From: Mytilus edulis | Lineage: Eukaryota | NCBI RefSeq assembly: GCF_963676685.1 | Contig: NC_092344.1 | Span: forward strand, 57,474,001 to 57,538,000 | DNA length: 64,000 nt | Direction: 5' to 3' | In this document: positions 1 to 64,000 of the stretch, piece by piece | Layout of the letters: each line of letters starts with the position of its first letter | Position numbering within the stretch: position 1 is the stretch's first letter | The notes under the pieces: model-generated | The model's input: the letters and a program-made list of their open reading frames with translations, nothing else | Database searches by the model: none | Told to the model about the DNA's origin: nothing | Position numbers and translations under genes: made by a program

Positions 1-228
1 TAAAACGACATGATATGTCGAAATTACGACATAGCGATGTCGTTAAAACGACATGTTATGTCGAAATTACGACATAGCGATGTCGTTATAACGACATGAT
101 ATGTCGAAATTACGACATAGCGATGTCGTTATAACGACATGTTATGTCGAAATAACGACATAGCGATGTCGTAATAACGACATATTATGTCGAAATTACG
201 ACATGCCATGTCGTAATTACGACATAAT
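1..228. repeat. 43-bp tandem repeat (>=5 units, runs off window start); each unit has two CGACAT-N2-3-ATGTCG palindromes
   Basis: Units start at 1, 44, 87, 130 and 173 (TAAAACGACATGATATGTCGAAATTACGACATAGCGATGTCGT and variants). Confidence 0.9.
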
Positions 229-365
229 TTTATTTTTTTGAATGGCCCTTATCGGCTTCCGTAACAACACGACTAAAGAGCGGAACACAGCCTAATGCAA
301 CCAATGAATCTCAATACAGTGAGGAGATGTCGCCTGTGACCCAGGGACGGGCTTCATCTGGCCTC

Positions 366-670
366 TTAACAAAAATGTGTACTAGTTCAGTGAAAATGGA
401 CGTCACGTTAAATGGATTAAAATTAAAAAAAAACATACAAGACTTACAAAAGCCAGAGGCTCTTGACTTGGGACAGCCGAGGGGTTAAACATATTTTGTG
501 AGATCTAAACCATTCCCTATACCTAGCCTCTAGCCAAAGTACAATAAACAAATACACATCTTTACGCAGGGCAAAAAGCAGTTTAAAAGAAATCAGAGTC
601 CGATGTTAGAATAGGTAACAAAAGAAACTAAGTAAAATGGCAATGATACACAAATTAACAAAGGACTACG
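366..670 (+). repeat. Dispersed repeat family 1 (partial copy)
   Basis: Aligns with 53580-53900 (AACAAAAATGTGTACTAGTTCAGTGA...GGACGTCA...AATAGGTAACAAAAGAAACTAA...AACAAAGGACTAC). Confidence 0.8.
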
Positions 671-2820
671 TACTATCTTAAATGTTTACATAGAAAAGCG
701 GTAGTTTGGTGTATCATATAATACATGTAATAATCGCGAGATAATTGGCATAGAATACACACAATTTCCCTGAATTTATTTTACACTAGTATAACAATGA
801 GGAGATGTTGAATGCCAATGAAACAACTATGGTGACCTATAGTTGTTAATTTCTGTGTCATTTGAACTCTTGTGGAGAGTTGTCGCGTTGGCAATCATAC
901 CTCATCTTCTTTTTCATATCAACCAGAGCTCATTTTAAGTGAATATTAACAATTAATATAGAGCTATATTCAAATTATTCAATTATGATCTTTACTAAAC
1001 TTATCAGTTTCACAGTTTCGCGTGACAATATCAAAGATATAAAAATGGCCCTTTTTAAGACAGATTACCGGCAATTTTTTTATTTTATTTTTTGGTCATA
1101 TTTTTATTCAGTTTCAAAAGGTCCCGTTTTGATACAAAGCGCCTTACATACATGTAATAAAGTGCATATTATATAGTTAAACACCATTGACTTTCTTTTT
1201 TGAGTGTAAGTGTATCTTATAAGGCTACTTCTAAATCATAAAAAGTGCTTCGTGCGTACTAAATTATTAAGTGTATTTTCTCTTTCATTGTCCATACCGA
1301 TCTCGAAAAGAAATAAAAATCTGACGACATACTTAGTAAAATACATTGTACCATTGTATGATACTTGTATACAACTTTCATTCTTTTGAAAGTGTGTACA
1401 TGTACACTAAACAATTAAAACGTGTGCCTGATTGCGGAAACGAAAGTCAATATCTTCGTTCACAATCCTTTGATACTTACAAATGTTCGAACCTTCCAAT
1501 CAGATCACGAGAGCATTTACCAATCGATGACCCAGTTTGTTAATCACTTAAAATGCACAAGAATTCATTGTTGTTCAAGCTGTTACAAGTATTTTAATCC
1601 AATTACATTAATTTGTAAACGCAATTTTGATTTGTCAACGTCTTACATTTTAGTTAGTAAATTTTACCGTTTACCGGCAGCATGTAACTAAGGACGGCCG
1701 CCATTTAAAAAATTGGAATCTACTGTTATGTGATTTGTTAAATGCTTGTAAAATACGCTTATAATACAGAAACTGTAAAAAAAAATGTTCTGTCTCAGAT
1801 AAATTCACTATAGGAGTGGCAAAATAAGTGCGTCTTAATAATACAAGTAAAATTGATAGCAACAATATTTTTTAACAAAAACAAGTTACCAATATTTGAA
1901 AAAAAAACATAGATGAAACGAGATGCAAAAACAATATACACTGTTGTTGATTAATTTCACAGTTAATTATCAATTAGGTATAAAAATAGAAAGATGTATC
2001 ATGACTGCCTTGGTAGTCAATGTCGTTAAAACCACCCTCGTTGTGATACCCAATAAGACAAATCTCTACCGGGGACCAGATGACAAAGAAGGTAACAGTC
2101 ACATACAATGTAGGTCACAGTACAGCCTTTAGCAATTAGCAGTACCAATCATCCATAAAAGGCCTCGAAATAACAAATGTAAACATGAAAACCCGTTCCA
2201 GGAAACAAATGCCTTAATGACTATATTACTTGTACAGCAACTAATTTTGATAATAATAATACATTATGTGAATTAGTAATCCGTGTCCACAAAGTAATAA
2301 AACTTTAAAATTCTATATACACATAACCCGAACCCCCATCACTCTCGTTTATAAATGCACATATAAAGCAATCGACTGTAGGGCCTACTTCCGGACGGAA
2401 ATACGTTGACTAAGATTAAACTTCAATGCTGTTTTGAATGTAAAGCGTTTTTGTGTGTTCTGTAATGGTTGTTTACAAAAGAAAAATACGGATTTAGATG
2501 GGGAGAAGCGGTAAGATATACAGTTTATTTCAGTTTACAAATACTACTTCCCGTGTTCCAGTAAGAGAATATGCTAAATTAACTAAACACGTTTTTAGGT
2601 CAGAGATATATATATTTCCTGTTTTTAATATTGTTGACAGAGTTTGATGTAAAATGAACGCAGTTCAATGTATATATCGGTTATACAATTTTTTATTCTC
2701 TTTGTTTCGCTTAAAAAACCAAAACATGGTTATATTTGAAGAGCATAACTATTTGTCCTGTGTTTGCATGTTTGTTATAGTTTTTTTGTTTAAATTTACA
2801 GTTTCAAATAATTATTTCCA

Positions 2821-2944
2821 ATGTACAGGCTGTTCGCTCTTTCCCTTCTGCTTGCAAGGTGTCAAAAACAACAAATCAACCTATTGCATGGAATAAGAAT
2901 CATTTTGACTCGTCCTAAATATGCACTCAATCCAGTAGCAAAAG
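2821..2944 (+). CDS. Candidate first coding exon (signal peptide) of receptor gene A
   Basis: ATG 2821 gives MYRLFALSLLLARC-QKQQINLLHGIRIILTRPKYALNPVAK. It ends at AG|GTACAT in phase 1, compatible with the phase-1 exon at 5628. The donor is weak and there is no transcript support. Confidence 0.4.
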
Positions 2945-3962
2945 GTACATGAATTTTTATCATGCTGTTTTTTTATTAATAAAACCATCGAGACATTGAT
3001 AGATTCGGGTTTGCTTAACATCCAGTAGCAAGAACTTTATCCATGTTTATGATTTTAACAAACTTACAATAAATTAAAAAAGTAGGTTTTATAAAACAAA
3101 CCCCGACGCAGACCCTTACGTATTTCTTTGAATTGTATCTCAAGGTCAACCAATAATGGAATTATCTATTTGTAGCCTATTGTTACGGAAAATCTTATTT
3201 ATAATAAAGGCCAAGCAATACAAACAAACAATGATACAGTTAAATACATTCAATAACAATAAAACATATTTTTAAGAAAAGTTTAATTTACAAATTGATG
3301 CAAAAAATAACTATCATTAACTTGTCTGACAGGGGTGTGACACCCTTACTCAGTTCTAAAGACTGCTTCATGACGACTTCAATATATGACAAATAAGTTC
3401 AGGTGCGATTTAGAATGTGTTTATTAAATACATCAGTACATTCAAATAATGGTACATAGTCTTTTAGATATGCAGACAAGAACGAAATGCTATGTTAAAG
3501 TCACAATACAAATAGAAATGAAATTCGTCATACAGGACTCAACTTTACACAATCTTTGTGCTCTGGGAATGTTTCTATATCTACCCAATTCAATAGCTAT
3601 CAAAGAATAACTACCTACGTATACAATTATCACAGTTTAAATATTCCTATGAGAAACAAAATATTTAACGATTTAAAAGTGCATGTCTGCATGAATTTGA
3701 CTATTTCTTTTTTTGATTGTATAATTGAAAAAAACAAAGGACACGGGGTATTCATCCATGAAGCAAAATCAGTACACGCACAGCAAAGAAACATTCCTAA
3801 AACAAGGAACAGCGCTTTTATTGTTTTTATTCACAATGAGGCCTGTAAATCGTTTAAATGTTATATACATCCTGTTCCTGTGTAAAGAAATCGTCAAAGA
3901 AAAACACAACCTTGTTCAATAGACGTATCGAATAGACCCGATATGTTGAAATGTAGATGTGC

Positions 3963-4253
3963 TTTTATGCCTCAGCTACGATAGTAGAGGGGTATTATGT
4001 TTTCTGGTCTGTGCGTCCGTCCGTTTGTCCGTTCGTTCAACCGTCTGTCCCGTTCAGGTTAACGAATTTGGTCAAGGTAGTTTTTGATGAAGTTGAAGTC
4101 TGAACAACTTGAAACTTAGTACACATGTTCCCTATGATATGATATTTCTAATTTCAATGTCAAATCAAGGTTTTTATACCAATTTCAAGGTCCACTAAAC
4201 ATAGAAAATGAAAAAGCGAAAGGGGCATCCGTGTACTATGGAGACATTCTTGG
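3963..4253 (+). mobile_element. Non-autonomous Helentron/HINE (DINE-1-like) element
   Basis: T-rich ends, TTTATGCC...GGGGCAT subterminal inverted motif, internal GTCC/GTTC microsatellite and a 3' hairpin remnant. A second, deleted copy lies at 37316-37505. Confidence 0.6.
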
Positions 4254-5627
4254 TTTATAAAATTTAGGGGTTGGGGGTGTCAGTTGCTCTTTAGTTTATG
4301 TCAACCAAAACTTTTTTGGGTTCTTTTTCTTATTATGTAAAAAAAGTCATTAGAATCTAAACTTAGGACAGGGGACGCTTGATATATTTTCTTGATATTA
4401 TTTTATATGTTACTGTTTGTTTAAGTGGTACTTTTGTATAATACTAGCCTAATTGTACTAGTGTCTGATAATAGGCTTATACTTTAGTGTAATACTAGCC
4501 ACATATTTGTTTAGTTTAATAACAACTAATTATTTTATAGTTGGTTTTTTTTTCATTGTTTTGTTTTGATTATGTTTATATTTTAACTTTCTTAAATGGA
4601 TCAATGCATTTACAAAATTTAGTTACTGTACTTGATTCAACTATAAGATGTTACCGCACACTGCCGGCCACACTGCGCCTATTTTTCATTACAAATACTA
4701 TAGTATCAGGTCAACCCTTAAAACAATTTAAATAATTTCCTCTTGTATGTATGATTAATCTTGTAGTAATCATGTTATATTTCAAGTGTTTCATCTTTTA
4801 AAATACTACTATATACTCATTTGCGAAGGATGTGAACGAAAACATCCGGAAATTAAACATCAAATCTCTTTATTTACAATACTTTAGTTACCATTAAAAA
4901 TCTTAAGAAATAGTTTTTAAAATGTCCAGGCAAAATAATAAGCATTAGCTACTCTGAATTACTAATTTACCCTATAAGTCAGTAGTCGTTACAAAGCCGA
5001 AGGTCGTTGTTTTCTACTGTGGTGTTGTAATCGAATTTATTAAGTGTTGGTGTGTCGGCGTTACTGTTAATAGGCAAACATGCATCCAACATAATGTGTT
5101 ACAGTTTATGGACCATGCCAATATGCTAATTTACTCGGCATCTTTAGGATAAAATAAATTGAGGAAAGATGTTTATCAATTTACATACAAATTGACTCTC
5201 GCTGAGGGGTTCGCTTGAAAGAGCAAAAATGCAACCCATAATTATACCTGCTATATAAAGGTAACATTTTTTTCAAACGAGAACATGTCTTGGCATGTCA
5301 CGCTCTGGTTTCCCCTTGGGGGGGTCGGACAAATGGGGCGTCGGATTAACTGGTCTGCCCCGTTATACCTATGCATTTTGAACCCAAATCAAAGGTCAGT
5401 TTTACTATTCAGAAGGGGACCTTTATATACTATATATACAGGTTTAGCTGTTACAGTATTTTTTAGGCATGACGCATATATTTGGAAAGCTCTGGATAGT
5501 CATATGGTAGTGTTATCCAATGGATAAATTGTATCGCTCTAGAATTGTCCATAGTTTGTATAAAATATATCTATACATTCTTTTATTTAACTATAATTAT
5601 TAATCTAAAGGTTTTTACTATTTTTAG

Positions 5628-8600
5628 GATGTTTTGACCAAACCCGAGAAGACTGTGCATTCAACCACTGTCTGGCAAAGTTCCGAGATGCAAATGGGAA
5701 CCCGTCAACCATTAAAAGAACAACTGCAATTCCCTTCATCACTACAGGTATATTGTTATACTAAAATACATAATCAACATATCTATTATGTTTAATTTGA
5801 TTGATACATTGATGGCTAATATGAAGCATGATTTTATCGAATGTTCAAATGGTAAATATATTAACATTCGTACTCAGTGTAATATAATATGACATTAAAA
5901 TGGCGCATGGTTTAGATGTCATGGGGTTGGACCGAACAGTTTGAAATTCTCATTCACAACGGAAAGTTACACATGATGTATATTTATATGATAATAAAAT
6001 TGAGAATGGATAAACCGATTATCACCAATATATCATTTTATTGAGAAAAATGATTCCATCAACAGGAATGATTTTAAGAATAATTGTCTCTTTTTGCTGA
6101 ACATAAAATATGCAAAGAACAACTGTTCACTTAAGGAGGTAGACCTAGGTTCAGATAAAAAAAAAACTTATAAAATCATCAGTACGTTTGTGTCAATCAC
6201 TTTCATAAATATATTCTAAGCTTCTAGGTTACACAGAATATTATCAATCTGTTTCAGGTAAATGCTTAAAATACATAGATGAAACTGTTTTTTAATAAAC
6301 TAGTCATTTTAAGTTTCCATACTTTTTGAGAATAATAATGGAGGGCCCGTTCCAATCTAATGTCATCAGACTCTCTGTTTACAAAATGACATATTCTGCA
6401 TAACTTCAATTGGAACCAATCCAGGAGCACAGACGTAAAACATGCAATTTTGATTATCGTTTTAGATCCAAACCCGCCACCAAGAAATGGTCTTGGTGAG
6501 TCACTTGGACTTTTAGGAGGGAACTTAGCAGTTTATGTCGGCGCCGGGACTGGGGGATTTGTTGTGTTATGTATTGTCATTATTTTAGTACTATGCCGAT
6601 CAAGAAATGCCGAGAAGCATAAAAGGTATTTTTTCTTTTATACCAATACTTAAGTTACATTTACACATTTTTAGCATAAGTTTATCGGCGATTTTAAACC
6701 ATAAAAAAATACATAATTTGCATGACTTTTTCTTTTGTCTTTTAAAAATCTACCGATCTCATACGTAAAGTTATTTCCAGCTAGTCTTTGCAGTTAATTT
6801 TTATTTTGTGGTATAACACCACTGTCACATGCTAGATGAGGGTTGTGTTTAACCCTGCAAAAGTCTTTACGTGCCTATCCTCAGCCAGGCACATGTAATC
6901 ATGTGGTTGTAGTTAGTTGCTACCTGACGAATTTGGTTTTTTTTTTTCGTTCAAAGGCTAATGGGTTTTCCACTTTGAATGTTTTACTTGCGCTCATGCC
7001 TTGGCCGTTTATAACTGGTTTTTTTCAGATATGAGTTTTGCTCATTGTTTAAGACTGAATAGAGACCTGCAATTGTTAGCATCTATGTATTTGGTTATCA
7101 TGGGTAGTTCTCTCATTAGCTGTGAAATCATATTTTTCCATTTTTATATTCAACGATGAGCAAAACGCATATCTTAAAAACAGTCATAAACGGCCAAGGC
7201 ACGAGAGCAAGTTAAAGCATTACTCATGGTAACTCTTAAAAGGATAAGTGTGCTAAATAAATGTATGTACATACATGTACATAAATCGAAATAAGCTTAT
7301 TTTTTTCCTGGATTTTATTTTTGTTTAATAACAGACGGGTGATAGAGGAAGATTACAGAGTGGTGGCGACGACATTGACAAATGTAAATGATTCTGATGG
7401 TACAACGTATGAAGAATTGTGTATTGTAAGTAGTAATTGGGAAAAGGGGGGGGGGGGGGTAATTCAAATTGGAATAAAGAATAAAGTTCCTTTACACGAA
7501 AGTGCACATCAGCAAAAGCATATTAAAGTTAATGAAAAATAATGCTAGACATTTTATGATGTTAAAAATAAATCATGAACAGAATCTTTCAATTCGCGTG
7601 TCAGAATCCTATGTATTTTGGGAAATATTTCCAAAAGAGTAAACAAGAACATTGTGATGATTGGCTTGTAAGTTATACAGAACGTCTGAACCCATCGGAC
7701 AACTGATCAACGACGTCATAAACGTTATTTTAATTTTGCCAGATTCATTAAATTAACCACTATTCTTCAGATTCAGCAATGGTGAATTTGATTAACAACT
7801 AACGTAAAATAAAATCAGATAAAAAAATATTTTGTAAGGACAATGAAGTACCTGAAGTACAGGGGATATATTATTTGTTCTAAATTTGTTTTCCGAGTAA
7901 TCCGAAATTTTAAAGTAGAACATGGTATTTATTGTAAAGTATTTTTTTTATTTGAATTTCTCGGTTTTTTTTTCGATATAAGATCATATAAGTCCAAATG
8001 AATTCTTATTATTATTTCTTGTTTTTATATCTTTTTAGGACAATCCCCACTACAATCGACACGATGTCCAACTGCCGTATAAAAAAGACCGAAAACGCTT
8101 ACCCGGGGTGTCCAACGCAGTAAATTACACCTTTAAACGTTTGGTCAGTGACGATTCCACATCCTCAGCCAATACATCTAAAACCTTGAATCAAGCCTCA
8201 AATAAACCTCTACCTCCAATTCCAAACTCAAATTCAAAGACATTACCAAATTATAAACAGGCGGCCGGTGCAAAACTTTCACAGTCTATTGATGAGTATA
8301 CAGAAATAGGAGGGGAGGTGAAAAGGCGTAGTAATATATATAATCCTTTGGATTCGGAGAAATTTGGGGAATCACGTGACAGTCACGGGATATACGAATC
8401 ACTTAGAGCCAGTAAAATGATGGATATACAGAATAATCGGCCTCCTATTGGACTTCCAGATGGAGAATATTTTACTTTAGCTAAGGAAGATGACAATTCT
8501 ACTCCAAAAGAGCCCATTTCACCCGGTGAATACATGGTACTCGCAAAGGAAGAAGAAGAAAGTAGTTCGGAAAATCAAAGGTTGTTAACATCAACTGAAA

Positions 8601-8914
8601 TGTCAGAAAGTAGTTCGGAAAACCAAAGGTTGTTACAATCAGCTGAAATTGCAGAAAGTAAAAATGAACAATCGGAAATGACGCCTTACGCAGAATCGTC
8701 ATCAAGATCTGTAATTGAAGACGAGGCTGACAGTGGAATTTGTGAGAGTGGTGGACCTAAAAATGACTATTACATTCTTGAAAAGGATTCCGACAAAAAA
8801 GATCAATCTGAAAATTCAGATTATATAGAGCCAGTAAAAGGTGATCGACATTCATATATGCAAGTACTGCCAGAACATGCAAAACTTTGTCGAAAAAAAG
8901 AACTTGAAAATTAA
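5628..8914 (+). CDS. Gene A: single-pass membrane receptor/adaptor, short Cys-containing ectodomain, long Tyr-motif-rich tail
   Basis: Exons 5628-5747 (GCFDQTREDCAFNHCLAKF...), 6466-6625 (TM VYVGAGTGGFVVLCIVIILVLC then RSR), 7335-7425 (...DYRVV...TTYEELCI) and 8039-8914. All have AG/GT ends. Phases 1/2/0 match the TM-to-tail phases of genes B and C. Confidence 0.85.
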
Positions 8915-9244
8915 AATTCGACGAAACATCAGTTTACTATAATATTTATATGAAAACATTATTATGACTTTTTAGTTTTACGTATATTGATCATTATTGC
9001 TTAATGCGATATAAAATAAAATTTACTCAAAATTGATTGTGTTTTTAAATTATTTTTTTAATTTACACAAAATAATTCTATCGCAGTGAGATACGACACA
9101 ATATTGTAATGCAGGTTATGCCTACTCTTCAATGTATTTTATTTTTATATGTTACAAATGGCATGGAAAACACTTATACTAGGAATAATGACTCTTCGTG
9201 TTATTTTTTGACATTTCATATTTTAAAAAATTAAAAAATGTATA

Positions 9245-9385
9245 AGGTCAAAATGAGGAAGATTTAATATAGGAAGGGTGAAATATGGACACAGGAGACA
9301 GCAAAATTAGGTGCAAAAGGGTCAAAATGAGGAAAATAAAATATTGGAAGGGTGAAATATGGACACAGGAGAAAGAAAAATATGG
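9245..9385. repeat. Two-copy ~75-bp direct repeat
   Basis: GGTCAAAATGAGGAA...GGAAGGGTGAAATATGGACACAGGAGA occurs twice. Confidence 0.8.
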
Positions 9386-9852
9386 TCTATATATATAGGT
9401 AGTACACATTGTATCCCGGTATTACCTGTAAAATACGGGCATCACACATTTATGATAGAAAGATAATTGCGAAATAAGTATTTAGGCAGTAGTAATAACA
9501 TTTCAACAAGAGTTGTATAGGCAGAGATACAGCTAGTGCTTTATTAAAATTGTTGTGCCAATATTTTTGGTTTGATACTCGATTTTGAATTTATATTCTG
9601 CTTCTCTGCCAAACAAGTACCATTCAGACTGATCGGATCTATATCTTAAAGCTGTGTTTGTCTAAGAAGTGGGCGTTATCTTTTTGCTAACTTGAACTTT
9701 AACAATTTTAAAAACAATTGAGTTGAAAATATGTAAGAGTTGTACATAAACATTTATACATATGACGTGCTGAGCTTCAGTGATAATAAATGTATATTGC
9801 TAACGCAGGCTTGTTGTCTAATCCTTGTATCATACGGGTATATATATATATA

Positions 9853-10119
9853 TAACATCTCCATGCCGTATATATCATGTACTGTAGTACGACGCTAGAT
9901 TAAAACTGACGTGGAAAGGTAACACCCGGCCACCGAAAGCTTCATTTTTTATGAAGCCCAGGTGGTCGGGTGGTCTAGCGGGACGGCTACAGTGCAGGCG
10001 ATTTTGTGTCACGATATCTTAGTAGCATAGGTTCGAATCCCGGCGAGGGAAGAACAAAAAATTTGCGAAAGCAAATTTACAGATCTAACATCGTTGGGTT
10101 GATGTTTAGACGAGTTGTA
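9853..10119 (+). mobile_element. TA-repeat-flanked element containing a tRNA-derived segment (SINE-like / tRNA pseudogene, 9956-10050)
   Basis: A-box-like GGTGGTCGGGTGGTCTAGCGG and B-box GGTTCGAATCC at 10030, with (TA)n on both sides. No clean cloverleaf. Confidence 0.6.
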
Positions 10120-10376
10120 TATATATACCAGTCTAAACGTTTACAGACACCATACATGTGTCCGAAGCGCCTTTCTGATTTTACCTAAATTAGGAAAATT
10201 CAAAACAAATAATTTTAGAAAAGTCAAGGACGCATAGGTACCGAAACACTTGAAGAGTTAATTGACCAAAGGAAACTAAGCATAACAAGTCAAATTCATC
10301 TTATTTAAACTCAACTTTGCCTCTATTTTTAGATGTTTTTCTTTCGAGCACGATGCATTTAAAATTAACCATATTA

Positions 10377-10662
10377 GGCAGCAACCATTTGATTTTCTGG
10401 GGGGGGGGCTATGGTTTTTTTTGGAAAAAAAAGTTTGTTTCAAGGTTTTGGTGAAAAAAATAATTTGTTTTGGACCCTGAGTAAAAAAAATTGTTTGTTT
10501 CACCCTCAGCTGCCACTATATATGTAATGCTAAAATTGAAAGAAAAAAATTGTCTTCGGTTTGTCGCTAAAAAAATAGATTGTTCTTCGCCGAAGGCGAA
10601 AAAAAAAAGTTTGCACAGAAAAAAAAACCATAGCCCCCCCAGAAAATCAAATGGTTGCTGCC
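10377..10662. mobile_element. PIF/Harbinger (Tourist-like) MITE
   Basis: ~50-bp terminal inverted repeats GGCAGCAACCATTTGATTTTCTGGGG...CCCCAGAAAATCAAATGGTTGCTGCC, with TTA duplicated at 10374-10376 and 10663-10665. Confidence 0.9.
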
Positions 10663-11329
10663 TTAGGAGGAAACTCTACGACTAATCTGGCAGAAATCCT
10701 AACAAATTGCCAGAATGACATACGACAAAAAAAATATACAGCAATACACAAAAATAATATACCGCATCTAAAATTACGTAATGTTGACCTGAATACGTCG
10801 ATACTTTTAAATATAATGATGAGGAGAAGAGGAGACAACTATCTATCATTAAGCAAAGTACGAGGATGTAATCGTCTTCCGGTATAGTTGGGACAAAAAC
10901 CTACAAATCTAATGGTCGATCATGCAAATCCCACAAATACAATCATGATTGGTAATGATGGATTGACCATTGCGGCCAATAGAATTGCCTTCTTTTTTGA
11001 CAGGAAAAATGTTTGACATGTCAATCAGGTAATAAGAAACACATTGTGTGGGTAATTTCTATCAATGTCTGACTCATGTACGAACAAAGAAGACTTTCAA
11101 GTATTGTCAGAGTTTCCTCTACAATCTTATTGTAAAATACAGAAACATACAGTTATTTATACACACCGATCGGGTACAAAACTATATTTGTAAGATTACT
11201 AGTCAGGCAGAAAAGGACTGAAAAGGGTAAATACATGCCAATATACAATCTTCATCATTGATGAGGATGATGGTGATGATGAATGACTGCAAATAAAGAA
11301 ATATACAAGACGAGAACATGTTAATGTAA

Positions 11330-11478
11330 TATGAAATCAACCCCGCTTAGTATACTAGATCAACACACATAGCCGGATTTTTATCGCGCTAGTTCACAAG
11401 GTGACTGTCCGCAGGAAGATATGTCGTTTTCCCCGGACACATTTACCCGACTCCGAGCCGTCCAACCTTTGCTCTTAA
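11330..11478 (-). mobile_element. SINE fragment resembling the Meta-domain SINEs of molluscs
   Basis: The reverse strand reads TAAGAGCAAAGGTTGGACGGCTCGGAGTCGGGTAAATGTGTCCGGG...GACATATCTTCCTGCGGAC...GAACTAGCGCGATAAAAATCC. Recognised from memory, not aligned. Confidence 0.45.
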
Positions 11479-12092
11479 ACAACAGCCGAAGGTCACCAAT
11501 GGGTCTTTAATGTAGCGAGAGTTTCTCGCACCGTAAGCGTCCTTCAGTTGGCCCCTTAAAAAGCCTATAACTGATATAATTAGCTAGAAAAGACACAAGG
11601 TTGACTTAATTAACGTTCAATATTTCCAAAGATAAAACTAAAGGCTTTATTTATGCAAAAATTAAAAAAACAGAAATCAATTATTGCAGACAGCAACCAA
11701 TGACAATCACCATATTCCAGGCTCCTACGTTTGGACATGCACATAAAGGACGTGGCGGGGTAAACATGCGCTGTTCATCCTCCCCTTACTTAGGACATTG
11801 AGGTAACAGCAACACATCGTCACTAAGTAAAACAAAACAAAAAACTTACAAAACGACAAAGGACATAAAAATGACGATTTTAGAGTAACCGAAAGCTAGT
11901 TATAAGGTTAATTTAAACGAATGAATAAACAAGACTATCCATCAATATAAAACTAAACAAAATATTAAGTACACCTCCTACGTCTTTAGTGTAACATCAT
12001 AAGCAGTTTGAGAGCATGATTTTTTTGTAATGCAAGCATATCGACAGGATATATAGAACCATAAGTGTTATTAATTGTTACAGTACATGTAG

Positions 12093-12467
12093 TAAATAAA
12101 GGCAACAGTAGTATACCGCTGTTCGAAAATCATAAATCGATTGAGAAAAAAACAAATCCAGGTTACAAACTAAAACTTAGGGAAACGCATATAAGAGGAG
12201 AACTACGACACAACAGAAACACAGCATTAAAATGTAACACACAAAGAAACGAACTATAATATAACAATGGCCATTTTCCTGACTTGGTACAAGACATTTT
12301 AATAAAAAAAAATGGTGGGTTGAACCTGGTTTTGTGGCATACCAAACCTCCCGCTTTTAAGGCAATGTTAAATATAACATTAAAATACAACATTACATGA
12401 CAGCAATACATTAAAATAAATGGGAGAACATATAGGACAGAGAAACACACGAATAATAGCTAACAAA
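12093..12467 (+). repeat. Dispersed repeat family 3
   Basis: AATAAAGGCAACAGTAGTA...TACCGCTGTTC...GGGAAACGCAT...TAAAATGTAACACACA is shared with 56388-56611. Confidence 0.75.
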
Positions 12468-12825
12468 TGGTACCAGGTTTAAAACGCGCGTTTCGTCCAC
12501 ACAAGACTAACCAGTGACGTTCAGATGAAAAAAGTTCGAAAGCCAAAACAAGTACAAAGTTGAAGTGTTCTGAGGACCAAAAATTCCAAAAAGTTGTGCC
12601 CAATATGGCTAGGTTTGTCTGCCTTGGATAAGAACATCCTTATTATTTAGAATAATTCATACTTTTGCCAAAGTGTAAATTTTATAAAATGACTATACAA
12701 TAGATATACATGAATAAACCGTGTATAGTGACTAACTACAGAATAAAAACGGATACATTACATAAAACAACCTAAACCAGCACATAAAAATACACAGCCG
12801 AGTTAGCCAAAGCAAAAGTGACGTC
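12468..12825 (+). repeat. Dispersed repeat family 2 (diverged copy)
   Basis: ACGCGCGTTTCGTC...CAGTGACG...GAGGACCAAAA is shared with 14791-14962 and 48863-49198. Confidence 0.7.
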
Positions 12826-12939
12826 ACATTTGAATTTCTAAAACAATTTCCCAATAATAAGATAGAATTAGGATAGATTCAAGATTATATTTGTAATACT
12901 GATATATAACAATGACAACCAAAATACTAATTAATATCA

Positions 12940-13946
12940 AATTGTGGGCAGAATCAATTTGCGCCAATTGCAGTTTTGAAAAGGTATAAATTGCGCCACT
13001 CTGTTTTATTTTGATGGTATTAATCGCGCCATTAAATGAAATGAAATTGCGCCACATTTACCTGTAAATATGTTTTACTTAATATATCATACCCGTACAT
13101 GTTTTACCTATATCATACATGTACTATTATAATAATAATAATAATAATAATATCTTTATTTAAAGAGAGTAGCTCATTTGGATTAAACCAATTTTCAATA
13201 AGGCTCTCTACATACAATGTTAACAATATGAATAAAAAATAATTAATCTACTAGTACACACATGTAAACAATAGACGTATATAAAGTAATAAAATATTAT
13301 TTTAATTTCCACTTAAGATTTAATTGAACACTCATCATATTTAAGAAAACTCACCAAAAAATAAATTGTTTAGTAATAGAATATTTTTTCACGATTCAAG
13401 AGTGTCTGATATACCATTCAAGAAAATATAGTCTGATAGAGGAAAAACCGGTCATCTTTGTTGAGGAACACAAAATTCCGTCAGGCATTTGTACAGAAAT
13501 CTGGAGAAATAAGGTGGAGATGTAACAGTTAAGAAAAACTGGAGAAATAAGGTGGAGATGTACAGTTAAGTCGTGTTGTGCTAGGTTATCCACAGATGAA
13601 TCGTGTACAATTATTTTGAATGGAGAATTAGATTATTATATGTCATGAAAATAAGAACGTAAAATTTTGAGAACTGCGTGCAAAAGAATTTTAGCAACCG
13701 ATATGTTGCCAGAGCGACCTTTAAAAATAAAAAAAATCAGAGCTCTTCAAAATTGAAGAAGAAAATTGATGACTTTGTGTTGTGTGACGAGTCAGAAAGC
13801 GAGATAATTTTATTAGGATGATTATTTTATTGGCGCAAATGATACCTATAGTTTTGAAAATTAGGTGGCGCAAAAGAAGTATTGGCGCAATTAAGTTGTG
13901 GCGCAAATGAGTTACTTTTTGGCGCAAAAAGATATCGCCCCAAATT
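12940..13946. mobile_element. Degenerate MITE with subterminal TTGCGCCA repeats, containing a nested LINE 3' fragment (~13126-13650, - strand)
   Basis: Four (T/C)TGCGCCA-type motifs on the left and five TGGCGCAA on the right, with imperfect inverted ends. Internal (TAA)n tail next to TTTATT (a poly-A signal on the - strand). Confidence 0.55.
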
Positions 13947-14790
13947 GTGATAGTAATTAGATAATTAATTGTATTATCTAGCTATGTCGGTGTTTCTTTT
14001 GAATCAAACTGTAAACCAAATATATCGTGTAAATTACGTTGACTATTAACTATAAATAGTAAAATCAATATTAGTATGTATAAATACAGCATTCAAATAA
14101 GATGTTTAGTAAGTTTAGATGTATCGTTTTGACATTTACGAGCTCTTTAAGTAATTTTCCTTATAAATAACTAGTTTGTGATATTCTTTTGTAAAAAATT
14201 TTTTACTGTTAGGTTGTACCCATTGTTGAAGGTCTGTAGTTAACATCCATGTATCTTAGTCTTTGAATATGTTACTAACATTGTTAGATAGTTGTCTCAT
14301 TGGCATGCATACAGTGCGTCGCCCTTTTTATTGTACACATAGGAGAACATGCTATATCTGTAAAACAAGACGAATATATTATCAAAAATGAACTTAAAAA
14401 ACTATATGATTATCAAAAACATATTTTCCTATGAACAGATGGCTGTACAAATATAACAACAATCAAATACCAACAATCTGCAGGATATAGTTCTAAAAAC
14501 TGATGGCAATTTTTAGAATGTTCACATCCTTATTACCCAATGAGGAAATTAATATATGGTACACACATGAAATATTTAGTAAATTTTAATAAAAAATGAT
14601 TCATGTTTGAAATGGAAACCATTTTTTACAAGTTCCAATTTTGAACTCTCCATTTTTTTCTCATGATAAAGGTGTCCCGTTTCTATGAATCAACATTCCT
14701 TCGGATCCTGCCTGTGAAGTGTATATGTACCAGCTCATATGATTTATTAGAATTTGTGTTTTCTATGCTGATTTCCTTCATAGGAGGTAA

Positions 14791-14962
14791 ATAAACTCAT
14801 CATAGATACCAGGACTAAATTTTGTATATACGCCAGACGCGCGTTTCGCCTACAAAAGACTCATCAGTGACACTCGAATCCAAAAAAAAATTAAAAAGGC
14901 TAAATAAAGTACGAAGTTGAAGAGCATTGAGGACCAAAATTCCTAAAAGTTTTGCCAAATAC
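14791..14962 (+). repeat. Dispersed repeat family 2
   Basis: Near-identical to 48863-49045 (ATAAACTCATCATAGATACCAG...CGCCAGACGCGCGTTTCG...CCTAAAAGTTTTGCCAAAT). Confidence 0.9.
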
Positions 14963-16904
14963 ACATTATTGCTTTTGAAAGCTATTGAGTCAATGGTTCA
15001 TACTTCAAGTGTTTTGTAGAATGTTGTTGGTCAAAATTTCGACTTAAAAAAAATAATTTTATATATATTTTTCTTTGTCCTTAACATGCTTTACGTAAAA
15101 GTTATGGTGCGAAAAACAAGAAGATGCTTATTTGGGCCCCTTTTTGGCCCCTAATTCCTAAACTGTTGGGAACTCAACTCCCAAAATCAATCCCAACCTT
15201 CCTTTTGTGTTCACAAACCTTGTGTAAAAGACCTATCCATCACAACAAATATTTAATAAAAAAAAGCTACAACAATGAAAACCACAACAACATTATATAA
15301 GAATATGAAAACAATAAAATGAATTACTTATTATGTTATTAACAGAAAGATATTATATATAGATAGGTATGTAACAATAAAATACATGTAAAACGAATAA
15401 TTTTAAAATCATATTCATCAATTTAAATGGAATTTAAAAATTATACCGTAAGACAACATGAGACGCCAACCTTTATTTTTTGTAGGTTTTTTCTCGGAAA
15501 CCATTTAAAGTGGTTTTAAATGTATATTATCCATTAAGATTAAAAGAGACGTAGAATTTACTCATTCTATCCTGGGTGTGTATTTTAACATGCACAGCCA
15601 AACGGACGCCTTCTTTAACTCGAGTTTAACTTTCGGATTTAAGATATCCAGCTATATGGTGTATCCATAGATAGACAAAGAAATGTTGCATCTGATGTTT
15701 GCTATCAATGATGTTTGCTATTCTTTAAGGTATGATGTTTGTAGTCAATTAAAAATTTATTTACCTATGATTATTATAAGAAACGATAACATGAAACTTT
15801 GAAAAAAGTATGTACATAAAATCACTGAAGTCGCTTTTGAACAGAAGCTGCACGGACTAAAAGCGTGTATAGTAATGATTATCATGTATGAGGGTTAAAC
15901 TTTACTTAACTAAATTATGAAATTTGAAATTTTTTTTTTACTAAATATTGAAATAATTTAAATATGAAAATTTTTTACTAAATATTGAAATAATTTAAAT
16001 ATGAAAAAATCCACTTTATTAAATTGGTGCGTGCAGGAGAATAAATATAGCTACAACCAGACTAGTAATGAACTTCTGATACAACGTATGGAATTATTAA
16101 ATAAACTACAACATAATATTGATATAAATACATATACTGACTGATGCATGCTTTAAATTCAGTTTACCCGATTGTTTCTTTGTAAAGTTTCTCTAGTTCA
16201 TGCACCTGTATGTAGCCAATAATAGTAGTTGGAGAAATGGACAACCTTGCTTGATCTTCGGTCATAATTTTTAAAAACTGTTTGAATTACAAAAAACTAT
16301 TACCTTTTATATGGAAACAAAAATATTGGGATTAAATTGTATTAGATATCATCCAAACACTCAAACATATAACGAGAGTTTTCTTTTATATTGAATGAAA
16401 AAGTACATCAAATGATTATTTTTTTTAAATAAGAATAATTGTGTTTGGTATCTTCCCCTCTTTTTTATGGACGACAACGACACAAATAATATCAAGCGGT
16501 TTCTGATAAACTGAAATGTAAGCAAAATTATCTATTACCATTTTCGCTTTGAGTTAAACTGTATATTTAAAAAAAAAACTTAATATATAGAAGATCTACA
16601 TTACTATATCAGAAAGATTAATTACAACTAGACGTGTAGGTGTATGTATATAAAGTTACATGTTTATTTGTAACACAGGTATACGAATGTATGATTAGTC
16701 AACCGTGAAGCTTGATGGATCAGGGGACATGAAAATGACAGTTAGTAATTTCATTTTAAGAGATATGTCATAATCAGATTATTTAGTATCAAATTTGTAA
16801 TGATGAAACACATGATTAAGTAAAAATTAATGTCGTACGTAAGGAGAATTTGAACAAGTGTTTTTTTCTTCTATCCGTACAGTAATTTAGAATTAAGTGT
16901 TTAG

Positions 16905-18298
16905 TGTTGTGAAAAATATGGACATTGCAATAGACTTTATTGAGCCTCGTGGAATTGACGAAACAACCACAGTGAGAAATGATCTTCAAACGGAAAAGTT
17001 TAAAAGTTATGCAGATGAATTAAAGATAAGGAAGGAAGAAAAGTTAAAACGTAAGGAACAAAAGAAGAAAGACAGAAAAGAAAAGAAATTAGAAAAAGCT
17101 GAAAGAAAAAAAGAAGAGAAACAATTACGAAAAAATGGCAAACTCGATAACACAGAAATTGATGTCAGTTTTACCACTATTAAGCAGTCACCGGATGAAA
17201 ACATTTCCTTTTTGGGAACACAGAATTCAGGAAATGACACTATCTCGGAAATATCAAGTGCAAATCTTCCTCCGAAAGAATTTTCGGAGAATGTGAAAAA
17301 TGTGAAGATAAATAAAAAAGATGGAATACACATTATTTCACAGGAATATGTGAAGAATTTAATTAAAAATGCACTAGAAGCTAGAGAAAATAGCCCGGAA
17401 GCAAAATTATCGAAACCTATTCCATTGTCTATTGTGACTTCAACTAAACCGAACATGCTACTGTCGACTTTAAAGTCCACAACAACTACTGATTCAATAG
17501 CAGGAAGGGATGAATTAATGACAAACGTTCTGAGTGAACCTCGAGTGAGTCCAACAACTTTTGAGTTTGCCACACGAGAAAGTAATAAGCCAACAACAGA
17601 AAGTACAAACACAAAAGAAAGAACAACAAAAGCGTTTTCAACATTGTTACCAGGGGTTGATAAGCAAACAGCAAAGCCAAAAGCTATTTCGACAACAGAA
17701 AGAACGCAACACATCAGTGAATTTCCACAACCAGGAAATGAAAACATTAAGGAAAAAGCTTCTGTAACGAAAACACGAGAAGTCACCACTGTAAAATCAT
17801 CAGTAGATGCTGCAATTATAATTCCAGAACTCACAACGATCAAATCAACGGAAGTAGAAAAACAACCGGAAATAACAACAACAAATGTAACCAAAAAATG
17901 GACAACTATCGAAACAACAACAGAAATGAAAACACTACCTAAAATAAAAACAACAAATGTAACAAAACAAACGACAAATGTTGAAACGATGACTAGTTTA
18001 CCTTCTACTGTCTCACAACAATTAGGAAGTACTATTAATAACACTTCTTCGACATTCACTGCAAAAAATGTAGACACGAAAGTCCCGGATGAGGAAAAAG
18101 ATATAAAGGAATCTAGTAATACAACATTGAACAATATGCCAAAAGAAGCACATTCTGGTTCTGGTTCAGTGTTTGTCCAAGAAAATAAAAACTCAAATTC
18201 AACTAAAGCGGATGATATTGATATTATTATATTCCCATCTAAGAGAGCAGATAAAAGGAGAAGAAAGCAAGAGAGAAGAAGATTCTGTTCTAATATTG
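16905..18298 (+). CDS. Gene B mucin exon B1 (Lys/Glu-rich segment, Thr/Ser-rich stalk, first Cys of the Cys domain)
   Basis: Lies in the 469-aa ORF. Ends IFPSKRADKRRRKQERRRFCSNI-G|GTAAGT, phase 1. The start is a candidate acceptor (TTTAG, 16904). Confidence 0.8.
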
Positions 18299-21200
18299 GT
18301 AAGTGAGTTTTTCAGCATAATTGTTTATTGTATATATGCATATGGTGTACAAATGTTTATATACATACTAGATACTGTTATCTATTCATTTTATGTTAGA
18401 AGGGCGATAGATGGACAGGTCATTAAAAAGATTTGCATATGTATTGTCTATAATGAACAACTAGTAATATTCATCTTCTGTTGTGTAAAAACTCGTTATG
18501 AAACATCAACTAGGGTAAAGTATTCGAAGGAAACGGATTTTTATTTATCTTTGGGCAAGGCAATTCAAAATTTAGTTTAAACTAAACTATAACAATGGTC
18601 AAAAACAAAAATAAAAAAAATCCGAAAATAGATATGATTAATCGTAGGTATTTTCCTTCTCATTAATATACTGGTGCTTTTTGTATTTGTTTATTGTTTT
18701 TGGGGATTATTTTGTCTTCAACGAATGACGTTCTGAGAGAGATCATACCTATTGGAAGCAGTAAGCGGTTAGGTATTCGCGTTTGACTGTGATTAGCTGT
18801 GGTGTTTAGGTAGATTTGTACGTCATATATAGTGTGTTAGGTGGTTACGAAGCCTGTGACAAGTGAACCGTAATTTGATGGATTTCGGGACATGAAAAAT
18901 GTCATTTAGTTATTTCCTTCCACAAGATACGTCATAAGCTAATAATCTGAATTTACAGGGGCTTCTATGTTACAACATCCTATCCTCGAAATATTCAGCG
19001 CTAAATGGATATTATCTTCTTTTAATAGCTTTTTGCTTATAAGCTAAATTCAAGCAAAAGCATCTTTCAATAATTATAATATGTACATATCGTAAAACCG
19101 TTGCAAAATGGTCATCTTTGCGAGGTATGACACATGCAGTAATAACTTTGACGTTGACACTTGTACGCTTAATGATGACCAATCGGTTGCGTGATTGGTT
19201 CGACGGTAATTAAGCAGTTATTGTAGTGTATTGTGTACAATAAACAGAATAACTTTTATGGAGTTTCGGAATACATAACATATAATTGGAATATACTTAT
19301 TTAGACTCCGTGAACCTTTAAGAGATACATCCTTCTACACGCTTTTTTATACCGAACATAGAAAATGAATTTAAAATCTGCTGATGTGCTTCAACCGAAA
19401 GCTATGTTTAATAATAAGCCAATAATATCACCGGACGAAATAAGAAAGATGCTGGATAGAATGAACGATAAAGTTAAACAAATTCATAAACTTGGACAAC
19501 AGGTGCTAAATGGATCCTCAACTAGTAAACCGACAACACAGCCAGCGAAGGAAACAACAATAAAACTAATACAAAGCTCAACAGGATCTAATATTTTGAA
19601 TGGGACAATAACAAACAATACAACAAATGGTATTGATGATCAAAATATAGACGTCAATACAAAAGCATCAAATGAAACATTGACAACAACATTGGCTGTG
19701 TCTACAAAAGCAAAGCAGACTGAGTCATCAAAATTGTCCCCTAACGACACTACAGAACCAACTGTAACAACAAATACAACAGTAACAACAATAATTCCAA
19801 AAGGATCCAGTTTCGAATCCAATGCTGTGAAAACTAATGAATCTTTGAACACCGGTGATAGTGATTCGGACACAACAACACCGGAAACCATTCTTTCAGA
19901 CGATGAAATAAAAAAGGCACAAAACGCTGCAACAAACGATAATGATTTTTCGATTTTTCGAACGTCTGAGGCGGAAAGAAAGCAACGAAAGAAGGAAATA
20001 AAATTGTTTTGTGCTAGAATTGGTGAGTTTGGTTTTATGAGTGTAACCAAACTATTTTCATCCTGTATAGTTATTTTTTTAAAATTCAAACTTTAATTTT
20101 AAGGTCGTTTTAAGTTAACGCGTCATAGTAATTAGTTATTCGCCTTAAAAGTTTACATATTCATTAATTACAAAACTAGCTACACACTACTTGTATATGT
20201 TGACAAGCTCACGAAGTGTGATTTATGTAATAGGACCAACAAAATCTCAACGTTCGTGTCTGAATTATAGCTTCTGGACAATTGTACTGTCTTCGGGGTC
20301 TTTTCCTTGTGTTATGATTTCGTTACTAAATTTCGCCCATATAATATTATGGATAGGTTACGTACGGTGCGCAAGAGAAATATGAAACCAAATGATGATA
20401 TTTGCGGGGACGAACCAAGGCGTATGTTTTTTGTTTTTATAATTTAATGTTTTGAAACAAATCTGTGGATTTATTTTTATCTATTTAAAATTTAATTACA
20501 GCAGTCGCTCATTTTTTCTTGTCGCTCCCACGCAGCGATCTAGCATAAAAAAATAAGCGATTACAGAGAGTTATTATTAGTAAGATACGATTTATTGATT
20601 TATTTTCAACTTTTTGGGTAGACCAGTAAATCTTTGCAGTCTATTGTTTGTCTTTTGTATATAAGCTCACAATTAAAGGGTTTGCTAATTCAAATTTTAG
20701 CTCTATTTGTATTTTTCACGTTTTCACGATTTATTGCAATTTAGTGATTATGTCGTGAAAACGTTAAAAATGTCACATTGGTTGAATCGGAAACGGTTTT
20801 TAAACCAAAACAAAGAGAACGTTTTGTAGAAAATATTAAAGAAAATATGTGTTTCATATTTTTTATCAATTTAATCTAGTCTTATTAAGATTATTTTTTA
20901 AATAATCCAATTGGTCTTATTTCAATGAAAAACACTGTACATGTAATGTAATAAAACTAAACAATAGAGTATAGGCAACAATAATTATTTTATATATTTT
21001 AGAACTATGACTAGAAAATAAGGCCTTTGGCTATGTTATTATACACTTATTAACATGCATTTGATTAATTCAGTTTAACAATGATATATATGCGACATAA
21101 ATGATATTTAATATATATAATGATAAGTCCAAAAATTATGTAGACTTTGCGTTTATCTTCGAAAGATAATGTAGTTTCGGGGTTCTGTAAGATAAATAAA

Positions 21201-24200
21201 CTTTTAAAAAAAATACATTTGGTGCAAATATATATTAAAATTAAAATGAATTAAATGTATTTCATAAAAACTTATTTAAGCATCGTTTTTTAAAGAACTT
21301 TGAGTCCGGTATATTTTTTTTTTAAATTTTATTATGTTTATAAAAAATGGCATTTCCTAAAATCCTACCAAAAAAAAGTTGTTTCATAGATATGTATGTT
21401 ACTATGTTGTTGTTATCTATTGAAGAAAATGTTGCCATGGAAACACATTTTGGAACATATCTTTTCTGTATTTGCAGATTTCGGGACTGCCAAGAAAGGA
21501 TTTCAATGTTGCAAGAAAACTTTGAATTGTTTTGATGACCTACCAGATGATCTAGATGAGACAGTTTTCCACAATGGCCAACGTCATTATAATGAAGCAG
21601 AAAGACTCCATGTTTGTCAGTAAGTGTATATAAAGCTCTTCCATAAATGTCACTTTCGATTTGGACTAATATTTAGTTTTTAGAAATATTTAGTTTGCCG
21701 ATCTGACGGTCGCAAATACAGTATTACCTAACTTGCGAAGCGTAACAGATATTTGCGAATGTGTCAAATCAAAATTTACAGCGGCAACTCTATCAGAGCT
21801 CAAGGAGCTGTTATTCCAAAACTAATGCATTTCAAAAAGAAATGATACAATTGATTTTCCTGTTTGTAATTTTCTCTCATCAGTTACATGTTTATATACT
21901 GCTTTAAATCTACAATGTTGACAAGTGAATTTTGTTTCAGAGAATTGTGCTGTTTCCATCAACGCCTTTTTTGTTCTAAAATTGTCAGATATAAATAAAA
22001 TACAAAAATAAGCAGGTGTAGTATGATTACCTTTGAGACAACTCTCCATAAACTTAACTAGTGCAGTTAATTTAAATGGTAAAAAAGTGAACCATTTATT
22101 GTATGCTGATGATTTATTGTTGATATCAGAATCTGCAGATCTAAAAGAAGACATTTGTATGTATTTCCCATTTGGTCCAATGTTAAACTAAGTCCCCCAC
22201 TGGCGCCCATCTTGGATGATGGATCGGCTACAAAGTAACAACACATGGTTATCACCTCATAGGGAACATTCATACTCCATCATTGACTAGATCTAAATGA
22301 CATAGAAGTTTACAACTTCATAGTGTGGTATCCAAAATTTTGCTCTCCAGCTTATTAATACTTGTTGGAGGTTATTTCAGAAATAATTGACATCAAAATC
22401 ATATGTTTTATTTATATTTCAGCCATATTGACGAAGCTTTAATTTGTCAGGGTGATGTGTTCAGTAGAACAGTCTGTCAAGATGTCAACCCAATTATGGA
22501 AGGCAAGATCAAGCCACAGTTGGACAAAGTCAAGTTATTTTATTACAATCATTGTAACAGAGGTATGTAAATTTGATATCATTAAGGGATCGACCATTTT
22601 ACTTCAAGAAGAAATGGGGGTGTTATAGTTTTTTCCTACAACAATATTTCCCCCGTACCTTATAATGTTAAATTTTGAAATGATAGCGTAGAAAAAAAAA
22701 GTTTTCTGACTCAGACAAAAAAACATAGTTCCCACCTTTTACAGTTAAATAATTTTCCCCTTAACAAATGGAAAAATACTTTGAATGCATTTAGATAGGT
22801 AACAGTTGTAGAAAATGATGAATATTGAACATATTTTAAGATAGAACACATTCGTGAGATTAAATTCAGGAATTAAATGTAAAATGGACAAGCTATAGGA
22901 AAACAGTGTTTAAGGTTATATAACACAGTTTCAGAAGTAAATTTTTGTCTTGATAAAATGATGTCTCCCATCACGAGAAAAAACAAATAAAATCCTGTGT
23001 CAAACACTTGTCATTGTTATTAGTTGCAAGATACCATTTTAATTAGCCGATTTAAAAAAAAAATTAACTGTGTATTCCTTTGTAGGGACCGCGATAACAC
23101 CAACAGGAGGAAACCCTTCACAAAAACCACACCCACACCCACATGTCCCACCCACTGTGCCTGGAGGAACAGGAACAGGATCAGAACAGTATCACAGTCA
23201 CACAAACTCTTACGCTCCGTACATTGGAGGTGCCATCATGGGTGTGTTTGCTCTTGTTATCATCGTTCTATTTGCTATCTATTGCAGAAAGCGGGTAAAC
23301 AAAAGGTACGATTTTTTTTTCTTGATTTGCTCCCGCTTATTTTCATTTAATTCAAATGAAAATATGCCGATGTTAATTGTATTTGTAGAAATAATCCCAA
23401 AGGTTCGTCAAAGGCTACCAAAAAAAAAAGATTTACAATACATATAATTGGAAGAAACAGCATCGTCGACATAAAATGAAATAATATTTAACAAACGGGT
23501 GACCCCTTACCTCAGTGCAAGAGACTGCTGAATGTATAGATAGCAGCGAAAAGGTTTAAACTGCTTGTTTGTAATGGAATTTAAGTTATAAAGTTTATGA
23601 CATTTTAAATAATTTAAAAGGCTTTAAAAGACTTAATTTATAATGTATTTGGAGAAAAAAAATGAAACGAGTTTCATCATGGAAAACTTTACACGTACTA
23701 CATAATCTGTGGTAACCTGTTTTTTTATGCACCAGTTTCAATAGCTACGTACATGTAGAAGATGAGAGCACAAAATTTTCATACTAGTTTTATGTATTCA
23801 ATTTCAATGAACATTTTTTAATGTTTCTCTAAATGTTTACAGGAAAAGAAACAAAGAACAGAGAAATGATCCCGGACGTGAATCTACCCAGTCTTCCAGG
23901 TATAAAACTGTCAGTTATAACAGACGGAAGTCAGATGTGTATGCTGAAATTGATGAGAAAAGTGTAAGTATAGTCAAGGTGAAAAGAATACAATAACATA
24001 AAGGTGTCAGACCACCAATTAAAAATCCCTATCTGTTCAACCAAATTTTGCAATTTTCACAGCTTTCTAAATATTTTACCTTAAGTTTACTTCAAGGAAA
24101 CCAGGTATATCATGAATTGCACATGTATCACCTTTCTACATGCCAATTTTCAACCAATGTTTAAAGTCTTATAAGAAATTTTTGATCTTGAAAACACAGG

Positions 24201-25530
24201 TTCTACCAAAATAACTCCTGGTTTTCTGGAAATCTTAAATAAGTGTACAATGTAGCGAATTAATCATGAATTTTTAATGCAAACTCTCAAAATGGTCTAA
24301 ATGTATCTCCCTTTCATCAAAAGTTTCATTTCTGCACCAAAAATGAACGAAAAACAAACGACAACCACTCAATTACAGGCTCCTGACTTAGGTCAAGCAT
24401 ATACAAACATTATGTGACGGGGTTAAACATGTTAGCAGGATCCCAATCCTTCCTCTAACCTGGGACAGTGGTGTTACAGTACAGAATAAAAACGAACTAT
24501 AACATTCTGTTGAAGAATGTCAGATGGATACAAATAGAAATACATCTTACAAAAACACAGAATGTACATAGCTGGGTATTGGTATATATTCCAACAACAA
24601 AAAGACACTAAGTACTCACAGCTAGTTCAAAGCCACTAACAACTAATAAAAAAAAAAAATACAAGTTTTAAATTAGTTTATTTCCGCAATTTTCCAAGTT
24701 TATTGTTATTATATAAGATCGATGTTAAGCAGTTGCGTTAATTTTCTTCTAAAAAATCTAAATAATCACCAGTATAAATAGACGAGTTTTCCGTAATGTT
24801 TCCAACGATTTTGACATGAAAGCACTTGGAATTTACCAATTATGGTAGAGCTGACGACTATTTTGCACGGACACATATATTTTTCAAACCAGCCTGACTA
24901 TTTGGAATTTGGAGTATATATGGCTCAAAGGACTTGTGATATGTTGCTTTCTGTATTAAATATATATACGTGAATCAGAAGTTTATGTGTACTACACATT
25001 TATTCTTGGTCACGCAAAATCCCGTGATTTTTATTGCAAAACTTAATTTTTAAATTTCATATCTTTGATTATACAATGATTGTTTACAATCCTATTGAAT
25101 CTTTCAGATGATATCGTCTGTGAGTTATAATATTGATGGACATTCGTGTTCCACGGACGTCACCAATCTCTCAAATCATTCGAATACAAGCAGTTTTTCT
25201 AGGAAATATCAAAGCGCTCCTAGCATTCGACAATTAGAGCTTGATAACCATGGTTACCTTTCACCAGAGTCAATCCTACCAGCCGATGAACTGAAACCGA
25301 ATATAGAAGACGAAAACACGTCCACGCATGGGTATATCGAACTGAACTCTGAACTGGGAGATAGTGGACAGTCATATGCTAAACTTGAACCGGAACCGGA
25401 AGACGAGTACATTCAAGCAGACGAAATAGAAAGTACTCCAAACAAGAAAAAGAAACCAGACGAGCAAGGTCACATGTACTTTGTTCTTGAAAAGGAAAAT
25501 GAAGAATATGACAAAGTCATGGATCAGTGA
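16905..25530 (+). CDS. Gene B: mucin-stalk / 8-Cys-domain single-pass receptor with ITAM- and ITIM-like tail
   Basis: A mucin exon (B1 ~16905-18298 or B2 ~19362-20022) is followed by 21478-21619, 22423-22562, 23086-23305 (TM YIGGAIMGVFALVIIVLFAIYC then RKR), 23843-23963 and 25108-25530. Splice sites are canonical and phases 1/2/1/2/0 join in frame. The two Cys exons (142 and 140 nt) equal those of gene C. The 5' end is unresolved. Confidence 0.85.
19362..20022 (+). CDS. Gene B mucin exon B2 (alternative Thr/Ser/Asn-rich stalk)
   Basis: Lies in the 243-aa ORF. Ends IFRTSEAERKQRKKEIKLFCARI-G|GTGAGT, phase 1, homologous to the end of B1. Confidence 0.8.
22060..22145 (+). pseudogene. Tiny LINE reverse-transcriptase fragment in a gene B intron
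   Basis: Translates to VNHLLYADDLLLISESAD. Confidence 0.7.
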
Positions 25531-28500
25531 ATCTTGACGATATTTTGTTTGACTGTCTCTTTGTAGATTATGATAGAATTGTACATATTAGTAGTTATTT
25601 AAGGTAATTCTGTGATAAATATAAATGTTCTGAAATCGATATTAACGATGTCAAGAGCAGGTTTTGGAGGGTGAACCGTTCTGGAGTAGCATAAAGGACT
25701 GGCACATAATGATACATGTAGTTAAAAGTTGGATAGTTCGCTAAGTATTTTATATACATGTACATGTATTACCTTTGCTTGGTGCTTAACTGTGGTATCA
25801 AAAGCTACAGACCTGCGCATAAGGCTTTTTTTTTATTAAGCGTGCGTTGTTGCGGGTTTCCTAATTTGTTTATGGTGACGATGGTTAGATAATAACAGAT
25901 ATAACTTTACAAAAATGTTTGATTACTCATTTTTGAAAAGTATATCACTGCATTTGAAGTGCTCAATAGTATTATATATGTTTTGATAGTCCGTCATTTT
26001 TTTTTTATTGATATAGTAATAATTTTATTTGCAAAATACACTCATATTGGTTTAAGCAAACACAAAAACCAATATATCTAATTCAGATAGTGAAGAATTA
26101 TAAATATGAAAATAAAAAACAGTTATAAATGGTAATGTAGTAAGTAACCTTTGCTTTGATGGACCTGCTGGACCTCATTTTCGCATGTCTGAAGATATTC
26201 TACAGACATAATTATGTTTGTGAACGTCAACTATTTTCTATTTTTGTATAAATTGTTATAATTTCCTTTTATGAAACAAATTATGACCTATTTTAGTACT
26301 ATTGCACGAAATGCGACAAACAGGATGCCAAACGCCTTTACCTTTTTGGAGGAAGGAATAAATCCGAGATGTTTTGATAGAACGCTATTTTATTTTTATT
26401 TTTATTTTTTTCGTTCATAATTATAGTTTTTTTATCGGTTGTGATATCAATTTCTATCAATTTCCGTTTATGAAAAATGTAAAATGTATTACATATTTTT
26501 AGCAGCATTGCAACAATAGCTATAACCCGGATGATTTAAACATATCGGGGGTGAAATAGTAAAAGCAGTGGGTTTCGAACCTAACTAATGAAGAATCTAA
26601 TATCATAATCCTGGAACCGTCTTTGTTTCTCGTTTTAAGTGTAACAATGATGAAACTCAAATAAAATCGAGCTATATGCAAGAAGTTATATTTGATCGTT
26701 ATAAAATCTTCTGTAAGGAAACGCATGTTCAGTGAAGTGTCTTCCAACTACTGTAACATAAACGAAATTAATAAAAATCGAAAAACATTTGTTCGTGGTT
26801 ATTGTATGATTTGTTTATATTTCTGGAACACTATAGTTGTAGAACCATTTAAGGAATAATTTGCAGTTGCAAATACGCTCCTAAACAATGAAATTGAGAA
26901 TAGAAATGGGGAATTTGTCAAAAATACAACAACCCGACCAAGGACCAAAAACAGCCCGAGGCCACCAATGGGTCTTCACCACAGCAATAACAACCCACAC
27001 CGGAGACGGGCTTGAGCTGGCCCCTTACTGGACTGTTTGTATACAAGTGGCATACATTTTAACTCGGTTCTTCTGCATAATTCATATAGAAACAACAGAG
27101 TACAAAATATTTGAGACTTGTTACAAGTTGTTGAGAAAACTTCATAATATGAAAAAAAGATGTGGTATGATTGCCAATAAGACATCTCACCACAAGAGAC
27201 CAAATGATACAGAAATTACCAACTATAGAAAATTGTACTTGTATCTGATACAATTTGCTTTGAGCTAATAAAATTTGTTTAATCTAAACTACAAGTTAAT
27301 GTTAGAAGGGTGTGTTAACCTGTACGGATCACCTGTTTCTTGGTGGGCTTCGTGTTGCTTAATCTTTAGTTTTCCGTGTTGTGTTTTCTAAACTGTTGGG
27401 TTTCTTTTCGTTGTTGGTTTTATTGCATTGGTTTTGTTTGATTTTCTTCGACTTCTTGTTTGGATTGCCCAATGATATTTTCTTCTGTATTTTGGTCTTA
27501 AAGTTGTTAACTTAATTCGGCTTTGTATCCGTTGTAAATGGTGAGAAAGGAAAAAACAGACAGAAGTATTACAAATATAAATACATGTACTGCATAATCT
27601 CTTTAATAAAATTGGAAAATTACAAAAAAAAACAAAAAAACACAACGGCAAAAAGAAAAGCGATAAAAAGACAAGCAGCCGTTGAAATAATTTCAAAATG
27701 AATACACAGACTGAGAAACAAGAATAGCATCAAAGCAAGGAGTTTACTTCGCCTCCTCGTTTTCGATAAGTAATTATTGCTGCACTAGTCACATCCGCCG
27801 TTTTACTCCTGTTTAAATTCTTTGATGAGTCATATTATAGTTGTAGTCATTATTAGCACCATTTATCACGAATTCATCTGTCTAATCCTAAGACATTACA
27901 ATTTACAACCAATCGGTCAGTATTTAAAAACACAGAGAACAGATCTCTTAAAAGATGCCAGAATTATAAAAAAAAACACGGTCCCATTGAAAGTTAGTCC
28001 TTCTTCGTCGCACCGCTGATTTCATTTCAATTGGTTTGTATCGCAATGAGACATGAAAATAAATTAAAGAAATTGTATCTAACTTTTTAACGGGTGTCCG
28101 TTTCGGGATATTCTATGCTGCTCGCAAAAACTTAATTAAGTTAATATGTGGAATGGAATTTGGGCTATGTTTTTTTTATTGGATATTCTATTACATTTTC
28201 CATTCAGATTTAGTGATGTTCGTTTGGGAACTGTGTATGTTTCTTGTTTTCAAAAATATGCTTCTGATGACCAATTAAATAAATGGGGAGAAATAGAATT
28301 GAAATGTATAGCTTGCTGTTCGGTGTGATCCAAGGCTCCGTGCTGAAGGTCGTACCTTGACCTATAATGGTTTATACTTTTATAAATTGTTACTTTGATG
28401 GAGAGTTGTCTTATTGGCACTCATACCACATCTCCCTTTATCTAGTGTATGATATTACATATTTCTTTAAGGAATAAAATAATATCATTTTAAATGTTAT

Positions 28501-29909
28501 TTTGTATTTTTTATACACGTCGCTGGATAATTCAAAGTAAAATTGAAAACAGTTTTGCTCTTCTCTGATGAACTTCTTAAAATTGTGATAGAATGAAATT
28601 CCGAAAGGCAACTGATAGAATAACTTCCAAATGCTAGCTTAAGAGTGCATCAAATTGTATAGCAGTTTGTAAAAACACGACACTTTTTTGTTGAGGAGCT
28701 TGATTTATCTTTACTAAAAATATATGGTTAAAACGTTAAGCTTATTATTAAAAAGTTAACTCCCTTATGTGTTATATCATGGTAGAACTATCAGAATACA
28801 TTTAAGAATAAATTTATGCAAAACAGTGCTGCTGTAGAACTGTCTGGATCTGAACTTGAATAGAACTTTTCAATTTGTTCTAGGCTAGACTGTCTTGATC
28901 GGATCTAGGATAAAACTTTCCAAATGTGTTCTAGGGTAGAACTTTCCGGTTCGGAACCATGCTAGTAAAACAATTAATTTTCAATCAAATATTTATGTTA
29001 TAAATAGATTATAATTATAATGATTATCCCAATGCATGGAGGAAATATAATTCTAATATTTCCGTAAATATTTTTGAAAAACAATCTATTCCAAAGTACA
29101 ATTTTACACTTGTGGAAGTCTGCCGTGGGAATTTATTATTTTCAGGTGAAGAAATGGTTCTAGTATGAAATTGATTCTGAAGAAACTAACCTTTATCTCT
29201 TTATTCACCCTCATTCTAGCATTGGTCATTTAATTTTTAGAAAAAGGGCTAGGGACGTCTCAAGGATTTGTTTTAAATTTCAATTTCTTTTTTTTTTGTA
29301 TTTTACGTATGTTTTGGAACATAAACATTACAATGAGTCCGATCTAAAATGTAACCAAGAATCCTACTAGCATCCGTGCATGATCACAAGCTTTAGTGAA
29401 TAGTTACCACACACTATTTTTTTCATTCACAAATAATTTATAAATTTGATGAATTTTCACAAAGTCGAACAAACAGTGAAAAAAAATGTAACGTTTTTTG
29501 AATATCTAAATTTGTCGTTAAGTCTAGTAGAGAAAACATATTTAGTTAAAAATAAAAGTATATCTCTCAATATGTAGATTTGTAATAAAATCATGCATTA
29601 TATAATATACACCATTTAACAGAGTTATCGCACTTGAAATTGACATCGCCAACGGAACACTACAAACATCACCATTTTTTTTCTTTCTAAAACCGGTTGT
29701 GGAAGAACAGGTGCAAAATCCACTGAAATAAAGCAGTTTTTTTTATATTAATTTCATGAGAAAATAGCATGACCCTTAGCTTAAAGAGGCAAATCAAATC
29801 AAATCCTTTTATTGGTGTAAAATCCAAATATTGGATTGTTACCAAGACACACATGACAATCATTCCTAACATACAAATTAACAATATTGAAATATAAACA
29901 GAATTCATA

Positions 29910-31980
29910 TTGACAGTCCATTTTCAATATCAGAAGTAAAGAACTGTATAAAAGAATTGAAATCAGGGAAAAGCGCTGGACCTGACTAAAATTATAAAAT
30001 ATAGTAGCATTGTAACAGTTGCATCCATAGTTAAACTTTTTAATCTTATTTTATCATCTGGCATTTACCCTACTAGCTGGAGGAAAGCTTTTATTGTTTT
30101 GATCCACAAGTCTGGAGATAAAGAAGACATATGTAACTAGAGAGGTATTTCTATTTTAAACTGTCTAGAAACATTATATAGCTCTATTTTAAGCAAAAGA
30201 CTAATAAAACATTATGAAAATAAGTTCTCCAGTCATCAATTTGGATTCCGTTCAAATCATAGAACGTCTGATAGGATATTTATTCTAAAAACTGTTGTCA
30301 CCAAATACTTGAAAAAAATAAGACAAAGCTGTTTGCTTGTTTTGTAGATTTGCGTGATGCTTTTGACTCTGTTTGGCATAATGACCTGTTGTATAAATGA
30401 TGGTGTTGGTGTAAAATGTTATACTACTTTGAAAAATATGTATAGCTTATCCCAGTCTGCACTTAAGATTGGTAATGAACACTCTTTGTTTTTTCTAATT
30501 ATTAGAGGTGTAAGACAAGGGGACAGTTTAAGTCCTACTTTGTTTAATTGTTATATTAATGATTTACTTTTGATGAAACTTGCAACCCTCCAGTTATTGA
30601 CAGTTCAAGTGTCCAAACTCTCAGTTATGCAGATGATTTAGTGTTACTGTCTAAGACACACCAGGGGCTTCAAAATGCATTAGACAAACTAAATTAATAT
30701 TGTATTAAATGGCAGTTGAGTGTAAATACAAACAAGACTAAAATTCTAGTTTTTCAGAATATTTATAAACAATACCGCCCCCCCCCCCCCTCGATCTTGT
30801 TCAATGATAAATTTTTGACTGAAGTTAAGGACTTTAAATTTCTAGTGAATTTTATTATTTAATGGGGAAATTTTACAAAAACTACTGAAGAGCTGTCTAA
30901 AAAAGGTATCAAAGTTTTATTTTTATTGAGAAAATATATTTTCAATTTTGTTCCCACTAATTTGTCATGTAAATTATTTGATACTCTTATAATACCTATT
31001 TTGACATACAACTCTGAAATTTGGTTTATGGATAATTTTCAGTCAACTTTTAGGGCATCAAATAGAGCTGCTGTAAATAATACTTTTTGTGACACTCTTG
31101 CATTAGCATAAAAATATCCTTTTGAGAAGGTTCATTCTAAATTTTGTACAGCAGTATTAGGATTGAAAAAGACAGCCACTAACATAGGTGCTAGCTCAGA
31201 ATTAGGTAGATTTACTTTGGACTCTTATATAAAAACGCAAACACTCATGTATTTTTATAGAATAAACTGTAATGATATTAATCCCCTGGTTAAAGAATCT
31301 TTACAAACAAACTTAAATTTACATTCTGCAGGAATTTATTCTTGGTACTAAAATTTTTAAAGATATGAAAATAAACCCTGAAATTTACTCTAATATTAAT
31401 GTACCTTTTAAACAATCAAAAAACGTGTTAAAATGTAATATTAAAAAGTATGTTTCAGAGGAAATGAAAACACTACTTTAAATAAACTTTTAAAATTAGA
31501 TTCCTCATCAAAACTTTGTCTTTATGGGAAATTAAAAACTAATTGTCAGTCTGAGGAATTTCAATATTTAAATTGCAATAATTTTATACATAGACAGTTA
31601 CTCTCAAAATTTGGACTGAGTGATCATTCTCTAGGCATTGAATTGGGAAGGTACAGGCGTTCTAATCTGTTTGCTTATCTAAAAGAAAATATACCATTAT
31701 TTCAACATCTTGATTCTTTTCATAAACTAAAACGCATTCTAAACCCCATCCCTGAACTTGTTTGTAATATTGGAGTCTTCATTAAGCAGTCTTTAGAACT
31801 GAGGGGGTAAGACCCATGTCAGACAAGCTCATGATTTTGTTTTATACATCAATTTATAATTTGAACTCTTGAAATATGTTCAGTTATAGTGTAATGTATT
31901 TTATTGTATTGCATTGTGTTTAAAATGTATAAATGTTTGTTTGTATTGCTTGACCCTTTTGGGTGTAATTTTGCAATACA
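29910..31980 (+). mobile_element. Decayed 5'-truncated LINE (RT and 3' region, many stops and frameshifts)
   Basis: Motifs LKSGKSAGPD, RGVRQGDSLSPTLFNCYINDL, YADDLVLLS, KLFDTLIIPILTYNSEIW, ELGRFTL and LSDHSLGIELGRY. Confidence 0.9.
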
Positions 31981-32734
31981 GATATATATAACATATTCTA
32001 TATAAGACGTATAGCTATATATATATATTTAGATGTTTTGGAGGAGGTGATACTTTTGCAAACTTAAAAATACAAGTACATAAATTCATAATGCAATTGT
32101 TTTAAAATATATCAAAACAAATACTATAAGAAAAATATAAAATAGAGGCATGCGAGTAAACTTTCCAATTGAAATAGACAACAACGCCCTTGAAATACGA
32201 AAATGAAACATCCGTTCTCACAGCATAGTGTGTCTTTTTAAAAGTGTAAAAATGATATTGCAATTATTCTATTAGAAAAACAATCAGAATTGAACAACGA
32301 ATTAATAAAATTTTCAATTTCATTCAGTTATAATTTTAATATTTTAAGACAAAAAAATATCTTTCCAACTAAAAACAAAAGGCAGTCATAACTTAATATA
32401 TATAGTTATAAAATCACGACTTTTTTGTCATTTTATTATCATAATACCTACATACGTGTACTTATATACAAATATTAAGTTTGACAGGCCAAATCAAGCG
32501 TGAAATAATGACAGATCTGTGACATGTAAATATACGATTGACAATTCTTATCCACAAAATATATGTACTCTAAAAAAACTTTGCCGAATATTTCATAGAG
32601 AGGACTATATAACTTTTACTTATATTTATATATACAAATACGTTAAAGATATGTAATTTTTCTTACAAAAAGTTATGTCTTTAAGGATAATGTTAAATCT
32701 AAAGAGCCTATCAACTCAGACGAGAACTAGGTAG

Positions 32735-35700
32735 TTTCAAAAAGTGGCGACCATTCCGGAAGTTCGGAACATCAACATGTCGGATCAATTAAGATTGACA
32801 ACTGTAAGTAATTCATCGATTAACGTTCGCTCGGGTACAAGCAACTCCGACATTCATGCAAATACTATTTCTAACTTATTGACATTGGTCAAGCACAGGA
32901 AAAGAAGGGAAAGAAAGAATACATTTGGAACAAATTTGGAAAAAAAATTCGGTAGTGATGGATTTTCTAGAAGACCTATCCTAAATTCTGCTGTGTCATT
33001 TGGAATTACAGATTCACATTTGACCTCGGGATCATTAGTAAATCCACCAGAATTACATAGAAAACAAATCCAAAGTGAAATGGTTGTCACAAGCGCAATG
33101 ACTTTAAATAACAGTGGACATAAAGGACTAAAAATATTAACGCCTAAAATGGTTAGAGATTACAGTGGTCAGTTTCGACCTTTTAAACCGAGAAAACCAA
33201 AAACTCCAACAACAACAACTCCAGAAATCCAAAGTTTAGCTGGATTAAATAGAACAACAGTATCTTCGACAACAGTTACTACTGCTAATAGTCCTGTTCC
33301 GGTAAGCATTGCACCAAACGAAAAAACAACTAAAGCGGGAACCAGTTTGAATCCGCATTTTACCACAGTTGGCTATAGTTCCGAAGAATCGGCTACTGTT
33401 ACTGAAATTCCGATTCAAAACAGGACTGATGAAAATGATACGCATTCTGCTCCTGAAAAGGATGAAGAACTTGTGCCAGCCACACATGGTGATAAAGATT
33501 CCTTATCACCAGACAATTCTGTACAAATTAATGAAACTTCTTTAGCTTTTGACTCCAATCTAGTAATTCCCCAGATGGATCTGATGATGTTTCCTTCTGC
33601 AAGAGCAGACGTTAGGAAAAGAAATATAGAAAGGCGACGATTTTGTGCAGGATTTAGATTGAGTAAGTTAATTTAAAACCTTATTGTATACATTAGCGGG
33701 ATAATGACTTTTTGTGCTTGACATTCAGAAGCGTCTGCTATTCCGTTATGTAAAATCAAAATTTTGAATATTGTAAAGAAAAACAATTATTCAAGTTTTT
33801 GCTTTTAATTCTCATTGTTACAAGTAAAATAAATAAAAAAAAAATTAACAAACAACAATATTTTTGTTTAACATAATTATGTTAGATATCATACTTTTTT
33901 GTAATTTTTATAATAATCACCCTCCTTCTCCTTTTTTTATATTACTATTTAATAATTTCAGAAATATGAAAATTGATCATTACTATGTTCATATAATGTA
34001 AATATTGACAATAATGATCTAACATGTGTTATGATGTCGGGGATATACAAACTGAGGCTTACAAGATTTTATTTAGAAATTAATAAAGTTTCTATGAAAT
34101 CATGATGCATTTATAATAATACAAACAAAACAAAACAAAAACAATACACCATATTTAAAGTTATATATATTTATTATTAATAACACAGATAAATTACTCT
34201 ATTTTTTTCAACTAAAAAAAAAATAAATTTCGAGCAATATTTTATACATCATTTTGAAACATTAGTTTTCATTAGTTTTATTACCCCCCTTTTTTATATA
34301 AAAGAATGAAAATAACGAAAATATTCAAGAAAGTTGAAGTCTTTATTTGTCTCGAAAGAGCTAGAATTAAGAAAGGCAAAAAAGTTTATTGGTTTCAGTT
34401 TGAAAATGAATTCTTCAACTGATGAACTTTCATTTTATTAGAATATAAGTAATTAAATTTAAATGTATCATAATAATTATTATTCAGATATTGGCAATGC
34501 AAACGTTGGCTTGCGATGCTGTATGAGGACATTAAATTGTTTTGACAATCTTCCACAATATCTGGATGAAACATTGTTCCACCGAGGAAGACACCATTTC
34601 AGTCCTGCTGATAGACGCCATATTTGCCAGTAAGATATTTAAGGATATTAAATTTTTGTTCATTTTAAATTTTTCATGTGTTTTTATCTTTTTTTAAAGA
34701 AAAAGTATGCACATCCACAACAGTATGAACAGTCAGCACTTTTGTACCTTGTACCTCAGTTATGAATTTTGTCTCTCCCTCTGTCATTCTGAATATGCAT
34801 GAAATATTTGCCACTGGACGTCAAGCAAACGACAATCAATCATTTGTCTCTTGATTTACAACTATTATTATGTTTACTACAATACAACATGTACATGTAG
34901 CACTGGTATTATATATATTAGTCTCTACTGGGACTATAACCTATATGATTTTTCAATTATACATAGACCCGGAACAAAGCATGGAAATGCTGATGGTTTA
35001 TCCCGTTGCCCCCAAGAACAGTGATTATGCTCTGAAAATGACACTTTAGAAAGTTTAAAGTGTGGACCCTGTAATAAATGCATTAAGAGATCCCGATAAA
35101 TGGAGAGTACTCTCATAGAAAATAACCCCAAATTTTTGTCCCTATTAGGGCAGTTATACCCGAAGTGAAACTGCTGACTTGGAAAAGAAGTATTGGACAA
35201 AATGGAAAGAGAAATATAGCTCTAGTAAACTGACCCAGTATCAAGAAGATGATGCAGATATATGCCCTATTCTTGATGGCTTAAGAAAAATGAAAAGCCA
35301 ACTGATTTGACCCTTAGTAGTCCAACAACCCTGTTTTTTGTTACTGTACAATAGTATTAGTGAATATTATACAGATTTATATTTTTACATGTACTTATTT
35401 TCATATATATTATTTTTAATTCACATTTTAAGAGAAATAATGTTTATATATGTTTTAACTTTTTAAAATTTTTTCATATAATTTTTTTCTAATTTTAGAG
35501 ATATAGACGATTCCATGCATTGTTTAGAAAGAGTATTGGATAGAGATAACTGTAAACCAGTTACTTCTTTAATGAACAGGAAAATGTCGTCACAGATGGG
35601 AAAAGTCAAACAGTTTTATCAGAATATTTGTCCTAATGGTATATATAGTTATTTTGTATTCAATTTCAGAAAATGAGGTATATTTTAACCTCCTTGGTTT

Positions 35701-38201
35701 CAGGAAACATATAAGGGGAAGTAACAACTAATAAGATTACGGAAATAATAATTAGCTCGATACATTTATGTCCCTTTTATTGGTAATTCAGCACTATATC
35801 GATAAAAACTAACAGTTCAATTGTTATACTATAAAAATACAAAATGTATACTGCATGAATACAAGAAAGGTCAAATACAGACAATACAGAAAAAACCTCG
35901 AGAATATAACATAATGTTAAATTAAACACTCTCGAGATGGAAAACAGCGGTAAACGTGCATTTTCTCTTTAAAATAAATAGTATTCTTTATTTAAGTTCT
36001 TGGTTTCAAAATGTGTATACATAGAGCTGCCTGAGAATTGCTAAACGCTAAACGTCCTGTTTTACATGAAATGTACCATGTATTTGATGTTAAAAATAAA
36101 AATAAATGGTTGATACAGGAACACAAGTAATAAGTAACTGAATAAATGATCAACAATTTGCTAAGGAACCGGTTACACTGACAAACAACTACAGTAGGTG
36201 AATAACAACCATACGGTAGATGGATTCTTATCTATATGGCCTCCCAACAGAAGAGACAGCACGCGCTCTCCCAAAATGGGATATCTGATTTAAAGTCGCT
36301 ATTTTGACGGGACGAGTTTCGGCTTTGATATATCATACATGGATAAGAATAAAAAAACAACAAAACACCATCTGATTGAAGAGACAAGAAAATATTTTTT
36401 TACAATAACTTAACTTCAGACATGATGATTTGATATTTGTGCATCCTGCATATTTTCAACTAGATGTAGAAATTAATGTCATTCAACATGGATTTCAAGC
36501 ATATAAGTTTGGTTTTTCAGATCCACATATTTCCACTGTCCCTCAAAATGGAAAACCTACTACACCAACAAACCATAACAATCTTAAAAGCAAAGGATTC
36601 GGACCAATCCCGGGATCACTATTACCGTTTGTAGGAGGTACCATAGCTGGGTTGATTCTATTATCTATAATCCTGCTAATTGTGATATATTGTAGAAAAC
36701 AATGCAAAATCAAGTAGGTATACCATTTATTTTTATATATAGCATTTAATATAGATTCCTGTTTTAGGTATAAGAGTAAGAGAAATGGTGAAATATATAC
36801 GTCAAACATTAGTTTTATCCCCACACATTCCACTATTTTCTATATTATTTATATCTTGGACAATCCTGTAAAAGCGCACGGAGAAGAAATTGAACTACTT
36901 CAGTATCAACTATTCTAACCATACAGACGTATGATGAATGAAAACATTATCCCGGTTTTCCCCACCTGAAGCCACTTGTATAAAATTCTGAAACTTATAC
37001 GTATCATATATATCGTTTTATAAATTTTTCTAATTAATGCAAAACTTTTTGGTCCATTTGTCTAGAAGTTTTTCACAGACACGTATCTTCAACCAATATT
37101 ATAATCATGCGTTAAATTCATATTTTGTTGTTGCAGAAAACGTAATTCTGAAAGTCAAGAATCAAGTTTCGAATCCGACCAATCATTGAGGTATAAATCA
37201 GTTTCCCACAATCGACGGAGGTCTAGTGCTTATGAAGAAATAGACGTTCATAAAGTAAGTTTATGGCTAATAAAATAGAATACACGAACAAACTCAGAGG
37301 AAAAATTGTTTTTTCTTTTTATGCCCCACTAAGGGGCATTATATAGTTATTCGGGTTATAAACCGCTGCAGGTTAAAGTTTTTGAAACTTAGTACATACA
37401 TGTATGTTCCCTTTATTTTTTGACACCAATTTCACTGTCCACTGAACATAAAAAAAAATGATAGTACGGGTGGGGCATCCTTGTATTATGGACGCATTTT
37501 TGTTTGTTTGTTACCGGTATGTCAATCATTTGTTTAACAACACCAAAATGTGGTTATGATACAATACTAGTGTATTTGGAATGTAGTTAGCCTATTTGCC
37601 TTTTCTTAATTTTGCTTTGGCGCTGTCTGTTTGTTATTCCACTTATGGTTTTTGAATGCAGCATTCGTATTTCCTTCTTTGTATTTGTAGTATTCATATA
37701 TAACATGTAGCAAGAGGTTTAGAGCGGTAGCATGTAACAAGGGATTCAAGCTGTATAAATGAATAAGTTGTATCATTTATGTATAATTTAATTATCTATT
37801 GTCGCCAGTTTTATACTCAGCCTTTGTTTATTTTCTAGATGGTCCCTTCAATAAATTCACCAAACAAAAAGAAGAATCATGGTATTGACGAATCACGCAT
37901 ATCAAGGAAACTACCTAGTGCTCCAAGTGAGGAGGGATTTAAAACAGGAAATCATTACTATTTATCTCCAACTTCGAGTTTACCCGAGGATAACCGAATA
38001 AACGATAGTGATAAAGGCGTTTCAAATTTCGGGTATTTAGATCTACAAACGGACGAGAACGGTCAGTCATATGCCAAATTAAAGACAGAAGAGGGAGAAT
38101 ATATTACACCAGAAGAAATAGAAAGTACACCAAAACAAAAAGAGAAAAATCCAAAAGAAGAATATCATATGTATTTTGTATTAGAAAAGGAGGATGAATA
38201 A
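32735..38201 (+). CDS. Gene C: paralog of gene B (mucin stalk, 8-Cys domain, TM, ITAM/ITIM tail)
   Basis: Exons ~32735-33662 (...FPSARADVRKRNIERRRFCAGFRL), 34488-34629, 35499-35638, 36521-36713 (TM FVGGTIAGLILLSIILLIVIYC then RK), 37137-37254 and 37839-38201. Phases are the same as B. Shared motifs include CC..TLNCFD.LP..LDET.FH.G, GQSYAKL, EIESTP and HMYFVLEKE. The 5' end is unresolved. Confidence 0.85.
34945..35330 (+). pseudogene. Ty3/Gypsy pol fragment (RNase H C-terminus and linker) in a gene C intron
   Basis: YDFSIIHRPGTKHGNADGLSRCP...CGPCNKC...QYQEDDADICPI, with internal stops. Confidence 0.8.
37316..37505 (+). mobile_element. Internally deleted HINE-like copy
   Basis: Shares TTTTATGCC, CAGGTTAA, TGAAACTTAGTACA, TCCACT.AACATA and GGGGCATCC with 3963-4253. 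Confidence 0.6.
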
Positions 38202-39796
38202 GGTTGTGAAGTGATGGAATAAATCGAATCCAATAACTTACACATTTATGGAATATTTATTTATGTATAAATAGATTGCATTTGTAAATTATTCTACATA
38301 TTTTTGTCATAATTAAAATCATGTTTTTGAATGATTTGAATTACATTTTTATTTCACTTTAAATGTTTACATAAAAAATGGGATTTGTGGATGAGTTAAT
38401 CTGTGCCCTATAGGACCTTCTCATCATCATAATCTTGAACTACATGTATATGATGACGTTGGCGTCAACACCCTCAACAATATGCATAAATCTCCCCATC
38501 CAGTTTCTTAAAAAGCTAGTGAATTTTCAAAGCAGTTCCTGTTTCATTAATGGCATCCGTCTTGTTGCTCAATTTAGATCAAAATACCCTTGTACGTGAA
38601 ACATAATTGAAACGTTTGTAAATGGTTTTTGAAAAGATTCCCATTATGGATTAAACATAAAAAAAAAACGCTGACAGAATTAAGCTCAGTGGTTTTAAAA
38701 TTTCATTATGTTGAGAAAATTTAAAGTTCGTGTTTGACCATAAAAAATGCCAAACTCACGTAATATTCAAACAGTATATATTTTGGATCAGTCTCATTAC
38801 ATTCCAATGAAAACTGAGTTTTTCATTGATAAACCAAATGTTGAAGTGGCAGAGTTTATACTTGTAAGGATTTTGAAATAGGTTTAGATCAAAATACAAA
38901 ATGAAACTTAAAAAAAAAACAACCAAAAAAACCCTTTTAATTATATATTTCATGCGGCTGAAGCATTTTTCGTTATTTACTCCCGGTTCAGGAAAGCTCA
39001 ATGATTACCTGTTACACAAAGAGGTAGAAGAACCGACAAAATTGCAGATTTACAGGACCAAATTTAAACTAAAAATAATAGCCAAATCCATGTATATACT
39101 ATTTTGTTTCATTTCCTCATCAACATTCAGTTCTGTAGGTAATTTAAAAATATGATGAACCTATATTTCTTAAACAGAGTACTGTCTGGAATCAAACGGA
39201 GCCTTCTGATAAAAAAATAGGACGTGGGCGGCGATGAAAGCTTTTTAATTGACATATCGTACGAACTTCCTAGTTTCCATGTGTTCTGACGTAGGAGAAT
39301 TAGCGTTGACCATCTTCCGCATAATATATTGAAATGACTAAGACCACGTTCTTATTAAAGTGGATAAATCCTAATGTTTATTCTGATAAAAATACCCTGT
39401 ACAAAATGACTGTTTGTGTATTACGAGAAAACAAAATAAAATCTGTGATCAAAGTTCTGTTATTTTTTTATCAGAAACAAATATTATCAATTATAATATA
39501 TGTCTTCGGTTTTATGGCGAAAAAGATGAGCAAAATTCTGGAGTTCGCATAAATTTGACTTATATTATTAGATTTTAGAATAGGAAAGTTAAACGTAGAT
39601 CAAAGTTTTTTCTTAATGATTTTGTGTTATTTCAGTTATTGGCTTTTGCTTTTGATTTTGTAACTACAAGTTTTAATACATTTATGTTTTTTTTTTGGGG
39701 TCGCAATGATAATGAATTTTGAGTGAAAACAAAAATATACCATAAATTAGCAATTTATTTCAAACTCAAATTGAGTATAACTATTACTATTAGTAA

Positions 39797-42700
39797 TTAG
39801 CAGGATGAAAGTGAAATCCCATAGTTGGTCTGCACATATTGGCCAATGTTTGTTGTGCTGAGGATTGTTTTACTGCAGTCAAAACCAGCGTATTGTAATC
39901 GGGTCTCTGAACATAGGGCAAACTGTCTCGCCATCATGCACTTGTCATTTTTGGGATCTTTCATATTCTCGAGGTATGGTCTGCAGTAAGGCTCACGTGC
40001 CATGACTTGTAGTACCCCAGCTTCATCCTGACAGAAGTCGGCGGTCGTTTTCTGCATTTGACCTATAAAAATATACAAACAACGTTAAATAGTAGAGATG
40101 ATCAAAAAGGCGGAATAGTAAAAAAACATTTTAATACCAAGGAAATATAATAAAACAAATATCCTAAAGAATAGGCAATTTGGCTGCTTTTATTCAATAG
40201 AATACGCGTAATATTTGTACAGATCTGTAGTACAAGACACACGTGCAAATATATACAATTGAACACTAAAGGCCACATGCATGCGCACTTTGTTGGTGTA
40301 TTTTTGCTTTTGAATACGTCTCAGATTCAGATAAAGGTTTTTCCCGTATGTAAATGTCTTTAGATTTGCGCAATCGATACTAATATATGATGGTATGCAA
40401 TCGAGTAGACATATATTTTTGCTGAACAATTAGCATTCGTCATATTTATGTATCGTAAATTCACGCAACCTTTAATAAATTGTATCCCAGATATAAGGGA
40501 CTTCTTTGAATGTGTAATTCGATTTGCAGCAGTTAAACAAAAAAAAAAAACATAACAATTTGAATTTAAAAAAAAACAATTGTTCATTACCATACGATTG
40601 ATAGTAGATATAAAAAGGGGGAAAACTCTCATCAAATGTATACGTACCCTTTCGACTAAGATTTATGCGTTACGACATGTCGTAACTAACAATTTTGTGA
40701 AAACATTTTGTCGTTATCTTATATGATTTCTGATAATAAGAGATAACAAACCAAAATCAAAGTTTTGAACTTGAACTTGACCGTTGATACTTGGAAAGTA
40801 TTCGGCTAAGCAGGGTCAGTTTCAAAAGCGTATAAACTGTTCGATATCATATTCCAAATATCTAAGTAACATCTTGCGAAACAAAAACAAAAACAACGAA
40901 GGAAAAAAATCAGGCGGATGCCTGAACAAATAATCAGAAGAAAACCAATAGGTCTTTCCACGGAAAAGTGGAAAGACCTAATAAACCGTCGTTGTGTTAT
41001 TTGTGAATTACAATACTTCATGTATATCACGACAAAGACAGTTAAAAGCAGAGCTATATTTTTTTGTATTTGCCTAATGTTTAGTGAAAATAACCTAGAA
41101 AGTCTCAATGTTACTAACCTTGACATTCCGACAGCGTGGACGGTTTAACTCCTTGGTAACCCAGAATCTTAGAAAATTCCGGCTGCAGTTCTGGCACAGT
41201 GCACGTATGACCAGCTTTGCTCATTTCGTGCTGAAGCATGTGCATTGCGTAGTAAAAATTTCTGAAATACAGATCTAAACTATTTCACATTAACCTTATA
41301 ACAGTGATATTATTTGTTCTTCACCCCAAAGGATACACAATTTTCCTCTTTTTTAAACATTTTAACTTTTAACAATAAAAAAAATGGCGATTGCATATTA
41401 TATATAGAATGAAATTCAAAACAGTGTGGCTGTGGCCATTGATTGACACATTAAATTCATCCATTGACTGGGACAATTTACGTGAACGTTTGTCTGTAAC
41501 GACCACTGTTCACGACGTACCTACGATAGACATTTAAACTGTGGGGTCACCAAAGGTTTCTTAACGCCTTTAATTATAAAATAATTCGAAAAAATAATCA
41601 GGAATAACCTTTATGTTTTGATTTATATAATTGATATAAATCAAAACATCGTGTTATTTCTGATTAATTTTTTCGAATTACTTTATTGAGGTGTTGAGAA
41701 CCTTTGGTGACCCAATAGTTTAAGTGTCTTTAAAAAGTACATAGTGAGCAGTGGTCGCTACATGCAAACGTTCACGTAAATTGTCCCAGTCAATGGATGA
41801 ATTTAATGTGTCAATCAATGGCCACAGCCACACTGTTTTGAATTTCATTCTATATTACATACCATTCTTTTACCCGAAGCTGTAACACGACAAATGAGGT
41901 AATATTTTAATTATTTTGTTCATCAATACTGGTTTTTAAAGTTCTAAAATACATCCTATAATGTTCTTTTAAAACTTGGTTTCAGTTTTACGCATAAGGT
42001 CAATAATTCTGTTTCTAAAGGCCCATATATAATGTTTTATAATGTTCTAAAAAACATTGTCGTCGTTTAACGCATGAAACAAATTGTTCATCAATACCTG
42101 TTTCTAAAGTCCCATATATGTTCTATAATGTTCTAAAAAAACATTGTCGTCGTTTAACGCATGAAACAAATTGTTCATATACCTGTTTCTAAAGTTTCAA
42201 AATGCACTCTTTAATGTTTCAAGATATCAAGATTTATTGATAACGCTCAGACACATTAATGTGTAACATGAGGTCAAAGTATAATACATAAACAATTGAA
42301 TGACGAAATGAGCATGCAGTACTATCTAAACATATAGAAATACAATAATTATTGTAGATATTTTAGAATAAACAAGCAATTTTCTTAATAAAAAATGACA
42401 ATCGTTTGAAGACTTCCATATTACATATGGACAATAATCCTTCCAATTTAATATATTGAGGATTAATAGTATAATATTTAGGTAAGTATTTGTTTCTATA
42501 ATTAACAATAGAATCATGTTGACATACAAATAAAACATGAAATTCATCACCAATAAATTTATGACATAAGGTACATATTCTCTCTGGTCTAGGTATATTT
42601 TGCCAACGGCCTGTCTCGATTGGAATACGTAGGTTCGATGTCCTTAATTTAGTTATCCACCCTCTATTCTGTTCAGATAGTCTGATCAGATATTTTTCTA

Positions 42701-45700
42701 GTCCAAAGTCCTTTTTGAATGTCCCATAAAATTGTCCCCGGGATGAATTTTCTATATCGCCAAACCATGAGGTAATAAACTGATCACTCAATATACGATC
42801 AAGATAATTTTTATCACAAAAGCCCATTTGGTTTATGAAAATATATCCTAGACCAGTGTTGTTAAATATTGATTCGACAGAATCAATCCATTTAAAAACA
42901 TAATGGCCATGATTCTTCAATGATAACATCAGCCTGTACAAAGAACTACTTAGTTTACTGCTAATGTTTACAACTTTACACCAATACGAAATCATTCTAC
43001 ATTTAACTCGAATTTGCAGAGGAAATCTTCCCAATTCTCCATACACCATGAAATTGGGTGTAGTATTTCGAACTTTTAATATTCTTTTGCAAAATTTCAA
43101 ATGCATCTGTTCAATAAATTTCAAATTCTCAAAACCCCAAACTTCAGAACCATATAAAAGAATGGGTTCTATCATGGAATCAAATAATTTCAGTTGCAAA
43201 TCTATAGAAATGTTTTTAACAATTCTATGTATAAAATGCATCGATTTATGTGCTTGATCAATAAGTTTCTTTTTGGTATCTAAAAAAGTACCGTTATATT
43301 TAAAGATAACACCTAAATAAGAAAATTTTTCAACAATCTCAAGTTCTTTGTCTTGTAATAAAAATTTAAATTTCTTTTTACTTTTTCTCTTTCTAAAAAT
43401 CATCACCTTTGTTTTATTTAAATTGACTTCTAATTTCCACTTTTCACAATATGATTGAAAAATATTTAATGATCTCTGCATACCTTCTTCTGTTTCAGAT
43501 AAAATTACAGTATCATCTGCATATAATCTATAATACTAAAATTACGAGGTCCAATTTGTCAGCCGTCATCACGTAAAAACGACGTATCAAAGAATTCAAC
43601 TTTATATATAACTTATATAGTACAAAGGTGTAGATTAAAAATTACACCACTCCAGGCCCTTTTGTTTTCCACGTAATTAATATTGCCAATAATTAAGAAG
43701 TTCCGGGTTGAGTCCGATACCGATACCAATAGTATATTCACCTGTTACCTATTACCTTATTTGTACGTTCCGCATCTGACAGGCGCACCACCAAACGGTG
43801 TATTCAGGATTAATATGCTATATACACAGGTCATATACACAGGGTTGACACTACTAGATTGTCACATTGTTACCTATTGTAGCATTTTAATCAGTAAAAC
43901 TTTCTAAGATAACAATACGAATACTAAAAATCTGGACTAAAATAAGGCAGTCCAGTTTTCAATTTTGTTAGCGGGCATGACGTAAAACAGCGAATCAAAG
44001 AATTCAACTTAGTTTATAACTAATATAGGACAATGCTGTTGATTAAAAAATATTCCATTCCAGGACCTTTTGTTTTCCAACTAATTAATACTACCAATAA
44101 TTGACAAGTTCCAGTTCGACGGATTCAAACAGAAAGATTTGAAAGCAGAGAAAACTGCGTATCTTATAATCGGCATGACTTTATCAGATGACAATACTAA
44201 TATTAAAATAAGGCTTGCGCATAGTTATATACTTTAATTCAGTCACGGACCCGCGATATCACGGGTGTGTTCTAGTATAACAAATAATTCAGAAAATATG
44301 TGCAATTCACTTTGAAACTTCTCTTTAACAGTTTCTAGTGGAATCCCATCTAGATTCTTAAAGTAGTCTTCTAAGTCATTAAGAAAAATTGAAAACAAAA
44401 ATGGCGATAAATTCTCCCCCTGTCTTACACCTGCGAAACAGGGAAAAAAATCTGACTGACATCCATTATATTTTACACATGATTTGATTCCTTGGTACAT
44501 ATTAAAAATAACTTTAAAGCACTTCCCTTTAATATTACTCAATTGAAGTTTTTCCCATAAACCAGATCTTGATACAGTATCGAATGCTTTCCGAAAGTCT
44601 ACAAAAGTACAAAAAAGTTTTTTTCGAAATGAGAAATACAGCTCTATGAGTGCATGAAGCACAAAAATATTGTCTACAGTTGAATACCCCTTTCTAAAAC
44701 CCGCCTGATTTTCATGTATAAGTGAAATTTCATTTGCAAAAAAATTCAATCGAGTATTGATTATGGAAGTGAATAATTTCCCTATACAACTAATTAATGT
44801 TATAGCTCTATAGTTATCTGGATCCTTTGGACAACCCTTATTTTTAAAAACTGGTATAATTATTCCTGCTGTCCAAGTTTCAGGAATTATACCTGTATCC
44901 AATATCACATTAAATAGTTTAGTGTAAATACAAATAAAAAATGGTGGAGAGTTTTTCAAAAACTCATTCAGTATCTTGTCAGTACCAGATGCTTTACCAT
45001 GTTTCAAGTTCTTAACGGCATCCACAACCTCTTGTTCTGTAATGACTCCATTTAAAATTTCATTATAAATGGGGTCACTACACAACGCATTGATGTCGAT
45101 GCCGTCAAGATCTTCTTCGTCATTTGCATTCATGTTTTTAAAATATTCATGAAATGCTTCAATACTGATAGAGGGGTTGTCTTTTTTGTAGCCAGAATAT
45201 TTTTTAAGTGTCTTCCAAAATCTCTTAGAGTCATTTTTTGAGAGTGCCCTCAGTTCATCCGAACATTTTTCTTTATACTGCTGATAGTTAATGTTAAGTG
45301 TCTTGCGGTATTCCTTGGCCTTGCTATTCATTGCCAGTTTATTACCACCTGATTTCGCTCTGCTATATAAGTTTCTAGCCTTGTGAAACTCATTACGTTT
45401 GTCTTGGCAATTTTTATCAAACCATGGTTTATTTTTGCGGTCGGGATAAACCGGTCTTTTTTTAGTCTTGCCTAGAACTCCTTCTGCCGTATCTAACAGT
45501 ACATTGCCAAGGTCATCAACTAGACCGTTTATCTTTTCAGGCGTAAAATCATTTGTGTCAATACTACTCAAAACGTGATCAATCTGTTGTAAATTACCTG
45601 AGACACTGGATAACGCTTGAAAATATTCGTCTGCTTTTCTACAGTCCCATTTAATGTGAGTTTCTGTGTTACCTGTATTTTTTTCTGTGTTTACCTTATC

Positions 45701-48700
45701 AGTGTAATTACTATCAGTATTGAAAGACAATGTAAAACATATTATACTGTTATGGACATCTGAAAACATGGGATTAAACTCATCTACTCTAAATTCAGAG
45801 ATATAATCAAACATGTGAGGAGATACAATTAAATAATCTACTACGCTGGAGTCTACATGTAGTATGACCTATAAATTTGTCTGAGAAAATACGACCATTA
45901 CATATAAAAATTCCACATCTTTTACATAGTTCTAAAAGAAGAGTACCATATTTATTCACTCTACCTTGATCATAACTGTATCTTTGTAGAGGAACATTTT
46001 TACTTTCTAACAACAGATAAGATCAAAGTACTGAAGTACTGAACATCAGATGACCGCAGGTTCTTGTGGATGGTCAAAAGCACATGTCGCAGAAACAGAT
46101 CACATCTCTATACCTGAAACTTGGGTTAATTTACAGAGATATTTTTTTTCTGATACAAGTTCGTGCTTGGATGATGAATAAATGACAGGAAATTCAACCT
46201 CACCGTAATAACTATTATATTGTAGTGCAAGAAATCAGTATACCTTGGACTATTATACTTATATAATAATAGTCGTAGAGAATACACTGGTTTGTTGTTA
46301 TATATATTATTAATATTACGATTGCATGTATATCTAATTTTCATCTATTTGTATATGATAATTCTATTCTATTATTATTATAGTGCAGTGCAAGTGCATG
46401 GTGGACACTCTTCTGTAAAAAAATCAAAGCCTTAAAGGCTGTAAAAGCAATTGCTGCCATGTTAATGTTTTGGGGACTTAATTTTCATCTACATATATAA
46501 GAATTAAACCTGACAGGACATAGTTGTCTAGTGAAAAGCAAGAAGGTTTTGACTTTATATCAATCAAAGACTTAAGCAGGAAATCATTTTTAATATGTTT
46601 TATATTTCACAAGGAGGCAACAAGTTTACCAGGCTAAAGTTGGGGGTAATTATGGATTATCCCCTGGTAGTGTTTGTAACTGGGCAATAATTACTTTTCT
46701 TTATTTAATTTTAACAATTTTCATAATTAATTTAAATTAACCATTCAGTTAAAACATTTCACCTTTCGAGACGCTAATGTTGAAAAATGGGACAGAAATA
46801 AAATAACTTACAAGACATAAACATGTAAAAAATAAATATATATTTCAGCTTACTAAAAATATTTTTATAGTGTTACTTTGACATCATTTCTTAAAACTAA
46901 GTCCCACACATAATTGTTCATTTGATATGTGTCATCCTCATGCGATACGAGAAGTTTTCATGTCGCTAAATTGTCTTCTTGTCGCTTAATTTATTCTTCT
47001 TGTCCGTTCTTGACGCTTCTTGTCGCTAAAATTCTTCTTGTCGTTATTAGTGAGACCGCTATTTTTAGATTACAGGTGGTCATTTACACTACACGTATAA
47101 CCTGTGTAGTGATTTTTATTTCACGATAAATTTATGAATGAACGATATTTTATGAATGAACAAGAGCACCTGACCTCTTTCTGAAACACCAATTAAACAT
47201 ATAAAATCGTATTTATTAAGATATAATTCAGTCAAATTTTCACCACTATAAAATCAACAACTGAAATGATTCCATATAATTTTGTTGAAACATCGTACAA
47301 CCGGAGAACAGAAATCGCAGGTATGAAAATGCACTTTTTTCACTGGTGTTGAAAACCCAAAACTAATTTGACTATTATTTATGAATGACGGAAATTTAAG
47401 CGATAACAATACATCGGAGTGACCTCAAGGTCATCCTCTGTAAAAAAATATATTTATTTATAACATCGTCTTCTACCTGTAAAATTTCTAGTAAATTTTC
47501 ATCAGGTATAACATGATCACTATCAATAGAGGTTCTAGAATTAAAATCACCAATCAGTGCTACTTCTTTTGAAGTATTTGAAAATCGAATAAGTTCATCT
47601 TCAATCTCTGAAAAAGATTCATCAGATGAATATCTGGAGAATTCTGGAGGTATATAAACACACCCAAGTAAGATATCTTTACCCGTATCAAAATTTCCGT
47701 GTAAAATTTCTACCCACTGAACGAACTCAGATTCTGAGTTAATAAATTTAAGAATATGTGACAGTTTCTTTTTATAAATGATAATAATACCTCCTGATTT
47801 CTTTTTAAATTTTTGTCTATTCTTAGTAAATAGAGTATAATCTGTTGGTAATTTAATTTCGTCATAATCATCAGTTTTTGTTTCTACAAACACCAGAATA
47901 TCATGTTTTTTAATAAAATTATCAAAGCAGGGTTCAACAATTTTGATTTTAAACCACAAACATTAAGGTAAGTGATATTGAGTTTATTTACATTGTTATT
48001 TAGCGTTCTACGACTGTCTGATGCGTTATCCTAACGGTGTCCCGTCTGATTACTGTGTATTGGGTTGCGAGGCTCTTCACGGGCTGGTTCAAACGGTTGA
48101 CCGTCTACAAAAATCTGATCATACACTAATGATGCCCGGATATTACGCCTATGGAGTTCCTTTAGCTTTGGTAACAGTTTTTGACGACGGTTGCTGATCT
48201 CAGTGGGATATTGCTGGTTAACTGTAAATTTTGGTTTTAGTTTAAGTTTCTGCGGAACGACTTTTTTCACTCTTTCATGGTCTTTATAGTGAGTAAATCG
48301 AGCAATAATATTACGCGGTTTTCCGTCCCGTCGTGGTCGTAATCTATGGACGTTTTGGAAATCTATTTCATCCGCTTCAGGAATATCAAGTTCTGTTTTA
48401 ATAAAGTTCTTGAGTACAGTTTCAGTATTTTCCTCCTCATCAGTTTGTACAATACCGCCGAATATAAGGTTGTATTTCATCGAGTGACTTTGTAGTTTTA
48501 AATACTCCTCTTTCAGTTGATTTTTTTCTGTATCAATTTCTCGGGTGTAATTTTCTACCAAATTCATTCTGTCGGCAATTTCAAAATGGTGCTTTTCTTC
48601 ATTTTCCAAAATTTGTGCATGTTCATTTTGAGTTTTCTTTACAGAGTCGATTTCTTGGTGTAAGTTTGAAATTTTCGTATCAATGTTGTTGAATCTTTCA

Positions 48701-51700
48701 TCAAGTTTTTTGTCCAGTTTAAAGAGTTTATCACCCACTTCAAAGTCTATTCGTTCTAATCTTTGGTTCATTATGTTAATTGTTGAAAACAACATTTCCA
48801 TGGTTATGTTCTAAACAAACTTGCTCGCAGTTTGACACAAGGTATATTTTCATCCATAATATATAAACTCATCATAGATACCAGTACTAAATTTTGTATA
48901 TACGCCAGACGCGCGTTTCGTCTACAAAAGACTCATCAGTGACGCTCGAATCCAAAAAAAAAAAAAAAAGAAAAAAAAAAAGGCCAAATAAAGTACGAAG
49001 TTGAAGAGCATTGAGGACCAAAATTCCTAAAAGTTTTGCCAAATCCAGCTAAGGTAATCTATGCCTGAGGTAGAAAAATTCTAAATTTTGTAAACAGTTA
49101 ATTAATAAATATAACCATATCAATGATAATTCATGTCAGCACAAAAAGTGCTGACTACTGGGCTGGTGATACCCTCGGGGAAATAAATCTCCGCCAGCAA
49201 TATACCTATTTCTAAACTTTCAAAATATATATTCTATATTGTCTTCAGAAGAACTAGACGTACCATGCATAAGGTTATGCCATTAAGTTATGAAAAAATG
49301 ACAGTGATTAGCTGAATCAAAGTGAGAAGGGTTGCTGACATCAACTTTGATTCGTTTTTGGCTGATTTTTGTACAATTGGCAATCATACCACATCTCTGT
49401 TATGTGTATATATTCTTTTGTCGTCCAATAAGTTTAGAGGGTTGTTCCATTCTGACTGATACAAAAAATCTGTACACATAAACAACTTATACCAATAATC
49501 TGTGAAAAAAACAAAACTTGTACAAACAATCTGTTCAAAAAACAATATCTACATATTATCTGTACAAAATAACAACTAGTCCAAAAATCTATCCAAAATA
49601 ACAACTTGTACGGAAATTCTGTACATAACAACATGCACAAAAAGTATGTTCAAAATAACAAGTTGTACATATAAATTATTGTTAACAAACATACTTGCAG
49701 TATACAGCTTGGCTCACGACCGTAATATTGTTAAGATACATAATTCCCATTGCGTCTTGTGTATGTTTTGAGATGTATATAAAATCTTTACACTCTGAAT
49801 CGCCGCCAGGTTGACCCGGTTGGTACACTTTGAAACATTCATCCAAGTTGACTTTCGGGTAGTTATCCTGGATCCACTGTTTTGCTGTCGAAGACTGGAG
49901 ACCATCTTTAATTTTACCATCTTCACAGTGGCTTTCGCCCAACATGTTTGTGAATTGATCTGTGCATACTTCTAAACTGGAAACTAATCTGAAATTTCCC
50001 AACAATTTTTATTATGTATAAACGTTCTAAAAAGGTCCGAAAATACTAGATAATACATTTGACCACCCAAACCATCCGACTTATTTGGAAAAGAACCAGG
50101 CGTATTCTCAAAACAAAGTTTCTTTGCTAACAAAGTCTTACTAACTAAGATATAAAAGCTGCATGTATGTCCTGACGGATAAATTGTTTTGAGTGGAGGC
50201 ATCACAAAAATGTATTCCGTTGACTGTCTGATAATAATAATAATCATCGTAATAATAATATACACGCAGAGAAAGAATAAACTTACGAACAAATATAATA
50301 GTTGGAATGTGTAAGGGATCCTCCAATGATAGGAGGAAAACAACCAATGGCAGATATCAGCCCAAGACGATCAGGAGATGTACACAACGATTCAGTAACT
50401 TCTTCTACTGTAAAACAAGATCATATAATATAAGTGTTATATTTGGTGGGGTTTGTGTTTCTCTGTCTTTAGTTTTCTATGTTGTGTTTTGTGTACTATT
50501 GTTTGCAATTGTCTGTTTGTCCTTTTCACTTTACCAATGGCGTTGTCAGTTTATTTTCGACTTTTGAGTTTGATTGTTCATTTTGTATCTTTCGCATCTC
50601 TTGTTGTCATTGGATAATGAAATTCACCGATAATTACATTTTGCTAAAGCAAAATTGGTCAGCAAAACAAGATATAAAAAAAGCCAAATTAGTGCAATCG
50701 TCAACCAACTCGTTACATATGTTGGTATACCCCCTAATCGCCTACTAGTTTAAGTGCTTTTGGTTTTTCCCTATTTTTTTAATACCATAAATGTCTATGT
50801 TTAGATAGAAAATTAGCTGAACCAAAATGAGTCTCGATGTTGGTTCACACCGCTCTTTTATTCTTACTGCATTGCAATAATTCATTTTTATGCAAAATTA
50901 CAATAAGTGGCACAGACTCCTTAGGTCTTATATTTTTTTTTTATTAACGATAGTAAAAGATTTGATAATATGCTTACATTGACACGATTGCGTGTCCAGT
51001 GCAGTCAACCAATCATCGGTATAATATGTCGCCAACTTGGTAAATGTGGTATGAAGACTCTGCATGTCACAGGTTTCGCCATTTTTAACAGCAAGTAATT
51101 GAATACATCTACCTACTTCATTGTATATCCTGATGAAATAAAAATACATTATCACGAGTCTTCCACTTTACCGAACAGTTTTTTGTTTGTTCCTTTTGTC
51201 TAATAATGGATGTATATGAATGTTATATAAACCATGCCAGTGCTGACATCCTGACTACATTAAAATAAGAAGATGGGGTAAAGGGCTGAAATAAATACAA
51301 AACAAATACATCTAACAAAAATACAGAGTGGACGAGGCACAGTACTTATACATCCCTACAACAAAAAGACACGAAGTGCAAATCTGAGAGTACTCGTAGT
51401 TACTGTATATCTTACAAGTATGCAGTATGCCTCTCTTCCAAAGATCTCATCTTAATTTATCTCAGTGTTTCCATCTATAAAGTTAATATGCAGCGTGTGC
51501 ATGACTTTAAAAGAACAGCCGCAAATCTTTCTCAAGTTGATTTTGTTTGGAATTGTTCCTACGTTAAACAGTTAGTTTGAATCAAATTATACATTTTAAG
51601 TGCACAAAAATGAATAACAAACAACATATGGTCTAAATTGTATAAATCAGTCATAAAATGGAGTGAATTAACACATATCCACGTGCGAACGCACACTCAC

Positions 51701-54700
51701 TTTTTGCATACATTTACATGTTACGGTATCTTTTCCAGTTGTCGTGTAAGTAAACAATACATATTTTTCTAATTGAACATTACACTTACTGACAAACATC
51801 CGTATGTGTGTGTACGGTATTATTCAGTACAGCAAGAATACCAATACAGTTGGTTGAATATTTGGAAACTTTACTTATGTGCGAGCATGCGTCGACTGTA
51901 AAATATAAGACACCATGTTATCATGGTACATGTTCTTGCTTTATTGGTAAGTGTGATGTCAAAAGCTATTATACTCAGTCTGACTGTACATGTTTCATAT
52001 AAGATTTGAAAACATGATTAATAACATTACAAATCCAATAAGCTCAGTGTTACTGATCTAAATCAAATACATGTATGTCTTAACTGAATGTCAAGCCAGA
52101 CCCGCGTTTCCCCTACACAAAACTCATCAGTTGTCAGGTCATTAAAGTAGCTGGAATGCAAGATACGAACTGAAGTTGAAATACGTTAAAAAAATAATTT
52201 TATGCCAATAGATATACAAGAAGATGTGATATGGGTGTCAATGAGACAACTTTCCACCCAATCAAAAACACGGATTTATTGCTAAGGGGTAAAATCTTCG
52301 TGTTTTCAATAATTCAACATGTTTAAATTGAGACTGAATTAAGCAACAGTTGAAAATGTATACAAAGACGTATTGAAGCATTTGCAATGCAGTCCAATTT
52401 AATGTTTATAATATTGAATGCGTTTTTGTAGTTATATTGACAGAAACACATTTTGTATGACGATAGTCTTCGTGTGCAAACGGTGATTACAACTAGTTAC
52501 CTCATATATTGATACCGATATAACTTTCTGTTCAGAAAAAAATATGTAAATTAAAACAAAATGATAGCATCGTGCCTTGATAAGTTTAATGTTTAATGAT
52601 ATCATAAAATAAGAACTTTTTAAATTGGGATGTAAAGGTAAAACATTACGAAAGAGTCGATGGCAAAGATACTTACTAGCAGTTACTTCTTTCTGGAAAA
52701 ATGCAAAAAGTGATCAGTCTAACATATACATGTAGCAGTAAATGTATACGATCAAATCTTATATTTCTGATAAAAGGATGCAACTATGTTGTTATTACAT
52801 GTATTTCCATTCTAGCCTCGATTGAAAGACGGTCGTGAGTTCAACCCTTGCTGGGTCAAACCAATAACTGTAAACCAATAACTGTAAACCAACTACTACG
52901 ATATGACATCATTTGTAACGAAGCAAACATTTTCTAAAACCCTTTAGTGTTCATATTATAAGACCAACTCGTTTATGTTAAACTCTTTAGTCAGCGACTC
53001 GCTCAGAAATGCATTGGTTTTCTCCGGGCACCTCAGTTGCCTCCGCCAATAAAAACGGTTTATTCTCGATTGTCCCACTTATAAATATTTTAGAGTTCTG
53101 ATTGTCCCACATGAAAAGTTCTGATTGTCCCACATGAAAAGTTCTGATTGTCCCACATTATTTCATGAAGTGAAATGTTCTTAGATAAACCAGGTTACTA
53201 TTGTTTGTTTTACTAAATAAACAAGAATTTATTATTGCACATTTAATATTGATTTTAAAAAGTATAAAAAAATGGTTTTTTAACTCATTAGATTAATACA
53301 CTTTTTATTTTAAAAATATAAATTTCTGATTTATGAAATATGTCTACAATTTTACGTTATTTGTAAAAAACTTTTTTATATACTGTATTTTTAATTACAT
53401 TTTCTCTATGAAGTTGTTAAATAAATTTAGAAATTATAAAAAAAAATGAGAATGGAAATGGGGAATGTGTCAAAGAGACAACAACCCGACCAAAGAGCAG
53501 AAAACAGCCGAAGATTACCAATGGGTTTTCAATTCAGCGAGAAACTTCCGCAGCCGAAAGTGTGTTTCAGCTGACCGCTAAACAAAAATGTGTACTAGTT
53601 CAGTGATAATGGACGTCATACTAATCTCCGGAGTATTCACAAGAAACTAAAAATAAACAAAATAACAAAATCACTAACAAAGGCCAGAGGTTCCTGACTT
53701 GGAACAGGTGCAACAATGCGGTGGGGTTAAACATGTTTTTTGAGATCTCAACCCTCCTTCTATACCTCCAATATAGAAAAAACAAACACACAACAATGCG
53801 CACAGTAAAACTCAGGTAAGAATTGTCCGAGTCCGATGGCCGAATAGGTAACAAAAGAAACTAAACAAAATGACAATGATGCATAATTTAACAAAGGACT
53901 ACTTGCAGTTACTGACATGACAGCTCCAGACCTAAATTGAACTGATTAAAAGATTATGTCTTCATCATATGAATATCAAGTAAAATCCCTCCCGTAAGGG
54001 GTTTAGTATAAATACCATCATACAATACATGAGAAGAACATAATAGTTATCAAAGGTACCAGGATTATAATTTAGTACGCCAGACGCGCGTTTCGTCTAC
54101 ATATCATGCCATTAACAGGTTGTAGAATACATGTGTTTATTTCCGATGCAAAGACCATATAAGTGAATCAATATTAAAGCCAAACTATGCAAACTTTAAT
54201 GACCTGCCAACAGTATCGTAAAAACTATCTATATCCTTTCTTAATGAGTCTGTTTAAATGTTTTATAAGCTTTTGAAGTGAATGCCGACGTTTTTGTTCT
54301 TTGTAAAGAATATTTACCATAAAAATTGGATGTGAAGTACCTGAACGTACAAGATGTCAGCATGTTGAATTATATTTACGAATGATGTCCTTGTACCGAT
54401 GATAAAATTTAGTAAATGTTTTGACTAGTTTGTGATATCGAAAACCCTGGTGTAATAATTTTTCAGTAATACAATTTAGAATAAACTCATTTAAATTTCC
54501 ACTCTACACGAACTTGTTGATAATGATATTTTTTTCACAAGTCTTTGCAATTTTACTGGGAAAGTTAGAGGATAGTAATACATCATTCTTTGCATTATCA
54601 ACGTCAGTTTCACATGAACCCAAGAACTCCCTTATATGATAACGAGGCCGCTGTTTAGAATTCTGCCAGATCAGCCTTTCTAAAAATCAATATTAAAAGA

Positions 54701-55104
54701 TTGTTTTTCCAATATTCCCAGTGTTTTTGCCATAAAGTGCAATCAACAGGACTCGTCACCAACCAGTTTTCCATAAAAAAAAAAGAAGATGTGGTATGAT
54801 TGTCAATTAGACAACTCTTAAGACTAGTAGACTAAAAGACACGAAAATTAACAACTATAGGTCACCTTACGGTCTTCAACGATGAGCAAAGCCATAAACC
54901 CCATAAGCCAACTTTAAAAGCCCCACTATGAAAAATGTTAAACAATTTAATTTGAACTAGAAAAACGAACGACCTGATTTTTGTACAAAATAATGAAGAA
55001 AACACAAATGTGTTACACAACAAAAGACGACAACCACTGACTGAATACTCACGTCATCATTACAATTTACAGAATTATATGACTTTTCAAACTTTCTTTT
55101 ACTT

Positions 55105-55198
<94 letters not shown>

Positions 55199-55265
55199 AT
55201 CATCATCAATACTCACGTCATCATTACAATTTACAGAATTATATGACTTTTCAAACTTTCTTTTA

Positions 55266-55357
<92 letters not shown>

Positions 55358-56736
55358 ATCATCATCAATACTCACGTCATCATTCATTACAATTTACAGA
55401 ATTATATGACTTTTCAAACTTTCTTTTACTTTTTTCTCTCTCTCTCTCTCTTACGAATTTCCGATACATAGAACTATCTTATATGCAATTAAAGGTAATC
55501 ATCGGTTCCTTTTTTCAGTACAACTCATCATAAGGTGTTGCATAAACACATGCATAAACGTTTTAATTCCATTGTATAGTTACGGAAATATTAGGCTTCT
55601 CAATTATCAAAATTAGTGTTTGTCAAACTGCTATATATACAATGAAATTTTTCCGAGAAAATCAGTGGTTCAAAGTTTTTAAAATTTTTATATTTTTGTC
55701 AAAGGGTCAAAGGAAGTATTTTGTGAAAATTAAACGAGCCAAATTTATTTCAGTCAAGGTGTTAGGTACATCTGTACGTCCACCTTAAGACTAAAAAAGT
55801 TTGTGACCGTATGAAATTAAAGAATTAAACATTTAAAACAATTTGACGATGAATTTGTGGTGTCCTTCCATTGCACTTTTTTATGATTAAAACTGAATGC
55901 CAAGCTCTGTATGTCTTTGGCTTTGTATAATACCTAATATCAGTGATGATCACATTGTCCTATTACTTATATTTTTCTCCTACTTATGTCTGTTCCTTAA
56001 TCACCTATCAAGCAATATTAGTGTAATCGTATATTGGTTTTTGTGGTTGTTGCTGTGTAGTCCGGTTACTGTCTCATAGGTGTGTACATTACATCTTTTA
56101 TTTTTTATTTGAGATTGCAGCGATCTAAGTCCATAGAATAATAAAGTACCAAACAGTTAATCTTTATTTGCTTACTTTCTAGTATCTATTGACATCTGTT
56201 TAATTGAGCAATCATGGTATTTACGACGCCAGTTGACAAACCGAATCGAATTAATAATACAGAGAATGACCATTGCCAGTTAGACATTTTGGTTATTGAA
56301 TTAATTGCCGATTGAAATTGTTTAAGGCGACTTGAATAAATCGGCATAATTTGGACTCTAGTCCAATAGGATAGTTGTCACATGAGCAATAAAGGCAACA
56401 GTAGTACATGTATACCGCTGTTCAAAAATCGTAAATCTATGGACAAAAAAACAAAATCGGGGTAATAAACTAAAACTGAGGGAAACGCATTAAATATAAG
56501 AGAAGAACAACGACACAACATTAAAATGTAACACACACAGCAACGGACCAAGCATTAGACAAAATCCAATGAGAATAACCAATATAACATCAAAACCAAA
56601 TACATGAATTTGAGCAATCATACAGCATCTTTTTCATTTTATTGAAAGAATATGTAAATAAATAAGAAAGATGCCTTACCGTAACATAATTAAGGTAGAA
56701 CAATACAGAAATAATCGTTAGATAGTCCGGTCTCAT
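39797..56736 (-). CDS. Gene D: secreted 384-aa protein with four tandem Cys-rich (6/6/4/6 Cys) domains
   Basis: Exons 56736-56680 (MRPDYLTIISVLFYLNYVT), 52692-52677 (KEVTA), 51895-51790, 51129-50978, 50407-50287, 49988-49695, 41261-41119 and 40062-39797. All are GT/AG, with phases 0/1/2/1/2/2/1 and a total of 1155 nt in one open frame. It has a signal peptide, no TM segment and ends at Cys-stop. The first two exons are less certain than the rest. Confidence 0.82.
41407..41850. mobile_element. Foldback MITE (almost entirely palindromic), TA-flanked
   Basis: GAATGAAATTCAAAACAGTGTGGCTGTGGCCATTGATTGACAC... is a perfect inverted repeat for ~85 bp, then continues imperfectly towards the centre. 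Confidence 0.9.
41905..42218. repeat. ~80-95-bp minisatellite (3-4 imperfect units) interrupted by the LINE
   Basis: Repeated TTGTTCAT..ATAC.TGTTTCTAAAG...TAATGTTCTAAAAAACATTGTCGTCGTTTAACGCATGAAAC. The last unit appears to resume at 48806. Confidence 0.7.
42363..43526 (-). pseudogene. LINE ORF2 3' part (YADD onward, CCHC zinc knuckle)
   Basis: LYADDTVILSETEEGMQRSL...IETGRW...CTLCHKFIGDEFHVLFVC. Confidence 0.9.
43527..44275 (+). mobile_element. Non-autonomous Helitron (749 bp)
   Basis: 5' TC, 3' CTAG and subterminal hairpin ACCCGCGATATCACGGGT, inserted between A and T with no TSD. Removing it restores the LINE frame FVILYADD exactly. Confidence 0.92.
44276..46020 (-). pseudogene. LINE ORF2 central part (endonuclease end, tether, RT)
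   Basis: 523-aa ORF plus an upstream 68-aa ORF joined by a frameshift near 45850. Motifs SDVH, NYRAITL, QAGFR and GVRQG. Confidence 0.9.
46021..47440. mobile_element. ~1.4-kb unclassified non-coding insertion splitting the LINE endonuclease
   Basis: Endonuclease-coding sequence stops at ~47441 and resumes at ~46020. TAA is present at both junctions, and terminal similarity is only weak. Confidence 0.6.
47441..47995 (-). pseudogene. LINE ORF2 N-terminal APE endonuclease (frameshifted)
   Basis: LNITYLNVCG, then a frameshift, then DILVFVETK...SGGIII...GCVYIPP...LIGDFNSR. Confidence 0.88.
48031..48801 (-). CDS. LINE ORF1p (coiled coil + L1-type RRM/CTD), probably N-terminally truncated
   Basis: Heptad-rich N-terminus, then SMKYNLIFGGI, VHRL, PRNIIARF and QYPTEISNRRQKL. 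It lies directly upstream of ORF2. Confidence 0.85.
   Translation of the reverse strand: MEMLFSTINIMNQRLERIDFEVGDKLFKLDKKLDERFNNIDTKISNLHQEIDSVKKTQNEHAQILENEEKHHFEIADRMNLVENYTREIDTEKNQLKEEYLKLQSHSMKYNLIFGGIVQTDEEENTETVLKNFIKTELDIPEADEIDFQNVHRLRPRRDGKPRNIIARFTHYKDHERVKKVVPQKLKLKPKFTVNQQYPTEISNRRQKLLPKLKELHRRNIRASLVYDQIFVDGQPFEPAREEPRNPIHSNQTGHR
48863..49198 (+). repeat. Dispersed repeat family 2 (longest copy)
   Basis: Matches 14791-14962 and 12468-12825. Fragments also occur at ~52095 and ~54045. Confidence 0.85.
49460..49680. repeat. ~30-bp degenerate minisatellite
   Basis: Repeated AATCTGTNCAAAATAACAACTTGTAC-like units. Confidence 0.7.
53068..53158. repeat. 23-bp tandem repeat
   Basis: GTTCTGATTGTCCCACATGAAAA x3 plus a partial unit. 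Confidence 0.8.
53445..54040 (+). repeat. Dispersed repeat family 1 (long copy)
   Basis: Starts TGAGAATGGAAATGGGGAATGTGTCAAAGAGACAACAACCCGACC. Parts match 366-670, 11480-11560 and 26893-27030. Confidence 0.8.
55044..55451. repeat. Compound repeat: three tandem units, each ending in a (TC)n microsatellite
   Basis: AATACTCACGTCATCATTACAATTTACAGAATTATATGACTTTTCAAACTTTCTTTTACTTTT(TC)n x3. Confidence 0.95.
56388..56611 (+). repeat. Dispersed repeat family 3
   Basis: Matches 12093-12245. Confidence 0.7.
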
Positions 56737-57853
56737 TTCTGGTGTTAAATAAATGGTGTCCTCTGTGAGATGCCAATCAAAGATTCGTGGTTTATCTAAG
56801 TAAGTATTTATTATACAATGTTCTTATCTGAAGAACTTATTCGTGAATGAATGAAGGTTGATAGTTAGATTTTTGTATTTAAGGAAAATTACTGGATACA
56901 TTCAACATTACAAAATTAGTTTTAAAATTCCAAAAAAGAAAGAATGCAAAAGAAAATAAATGTTGCATGTCATTTTAGGGAAAGATATTCTCTTTGAACA
57001 TATATTATTTAAATGGATTTGTTTAATAAGGAGGTCATGATCATTTCCCTTTTTTCCTCTAATTCATGTTATATACGTCAACTGCACAAACCCATGGCGA
57101 ACGATAAATACCACACGTGTCACGCGTCCGCACCGGACATTCAAATAAAGTAATAACACATGCTCATCCTTGCAGATTTGAATGATGATATTTCTTGACG
57201 AGCGACAGAATTCGAGGCATTGTGGCAGTTTGGCACCTATTTTGTTGTTTCAATCTTTGTTGCCACCATTTCTTACAGTATACTTCTTTAGTTGCCATAC
57301 TGTCACGTTCTTGAAATCTTGAGCTTATATGATATTAAATTAGAAACAAAAGGAGATGTGTTATATATGATAATGTATATAGTGGAAATCTTTTCAACTT
57401 GATCGGAATTTATAAATATGAGTTTTATTTTTGTTTTATTCAGTTAAAAATCGGTAAACTAAAATACCTTAAATTTTGTGTTTTCTTATTGTTTTTTTGC
57501 TTATGCGAAAATTGCACATAATATAAACATATTGCACACGAGTACCTGATGTGGAGCAGGATCTACCTACCTTCCGGACACCCGTGAGATCAATCGCGGT
57601 TTTGGGATACTAGTACTGTTGACCTTTTCCTTTTTTTTTGTTAATATGTGGTTGTCAGTTTATTTCGATTTATGACTTTGAATGTACCTTTGGTATTTTT
57701 TCGCCTCTCTTTTGTATATCAGTGGTTTTTGGAAAGAAAAAAAATCAGTTCTGCTTTGACTTAAACGAAGTAAATTCTTTCGGTGTCCAATACGGAAGCG
57801 TATTAGCGCCACACAACTTTATTTTTAATGTTTCTTCCTATGTTTGCGTGTAA

Positions 57854-58719
57854 GGAAAGCTTAAAGCCGACAATATTGCTATCCAAGTTGGATCAAACGA
57901 CCTAGTATATAGTACACCGAATATGTGGCTAAACACACAGAAAGACTTATATCAGTTACACAGAGACTCATTCCAGGGAGCAACATCATAACAAATGCTA
58001 TATTGCCTATATTTTACAGAAACACAAATTCAAGCAAAACTTATGAATCAAAAAGAACAAAATGTAACCACATTCTTTCAGACCTTTTCACTGAATATGG
58101 TTTAAAATTTGTCGAACATGAAAATTTCAAACAATTTCACTTCACAGATGGCATCCATTTTAACCATGATGATGGTAGTCCACCATATATAAGAAACTTA
58201 AAGCACGAAGTAAACCCACTGCTTGGAGTAATTAACGATCAACCGAACTTTGAAAACCACCAATTCCCTATAGAACGTGCCTCAATGAACAACAGTTCCG
58301 TAAAGAAAATTCTACAAACGTCCAAATAGATACGAAGAAGAAAATCATCAAAGTGCTTCTTATGACAATCACAATAATTTTTATAAAAATGAAAAAAATT
58401 ACCAAAGTGCTTCTTATGACAATGACAATAATTTTTATAAAAAAAAAAATCATCAAAGTGCTTCTTATGACAATCACAATATTTTTTATAAAAAAGAAAA
58501 AAATCATCAAAGTGCTTCTTAAGACAATCACAATAATTTTTATAAAAAAGAAAAAAATCACCAAAGTGCTTCTTATGACAATCACAATAATTTTTATAAA
58601 AAAGAAAAAAATCACCAAAGTGCTTCATATGACAAACACAATAATTATTAACAAAGTTATGACGACAATAAACGCAACGGCATAAACCTGAGACTACTCA
58701 AACTAGCCCTTGAAGGTTA
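57854..58719 (+). pseudogene. Decayed SGNH/GDSL-esterase-type ORF (typical of LINE ORF1) with a 54-bp coding minisatellite
   Basis: IAIQVGSNDL (GxND block), a frameshift at ~57920, then ...FTDGIHF (DxxH block), followed by six NHQSASYDNHNNFYKKEK-like units containing stops. Confidence 0.65.
58341..58655. repeat. 54-bp minisatellite x6
   Basis: AATCATCAAAGTGCTTCTTATGACAATCACAATAATTTTTATAAAAA(A/T)GAAAAA repeated. Confidence 0.95.
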
Positions 58720-58769
58720 GAAATAGAAATTTTAATGTTGCTTTGATTCTTCATTTGAAATTTTACAAA

Positions 58770-58869
58770 NNNNNNNNNNNNNNNNNNNNNNNNNNNNNNN
58801 NNNNNNNNNNNNNNNNNNNNNNNNNNNNNNNNNNNNNNNNNNNNNNNNNNNNNNNNNNNNNNNNNNNNN
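58770..58869. other. Assembly gap (100 N) with ~70 bp duplicated on both sides
   Basis: AACTAGCCCTTGAAGG...GAAATTTTACAAA occurs at 58701-58769 and 58871-58939. Confidence 0.95.
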
Positions 58870-59185
58870 AAACTAGCCCTTGAAGGTTAGAAATAGAAAT
58901 TTTAATGTTGCTTTGATTCTTCATTTGAAATTTTACAAATTTTGTTTACTAGTAATTAATGTAACTGAAAATACTGTTCATTTTATTAATACATGTACTG
59001 TTATCATATTTTTTTAATTGACCTAGATATATCTTGATATATACGCACAACAACACACATGTGAAAAAGGATTTATTCCCTTTTTCCTATGCATATACAT
59101 GTATATCAAACTGATTTTTAGCCTTGTATTTATGGTCCTTTTCCAGTAAATCACAACCGAAATTAATGACAGATGGACATATATA

Positions 59186-60148
59186 TGTTCCGGACCATAT
59201 GAGTATTTGGACCATACGCGTATGGTCATGACCATATGCGTATACTCATATGGTCCAACCATACGCGTATGGTCCGACCGTGCGCGTATGGTCGGACCAT
59301 ATGAGTATAATACTCGTTTGGTTATTAACAGACCGGACCGTATGAGTATTTGGACCATATAGGTATTTTTTTTTAAATTACATTATAAAAGTTTCAATGA
59401 TACAAAAACTTAATCTAAAAAAACAATGATGGTTACATGACAATGTATTATTTTTATAATTCAAATACTACGTAAAAATTAAATATTGATGCCATAGTTG
59501 GTTTACATCGCTAATTACATTCTTGCATGTAGACTTGGGGTGACATTTACTTCCAACCGGTATCATAGTTGTTTTGCATTTGCAAGTCTTGGTTGTGATC
59601 GATCCTTTTCATTTACACCTTTTGTTTGCGAGTGAAAAGCTTGCCTTTTTGTAGCTGCGTACAGTGGTACCGAGGTCTTGGGCCAATCCAATATGTCGAC
59701 GGTGACATTTCTTTTGTGCTTTAAGCTCTAGATCTCCAATATCGTAGCATGACTGCAATACACCATACTCACAAGATAACTTAAATAAACTATCTTACTT
59801 TCAAGTGACTTTTTGTGTAACAGTTCATTACGAAATTTTTGGAATTTATTTTTTTAAGTCGTAATAACTAATCGGTAATGACCATCGGTATAAAATGCGT
59901 TTATTATAGTTTTGACAAGTAAGTAAAATTAACTTTGTGAAATTTCTTGTTTGTATTTAGCTAATCGTTTTATTATTATATAATAATAAAGTTACCTATA
60001 TGATAGCGTCTTTTTAATGAACGGTCATACCACATGAAGAGTTTAGAAGTATTAAAAGTAAACTGTAAGAGAGTGTGTACGCGTATGGTCGGACCATATG
60101 AGTATATACCCATATGGTATGGTCCAAATATTCATATGGTCCGGAACA
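59186..60148. mobile_element. TA-flanked MITE with palindromic subterminal repeats
   Basis: TIRs TGTTCCGGACCATATGAGTATTTGGACCATAC / GTATGGTCCAAATATTCATATGGTCCGGAACA, with internal ACCATACGCGTATGGT palindromes. Confidence 0.88.
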
Positions 60149-60452
60149 TATACACAACTTAATGAATAATTGAAATCAAGATGTTTGCGTTATAACACAA
60201 AGGTTATAGCGCAAAGGTTTTCGTTATAGTTCGCAAACATACTAGGAAGAAATATTAAAAAAAAAGTTGTGTGGCGCTAATTCGTTTCCGTAATCAAAAT
60301 TGACAAAATGAATACACAATATTTAAGAAACTATAACAAAATTTGAAACTGATCCTCCAACACCTCTCAAAAGAGAAAGAAAGCTTAAAAGATAAGAAAG
60401 TCCAGACTGCTAGCCGAAAGTTCAGTTTCATAAGTTGAACCGGTTTCGAGGG

Positions 60453-62968
60453 GTCAGTGAAAAAACTATGTGAATTAAGTTTTTTATCCTTCATTGAACT
60501 TTTGATGTCATCCCTAACTGTAGAAATTGGTATTGAACTAAATTTTCATTTTCATCTAGTAAAGCCTGGAGAATTTGATACAAAGTGAATCCCAGTTAAC
60601 TCCCTTTGTACAGACAAATCCTACATAGATAGATAATTTGCTGAAATGAATAAGAGCCGATAAAAGTTACATAACATGTATAATTAAGTCTTACCCTGTA
60701 CCGGAAACTATGGTCATAAAAAAAAATTGAGAATAGATTTTGCCATTTGATTAGGGACTTTCGTTTGTGAATTTTTCTCGGAGTTCAGTATTTTTGTGAT
60801 TCTTTTTTTATAAAATGATATTTTTTCCACGGTCTTTTTACAAGTATATGTAACCGACGAAATAGCATGATTTTGCAAATGATGACTTGTTTCAATCACC
60901 AAAATATTTATGAAGTAGACATAACTCCTAGACAATTTCAAATGAATTTTTCCAAATGAATGCCTATGAAAGGGATTATTCCATACCCTACCATCTATAC
61001 ATGTATATCACTGGTCTGAACAGTGTCTCAACTTTGTCCGAGATGTCTTTGAAGGTGCTCTGAATTGTTTTAAATTGGTCCGAGATGTTTTGGTCCGATT
61101 TGTCTTTGATCCGATTTTTTTCTGATTTTCTCTTGCACTAGAATTATATTTTGTAAATATCTACTGTTCACCTCAGTATCATCATTGAAAATACCAATAC
61201 ATTTAAAAAGGGATAGCTTTAAAGTGTTTTATGTAAAAAAAAAAAAGTGACTACACATACCTTGTAAAAGAAAAACTTTGTTTAATAAAATCTTTGATCC
61301 TGGAATTGACACCAAAAAGAAGCTGGAATTGTGTTTTGTATTAAGAAAATAATTGTGAAAAGAGCCTGAATATACCCAAGGGATTTTCAAAGGACTCTCA
61401 GCGGTAGTATAAGAACAGAAATTGTTTTGGTAAGGGACGACATCAAAAGACCGATGTAGGATAAAAAAAAACTTAAATCAAATAGTTTGGGGGTGGGGGG
61501 GGGGGGAGTTAAAATTCTGCAAGTTTTGTATATCTAAAATCGATTTTTACATATATCCCTATTGGTAAATCAATTTTTCCCAAATTAAGTTAAGAGAGGG
61601 GGTGGTGGTGGTGGTGGTGGTGGGGGGGGGGGGGGGGGACGGAGGTCAGTGAAAAAACTATGTGAATTAAGTTTTTTATCCTTCATTGAACTTTTGATGT
61701 CATCCCTAACTGTAAAAATTGGTATTGAACTAAATTTTCATTTACATCTAGTAAAGCCTGGAGAATTTGATACAAAGTGAATCCCAGTTAACTCCCTTTG
61801 CACAGAAAAATCCTACATAGATAGATAATTTGCTGAAATGAATAAGAGCCGATAAAAGTTAAATAACATGTATAATAAAGTCTTACCCTGTACCGGAAAC
61901 TATGGTCATAAAAAAAAATTGAGAATTGATTTTGCCATTTGATTAGGGGCTTTCGTTTGTGAATTTTTCTCGGAGTTCAGTATTTTTTTTTTTTTTTTTA
62001 AATGATATTTTTTCCACGGTCTTTTTACAAGTATATGTAACCGACGAAATAGCATGATTTTGCAAATGATGACTTGTTTCAATCACCAAAATATTTATGA
62101 GGTAGACATAACTCCTAGATAATTTCAAATGAATTTTCCAACTGAATGCCTATGAAAGGGATTATTCCATACCCTACCATCTGTTCTAGTTTAAACGAAT
62201 ATTTAACGAAACCACAAACCCCTTATTACTGACTACATTAATATCAAATTAATGACGTGTTGATCAATAAATATAATGTGCAACTTAAAAGAAAACACTG
62301 CAATATTAATTCATTTCTAATGAAATGGAAACATATTTACCTCGTTATAAGTTACGTTTGACTAATATTCAAGAATGATTTTTATATAATCTTATTTGAT
62401 AAAATATAACTATTTTATTTTATTAAAAAGATTGTTTTGATTGCATTATATCTTAAATATGATTCACAGACAAACGTGTACTTAAAAGACATTCTAAGTT
62501 TTTTTGATAATATTTCAAAGAAATTCGTGGGGACAATACTTTTAAATGTTCGATTTAAATTCAGTTCTATAGAAGAAGAAGAAGAATTGTTTATTATAGT
62601 TCTATACTGTGTTGGTCCGAGATGTTTTGGTCCGATTTGTCTTTGATCCGATTTTTTTCTGATTTTCTCTTGCACTAGAATTATATTTTGTAAATCTCTA
62701 CTGTTCACCTCAGTATCATCATTGAAAATACCAATACATTTAAAAAGGAATAGCTTTAAAGTGTTTGATGAAAGAAAAAAAGTGACTTCACATACCTTGT
62801 AAAAGAAAAACTTTGTTTAATAAAATCTTTGATCCTGGAACTGACACCAAAAAGAAGCTGGAATTGTGTTTTGTATTATGAAAATTATTGTGAAAAGAGC
62901 CTGAATATACCAAAGGGATTTTCAAAGGTCTCTCAGCGGTAGTATAAGAACAGAAATTGTTTTGGTAA
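60453..62968. repeat. Recent tandem duplication (60453-60996 = 61645-62182; 61075-61433 = 62612-62968) with different middle segments
   Basis: The two blocks are near-identical by eye. The intervening segments (~78 bp and ~430 bp) are unrelated. Confidence 0.9.
61434..61706. mobile_element. PIF/Harbinger-type MITE
   Basis: TIRs GGGACGACATCAAAAG / CTTTTGATGTCATCCC, with TAA on both sides (61431-61433 and 61707-61709). Confidence 0.8.
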
Positions 62969-63677
62969 AGAATGAGTTTACTTTGCTCATTTTTTATTTT
63001 GAACTCATTTGTTTTAACTCATAATCCGCTACATTTATAAATTGATAAAATGTTTTAATTCTATTTTGAAAGATAGAAGAACATGTATTCTATGCACACT
63101 GTTTGAAAGGTTAACCTTAGGTTATACATTGTACAGTTATATTATCACCATTTTGATTTTTATCTGAACTTTCACAATTGACGCGATGTTTAAACTTTTC
63201 AGCTTTGTGAAATTATGCATTGGTGAATACGGCCCCTCCTTCAGTGTTGAGATATAAAATGCTTATCTTGTGCGAGCACAAGTCATCCTTTAATTTTTGT
63301 TTTTTTACACATAAAGTCCCTAGTGTGGAGAGTGTATGACTTGCAAATATTTTTAATACACTTTTTAAATTTAGTTCATGCATTACATTTTTATGTAAAG
63401 TAGTAATTTGGTCCAGTTAAAAAAGTAAAGACATGTGTCTTTAGCTGTCAACTTCAGTTATAGATCGCCTCAACATATAATTTTTAATATTTTAAGTTAT
63501 AGTTTGGATGGGTTTTCTATAATTTTGATATTATTTGTTCCGTACACTGCACTGTAAAATAAATTTTGAGATAGAGCAGCAAGGCTTGATGTTTTATTAT
63601 TTGAATTAATTACAGTAGTTTGTATTATTCGTGACAGCAAAAATCCATTGTTTAACATTTTCATCTGATAAATATAT

Positions 63678-63828
63678 AGACAATAACTGTTTAGTGTCTT
63701 TAAATATCAGCTGTATTTGTACGAGGCTAGGAAACAAGTTGTATGCGAGCTTTTAGCGAGCTACTACACCTCTTTCGAGCCGAGTACAAATACAGCTGAT
63801 ATTTAAAGACACTAAACAGTTATTGTCT
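63678..63828. mobile_element. Short hairpin MITE (45-bp perfect inverted repeat, ~60-bp partly paired centre)
   Basis: AGACAATAACTGTTTAGTGTCTTTAAATATCAGCTGTATTTGTAC and its exact reverse complement. Confidence 0.8.
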
Positions 63829-64000
63829 TTATCCTGCAATTAATTCTGTATATTGTTTGTGTTTTAAAAGACACAAAAACTAACATATTTAGCATTTATT
63901 TTCGATTTGTAATCCATTGAGGCCCGCGTAGTAATATCAAAATCACACATTACGCTGAAGACGGGTTCGCAAAAAAGAATCTCGAATGGTCAACAATAAT

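What the first reader, a model, noticed from the sequence alone, without database searches (positions are those of the whole stretch)
2821..56736. Candidate undescribed recognition locus: three tandem ITAM/ITIM-type receptors facing a secreted protein built from a similar Cys domain
Seen: genes A, B and C share TM-to-tail exon phases (1/2/0), a Gly-rich TM, a juxtamembrane Cys and Y-[FYM]-x-L-[AE]-K tail motifs. B and C add a divergent mucin stalk and an 8-Cys domain. Gene D converges on C (stops 1.6 kb apart) and encodes four Cys domains with a signal peptide and no TM. I recognise no Ig, lectin, LRR, EGF, C1q or SRCR domain in any of them. Established: clustered receptors with ITAM/ITIM tails plus soluble relatives are the layout of paired immune-receptor and allorecognition loci. 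Inference: this is a non-Ig receptor family with a soluble decoy, opsonin or homotypic ligand, acting in immunity, allorecognition or gamete recognition.
Basis: partly seen in the sequence, partly recalled or inferred. Interest (0 to 1): 0.85.

Follow-up and report, generated by a model that had tools for sequence, protein, structure and literature searches.

The report
Mussel tyrosine-motif membrane gene cluster
A mussel-specific cluster of three related single-pass membrane proteins with tyrosine-signalling-type tails lies next to a secreted four-repeat cysteine protein whose repeat unit seems to be reused in two of them; the genes are real, and one is shown to be expressed, but any role in immunity or recognition is unproven.

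Summary
The window is Mytilus edulis chromosome DNA. Genes A, B, C (+) and D (-) are real, and public records name their products only "uncharacterized". RNA contigs from two runs carry all five predicted splice junctions of C. An 8-exon model of D translates exactly to XP_071168029, and A matches 421-aa transcripts and RefSeq models of other Mytilus species. A, B and C share intron phases 1/2/0 around the membrane span, a GxxxG helix, a Cys at the membrane border and acidic tails enriched in Yxx[L/I/V], each with one ITAM-like pair. Three points need correcting. A starts at 2498, not 2821. None of A, B or C has a recognisable signal peptide. The "mucin" exons are only 23-26% Ser+Thr. D is a secreted protein of four ~85-aa six-Cys helical repeats. 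Neither D nor the B/C Cys module has a Pfam family, a PDB relative or a clear fold match, and DUF19/CPG4 is only a weak lead. The B/C module shows no significant sequence similarity to the D repeats. It does share their three intron positions and phases and the Cys spacing of the second half, so kinship is likely (~65%). Immune function, allorecognition and D-C binding remain untested. Moderately interesting.

The parts
2498..2510 (+). Gene A exon 1, coding part (MGRS + 1 nt), phase-1 donor
   Evidence: Matches P0001/P0036, which start with MGRSG.
5628..5747 (+). Gene A exon 2: short N-terminal ectodomain with 3 Cys and a Thr-rich stretch (phase 1 to 1)
   Evidence: tblastn of P0001; model translation.
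6466..6625 (+). Gene A TM exon (Gly-rich helix, Cys and basic cluster at the border; phase 1 to 2)
7335..7425 (+). Gene A juxtamembrane exon (YRVV ... YEEL; phase 2 to 0)
8039..8914 (+). Gene A tail exon: PLPPIP, YTEI-x10-YNPL, YFTL, YMVL, YYIL, YIEP, YMQV
   Evidence: Single copy in the genome.
16918..18298 (+). Gene B alternative first coding exon 1 (Lys/Glu-rich then Thr-rich; ends ..RRRFCSNI plus a phase-1 donor)
   Evidence: 467-codon open frame in 32% GC DNA; splice sites. No RNA evidence here.
19365..20022 (+). Gene B alternative first coding exon 2 (ends ..KLFCARI plus a phase-1 donor)
   Evidence: Either exon joins in frame to the next exon.
21478..21619 (+). Gene B Cys-module exon 1 (142 nt, phase 1 to 2; ends Cys + 2 nt)
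22423..22562 (+). Gene B Cys-module exon 2 (140 nt, phase 2 to 1)
23086..23305 (+). Gene B stalk + TM exon
23843..23963 (+). Gene B juxtamembrane exon (YKTV-x9-YAEI)
25108..25530 (+). Gene B tail exon (YLSP, YIEL-x10-YAKL, YFVLEKE)
32777..33662 (+). Gene C first coding exon (Ser/Thr-rich disordered region; ends ..RRRFCAGFRL plus a phase-1 donor)
   Evidence: Orthologues P0051/P0053 start at this Met. Donor confirmed by RNA contigs.
34488..34629 (+). Gene C Cys-module exon 1
   Evidence: RNA joints 33662>34488 and 34629>35499.
35499..35638 (+). Gene C Cys-module exon 2
   Evidence: RNA joints.
36521..36713 (+). Gene C stalk + TM exon
   Evidence: RNA joints.
37137..37254 (+). Gene C juxtamembrane exon (YKSV-x9-YEEI)
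   Evidence: RNA joints.
37839..38201 (+). Gene C tail exon (YLSP, YLDL-x8-YAKL, YFVLEKEDE-stop)
   Evidence: RNA joint 37254>37839. The X9 contig runs into the 3' UTR.
56680..56736 (-). Gene D exon 1 (signal-peptide-like N-terminus)
   Evidence: the model equals P0007 exactly.
52677..52692 (-). Gene D exon 2, a 16-nt micro-exon
51790..51895 (-). Gene D exon 3 (repeat 1, first half; ends Cys59 + 2 nt)
50978..51129 (-). Gene D exon 4 (repeat 1, second half)
50287..50407 (-). Gene D exon 5 (repeat 2, first half; ends Cys150 + 2 nt)
49695..49988 (-). Gene D exon 6 (repeat 2 second half + repeat 3 first half; ends Cys248 + 2 nt)
41119..41261 (-). Gene D exon 7 (repeat 3, second half)
39797..40062 (-). 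Gene D exon 8 (repeat 4 + stop)
42363..48810 (-). Decayed non-LTR retrotransposon (endonuclease + reverse transcriptase ORF fragments) inside D intron 6. It is not part of the genes.
   Evidence: The same intron is about 1.2 kb in the paralogue D'.

Best explanation
This is a Mytilus (probably mytilid) lineage-restricted cluster. A, B and C are paralogous single-pass membrane proteins, predicted N-terminus out and C-terminus in. They share one module: a GxxxG transmembrane helix, a Cys at the cytoplasmic border (a candidate palmitoylation site), a basic stop-transfer cluster, and an acidic disordered tail studded with conserved (D/E)-Y-x-x-(L/I/V/P) sites. These sites include a YEE[IL] site, one ITAM-like Yxx[LI]-x8-10-Yxx[LI] pair and, in A, a PLPPIP motif. 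The most likely mechanism (inferred, not shown) is a cell-surface phosphotyrosine scaffold: clustering of the protein lets a Src-type kinase phosphorylate the tail, which then docks SH2 proteins (Syk/Shark-, SHP2-, Crk- or Csk-like). A looks like a transmembrane adaptor, with an ectodomain of about 55 aa and no signal peptide. B and C add a long Ser/Thr-rich disordered N-terminal region and one membrane-proximal 8-Cys helical module. D is a secreted protein of four ~85-aa six-Cys helical repeats. The B/C module is probably one D-type unit acquired by exon shuffling, since it is a symmetric phase 1-1 two-exon cassette with the same internal phase-2 intron. Whether D acts on B/C is unknown. The adjacency by itself can be explained by local duplication.
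For: Gene reality: spliced RNA contigs for C; exact RefSeq match for D; transcripts and RefSeq orthologues for A.

Shared module: identical intron phases. B-C identity is 51% in the tail and 46% in the Cys module. A versus C gives three collinear weak matches: TM E=8e-6, then 0.05 and 0.1.

Tail under the strongest constraint: 91% identity against 76-78% for the N-terminal region. The Tyr motifs of A are kept in 54%-identical orthologues. Tyr followed by L/I/V at +3: 9/16, 6/11 and 5/9, against a 13-15% background (P = 2e-4 to 3e-3). There is one ITAM-like pair per tail, reached by 2-5% of shuffles.

Topology: charge after the TM is +5 to +7, and about 0 before it (sequences).

D: four repeats align with conserved Cys spacing. 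AF2 gives an all-alpha model with pLDDT 70.6.

Kinship of the B/C module and the D unit: phase-1 intron in, phase-2 intron in the codon right after a Cys followed by x7-C, phase-1 intron 1-2 residues after the last Cys. This holds in B, in C and in D repeats 1-3. Both are predicted helical. The language-model neighbours of both include DUF19 clusters.

An ITAM-Syk pathway exists in bivalves (oyster CgIgR-CgSyk, PMC6994640).
Against: No phosphorylation, binding or tissue data exist. No signal peptide is present in A, B or C or in any annotated orthologue. Export of a 450-700-aa N-terminal region without one would be unusual, so the 5' ends or the topology may be wrong. Sequence statistics do not support the B/C-D kinship: hhalign probability is 0.5%. 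The D-repeat HMM scores 5.1 bits on C, equalled by 65 of 3000 shuffles, and 1.0 bit on B, equalled by 720 of 3000. Yxx-hydrophobic sites are also endocytic signals. B has no RNA support here. The similarity of A to B/C is weak by sequence.
Confidence: 0.55

Rival explanations
1. One reading: B and C (and A) are ITAM/ITIM immune, allorecognition or gamete-recognition receptors, and D is their soluble decoy, opsonin or homotypic ligand.
For: ITAM-like pairs are conserved in all three tails. D is secreted and probably built from the same module as the B/C ectodomain. C-D adjacency is kept in several Mytilus species, and the 3' part of C was duplicated together with D. Bivalves use ITAM-Syk signalling. 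Nematode DUF19 genes, the weak nearest lead for D, include 14 of 51 induced by infection (PMC3534327).
Against: There are no expression, polymorphism or binding data. The family is tiny (A, B, C, a broken C', D, D'), unlike expanded and diversified recognition loci. ITIM matches are at chance level for A and B. Linkage is only shown within one genus. The complex prediction gave no answer. There are no signal peptides on A, B or C.
Confidence: 0.12
2. B and C are surface or endosomal glycoproteins of the sialomucin type (like CD164, MUC1 or CD43). Their Yxx-hydrophobic sites are AP-complex sorting and endocytosis signals, not SH2 docking sites. D is an unrelated extracellular matrix or secretion protein that happens to be the neighbour.
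For: Yxx[LIV] fits the adaptor mu-subunit motif (established knowledge). The last motif lies at the extreme C-terminus (YFVLEKEDE-stop), as in lysosomal targeting signals. The N-terminal regions are Ser/Thr-rich with N-x-S/T sequons. CPG4, a proteoglycan core family, is among the language-model neighbours of D.
Against: Acidic residues before nearly every Tyr, a YEE[IL] site, YxxP sites and a PxxP motif are typical of kinase substrates and SH2/SH3 docking. There are 9 to 16 Tyr per tail, far more than sorting needs. S+T+P is only 27-31%, below mucin domains.
Confidence: 0.2
3. The N-terminal regions of A, B and C are cytosolic, because there is no signal peptide. The Cys/His-rich module would then bind metal inside the cell, and the proteins would not be surface receptors at all.
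For: None of the proteins or annotated orthologues has a signal peptide. B exon 1 begins with a Lys/Glu-rich stretch typical of intracellular proteins. The module has three conserved His besides the 8 Cys.
Against: The strong positive charge lies on the C-terminal side of the TM. There are no CxxC or CxxH knuckles. The module shares gene structure with repeats of a clearly secreted protein. The tail motifs are cytoplasmic in type.
Confidence: 0.08

Closest known systems
Vertebrate transmembrane adaptor proteins (LAT, PAG/Cbp, NTAL, LIME, LAX)
   Same: Gene A: no signal peptide, a short N-terminal ectodomain, a single TM, Cys at the cytoplasmic border, and a long disordered acidic tail with many conserved Tyr docking motifs and a PxxP site.
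   Different: There is no detectable sequence relationship (the Pfam scans are empty). A has 3 ectodomain Cys. The paralogues B and C carry large N-terminal regions and a Cys module, which these adaptors lack. Palmitoylation and phosphorylation are untested.
ITAM-bearing receptors and signalling chains (CD3-zeta, FcR-gamma, DAP12; Drosophila Draper; oyster CgIgR, PMC6994640)
   Same: One Yxx[LI]-x8-10-Yxx[LI] pair sits in each predicted cytoplasmic tail with acidic residues before the Tyr, and it is conserved among paralogues and orthologues. Draper is recalled from memory, not tested here.
   Different: The ectodomain is neither Ig (CgIgR) nor EGF-type (Draper). There is no charged TM residue for partner pairing as in DAP12 or FcR-gamma. 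The spacing is 10 in A and B. Syk/Shark binding is untested.
DUF19 / T20D4.11-like (PF01579) and CPG4 (PF15481) secreted Cys-rich nematode families
   Same: D is secreted, Cys-rich (12 Cys per two units) and helical. The nearest language-model clusters are DUF19 and CPG4 (score 0.84). UniRef names one D' orthologue 'DUF19 domain-containing'.
   Different: No HMM match was found at E up to 10 in nine proteins scanned, and a genome-wide PF01579 search does not hit this locus. Scores under 0.9 are leads only.
Membrane-tethered mucins and sialomucins (MUC1, CD43, CD164)
   Same: A Ser/Thr-rich disordered extracellular part, a small structured membrane-proximal module, Cys after the TM, and a Tyr-motif tail.
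   Different: There is no true PTS domain (23-26% S+T), no SEA or EGF domain, and no signal peptide.

Membership tests
ITAM-bearing immunoreceptor or signalling chain | Yxx[L/I]-x6-8(-12)-Yxx[L/I] in the tail | tested here: met
   C has YLDL-x8-YAKL, B has YIEL-x10-YAKL and A has YTEI-x10-YNPL. Shuffled tails reach this in 2-5% of trials.
ITAM-bearing immunoreceptor or signalling chain | The motif lies in the cytoplasm | tested here: inconclusive
   The positive-inside rule favours a C-terminus-in topology (sequences). However, no signal peptide explains export of the N-terminus.
ITAM-bearing immunoreceptor or signalling chain | The doubly phosphorylated motif recruits a tandem-SH2 kinase (Syk/ZAP-70/Shark) | not testable with these tools
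   This needs a biochemical assay. The pathway exists in oyster (PMC6994640).
ITIM-bearing inhibitory receptor | [S/I/V/L]-x-Y-x-x-[I/V/L] in the tail | tested here: inconclusive
   C has 2, B has 1 and A has 0. Shuffles reach the observed count in 3% (C) and 34% (B) of trials, and at least one match in 49% for A.
Transmembrane adaptor proteins (LAT/PAG type) | Type III topology with a short ectodomain, Cys at the membrane border and a multi-Tyr tail | tested here: met
   Met for gene A only. B and C have long N-terminal regions.
Transmembrane adaptor proteins (LAT/PAG type) | Sequence membership in the LAT or PAG families | tested here: not met
   The Pfam scans of P0001, P0027 and P0034 list no such family at E up to 1-10.
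DUF19 (PF01579) / CPG4 (PF15481) | HMM match at or above the curated cut-off | tested here: not met
   No match for P0007, P0010, P0055, P0058, P0061, P0063 (D family) or for P0050, P0051 (C orthologues). The PF01579 search of the whole genome misses the locus.
DUF19 (PF01579) / CPG4 (PF15481) | Profile-profile or fold similarity to family members | not testable with these tools
   No DUF19 sequences or structures could be obtained. Only language-model neighbours are available (0.84 and 0.76).
Membrane mucins | Pro/Thr/Ser-rich domain (usually over 40% S+T+P), with SEA or EGF modules | tested here: not met
   S+T is 23-26% and P is 4-7%. There are no Pfam domains.
Ig, C-type lectin, LRR, EGF, C1q and SRCR receptors | Presence of the named ectodomain | tested here: not met
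D-type six-Cys repeat (defined here) | The B/C module is a member by sequence | tested here: not met
   hhalign probability is 0.5%. HMM scores are 5.1 and 1.0 bits, with empirical P of 0.02 and 0.24.
D-type six-Cys repeat (defined here) | The B/C module is a member by gene structure and Cys pattern | tested here: met
   The three intron phases are the same (1, 2, 1). The internal intron lies in the codon right after a Cys followed by x7-C. The second half has three Cys at x7 / x9-12 / x25-29.

The most novel reading that the evidence does not exclude
B and C are non-Ig, ITAM-type surface receptors whose single membrane-proximal six/eight-Cys helical module was copied from the neighbouring gene D. 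D, a secreted four-module protein, acts on them as a ligand, decoy or bridging factor through module-module contacts. This would be a previously undescribed receptor/soluble-paralogue recognition system of mussels that feeds into Syk-type signalling.
Probability: 0.12. Interest if true: 0.75.

Novelty: new variant of a known kind. Interest (0 to 1): 0.45.

Why it matters
Bivalves lack antibodies, and the few ITAM/ITIM receptors studied in them so far, such as oyster CgIgR and the oyster NCAM1 homologue, are Ig-type. A conserved family with Tyr-docking tails on a different, undescribed ectodomain module would widen the catalogue of invertebrate signalling receptors. The adjacent secreted protein made of four such modules adds a candidate partner. 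The locus also gives a small, tractable system: two to three receptors and one to two soluble proteins. With it one can test how new receptor ectodomains arise by local exon shuffling. If the proteins really lack signal peptides, they would also be unusual examples of long N-terminal ectodomains exported by a signal-anchor alone. If the tails turn out to be only sorting signals, the finding is an ordinary lineage-specific membrane glycoprotein cluster.

Tried and rejected
1. Complex prediction of the C-orthologue Cys module (P0050 residues 172-300) with D (residues 24-384) gave 'no answer', score 0.00. This is evidence neither for nor against binding.

3. PDB sequence searches found only chance rows.

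4. A Pfam DUF19 search of the whole genome hit only a non-Cys-rich ORF on another chromosome. I judged that hit spurious after reading it.

5. I looked for conserved upstream (signal-peptide) exons by comparing the regions 5' of B and of C. Only repeat fragments matched.

6. The extra hits of the D-exon search (P0011, P0012, P0013) were read and rejected as unrelated repetitive proteins.

8. The search of earlier findings returned nothing.

9. Rfam found no family in the window.

10. Joined step left out: the spliced models of B and C were never sent to any search or folding tool. I searched exon by exon by reference and used the database orthologues (P0050, P0051, P0053) instead.

Full report
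**Origin and material.** The window is G000:C1:57474001-57538000 of a 1.37-Gb assembly. Gene D translates without a single mismatch to XP_071168029.1 of Mytilus edulis, which sits on a 126-Mb contig. Base composition is about 32% GC. One N run (58770-58869) was left untouched.

**Gene C.** The exons were found by open frames and by paralogy with B. RNA contigs were laid on 33400-39399. One contig of run X1 (organism A) and one 1220-nt contig of run X9 (organism B) carry five joints. These are 33662>34488, 34629>35499, 35636>36519 (equal to the GT..AG pair 35638/36521 after a 2-nt shift), 36713>37137 and 37254>37839. These are exactly the predicted junctions, so C is transcribed and spliced as modelled. 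Two large raw RNA runs of organism A (X19, X22) held almost no C reads, which suggests restricted expression. The tissues are unknown because the runs are coded. Annotated orthologues (M. coruscus 611 aa, M. edulis 552 aa, M. californianus LOC127719050 518 aa) start at the Met at 32777 or further in. None has a signal peptide.

**Gene A.** The tail exon finds a 420-aa M. galloprovincialis protein (98% identity). It also finds 421-aa proteins of M. californianus (LOC127719116) and M. coruscus, many transcript-derived copies, and 54%-identical proteins of more distant, unnamed species. All Mytilus copies begin with MGRSG. In the window this is ATG 2498 plus a 13-nt coding stretch and a phase-1 donor, followed by exons 5628-5747, 6466-6625, 7335-7425 and 8039-8914. 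A has an N-terminal part of about 55 aa with three Cys and a Thr-rich stretch, and no signal peptide.

**Gene B.** All splice sites are canonical, and the model is in frame from either of two long first coding exons (16918-18298 or 19365-20022). Each of these ends in ..FCxxI plus a phase-1 donor. They cannot be spliced to each other in frame, and an in-frame stop lies between the acceptor at 16882 and the first ATG of the upstream exon. I read them as alternative first coding exons or as one active exon and one relic. I had no reads call left to test B.

**The shared module.** In A, B and C the TM exon is entered in phase 1 and left in phase 2, and the next exon ends in phase 0.
- The helix carries GxxxG and is followed by Cys and +5 to +7 net charge. 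The 15 residues before it are about neutral, which predicts N-terminus out and C-terminus in.
- The juxtamembrane exons share [D/R]Y[R/K]xV ... Y[A/E]E[I/L].
- B and C tails are 51% identical.
- A aligns to the C orthologue only weakly but collinearly: TM E=8e-6, then 0.05 and 0.1.
- Across Mytilus species the tail is the best-conserved part of C: 91%, against 86% for the Cys module and 76-78% for the N-terminal region.
- Tyr is followed by L/I/V at +3 in 9/16, 6/11 and 5/9 cases, against a 13-15% background (binomial P = 2e-4, 2e-3, 3e-3).
- Each tail has one Yxx[LI]-x8-10-Yxx[LI] pair, which 2-5% of shuffled tails reach.
- ITIM-type matches are at chance level in A and B.
- Most Tyr are preceded by Asp or Glu. 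A also has PLPPIP, and B, C and A have YxxP sites.
- The Tyr motifs of A survive in the 54%-identical orthologues.

I conclude that the tails are most likely Tyr-kinase substrates and SH2/SH3 docking scaffolds. This is an inference from motif type and conservation, not a demonstration.

**The N-terminal regions of B and C.** They are 23-26% Ser+Thr, 4-7% Pro and 22-32% charged, without Cys. That makes them Ser/Thr-rich and disordered (pLDDT 30-40 in the C orthologue), but not a classical mucin domain. A basic cluster (for example RKRNIERRR) precedes the first Cys.

**Gene D.** Searching every protein of the 50% representative library with the 107-aa exon found the full 384-aa protein, two fragments and one 369-aa homologue at 30% identity. 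The other hits are unrelated.
- D has a hydrophobic N-terminus, no TM and four ~85-aa repeats. The Cys pattern is C-x13-16-C-x13-18-C-x9-C-x12-C-x24-30-C in the distant homologue. Repeat 3 of Mytilus has lost Cys 2 and 4 together.
- AlphaFold2 gives an all-helical model (pLDDT 70.6, pTM 0.60).
- The nearest language-model clusters are nematode DUF19 and CPG4 families (0.84, below the 0.9 mark). UniRef labels one orthologue of the paralogue D' 'DUF19 domain-containing'. The PF01579 HMM matches neither the proteins nor the locus. DUF19 is thus a lead, not a membership. In C. elegans DUF19 is a family of 51 putative secreted proteins, 14 of them induced by infection (PMC3534327).

**Is the B/C Cys module a D-type unit?**
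- By sequence statistics, no. hhalign probability is 0.5%. The D-repeat HMM scores 5.1 bits on C (65 of 3000 shuffles reach this) and 1.0 bit on B (720 of 3000).
- By gene structure, yes. In D repeats 1, 2 and 3 a phase-2 intron splits the codon directly after Cys3 (C59, C150, C248). A phase-1 intron lies one residue plus one base after Cys6 (C109, C295), and the unit is entered in phase 1.
- The B/C module consists of two exons (142 + 140 nt). It is entered in phase 1, split in phase 2 in the codon directly after a Cys (..HVC|H..HIC|Q), and left in phase 1 two residues after the last Cys.
- After the internal intron the patterns are x7-C-x11/12-C-x28/29-C in D and x7-C-x9-C-x25-C in B/C.
- Both are predicted helical, and DUF19 is also the rank-2 neighbour of the C module (0.76).
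- An internal intron at the same codon position and phase by chance is roughly a 1% event. My estimate is about 65% that the module descends from a D-type unit, most simply by shuffling of a symmetric 1-1 cassette from the neighbouring gene.

**Family size and linkage.** In the whole genome the tail of B matches only B, C and a third site about 186 kb downstream of C. The Cys exon matches only B and C. The D exons match only D and a copy D' in the same downstream region, and A is single-copy. The downstream copy holds the TM, juxtamembrane and tail exons of C at 95-98% identity. The tail alignment breaks into two pieces in different reading frames, which suggests a frameshift, and no Cys or N-terminal exons lie within 16 kb upstream. 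It also holds a complete D' (= XP_071168038, 90% identical to D). A, C and D orthologues have neighbouring accession numbers on one M. coruscus scaffold, share one 150,944-bp M. galloprovincialis contig (A and D), and share one M. californianus chromosome. Linkage is thus conserved, but only within a young genus, so it says little about function. The prediction of a C-module/D complex gave no answer.

**Verdict.** The 'receptor with ITAM-type tail' reading is reasonable at motif level. The 'similar Cys domain' claim gains support from intron positions but not from sequence statistics. The immune, allorecognition, gamete and decoy parts remain speculation. The missing signal peptides are an unexplained point that must be settled before any topology-dependent claim. 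The closest analogues are transmembrane adaptor proteins (for A) and ITAM-bearing receptors such as oyster CgIgR (PMC6994640), without any family membership. I rate it a new variant of a known kind, with interest 0.45.

Noticed in passing
window 42363-48810 (-): A decayed non-LTR retrotransposon sits inside D intron 6, on the same strand as D. It has ORF1-like, endonuclease (PF03372) and reverse transcriptase (PF00078) fragments in several frames. The same intron is about 1.2 kb in the paralogue D'.
   Followed up: partly
G000:C1:57696488-57709881 (loci L011-L012), about 186 kb downstream of C: A segmental duplicate carries the 3' part of C (TM to tail, 95-98% aa identity) plus a complete D' gene (XP_071168038). 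The C-like tail alignment is split between two reading frames, and no Cys or N-terminal exons lie within 16 kb upstream.
   Followed up: partly
window 16918-18298 and 19365-20022 (+): Gene B has two long first coding exons. Both end in ..FCxxI with a phase-1 donor and both fit the same downstream exon. This looks like a variable-first-exon layout, or one active exon and one relic. There is no RNA evidence yet.
   Followed up: partly
window 52677-52692 (-): A 16-nt micro-exon (KEVTA + 1 nt) is needed for the D reading frame and is present in the RefSeq protein.
   Followed up: yes
window 34789-34842 and 37418-37455: Two short intronic stretches attract hundreds to thousands of partly matching RNA reads, with unrelated flanks, in all four runs. 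They are probably a high-copy transcribed repeat (SINE/MITE-like). There is no Rfam match.
   Followed up: no
window 8557-8660 (+): A 48-nt tandem duplication (2.2 copies) inside the A tail exon gives the repeated peptide ESSSENQRLL.
   Followed up: no
window 55109-55353, 58335-58650, 4-225: (TC)n microsatellite of about 120 copies; 54-nt tandem repeat x5.9 next to the N gap 58770-58869; 43-nt palindromic tandem repeat x5.2 at the window start.
   Followed up: no
P0050 (M. californianus LOC127719050): The RefSeq orthologue of C starts at an internal Met, about 95 residues downstream of the start used in M. coruscus and M. edulis models. Either the N-terminal part is dispensable or broken there, or the 5' end is incompletely annotated.
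   Followed up: no

Follow-up and report, generated by a model that had tools for sequence, protein, structure and literature searches.

Alternative first coding exons probably supply the stalk and first helix of a predicted single-pass receptor in Mytilus

Gene B (16918-25530) lies in a 64-kb Mytilus window, the whole stretch of DNA that was analysed, which contains three consecutive plus-strand genes with tyrosine-rich tails. The preferred reading, held with a probability of roughly 0.7, is that alternative first coding exons (B1, B2 and B3), each under a promoter of its own, lead into a predicted single-pass signalling receptor whose N-terminal part would face outward on a long stalk, a medium stalk or none. 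B1 and B2 each splice straight to five shared exons, and B3 likely does likewise; each variable exon donates one Cys and the first predicted helix to an eight-Cys helical domain, and the four disulfides would then be the same in every form, with a differing flank. The gene design is of a kind already known, and RefSeq already lists the isoforms, as uncharacterised. What is unusual is that the splice falls within a small Cys domain with the number of Cys unchanged across the three forms, that two head classes occur in both mussels and oysters, and that a signal peptide is absent across three bivalve groups.

The coding part of variable exon B1 (16918..18298, plus strand; 460 aa) is an open frame at the locus given by the first-pass annotation, with its start moved to ATG 16918; an in-frame stop lies 24 nt upstream, and the RefSeq orthologues use the same Met. 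The coding part of B2 (19365..20022, plus strand; 219 aa) follows a 5' UTR (18590..19364, plus strand) whose start is uncertain, cover beginning at about 18590 in run X8 and at 19056 in run X1. The first-pass annotation had counted two such exons and overlooked a third, B3 (coding part 20349..20421, plus strand; 24 aa), a likely variable exon that matches M. californianus isoform X3. The constant exons, also on the plus strand, follow. The first (21478..21619) encodes Cys2-5 of the helical domain and the second (22423..22562) Cys6-8, the first letters of the latter being the loose end found behind 21619 in runs X1 and X8. The third (23086..23305) encodes a Pro/Gly/His linker, a single transmembrane helix (~23223-23285) and then a basic cluster, the fourth (23843..23963) a part of the tail with the motifs RYK and VYAEI, and the fifth (25108..25530) the remaining tail with five more conserved Tyr motifs, including YFVLEK, and the stop. 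Joined to these five exons, B1, B2 and B3 give forms of 808, 567 and 372 aa, all open and each with exactly eight Cys before the transmembrane helix.

Gene C (32777-38201, plus strand; exons 32777-33662, 34488-34629, 35499-35638, 36521-36713, 37137-37254 and 37839-38201) is a tandem paralogue of gene B with a single, B1-like first exon. A search of three exons against the mussel's own 1.37-Gb genome found no relatives of genes B and C beyond these two, and a scan of the 64-kb window found no additional first-exon ends or CGDE exons.

B1 ends in IFPSKRADKRRRKQERRRFCSNI and B2 in IFRTSEAERKQRKKEIKLFCARI, and each is followed by a phase-1 GT donor (after 18298 and 20022, respectively) in frame with exon 21478, as had been proposed and as the open frames of 808 and 567 aa confirm. 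The two ends are homologous (13/39 identical, E 1e-4; 0/300 shuffles reach the score), with the similarity confined to the last 30-39 aa. No homology was found between the bodies of the two exons, for which 185/300 shuffles match the score, and the earlier observation that they are alike at their ends only therefore holds. B1 comprises a K-rich stretch near the N-terminus, an S/T-rich stalk, a basic helix and Cys1; B2 comprises a conserved N-terminal helix followed by an S/T-rich stalk, a basic helix and Cys1. The 'mucin' label previously given to these exons is apt as far as composition goes, with 33-38% S+T in the stalk cores, but the stalks show no enrichment of N-glycosylation sequons relative to shuffles (8 observed vs 7.2 and 5.1 expected). 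Identity to M. californianus is 73% for B1, 66% for the middle (stalk) of B2 and 88% for the first 50 residues of B2. A Mytilus galloprovincialis protein matches B2 at 93% identity, and B2-type proteins are known from five Mytilus species.

The use of these exons was examined by aligning four runs to 17800-21700. Two contig sets, X1 and X8, were informative; of the raw-read runs, X21 yielded 2 reads and X24 none. Runs X1 and X8 come from different studies and carry different organism labels. None of the runs listed as holders is recorded as RNA; X1 and X8 were taken as RNA by guess, and their spliced joints and empty intron bins support that assignment. Such contigs lose rare forms and give neither transcript starts nor levels. 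The joints 18298>21478 and 20022>21478, both GT..AG, were each found in both X1 and X8 and are the only two listed in these contigs. The junction check suggested at first pass set these two joints against one from 18298 to B2; the latter is absent from the two joints listed for the X1 and X8 contigs, in which rare forms drop out. Each variable exon is joined separately to 21478, B1 and B2 according to the contigs and B3 according to RefSeq isoform X3 only. RefSeq isoforms X1 and X2 of M. trossulus and X1, X2 and X3 of M. californianus correspond to B1, B2 and B3, B1 being isoform X1 in both species. The idea of variable exons before a constant region was thus sound for B1 and B2, both of which are spliced to the common exon 21478.

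B1, B2 and B3 share one phase (1), and joins of the B1-B2 type stop early. A computed splice from B1 to the B2 acceptor at 19361 reaches a stop after 467 aa, so the frame break ascribed to this acceptor is real, although the AG itself is unused in either contig run. The argument that a product with both exons would carry a ninth, unpaired Cys is moot, because the joined product stops ahead of the Cys domain. Six phase-1 AGs lie within B2, and use of none was seen in the contigs of runs X1 and X8. Contigs covering 19056-19540 (X1) and 19219-19560 (X8) run unspliced through 19361 at exon-like depth, with no loose ends there in either run, and the X8 cover extends back to ~18590, again at exon-like depth. 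The leader contains frame-shifting indels at five sites (19160, 19169, 19252, 19342/19343), 15 upstream ATGs and an in-frame TAG 6 nt before ATG 19365. The contigs that are unspliced across 19361 and the indels in the leader mark B2 as a first exon whose 5' UTR is long, and not as a cassette, in the sampled runs.

B3 has its own ATG, no stalk, one Cys (in DICGDEPR) and a weak phase-1 donor (score 0.2). In runs X1 and X8 its depth was 0 and no joint was found. It is identical to the start of M. californianus isoform X3 (367 aa) at 21 of 24 residues (87.5%), and as this conservation exceeds that of the B1 and B2 stalks, B3 can be argued to be real; it is probably used in the present species. It is unrelated to the ends of B1 and B2 (242 and 63 of 300 shuffles).

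All eight domain Cys are invariant in 9/9 aligned rows, and their count suggests four disulfides in each form. The B2 and B3 forms were modelled with AlphaFold2 from 21 and 22 sequences, with whole-chain pLDDT values of 45 and 56; both models consist of a helical domain block (pLDDT ~74-92 save one loop), a transmembrane helix and regions of low confidence elsewhere. In the B2 model, helix 205-220 is supplied by the variable exon and ends at Cys1, in keeping with the first-pass proposal that the variable exon changes the first helix of the domain, to which it also contributes the first Cys. In the B3 model, the helix that holds the Cys is short and less confidently predicted (64-74). Pfam returned nothing above its cut-off for the gene B, gene C, oyster and scallop proteins, a PDB sequence search gave a single match at E 0.74, and Foldseek gave 0 matches at E 0.001 for the two models. 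The best VIA matches of the two models (Z 6.0, rmsd 5.0, 112 aligned; Z 6.3, rmsd 5.0, 102 aligned) were generic helical bundles; these fold searches establish neither a known nor a new fold. The DUF19/T20D4.11-like domain (PF01579) is also Cys-rich and helical, and was the only named Atlas cluster for the scallop domain, with a score of 0.76 (139/256 features) that falls below the Atlas lead level of 0.9; another Atlas comparison likewise gave 0.76. None of nine domain sequences matched Pfam DUF19, even with E values up to 10 allowed.

The five listed tails, those of mussel B and C, two oysters and the scallop, have seven Tyr motifs in common (RYK, VYAEI, GYLxP, GYxxL, SYxKL, YI and YFVLEK). 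These motifs are presumably SH2/PTB-type sites; the conserved tail is predicted to recruit SH2/PTB-type partners, which is likely, and the protein would then have a signalling role.

No N-terminal cleavable signal peptide was found by hydropathy in any form examined. The best 9-mer within the first ~50 residues scored 0.2-1.8 on simple hydropathy in 14 sequences, and the named proteins from Mytilus, oysters and scallop, as well as the Logan proteins read, all start hydrophilic. Each protein has one hydrophobic segment, the second-best 19-mer reaching 1.05 at most, and 600, 359 and 164 residues precede it in the B1, B2 and B3 forms. In 5/5 proteins a single transmembrane helix is followed by basic residues and then by a tail with Tyr motifs, with charges of +4 to +8 behind the helix and -2 to +1 before it. 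According to the available text of PMC2373506, positive charge behind the H-segment favours an N-out orientation; by this charge rule, the net positive charge behind the helix, with about none before, predicts N-out. The N-terminal part would be threaded into the ER once the helix emerges, and a disordered stalk and a disulfide-dependent domain might well stay threadable. The arrangement resembles that of type I signal-anchor (type III) proteins such as synaptotagmin II, which, as far as the available parts of PMC2373506 and PMC2175286 describe them, have no cleavable signal, one hydrophobic segment and positive charge behind it. In the same part of PMC2373506, the synaptotagmin II N-domain has 60 residues and engineered versions have >200, and N-domains of >200 residues are held, citing Kida 2005, to be translocatable by a downstream signal-anchor; those of gene B would have 164, 359 and 600, with the topology predicted only. 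An N-domain of 360-600 residues is far beyond this precedent and counts against N-out, as does the lack of sequon enrichment in the stalks; as a test of topology, sequon counts proved uninformative. On balance, an N-out topology achieved without a signal peptide is slightly favoured by the sequences.

A signal peptide is the usual route for type I receptors, and gene B could be an ordinary receptor of this type if an unannotated signal-peptide exon spliced in phase 0 to TAG acceptors before the variable exons. An in-frame stop lies 6-81 nt upstream of every mussel Met, and in B2, B3 and gene C the nearest one is a TAG (at 19361, 20270 and 32734) with the frame open from there to the Met. As each of these could be a phase-0 acceptor, there is room for an overlooked signal exon; TAG makes up 18% of stop triplets. 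In B1, however, the equivalent TAG (16890) is followed by a TAA, and in B2 the leader is unspliced and contains indels that shift the frame. Moreover, none of 11 listed candidates for a signal-peptide exon (ATG, hydrophobic stretch, donor) was convincing, and the N-termini of the bivalve relatives are hydrophilic. An overlooked signal exon is unlikely on these observations. An inverted topology would place the acidic, Tyr-rich tail in the lumen and leave the N-terminal part in the cytosol, its basic stretches then serving as signals for the nucleus or the membrane. This arrangement would suit the absent signal peptide and the very long, K-rich N-terminal part, and the mussel tail holds 4 sequons vs 1.7 expected (p 0.07). 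Nevertheless, the oyster tail holds 1, the basic cluster lies behind the helix in 5/5 proteins, the eight invariant Cys suit disulfides and the Tyr motifs of the tail are conserved like SH2 sites, which together render the inverted arrangement distinctly unlikely.

The sequence upstream of the variable exons bears on how they are chosen. A likely promoter or 5' UTR element at 16682..16782 (plus strand) ends 136 nt before the B1 ATG, and its homologue upstream of B2, at 18846..18946 (plus strand), lies within the X8 cover and upstream of the X1 cover. The two are 73% identical over 103 columns (E 1.7e-10; 0/200 shuffles). In shuffle comparisons the element was absent before B3 and its likeness in gene C was weak (38 and 2 of 200 shuffles). 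Searched with the element at the DNA level, the mussel's own genome returned the B1 place only; the reach of this search was limited, for it also missed the B2 copy. ATG 19081, which lies 135 nt past the element (136 nt for the B1 ATG), was considered as a decayed original start of B2 and rejected, the intervening DNA being unlike (166/200 shuffles). The unspliced leader of B2, the upstream element common to B1 and B2 and the fact that every form starts at a Met of its own, preceded by a stop in frame, favour alternative first exons, and it is very probable that B1, B2 and B3 have separate promoters. Duplication of an exon together with its promoter fits the shared upstream element.

The first-pass annotation had left the choice between alternative promoters and exclusive splicing. 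Under the latter, B1, B2 and B3 would be internal exons, used one at a time behind a single promoter and a shared upstream exon, and sites akin to true acceptors do occur at 16882 (14/17 pyrimidines), 19361 (11/17) and 20270 (10/17). The strong acceptor at 16882 may indicate a non-coding exon upstream of B1, and M. trossulus isoform X2 is one protein with two accessions, which implies that leaders vary. Set against this are the contigs that pass 19361 unspliced and without a loose end in both runs, the own Met of each exon and the duplication of the element upstream of B1 and B2; a candidate donor at 19124 in the B2 leader could, in addition, explain the acceptor at 19361. In Dscam-type cassette arrays the alternative exons are internal and share an upstream exon to which they are spliced, unlike B2, which is continuous with its upstream DNA in X1 and X8. 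Exclusive cassette splicing is therefore disfavoured and considered very unlikely, and alternative first exons remain the favoured half of the pair. That one exon is a dead duplicate, or that the pair is an assembly artefact, is scarcely credible: the allelic changes in the stalks show hardly any bias toward synonymous ones (6/21 and 4/13 vs 22% expected; 34 coding changes among the 40 of 99 rows listed) and B3 was unseen in two runs, but B1 and B2 are intact in several species, none of the 34 changes is a stop, and the splicing of both exons in two runs already refutes the idea at the RNA level, excluding for B1 and B2 the case of one exon never being transcribed that the first-pass annotation had named.

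Among known systems, neuregulin-1 types I/II are single-pass proteins that use alternative promoters to place differing N-termini on a common Cys domain and have no classical signal peptide; neuregulin-1 is a vertebrate ligand with EGF and Ig domains, in which respects gene B is unlike it. Genes with multiple variable first exons include UGT1, GCNT2 and the clustered protocadherins, as described in the available text of PMC1885805 and PMC3325998, and in Ugt1 the variable exon was duplicated together with its promoter (available text of PMC1885805). As far as these sources describe them, gene B shares with such genes tandem first exons of one phase leading to common constant exons, and a conserved motif upstream of duplicates. 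It differs from UGT1-type genes, as portrayed there, in having only three variable exons, of 460, 219 and 24 aa and of two unrelated classes, and in a splice that falls inside one small Cys domain; nor are its variable exons paralogues of similar length. The UGT1 variable exons, by the same accounts, each encode a signal peptide, whereas those of gene B are without one.

Relatives of gene B were sought with a profile of the domain. Of 7996 candidates scored, this profile picked out 47 proteins, those with names coming from Mytilus and oysters and the remainder being unnamed Logan proteins; against 1.84 billion representatives it identified 10 proteins, adding one scallop protein and four short fragments. 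Judged by these searches, the family appears in mussels, oysters and one scallop only. The RefSeq orthologues are LOC134726309 (M. trossulus), LOC127719020 (M. californianus), the oyster loci LOC133187904, LOC134242106, LOC111105810 and LOC105326467, and the scallop locus LOC117331577, every one of them named 'uncharacterized'. A literature search, with supplements outside its scope, found no paper with any of six LOC identifiers and, among the papers listed, none on the family.

The main oyster form has a basic run and a Cys three residues before the junction, like B1 and B2. A second, unrelated oyster N-terminus of 170-183 aa, seen in S. echinata, S. cucullata, C. virginica and one Logan contig, ends in LDCGDESAQ or IDCGDGSAR and meets the same constant residue. 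The Logan sequences P0057 and P0066 read through at the oyster junctions, as a single exon would, and both types of oyster N-terminus can therefore be taken as exon ends. The first-pass annotation had missed this two-class arrangement in oysters as well as the absent signal peptide. B3 and the oyster CGDE exon share a likeness of about four residues (3, 10, 6 and 60 of 1000 shuffles reach the score); homology between them is more likely than not, and B3 is perhaps an older, second head class shared with oysters. The end of B1 is nearer to that of gene C than to that of B2 (scores 85 vs 61), and a K-rich stretch near the N-terminus is common to B1, oyster and scallop, on which grounds B1 seems to represent the ancestral type. 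The pair of B1 and B2 is likely the product of a tandem duplication that copied an ancestral exon of the basic-helix kind along with its upstream element. A wider proposal, that a mussel-oyster-scallop family moves ectodomains as long as 600 residues across the ER without a signal peptide, that promoter choice swaps the stalk together with the first helix and first Cys of an uncharacterised eight-Cys domain, and that two head classes have been kept since the mussel-oyster split, is put forward tentatively.

Without the points on topology and domain, gene B would be a case of ordinary, already annotated alternative first exons. Should the predicted topology prove right, B1 would represent a naturally occurring N-out signal-anchor protein whose N-domain is about three times the length of the cited precedent, and the isoforms with 164, 359 and 600 residues would form a length series for the limit of N-domain translocation. 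Promoter choice would rewrite part of a small disulfide domain and set its distance behind a putatively glycosylated stalk, and would do so in a family of unstudied bivalve proteins whose putative Tyr-signalling tail is conserved.

The window also holds a LINE-type retrotransposon in pieces at 42363-48810 on the reverse strand, with an RVT_1 match at 44243-45865 (Pfam search, E 3.6e-23), frames that flank it, and an ORF1-like frame at 48031-48810. A decayed LINE-like stretch lies at approximately 29900-31800 on the forward strand. Upstream of gene B, gene A (5629-8914, forward strand) includes exons near 5629-5747, 6409-6625, 7336-7427 and 8040-8914, and its product is another single-pass protein of the window, whose tail is rich in Tyr (motifs YFTLAK, YMVLAK and YYILEK). 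Neither Pfam nor the profile of the gene B domain gave a match to the Cys-containing exon of this gene. The tandem paralogue of gene B, gene C (32777-38201, forward strand), has a single first exon, and its product also lacks a signal peptide. The M. californianus gene C model starts about 95 residues further downstream, and M. coruscus carries a second gene C copy that is short at its N-terminus (P0060).

Among the contigs of one presumed RNA run (X8), one contains at least 255 unknown letters, fused at position 18112 to B1's 3' portion. A search of the genome to which the window belongs with 27 of those letters returned no match; the contig may be a chimera, an allele or a further 5' end. 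Immediately 5' of the B3 ATG is an open frame (20271-20348) that has a CTG close to its beginning and includes a stretch of mild hydrophobicity, and a non-AUG start for B3 within this frame is possible but unsupported.

The B2 leader contains a good donor at 19124 and an unused acceptor at 19361. Judged by sequence, these sites could excise a 237-nt UTR intron, the removal of which, if used, would also drop several upstream ATGs of the leader, and which might be the reason for the two accessions of the B2-type M. trossulus isoform X2.

The TTQPAKE unit of the B2 stalk is present once here (19530-19570), twice in M. galloprovincialis and five times in an M. edulis protein (related proteins P0001 and P0009), and stalk length is therefore also variable through repeat number. 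The oyster main forms occur with or without an optional stretch of 46-48 aa directly before the basic helix (homologues P0007/P0008, P0018/P0021 and P0023/P0039), which provides oysters with an additional means of altering stalk length.

What the first reader, a model, noticed from the sequence alone, without database searches (positions are those of the whole stretch)
21478..51895. Secreted protein D and the receptor B/C ectodomains share Cys spacing and intron positions
Seen: the B/C domain is C-x13/15-CC-x5-C-x28-C-x8-C-x9-C-x25-C. The 6-Cys D domains are C-x12-15-C-x14-17-C-x8-C-x11/12-C-x24-29-C. In B, C and D domains 1-3 a phase-2 intron falls in the codon right after the Cys that opens C-x8-C, or its equivalent in domain 3 (TGY CA|, TGT TC|, TGC AA|). 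A phase-1 intron follows 1-2 codons after the last Cys in B, C, D1 and D3. Residue identity between D and B/C is otherwise not visible. Inference: one ancestral helical disulfide module was used once in membrane form and four times in secreted form. The spacing loosely recalls DUF19-like small Cys domains, which I cannot confirm.
Basis: partly seen in the sequence, partly recalled or inferred. Interest (0 to 1): 0.8.

Follow-up and report, generated by a model that had tools for sequence, protein, structure and literature searches.

The report
Mussel receptor and secreted neighbour: shared module?
Two neighbouring mussel receptor genes and an adjacent secreted four-repeat gene carry small disulfide-locked helical domains with the same cysteine spacing and intron positions, so they probably share an origin, but no sequence similarity proves it.

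Summary
The window is Mytilus DNA. B and C are tandem single-pass receptor-like mucins. Their membrane-proximal domain reads C-x13/15-CC-x5-C-x28-C-x8-C-x9-C-x25-C in seven database proteins from several Mytilus species. D, on the minus strand, is an expressed 8-exon gene of 384 codons with a signal-like N-terminus and four Cys modules. RNA contigs from three runs confirm three of its splice joints exactly and support a fourth through a loose end. One correction: D3 has four Cys, not six, having lost C2 and C4.

The parts
16918..18298 (+). Gene B, alternative mucin exon 1. It ends in phase 1 and carries its own first Cys (C1) 4 codons before the donor.
   Evidence: tblastn of P0005; donor context
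19365..20022 (+). Gene B, alternative mucin exon 2, with its own C1 and a phase-1 donor.
   Evidence: tblastn of P0006
20349..20421 (+). Gene B, third alternative upstream exon (isoform X3 type), with its own C1 (x15 to CC) and a phase-1 donor.
   Evidence: tblastn of P0008
21478..21619 (+). Gene B ectodomain exon a (CC-x5-C-x28-C). It enters in phase 1 and ends TGT CA|gtaagt (phase 2).
   Evidence: database proteins P0002, P0006
22423..22562 (+). Gene B ectodomain exon b (x8-C-x9-C-x25-C plus 2 codons). It ends in phase 1.
23085..23306 (+). Gene B stalk and transmembrane exon (approximate ends).
   Evidence: ORF
25108..25530 (+). Gene B cytoplasmic tail exon with Tyr motifs (YIEL-x10-YAKL).
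32777..33662 (+). Gene C mucin exon. C1 lies 5 codons before the phase-1 donor.
   Evidence: P0001
34488..34629 (+). Gene C ectodomain exon a. It ends TGC CA|gtaaga (phase 2).
35499..35638 (+). Gene C ectodomain exon b. It ends in phase 1, two codons after the last Cys.
36520..36720 (+). Gene C stalk and transmembrane exon (approximate ends).
37839..38201 (+). Gene C cytoplasmic tail exon (YLDL-x8-YAKL).
56680..56772 (-). Gene D exon 1. The CDS runs from the ATG at 56736 to 56680 (19 codons, hydrophobic signal-like core), followed by the donor gtaagg. The 5' limit is a minimum taken from contig length.
   Evidence: matches the loose end of an RNA contig at 51895
52677..52692 (-). Gene D 16-nt micro-exon (phase 0 in, phase 1 out).
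   Evidence: same RNA loose end
51790..51895 (-). D1a: C-x12-C-x17-C, ends TGT CA| (phase 2).
50978..51129 (-). D1b: x8-C-x11-C-x28-C plus one codon, phase-1 donor.
50287..50407 (-). D2a: C-x13-C-x16-C, ends TGT TC| (phase 2).
49695..49988 (-). D2b fused to D3a with no intron between modules. Ends TGC AA| (phase 2).
42366..48801 (-). LINE-type retroelement ORFs (reverse transcriptase, endonuclease and others) inserted in the D3a-D3b intron. Absent from the paralogue D'.
   Evidence: ORFs; D' is compact
41119..41261 (-). D3b: no Cys at the C4 position; x21-C-x25-C plus one codon, phase-1 donor.
   Evidence: the RNA loose end at 49695 reads its start
39797..40062 (-). D4: a complete module in one exon (C-x15-C-x14-C-x8-C-x11-C-x24-C, then stop).
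   Evidence: AlphaFold model

Best explanation
B and C are tandem, Mytilus-restricted, single-pass receptor-like mucins with ITAM-like Tyr motifs in the tail. Their membrane-proximal ectodomain is a disulfide-locked helical bundle of about 95 residues. It is encoded by a symmetric exon pair (phase 1 in, phase 2 inside, phase 1 out).

D, and its copy D' 191 kb away, is an expressed secreted protein of four tandem helical modules of about 85 residues. Three modules have three disulfides and D3 has two.

The D module and the B/C exon pair most likely descend from one ancestral phase-1-flanked exon pair. It was duplicated locally and has since diverged beyond sequence recognition. D's own repeats share only 17-26% identity in their second halves.

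The secure equivalence is D C3-C6 = B/C C5-C8. These are a long helix carrying C-x8-C, a Cys in the next loop, a last helix, and a terminal Cys. In the first half, the Cys that lies about 10 residues after the phase-1 intron (D C1, B/C C2/C3) is the likelier equivalent. B/C C1, supplied by each alternative upstream exon, would then be an added Cys.

Shown: the gene models, splice phases, expression of D, purifying selection on D, and helical predictions. Inferred: the homology, the extracellular location of the B/C domain, and any binding between D and B/C.
For: - Intron positions and phases are identical relative to the C-x8-C motif in B, C, D1, D2 and D3, and a phase-1 intron follows the last Cys in B, C, D1 and D3. 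For D this is confirmed by RNA contig joints; for B/C it is confirmed by RefSeq and other database proteins.
- AlphaFold on B-type P0008 gives helices 29-41, 48-55, 64-85 and 94-115, with C71 and C80 on the long helix, C90 in the loop and C116 after the last helix (pLDDT about 80-89).
- AlphaFold on D4 gives helices 6-22, 27-32, 40-57 and 69-80, with C41 and C50 on the long helix, C62 in the loop and C87 at the end (pLDDT 81.8, pTM 0.75).
- C and D are 1.6 kb apart, tail to tail.
- Both families are tiny. The B/C exon-a profile finds only 4 clusters among 1.84 billion representatives, and every one that carries a source name is Mytilus. D exons occur only in D and D' in this genome.
- D is a real constrained gene: D versus D' gives dS 0.20 and dN/dS 0.17.
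Against: - No residue-level or profile-level similarity. hhalign of the D second halves against the B/C second halves gives probability 0.06%. The full domains give probability 0.11%, E 0.5, and the best local match is out of register.
- The first-half frameworks differ (CC-x5-C-x28 against C-x12-15-C-x14-17).
- The best structural neighbours differ in character. B matches elongated three-helix bundles such as BAG, MIT and Habc. D4 matches compact helical domains.
- The half Cys pattern also turns up five times in non-coding frames of the window.
- The alignments are shallow (8 and 2 sequences), and the two models could not be superposed directly.
Confidence: 0.55

Rival explanations
1. The two domains are unrelated, or convergent. 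They are small secreted-pathway helical bundles that happen to share one C-x8-C spacing. The matching intron position is coincidence, and phase-1 borders are simply the commonest class for extracellular modules.
For: No profile similarity. The Cys half-pattern is not rare in random frames. First halves differ. Structural neighbour lists differ. Three-helix up-down bundles have few possible topologies, so a shared weak match to RAMP1 is cheap.
Against: An internal phase-2 intron in exactly the same codon relative to the same motif has a chance of roughly 1 in a few hundred once the register is fixed. Two further spacings are similar, both domains end right after the last Cys, and the genes are immediate neighbours in a lineage-restricted locus.
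Confidence: 0.35
2. Both domains are very divergent members of an already described family. Candidates are the RAMP extracellular three-helix domain, or the reader's DUF19. The locus would then hold new members of a known family.
For: RAMP1 ectodomain is the only extracellular disulfide-bonded domain that both models match over full length (Foldseek TM 0.45/0.46 for D4 against 3n7s_D). D3's joint loss of C2 and C4 implies a C2-C4 bond. From my own memory, not checked here, RAMP1 pairs its Cys 1-5, 2-4 and 3-6.
Confidence: 0.07

Closest known systems
RAMP extracellular domain (Pfam PF04901; PDB 3n7r/3n7s chains of RAMP1)
   Same: A small Cys-rich secreted-type domain.
   Different: The 157-position model does not match any B, C or D piece. 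Its only above-threshold match in this genome lies on another chromosome.
Exon-shuffled phase-1 modules shared by receptors and soluble paralogues (general phenomenon)
   Same: A symmetric phase-1-flanked coding unit appears once next to a membrane anchor and four times in tandem in a secreted protein encoded next door.
   Different: The module itself belongs to no described family. The link between the two forms rests on gene structure and predicted architecture, not on sequence.

Membership tests
DUF19 (PF01579) | Significant match to the Pfam profile | tested here: not met
   hmmscan at E up to 10 on exon pieces, complete D4 and full-length B/C proteins lists no DUF19. The own-genome scan hits other chromosomal places only.
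RAMP (PF04901) | Significant match to the Pfam profile | tested here: not met
   No match. In the own-genome scan the best E is 2.95, and none of the hits lies in the window.
RAMP (PF04901) | Three-helix extracellular bundle fold | tested here: inconclusive
RAMP (PF04901) | Ectodomain followed directly by one transmembrane helix and a tail of about 9 residues (PMC9832379) | tested here: not met
   B/C have a stalk of about 45 residues and a tail of about 180-200 residues. D has no membrane anchor.
   hhalign probability 0.06-0.11%. The D-b profile finds only D and D' in the genome. B and C exons find only each other.
   Phase 2 in the codon after the Cys opening C-x8-C in B, C, D1, D2 and D3. 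Phase 1 at 1-2 codons after the last Cys in B, C, D1 and D3.
   Same order of helices and same Cys placement in the second half. Both match one RAMP1 chain weakly. No direct superposition or disulfide map was possible.

The most novel reading that the evidence does not exclude
The locus is a mussel-specific recognition system built on an undescribed disulfide-locked three-helix fold. ITAM-type receptors A, B and C display one copy of the module (shown for B and C). The neighbouring gene D secretes a four-module version that binds the same partners, or the receptors themselves, as a multivalent ligand, opsonin or decoy. The pair is being copied as a unit: the C transmembrane and tail exons plus D are duplicated 191 kb away.
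Probability: 0.15. Interest if true: 0.7.

Novelty: new variant of a known kind. Interest (0 to 1): 0.42.

Why it matters
If the homology holds, it is a clean example of a lineage-restricted extracellular module used both as a receptor head and as a secreted tandem array in adjacent genes. That arrangement often marks receptor/decoy or receptor/ligand pairs in innate immunity. Neither protein family has a name, a Pfam domain or a solved relative, so the module would be a new domain family. Mussels are noted for unusual immune gene diversity. The case is directly testable with recombinant proteins. If the homology fails, what remains is two ordinary orphan Cys-rich genes that happen to be neighbours.

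Tried and rejected
- Pfam on all exon pieces and on full-length B/C proteins: only weak transmembrane-type noise.
- Word-index protein search with D4 (proteins of 47-149 residues only): nothing.
- Sequence search of solved structures with D4: nothing at E 10.
- MAFFT alignment of D4 with the half-module rows misaligned the halves. It was not used for folding, so D4 was folded with D4' only.
- The single exhaustive HMMER job went to the B/C exon-a profile. Full-length D orthologues could therefore not be collected. The word search cannot reach them, because every D exon is too short relative to a 384-residue protein.
- The protein-atlas search would not read a new sequence.
- Joined spliced models were never typed, searched or folded. 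D1-D3 were handled exon by exon, and the B/C fold comes from database proteins.
- Gene A's annotated protein (P0009) has only a short 3-Cys stub before its membrane span. It gave no bridge between B/C and D.
- tRNA scan of the high-depth spots upstream of D: none.
- Literature searches found no paper on these genes.
Full report
**What the window is.** The DNA is AT-rich (about 32% G+C) and carries LINE-type ORFs. Database proteins that match its exons are named as uncharacterized proteins of Mytilus trossulus, M. galloprovincialis, M. coruscus and M. californianus. P0006 of M. galloprovincialis is nearly identical to gene B. The window is G000:C1:57474001-57538000 of a 1.37-Gb assembly.

**Genes B and C.**
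- In B, the ectodomain exon a runs 21478-21619. It follows an acceptor in phase 1 and ends TGT CA|gtaagt.
- B exon b runs 22423-22562 and ends in phase 1, two codons after the last Cys.
- C has the same structure with the same exon sizes: 34488-34629, ending TGC CA|gtaaga, and 35499-35638.
- The first Cys of the 8-Cys pattern is not on these exons. Each alternative upstream exon of B (ends 18298, 20022, 20421) and the mucin exon of C (end 33662) carries its own Cys 4-7 codons before a phase-1 donor. This gives x13 or x15.
- The full pattern C-x13/15-CC-x5-C-x28-C-x8-C-x9-C-x25-C matches seven database proteins. These proteins also confirm the splicing I derived.
- After the domain come a Pro/Gly/His stalk, one membrane span followed by a basic cluster, and a tail with YxxL-x8/10-YxxL.
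- The annotated proteins have no N-terminal signal peptide. The outside location of the domain is therefore inferred from the positive-inside rule, the mucin region and the Cys content.

**Gene D.**
- On the minus strand the exons are D1a 51895-51790, D1b 51129-50978, D2a 50407-50287, D2b+D3a 49988-49695, D3b 41261-41119 and D4 40062-39797.
- Contigs from three RNA-type runs join 49988|50287, 50407|50978 and 51128|51789 exactly.
- Their loose end at 49695 reads the first bases of D3b. The loose end at 51895 reads sequence that I then located in the window.
- That sequence is a 16-nt micro-exon at 52692-52677 plus exon 1 ending at 56680. Exon 1 has its ATG at 56736 and 19 codons with a hydrophobic, signal-like core.
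- D is thus an 8-exon gene of 384 codons, with no membrane span and a stop right after the last Cys of D4.
- A block of LINE-type ORFs (42366-48801) sits in the D3a-D3b intron.

**Spacings and phases in D.**
- D1 is 12/17/8/11/28, D2 is 13/16/8/12/29 and D4 is 15/14/8/11/24.
- D3 has only four Cys (x30, x21, x25). The distances equal 13+1+16 and 8+1+12, so D3 has lost exactly C2 and C4. This argues that these two Cys are bonded to each other in the other modules (inference).
- The distance from C1 to C3 is 30 residues in all four modules.
- The phase-2 intron falls in the codon after C3 in D1-D3 (TGT CA|, TGT TC|, TGC AA|).
- A phase-1 intron follows one codon after C6 in D1 and D3.
- D2 and D3 are fused, and D4 has no internal intron.

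**A paralogue helps.**
- D4 has one other copy in the genome, 191 kb away.
- All six module exons are present there (L007) at 87-97% nucleotide identity. Splice sites are kept, the only indels are in frame, and there is no LINE.
- Most of the one intron compared is only about 66% identical.
- D against D' gives dS 0.20, dN 0.034 and dN/dS 0.17, so both copies are under purifying selection.
- The duplicated block runs from window 36199 to 51959. It also contains copies of C's transmembrane, middle and tail exons, but not C's ectodomain exons.
- A copy of D's exon 1 lies 38 kb upstream of D1a'.

**How restricted are the families?**
- An exhaustive HMMER search of 1.84 billion representatives with the B+C exon-a profile found four clusters. 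Those with a source name are Mytilus.
- B and C exons find only each other in the genome.
- A profile of the eight D second halves finds only D and D'.
- D4 finds no protein of 47-149 residues.
- I could not search for full-length D orthologues.

**Is the B/C domain homologous to the D module? By sequence: no signal.**
- hhalign of Cys-anchored alignments gives probability 0.06% for the second halves.
- The whole domain gives 0.11% (E 0.5), and the best local match is out of register.
- D's own repeats share only 17-26% identity in their second halves, with a few conserved non-Cys positions. Loss of signal between D and B/C is therefore not surprising.
- The Cys half-pattern is itself weak evidence. 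It occurs ten times in the six-frame translation of the window, and five of those are not exons.

**By gene structure: yes.**
- An internal phase-2 intron sits in exactly the same codon relative to the only identical spacing (C-x8-C).
- Two further spacings are similar (9 against 11-12; 25 against 24-29).
- Both domains end at the last Cys, and both have phase-1 borders.
- By rough reasoning, not a formal test, chance would give this well under once in a thousand.
- The genes are 1.6 kb apart, tail to tail.

**By predicted structure: compatible, not decisive.**
- The B-type protein P0008 was folded with an 8-sequence alignment of database proteins. Residues 20-118 have pLDDT of about 61-89 per 10-residue block, about 80 through most of the core. 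Helices are 29-41, 48-55, 64-85 and 94-115.
- D4 was folded with D4'. It has pLDDT 81.8, pTM 0.75, and helices 6-22, 27-32, 40-57 and 69-80.
- In both, the C-x8-C pair lies on the long third helix. The next Cys is in the following loop, and the last Cys follows the last helix.
- Counted from the first Cys after the phase-1 intron (B C35, D4 C10), the helices start at similar offsets.
- This suggests the mobile unit is the exon pair. D C1 would then correspond to B/C C2/C3 rather than to B/C C1, which lies on the upstream exons.

**Searches of the PDB.**
- This is a lead and no more. Pfam RAMP and DUF19 models do not match these exons.

**Verdict.** A common origin of the exon pair is the best explanation, at about 0.55. 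Coincidence or convergence stays a serious rival, at about 0.35. The DUF19 idea is rejected. Function is inferred only: an extracellular binding module used on ITAM-type receptors and in a secreted four-module neighbour.

**Limits and rule-keeping.**
- Joined spliced sequences were never typed, searched or folded.
- Read laying was given 6,000 letters.

Noticed in passing
window 36199-51959; L009:2165-4636 and L007:48-5946 (G000:C1:57696165-57709946): A segmental duplication 191 kb away copies C's transmembrane, middle and tail exons together with all module exons of D, but not C's ectodomain exons. The D copy is under purifying selection (dN/dS 0.17) and lacks the LINE. A copy of D's exon 1 lies 38 kb further upstream, at G000:C1:57748180.
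   Followed up: partly
window 5609-8914 (+): Gene A is a third receptor. Its transmembrane exon is 6450-6653 and its tail exon is 8108-8914, with repeated Y-x-x-L-x-K-E/D motifs like B and C. Its annotated protein (P0009, 420 aa) has only a short 3-Cys stub before the membrane span and is probably 5'-incomplete. Tail relatives exist outside Mytilus; one (P0016) is named as Tegillarca granosa.
   Followed up: partly
window 25108-25530 and 37839-38201 (+): The B and C tails keep an ITAM-like spacing (YIEL-x10-YAKL in B, YLDL-x8-YAKL in C) and a conserved C-terminal HMYFVLEKE motif. The middle exon carries YAEI in B and YEEI in C.
   Followed up: no
P0001, P0002, P0003, P0005 (database models of C and B): None of the annotated B/C proteins starts with a signal peptide; each begins at a Met inside a mucin exon. 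Either a 5' exon is missing from all models, or these are N-out membrane proteins without a cleaved signal.
   Followed up: no
window 53300-53500, 53900-54100, 54700-54900: Short stretches (about 50-65 nt) in D's first intron reach depths of thousands in RNA-type contig sets, with many loose ends. They look like pieces of an abundant repeat or small-RNA source. No tRNA gene is found there.
   Followed up: partly
window 18250-18298, 19975-20022, 33610-33662 (+): Every C1-bearing upstream exon ends with a conserved, very basic stretch before the Cys (for example R-A-D-K/V-R-R/K-R...R-R-R-F-C). It may be a first helix of the domain or a dibasic processing site.
   Followed up: no
P0004 (69 aa): A database ORF fragment ends exactly at the Cys that closes exon a. 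It is about 60% identical to C, so it is evidence of a further, more divergent B/C-type gene whose source I did not look up.
   Followed up: no
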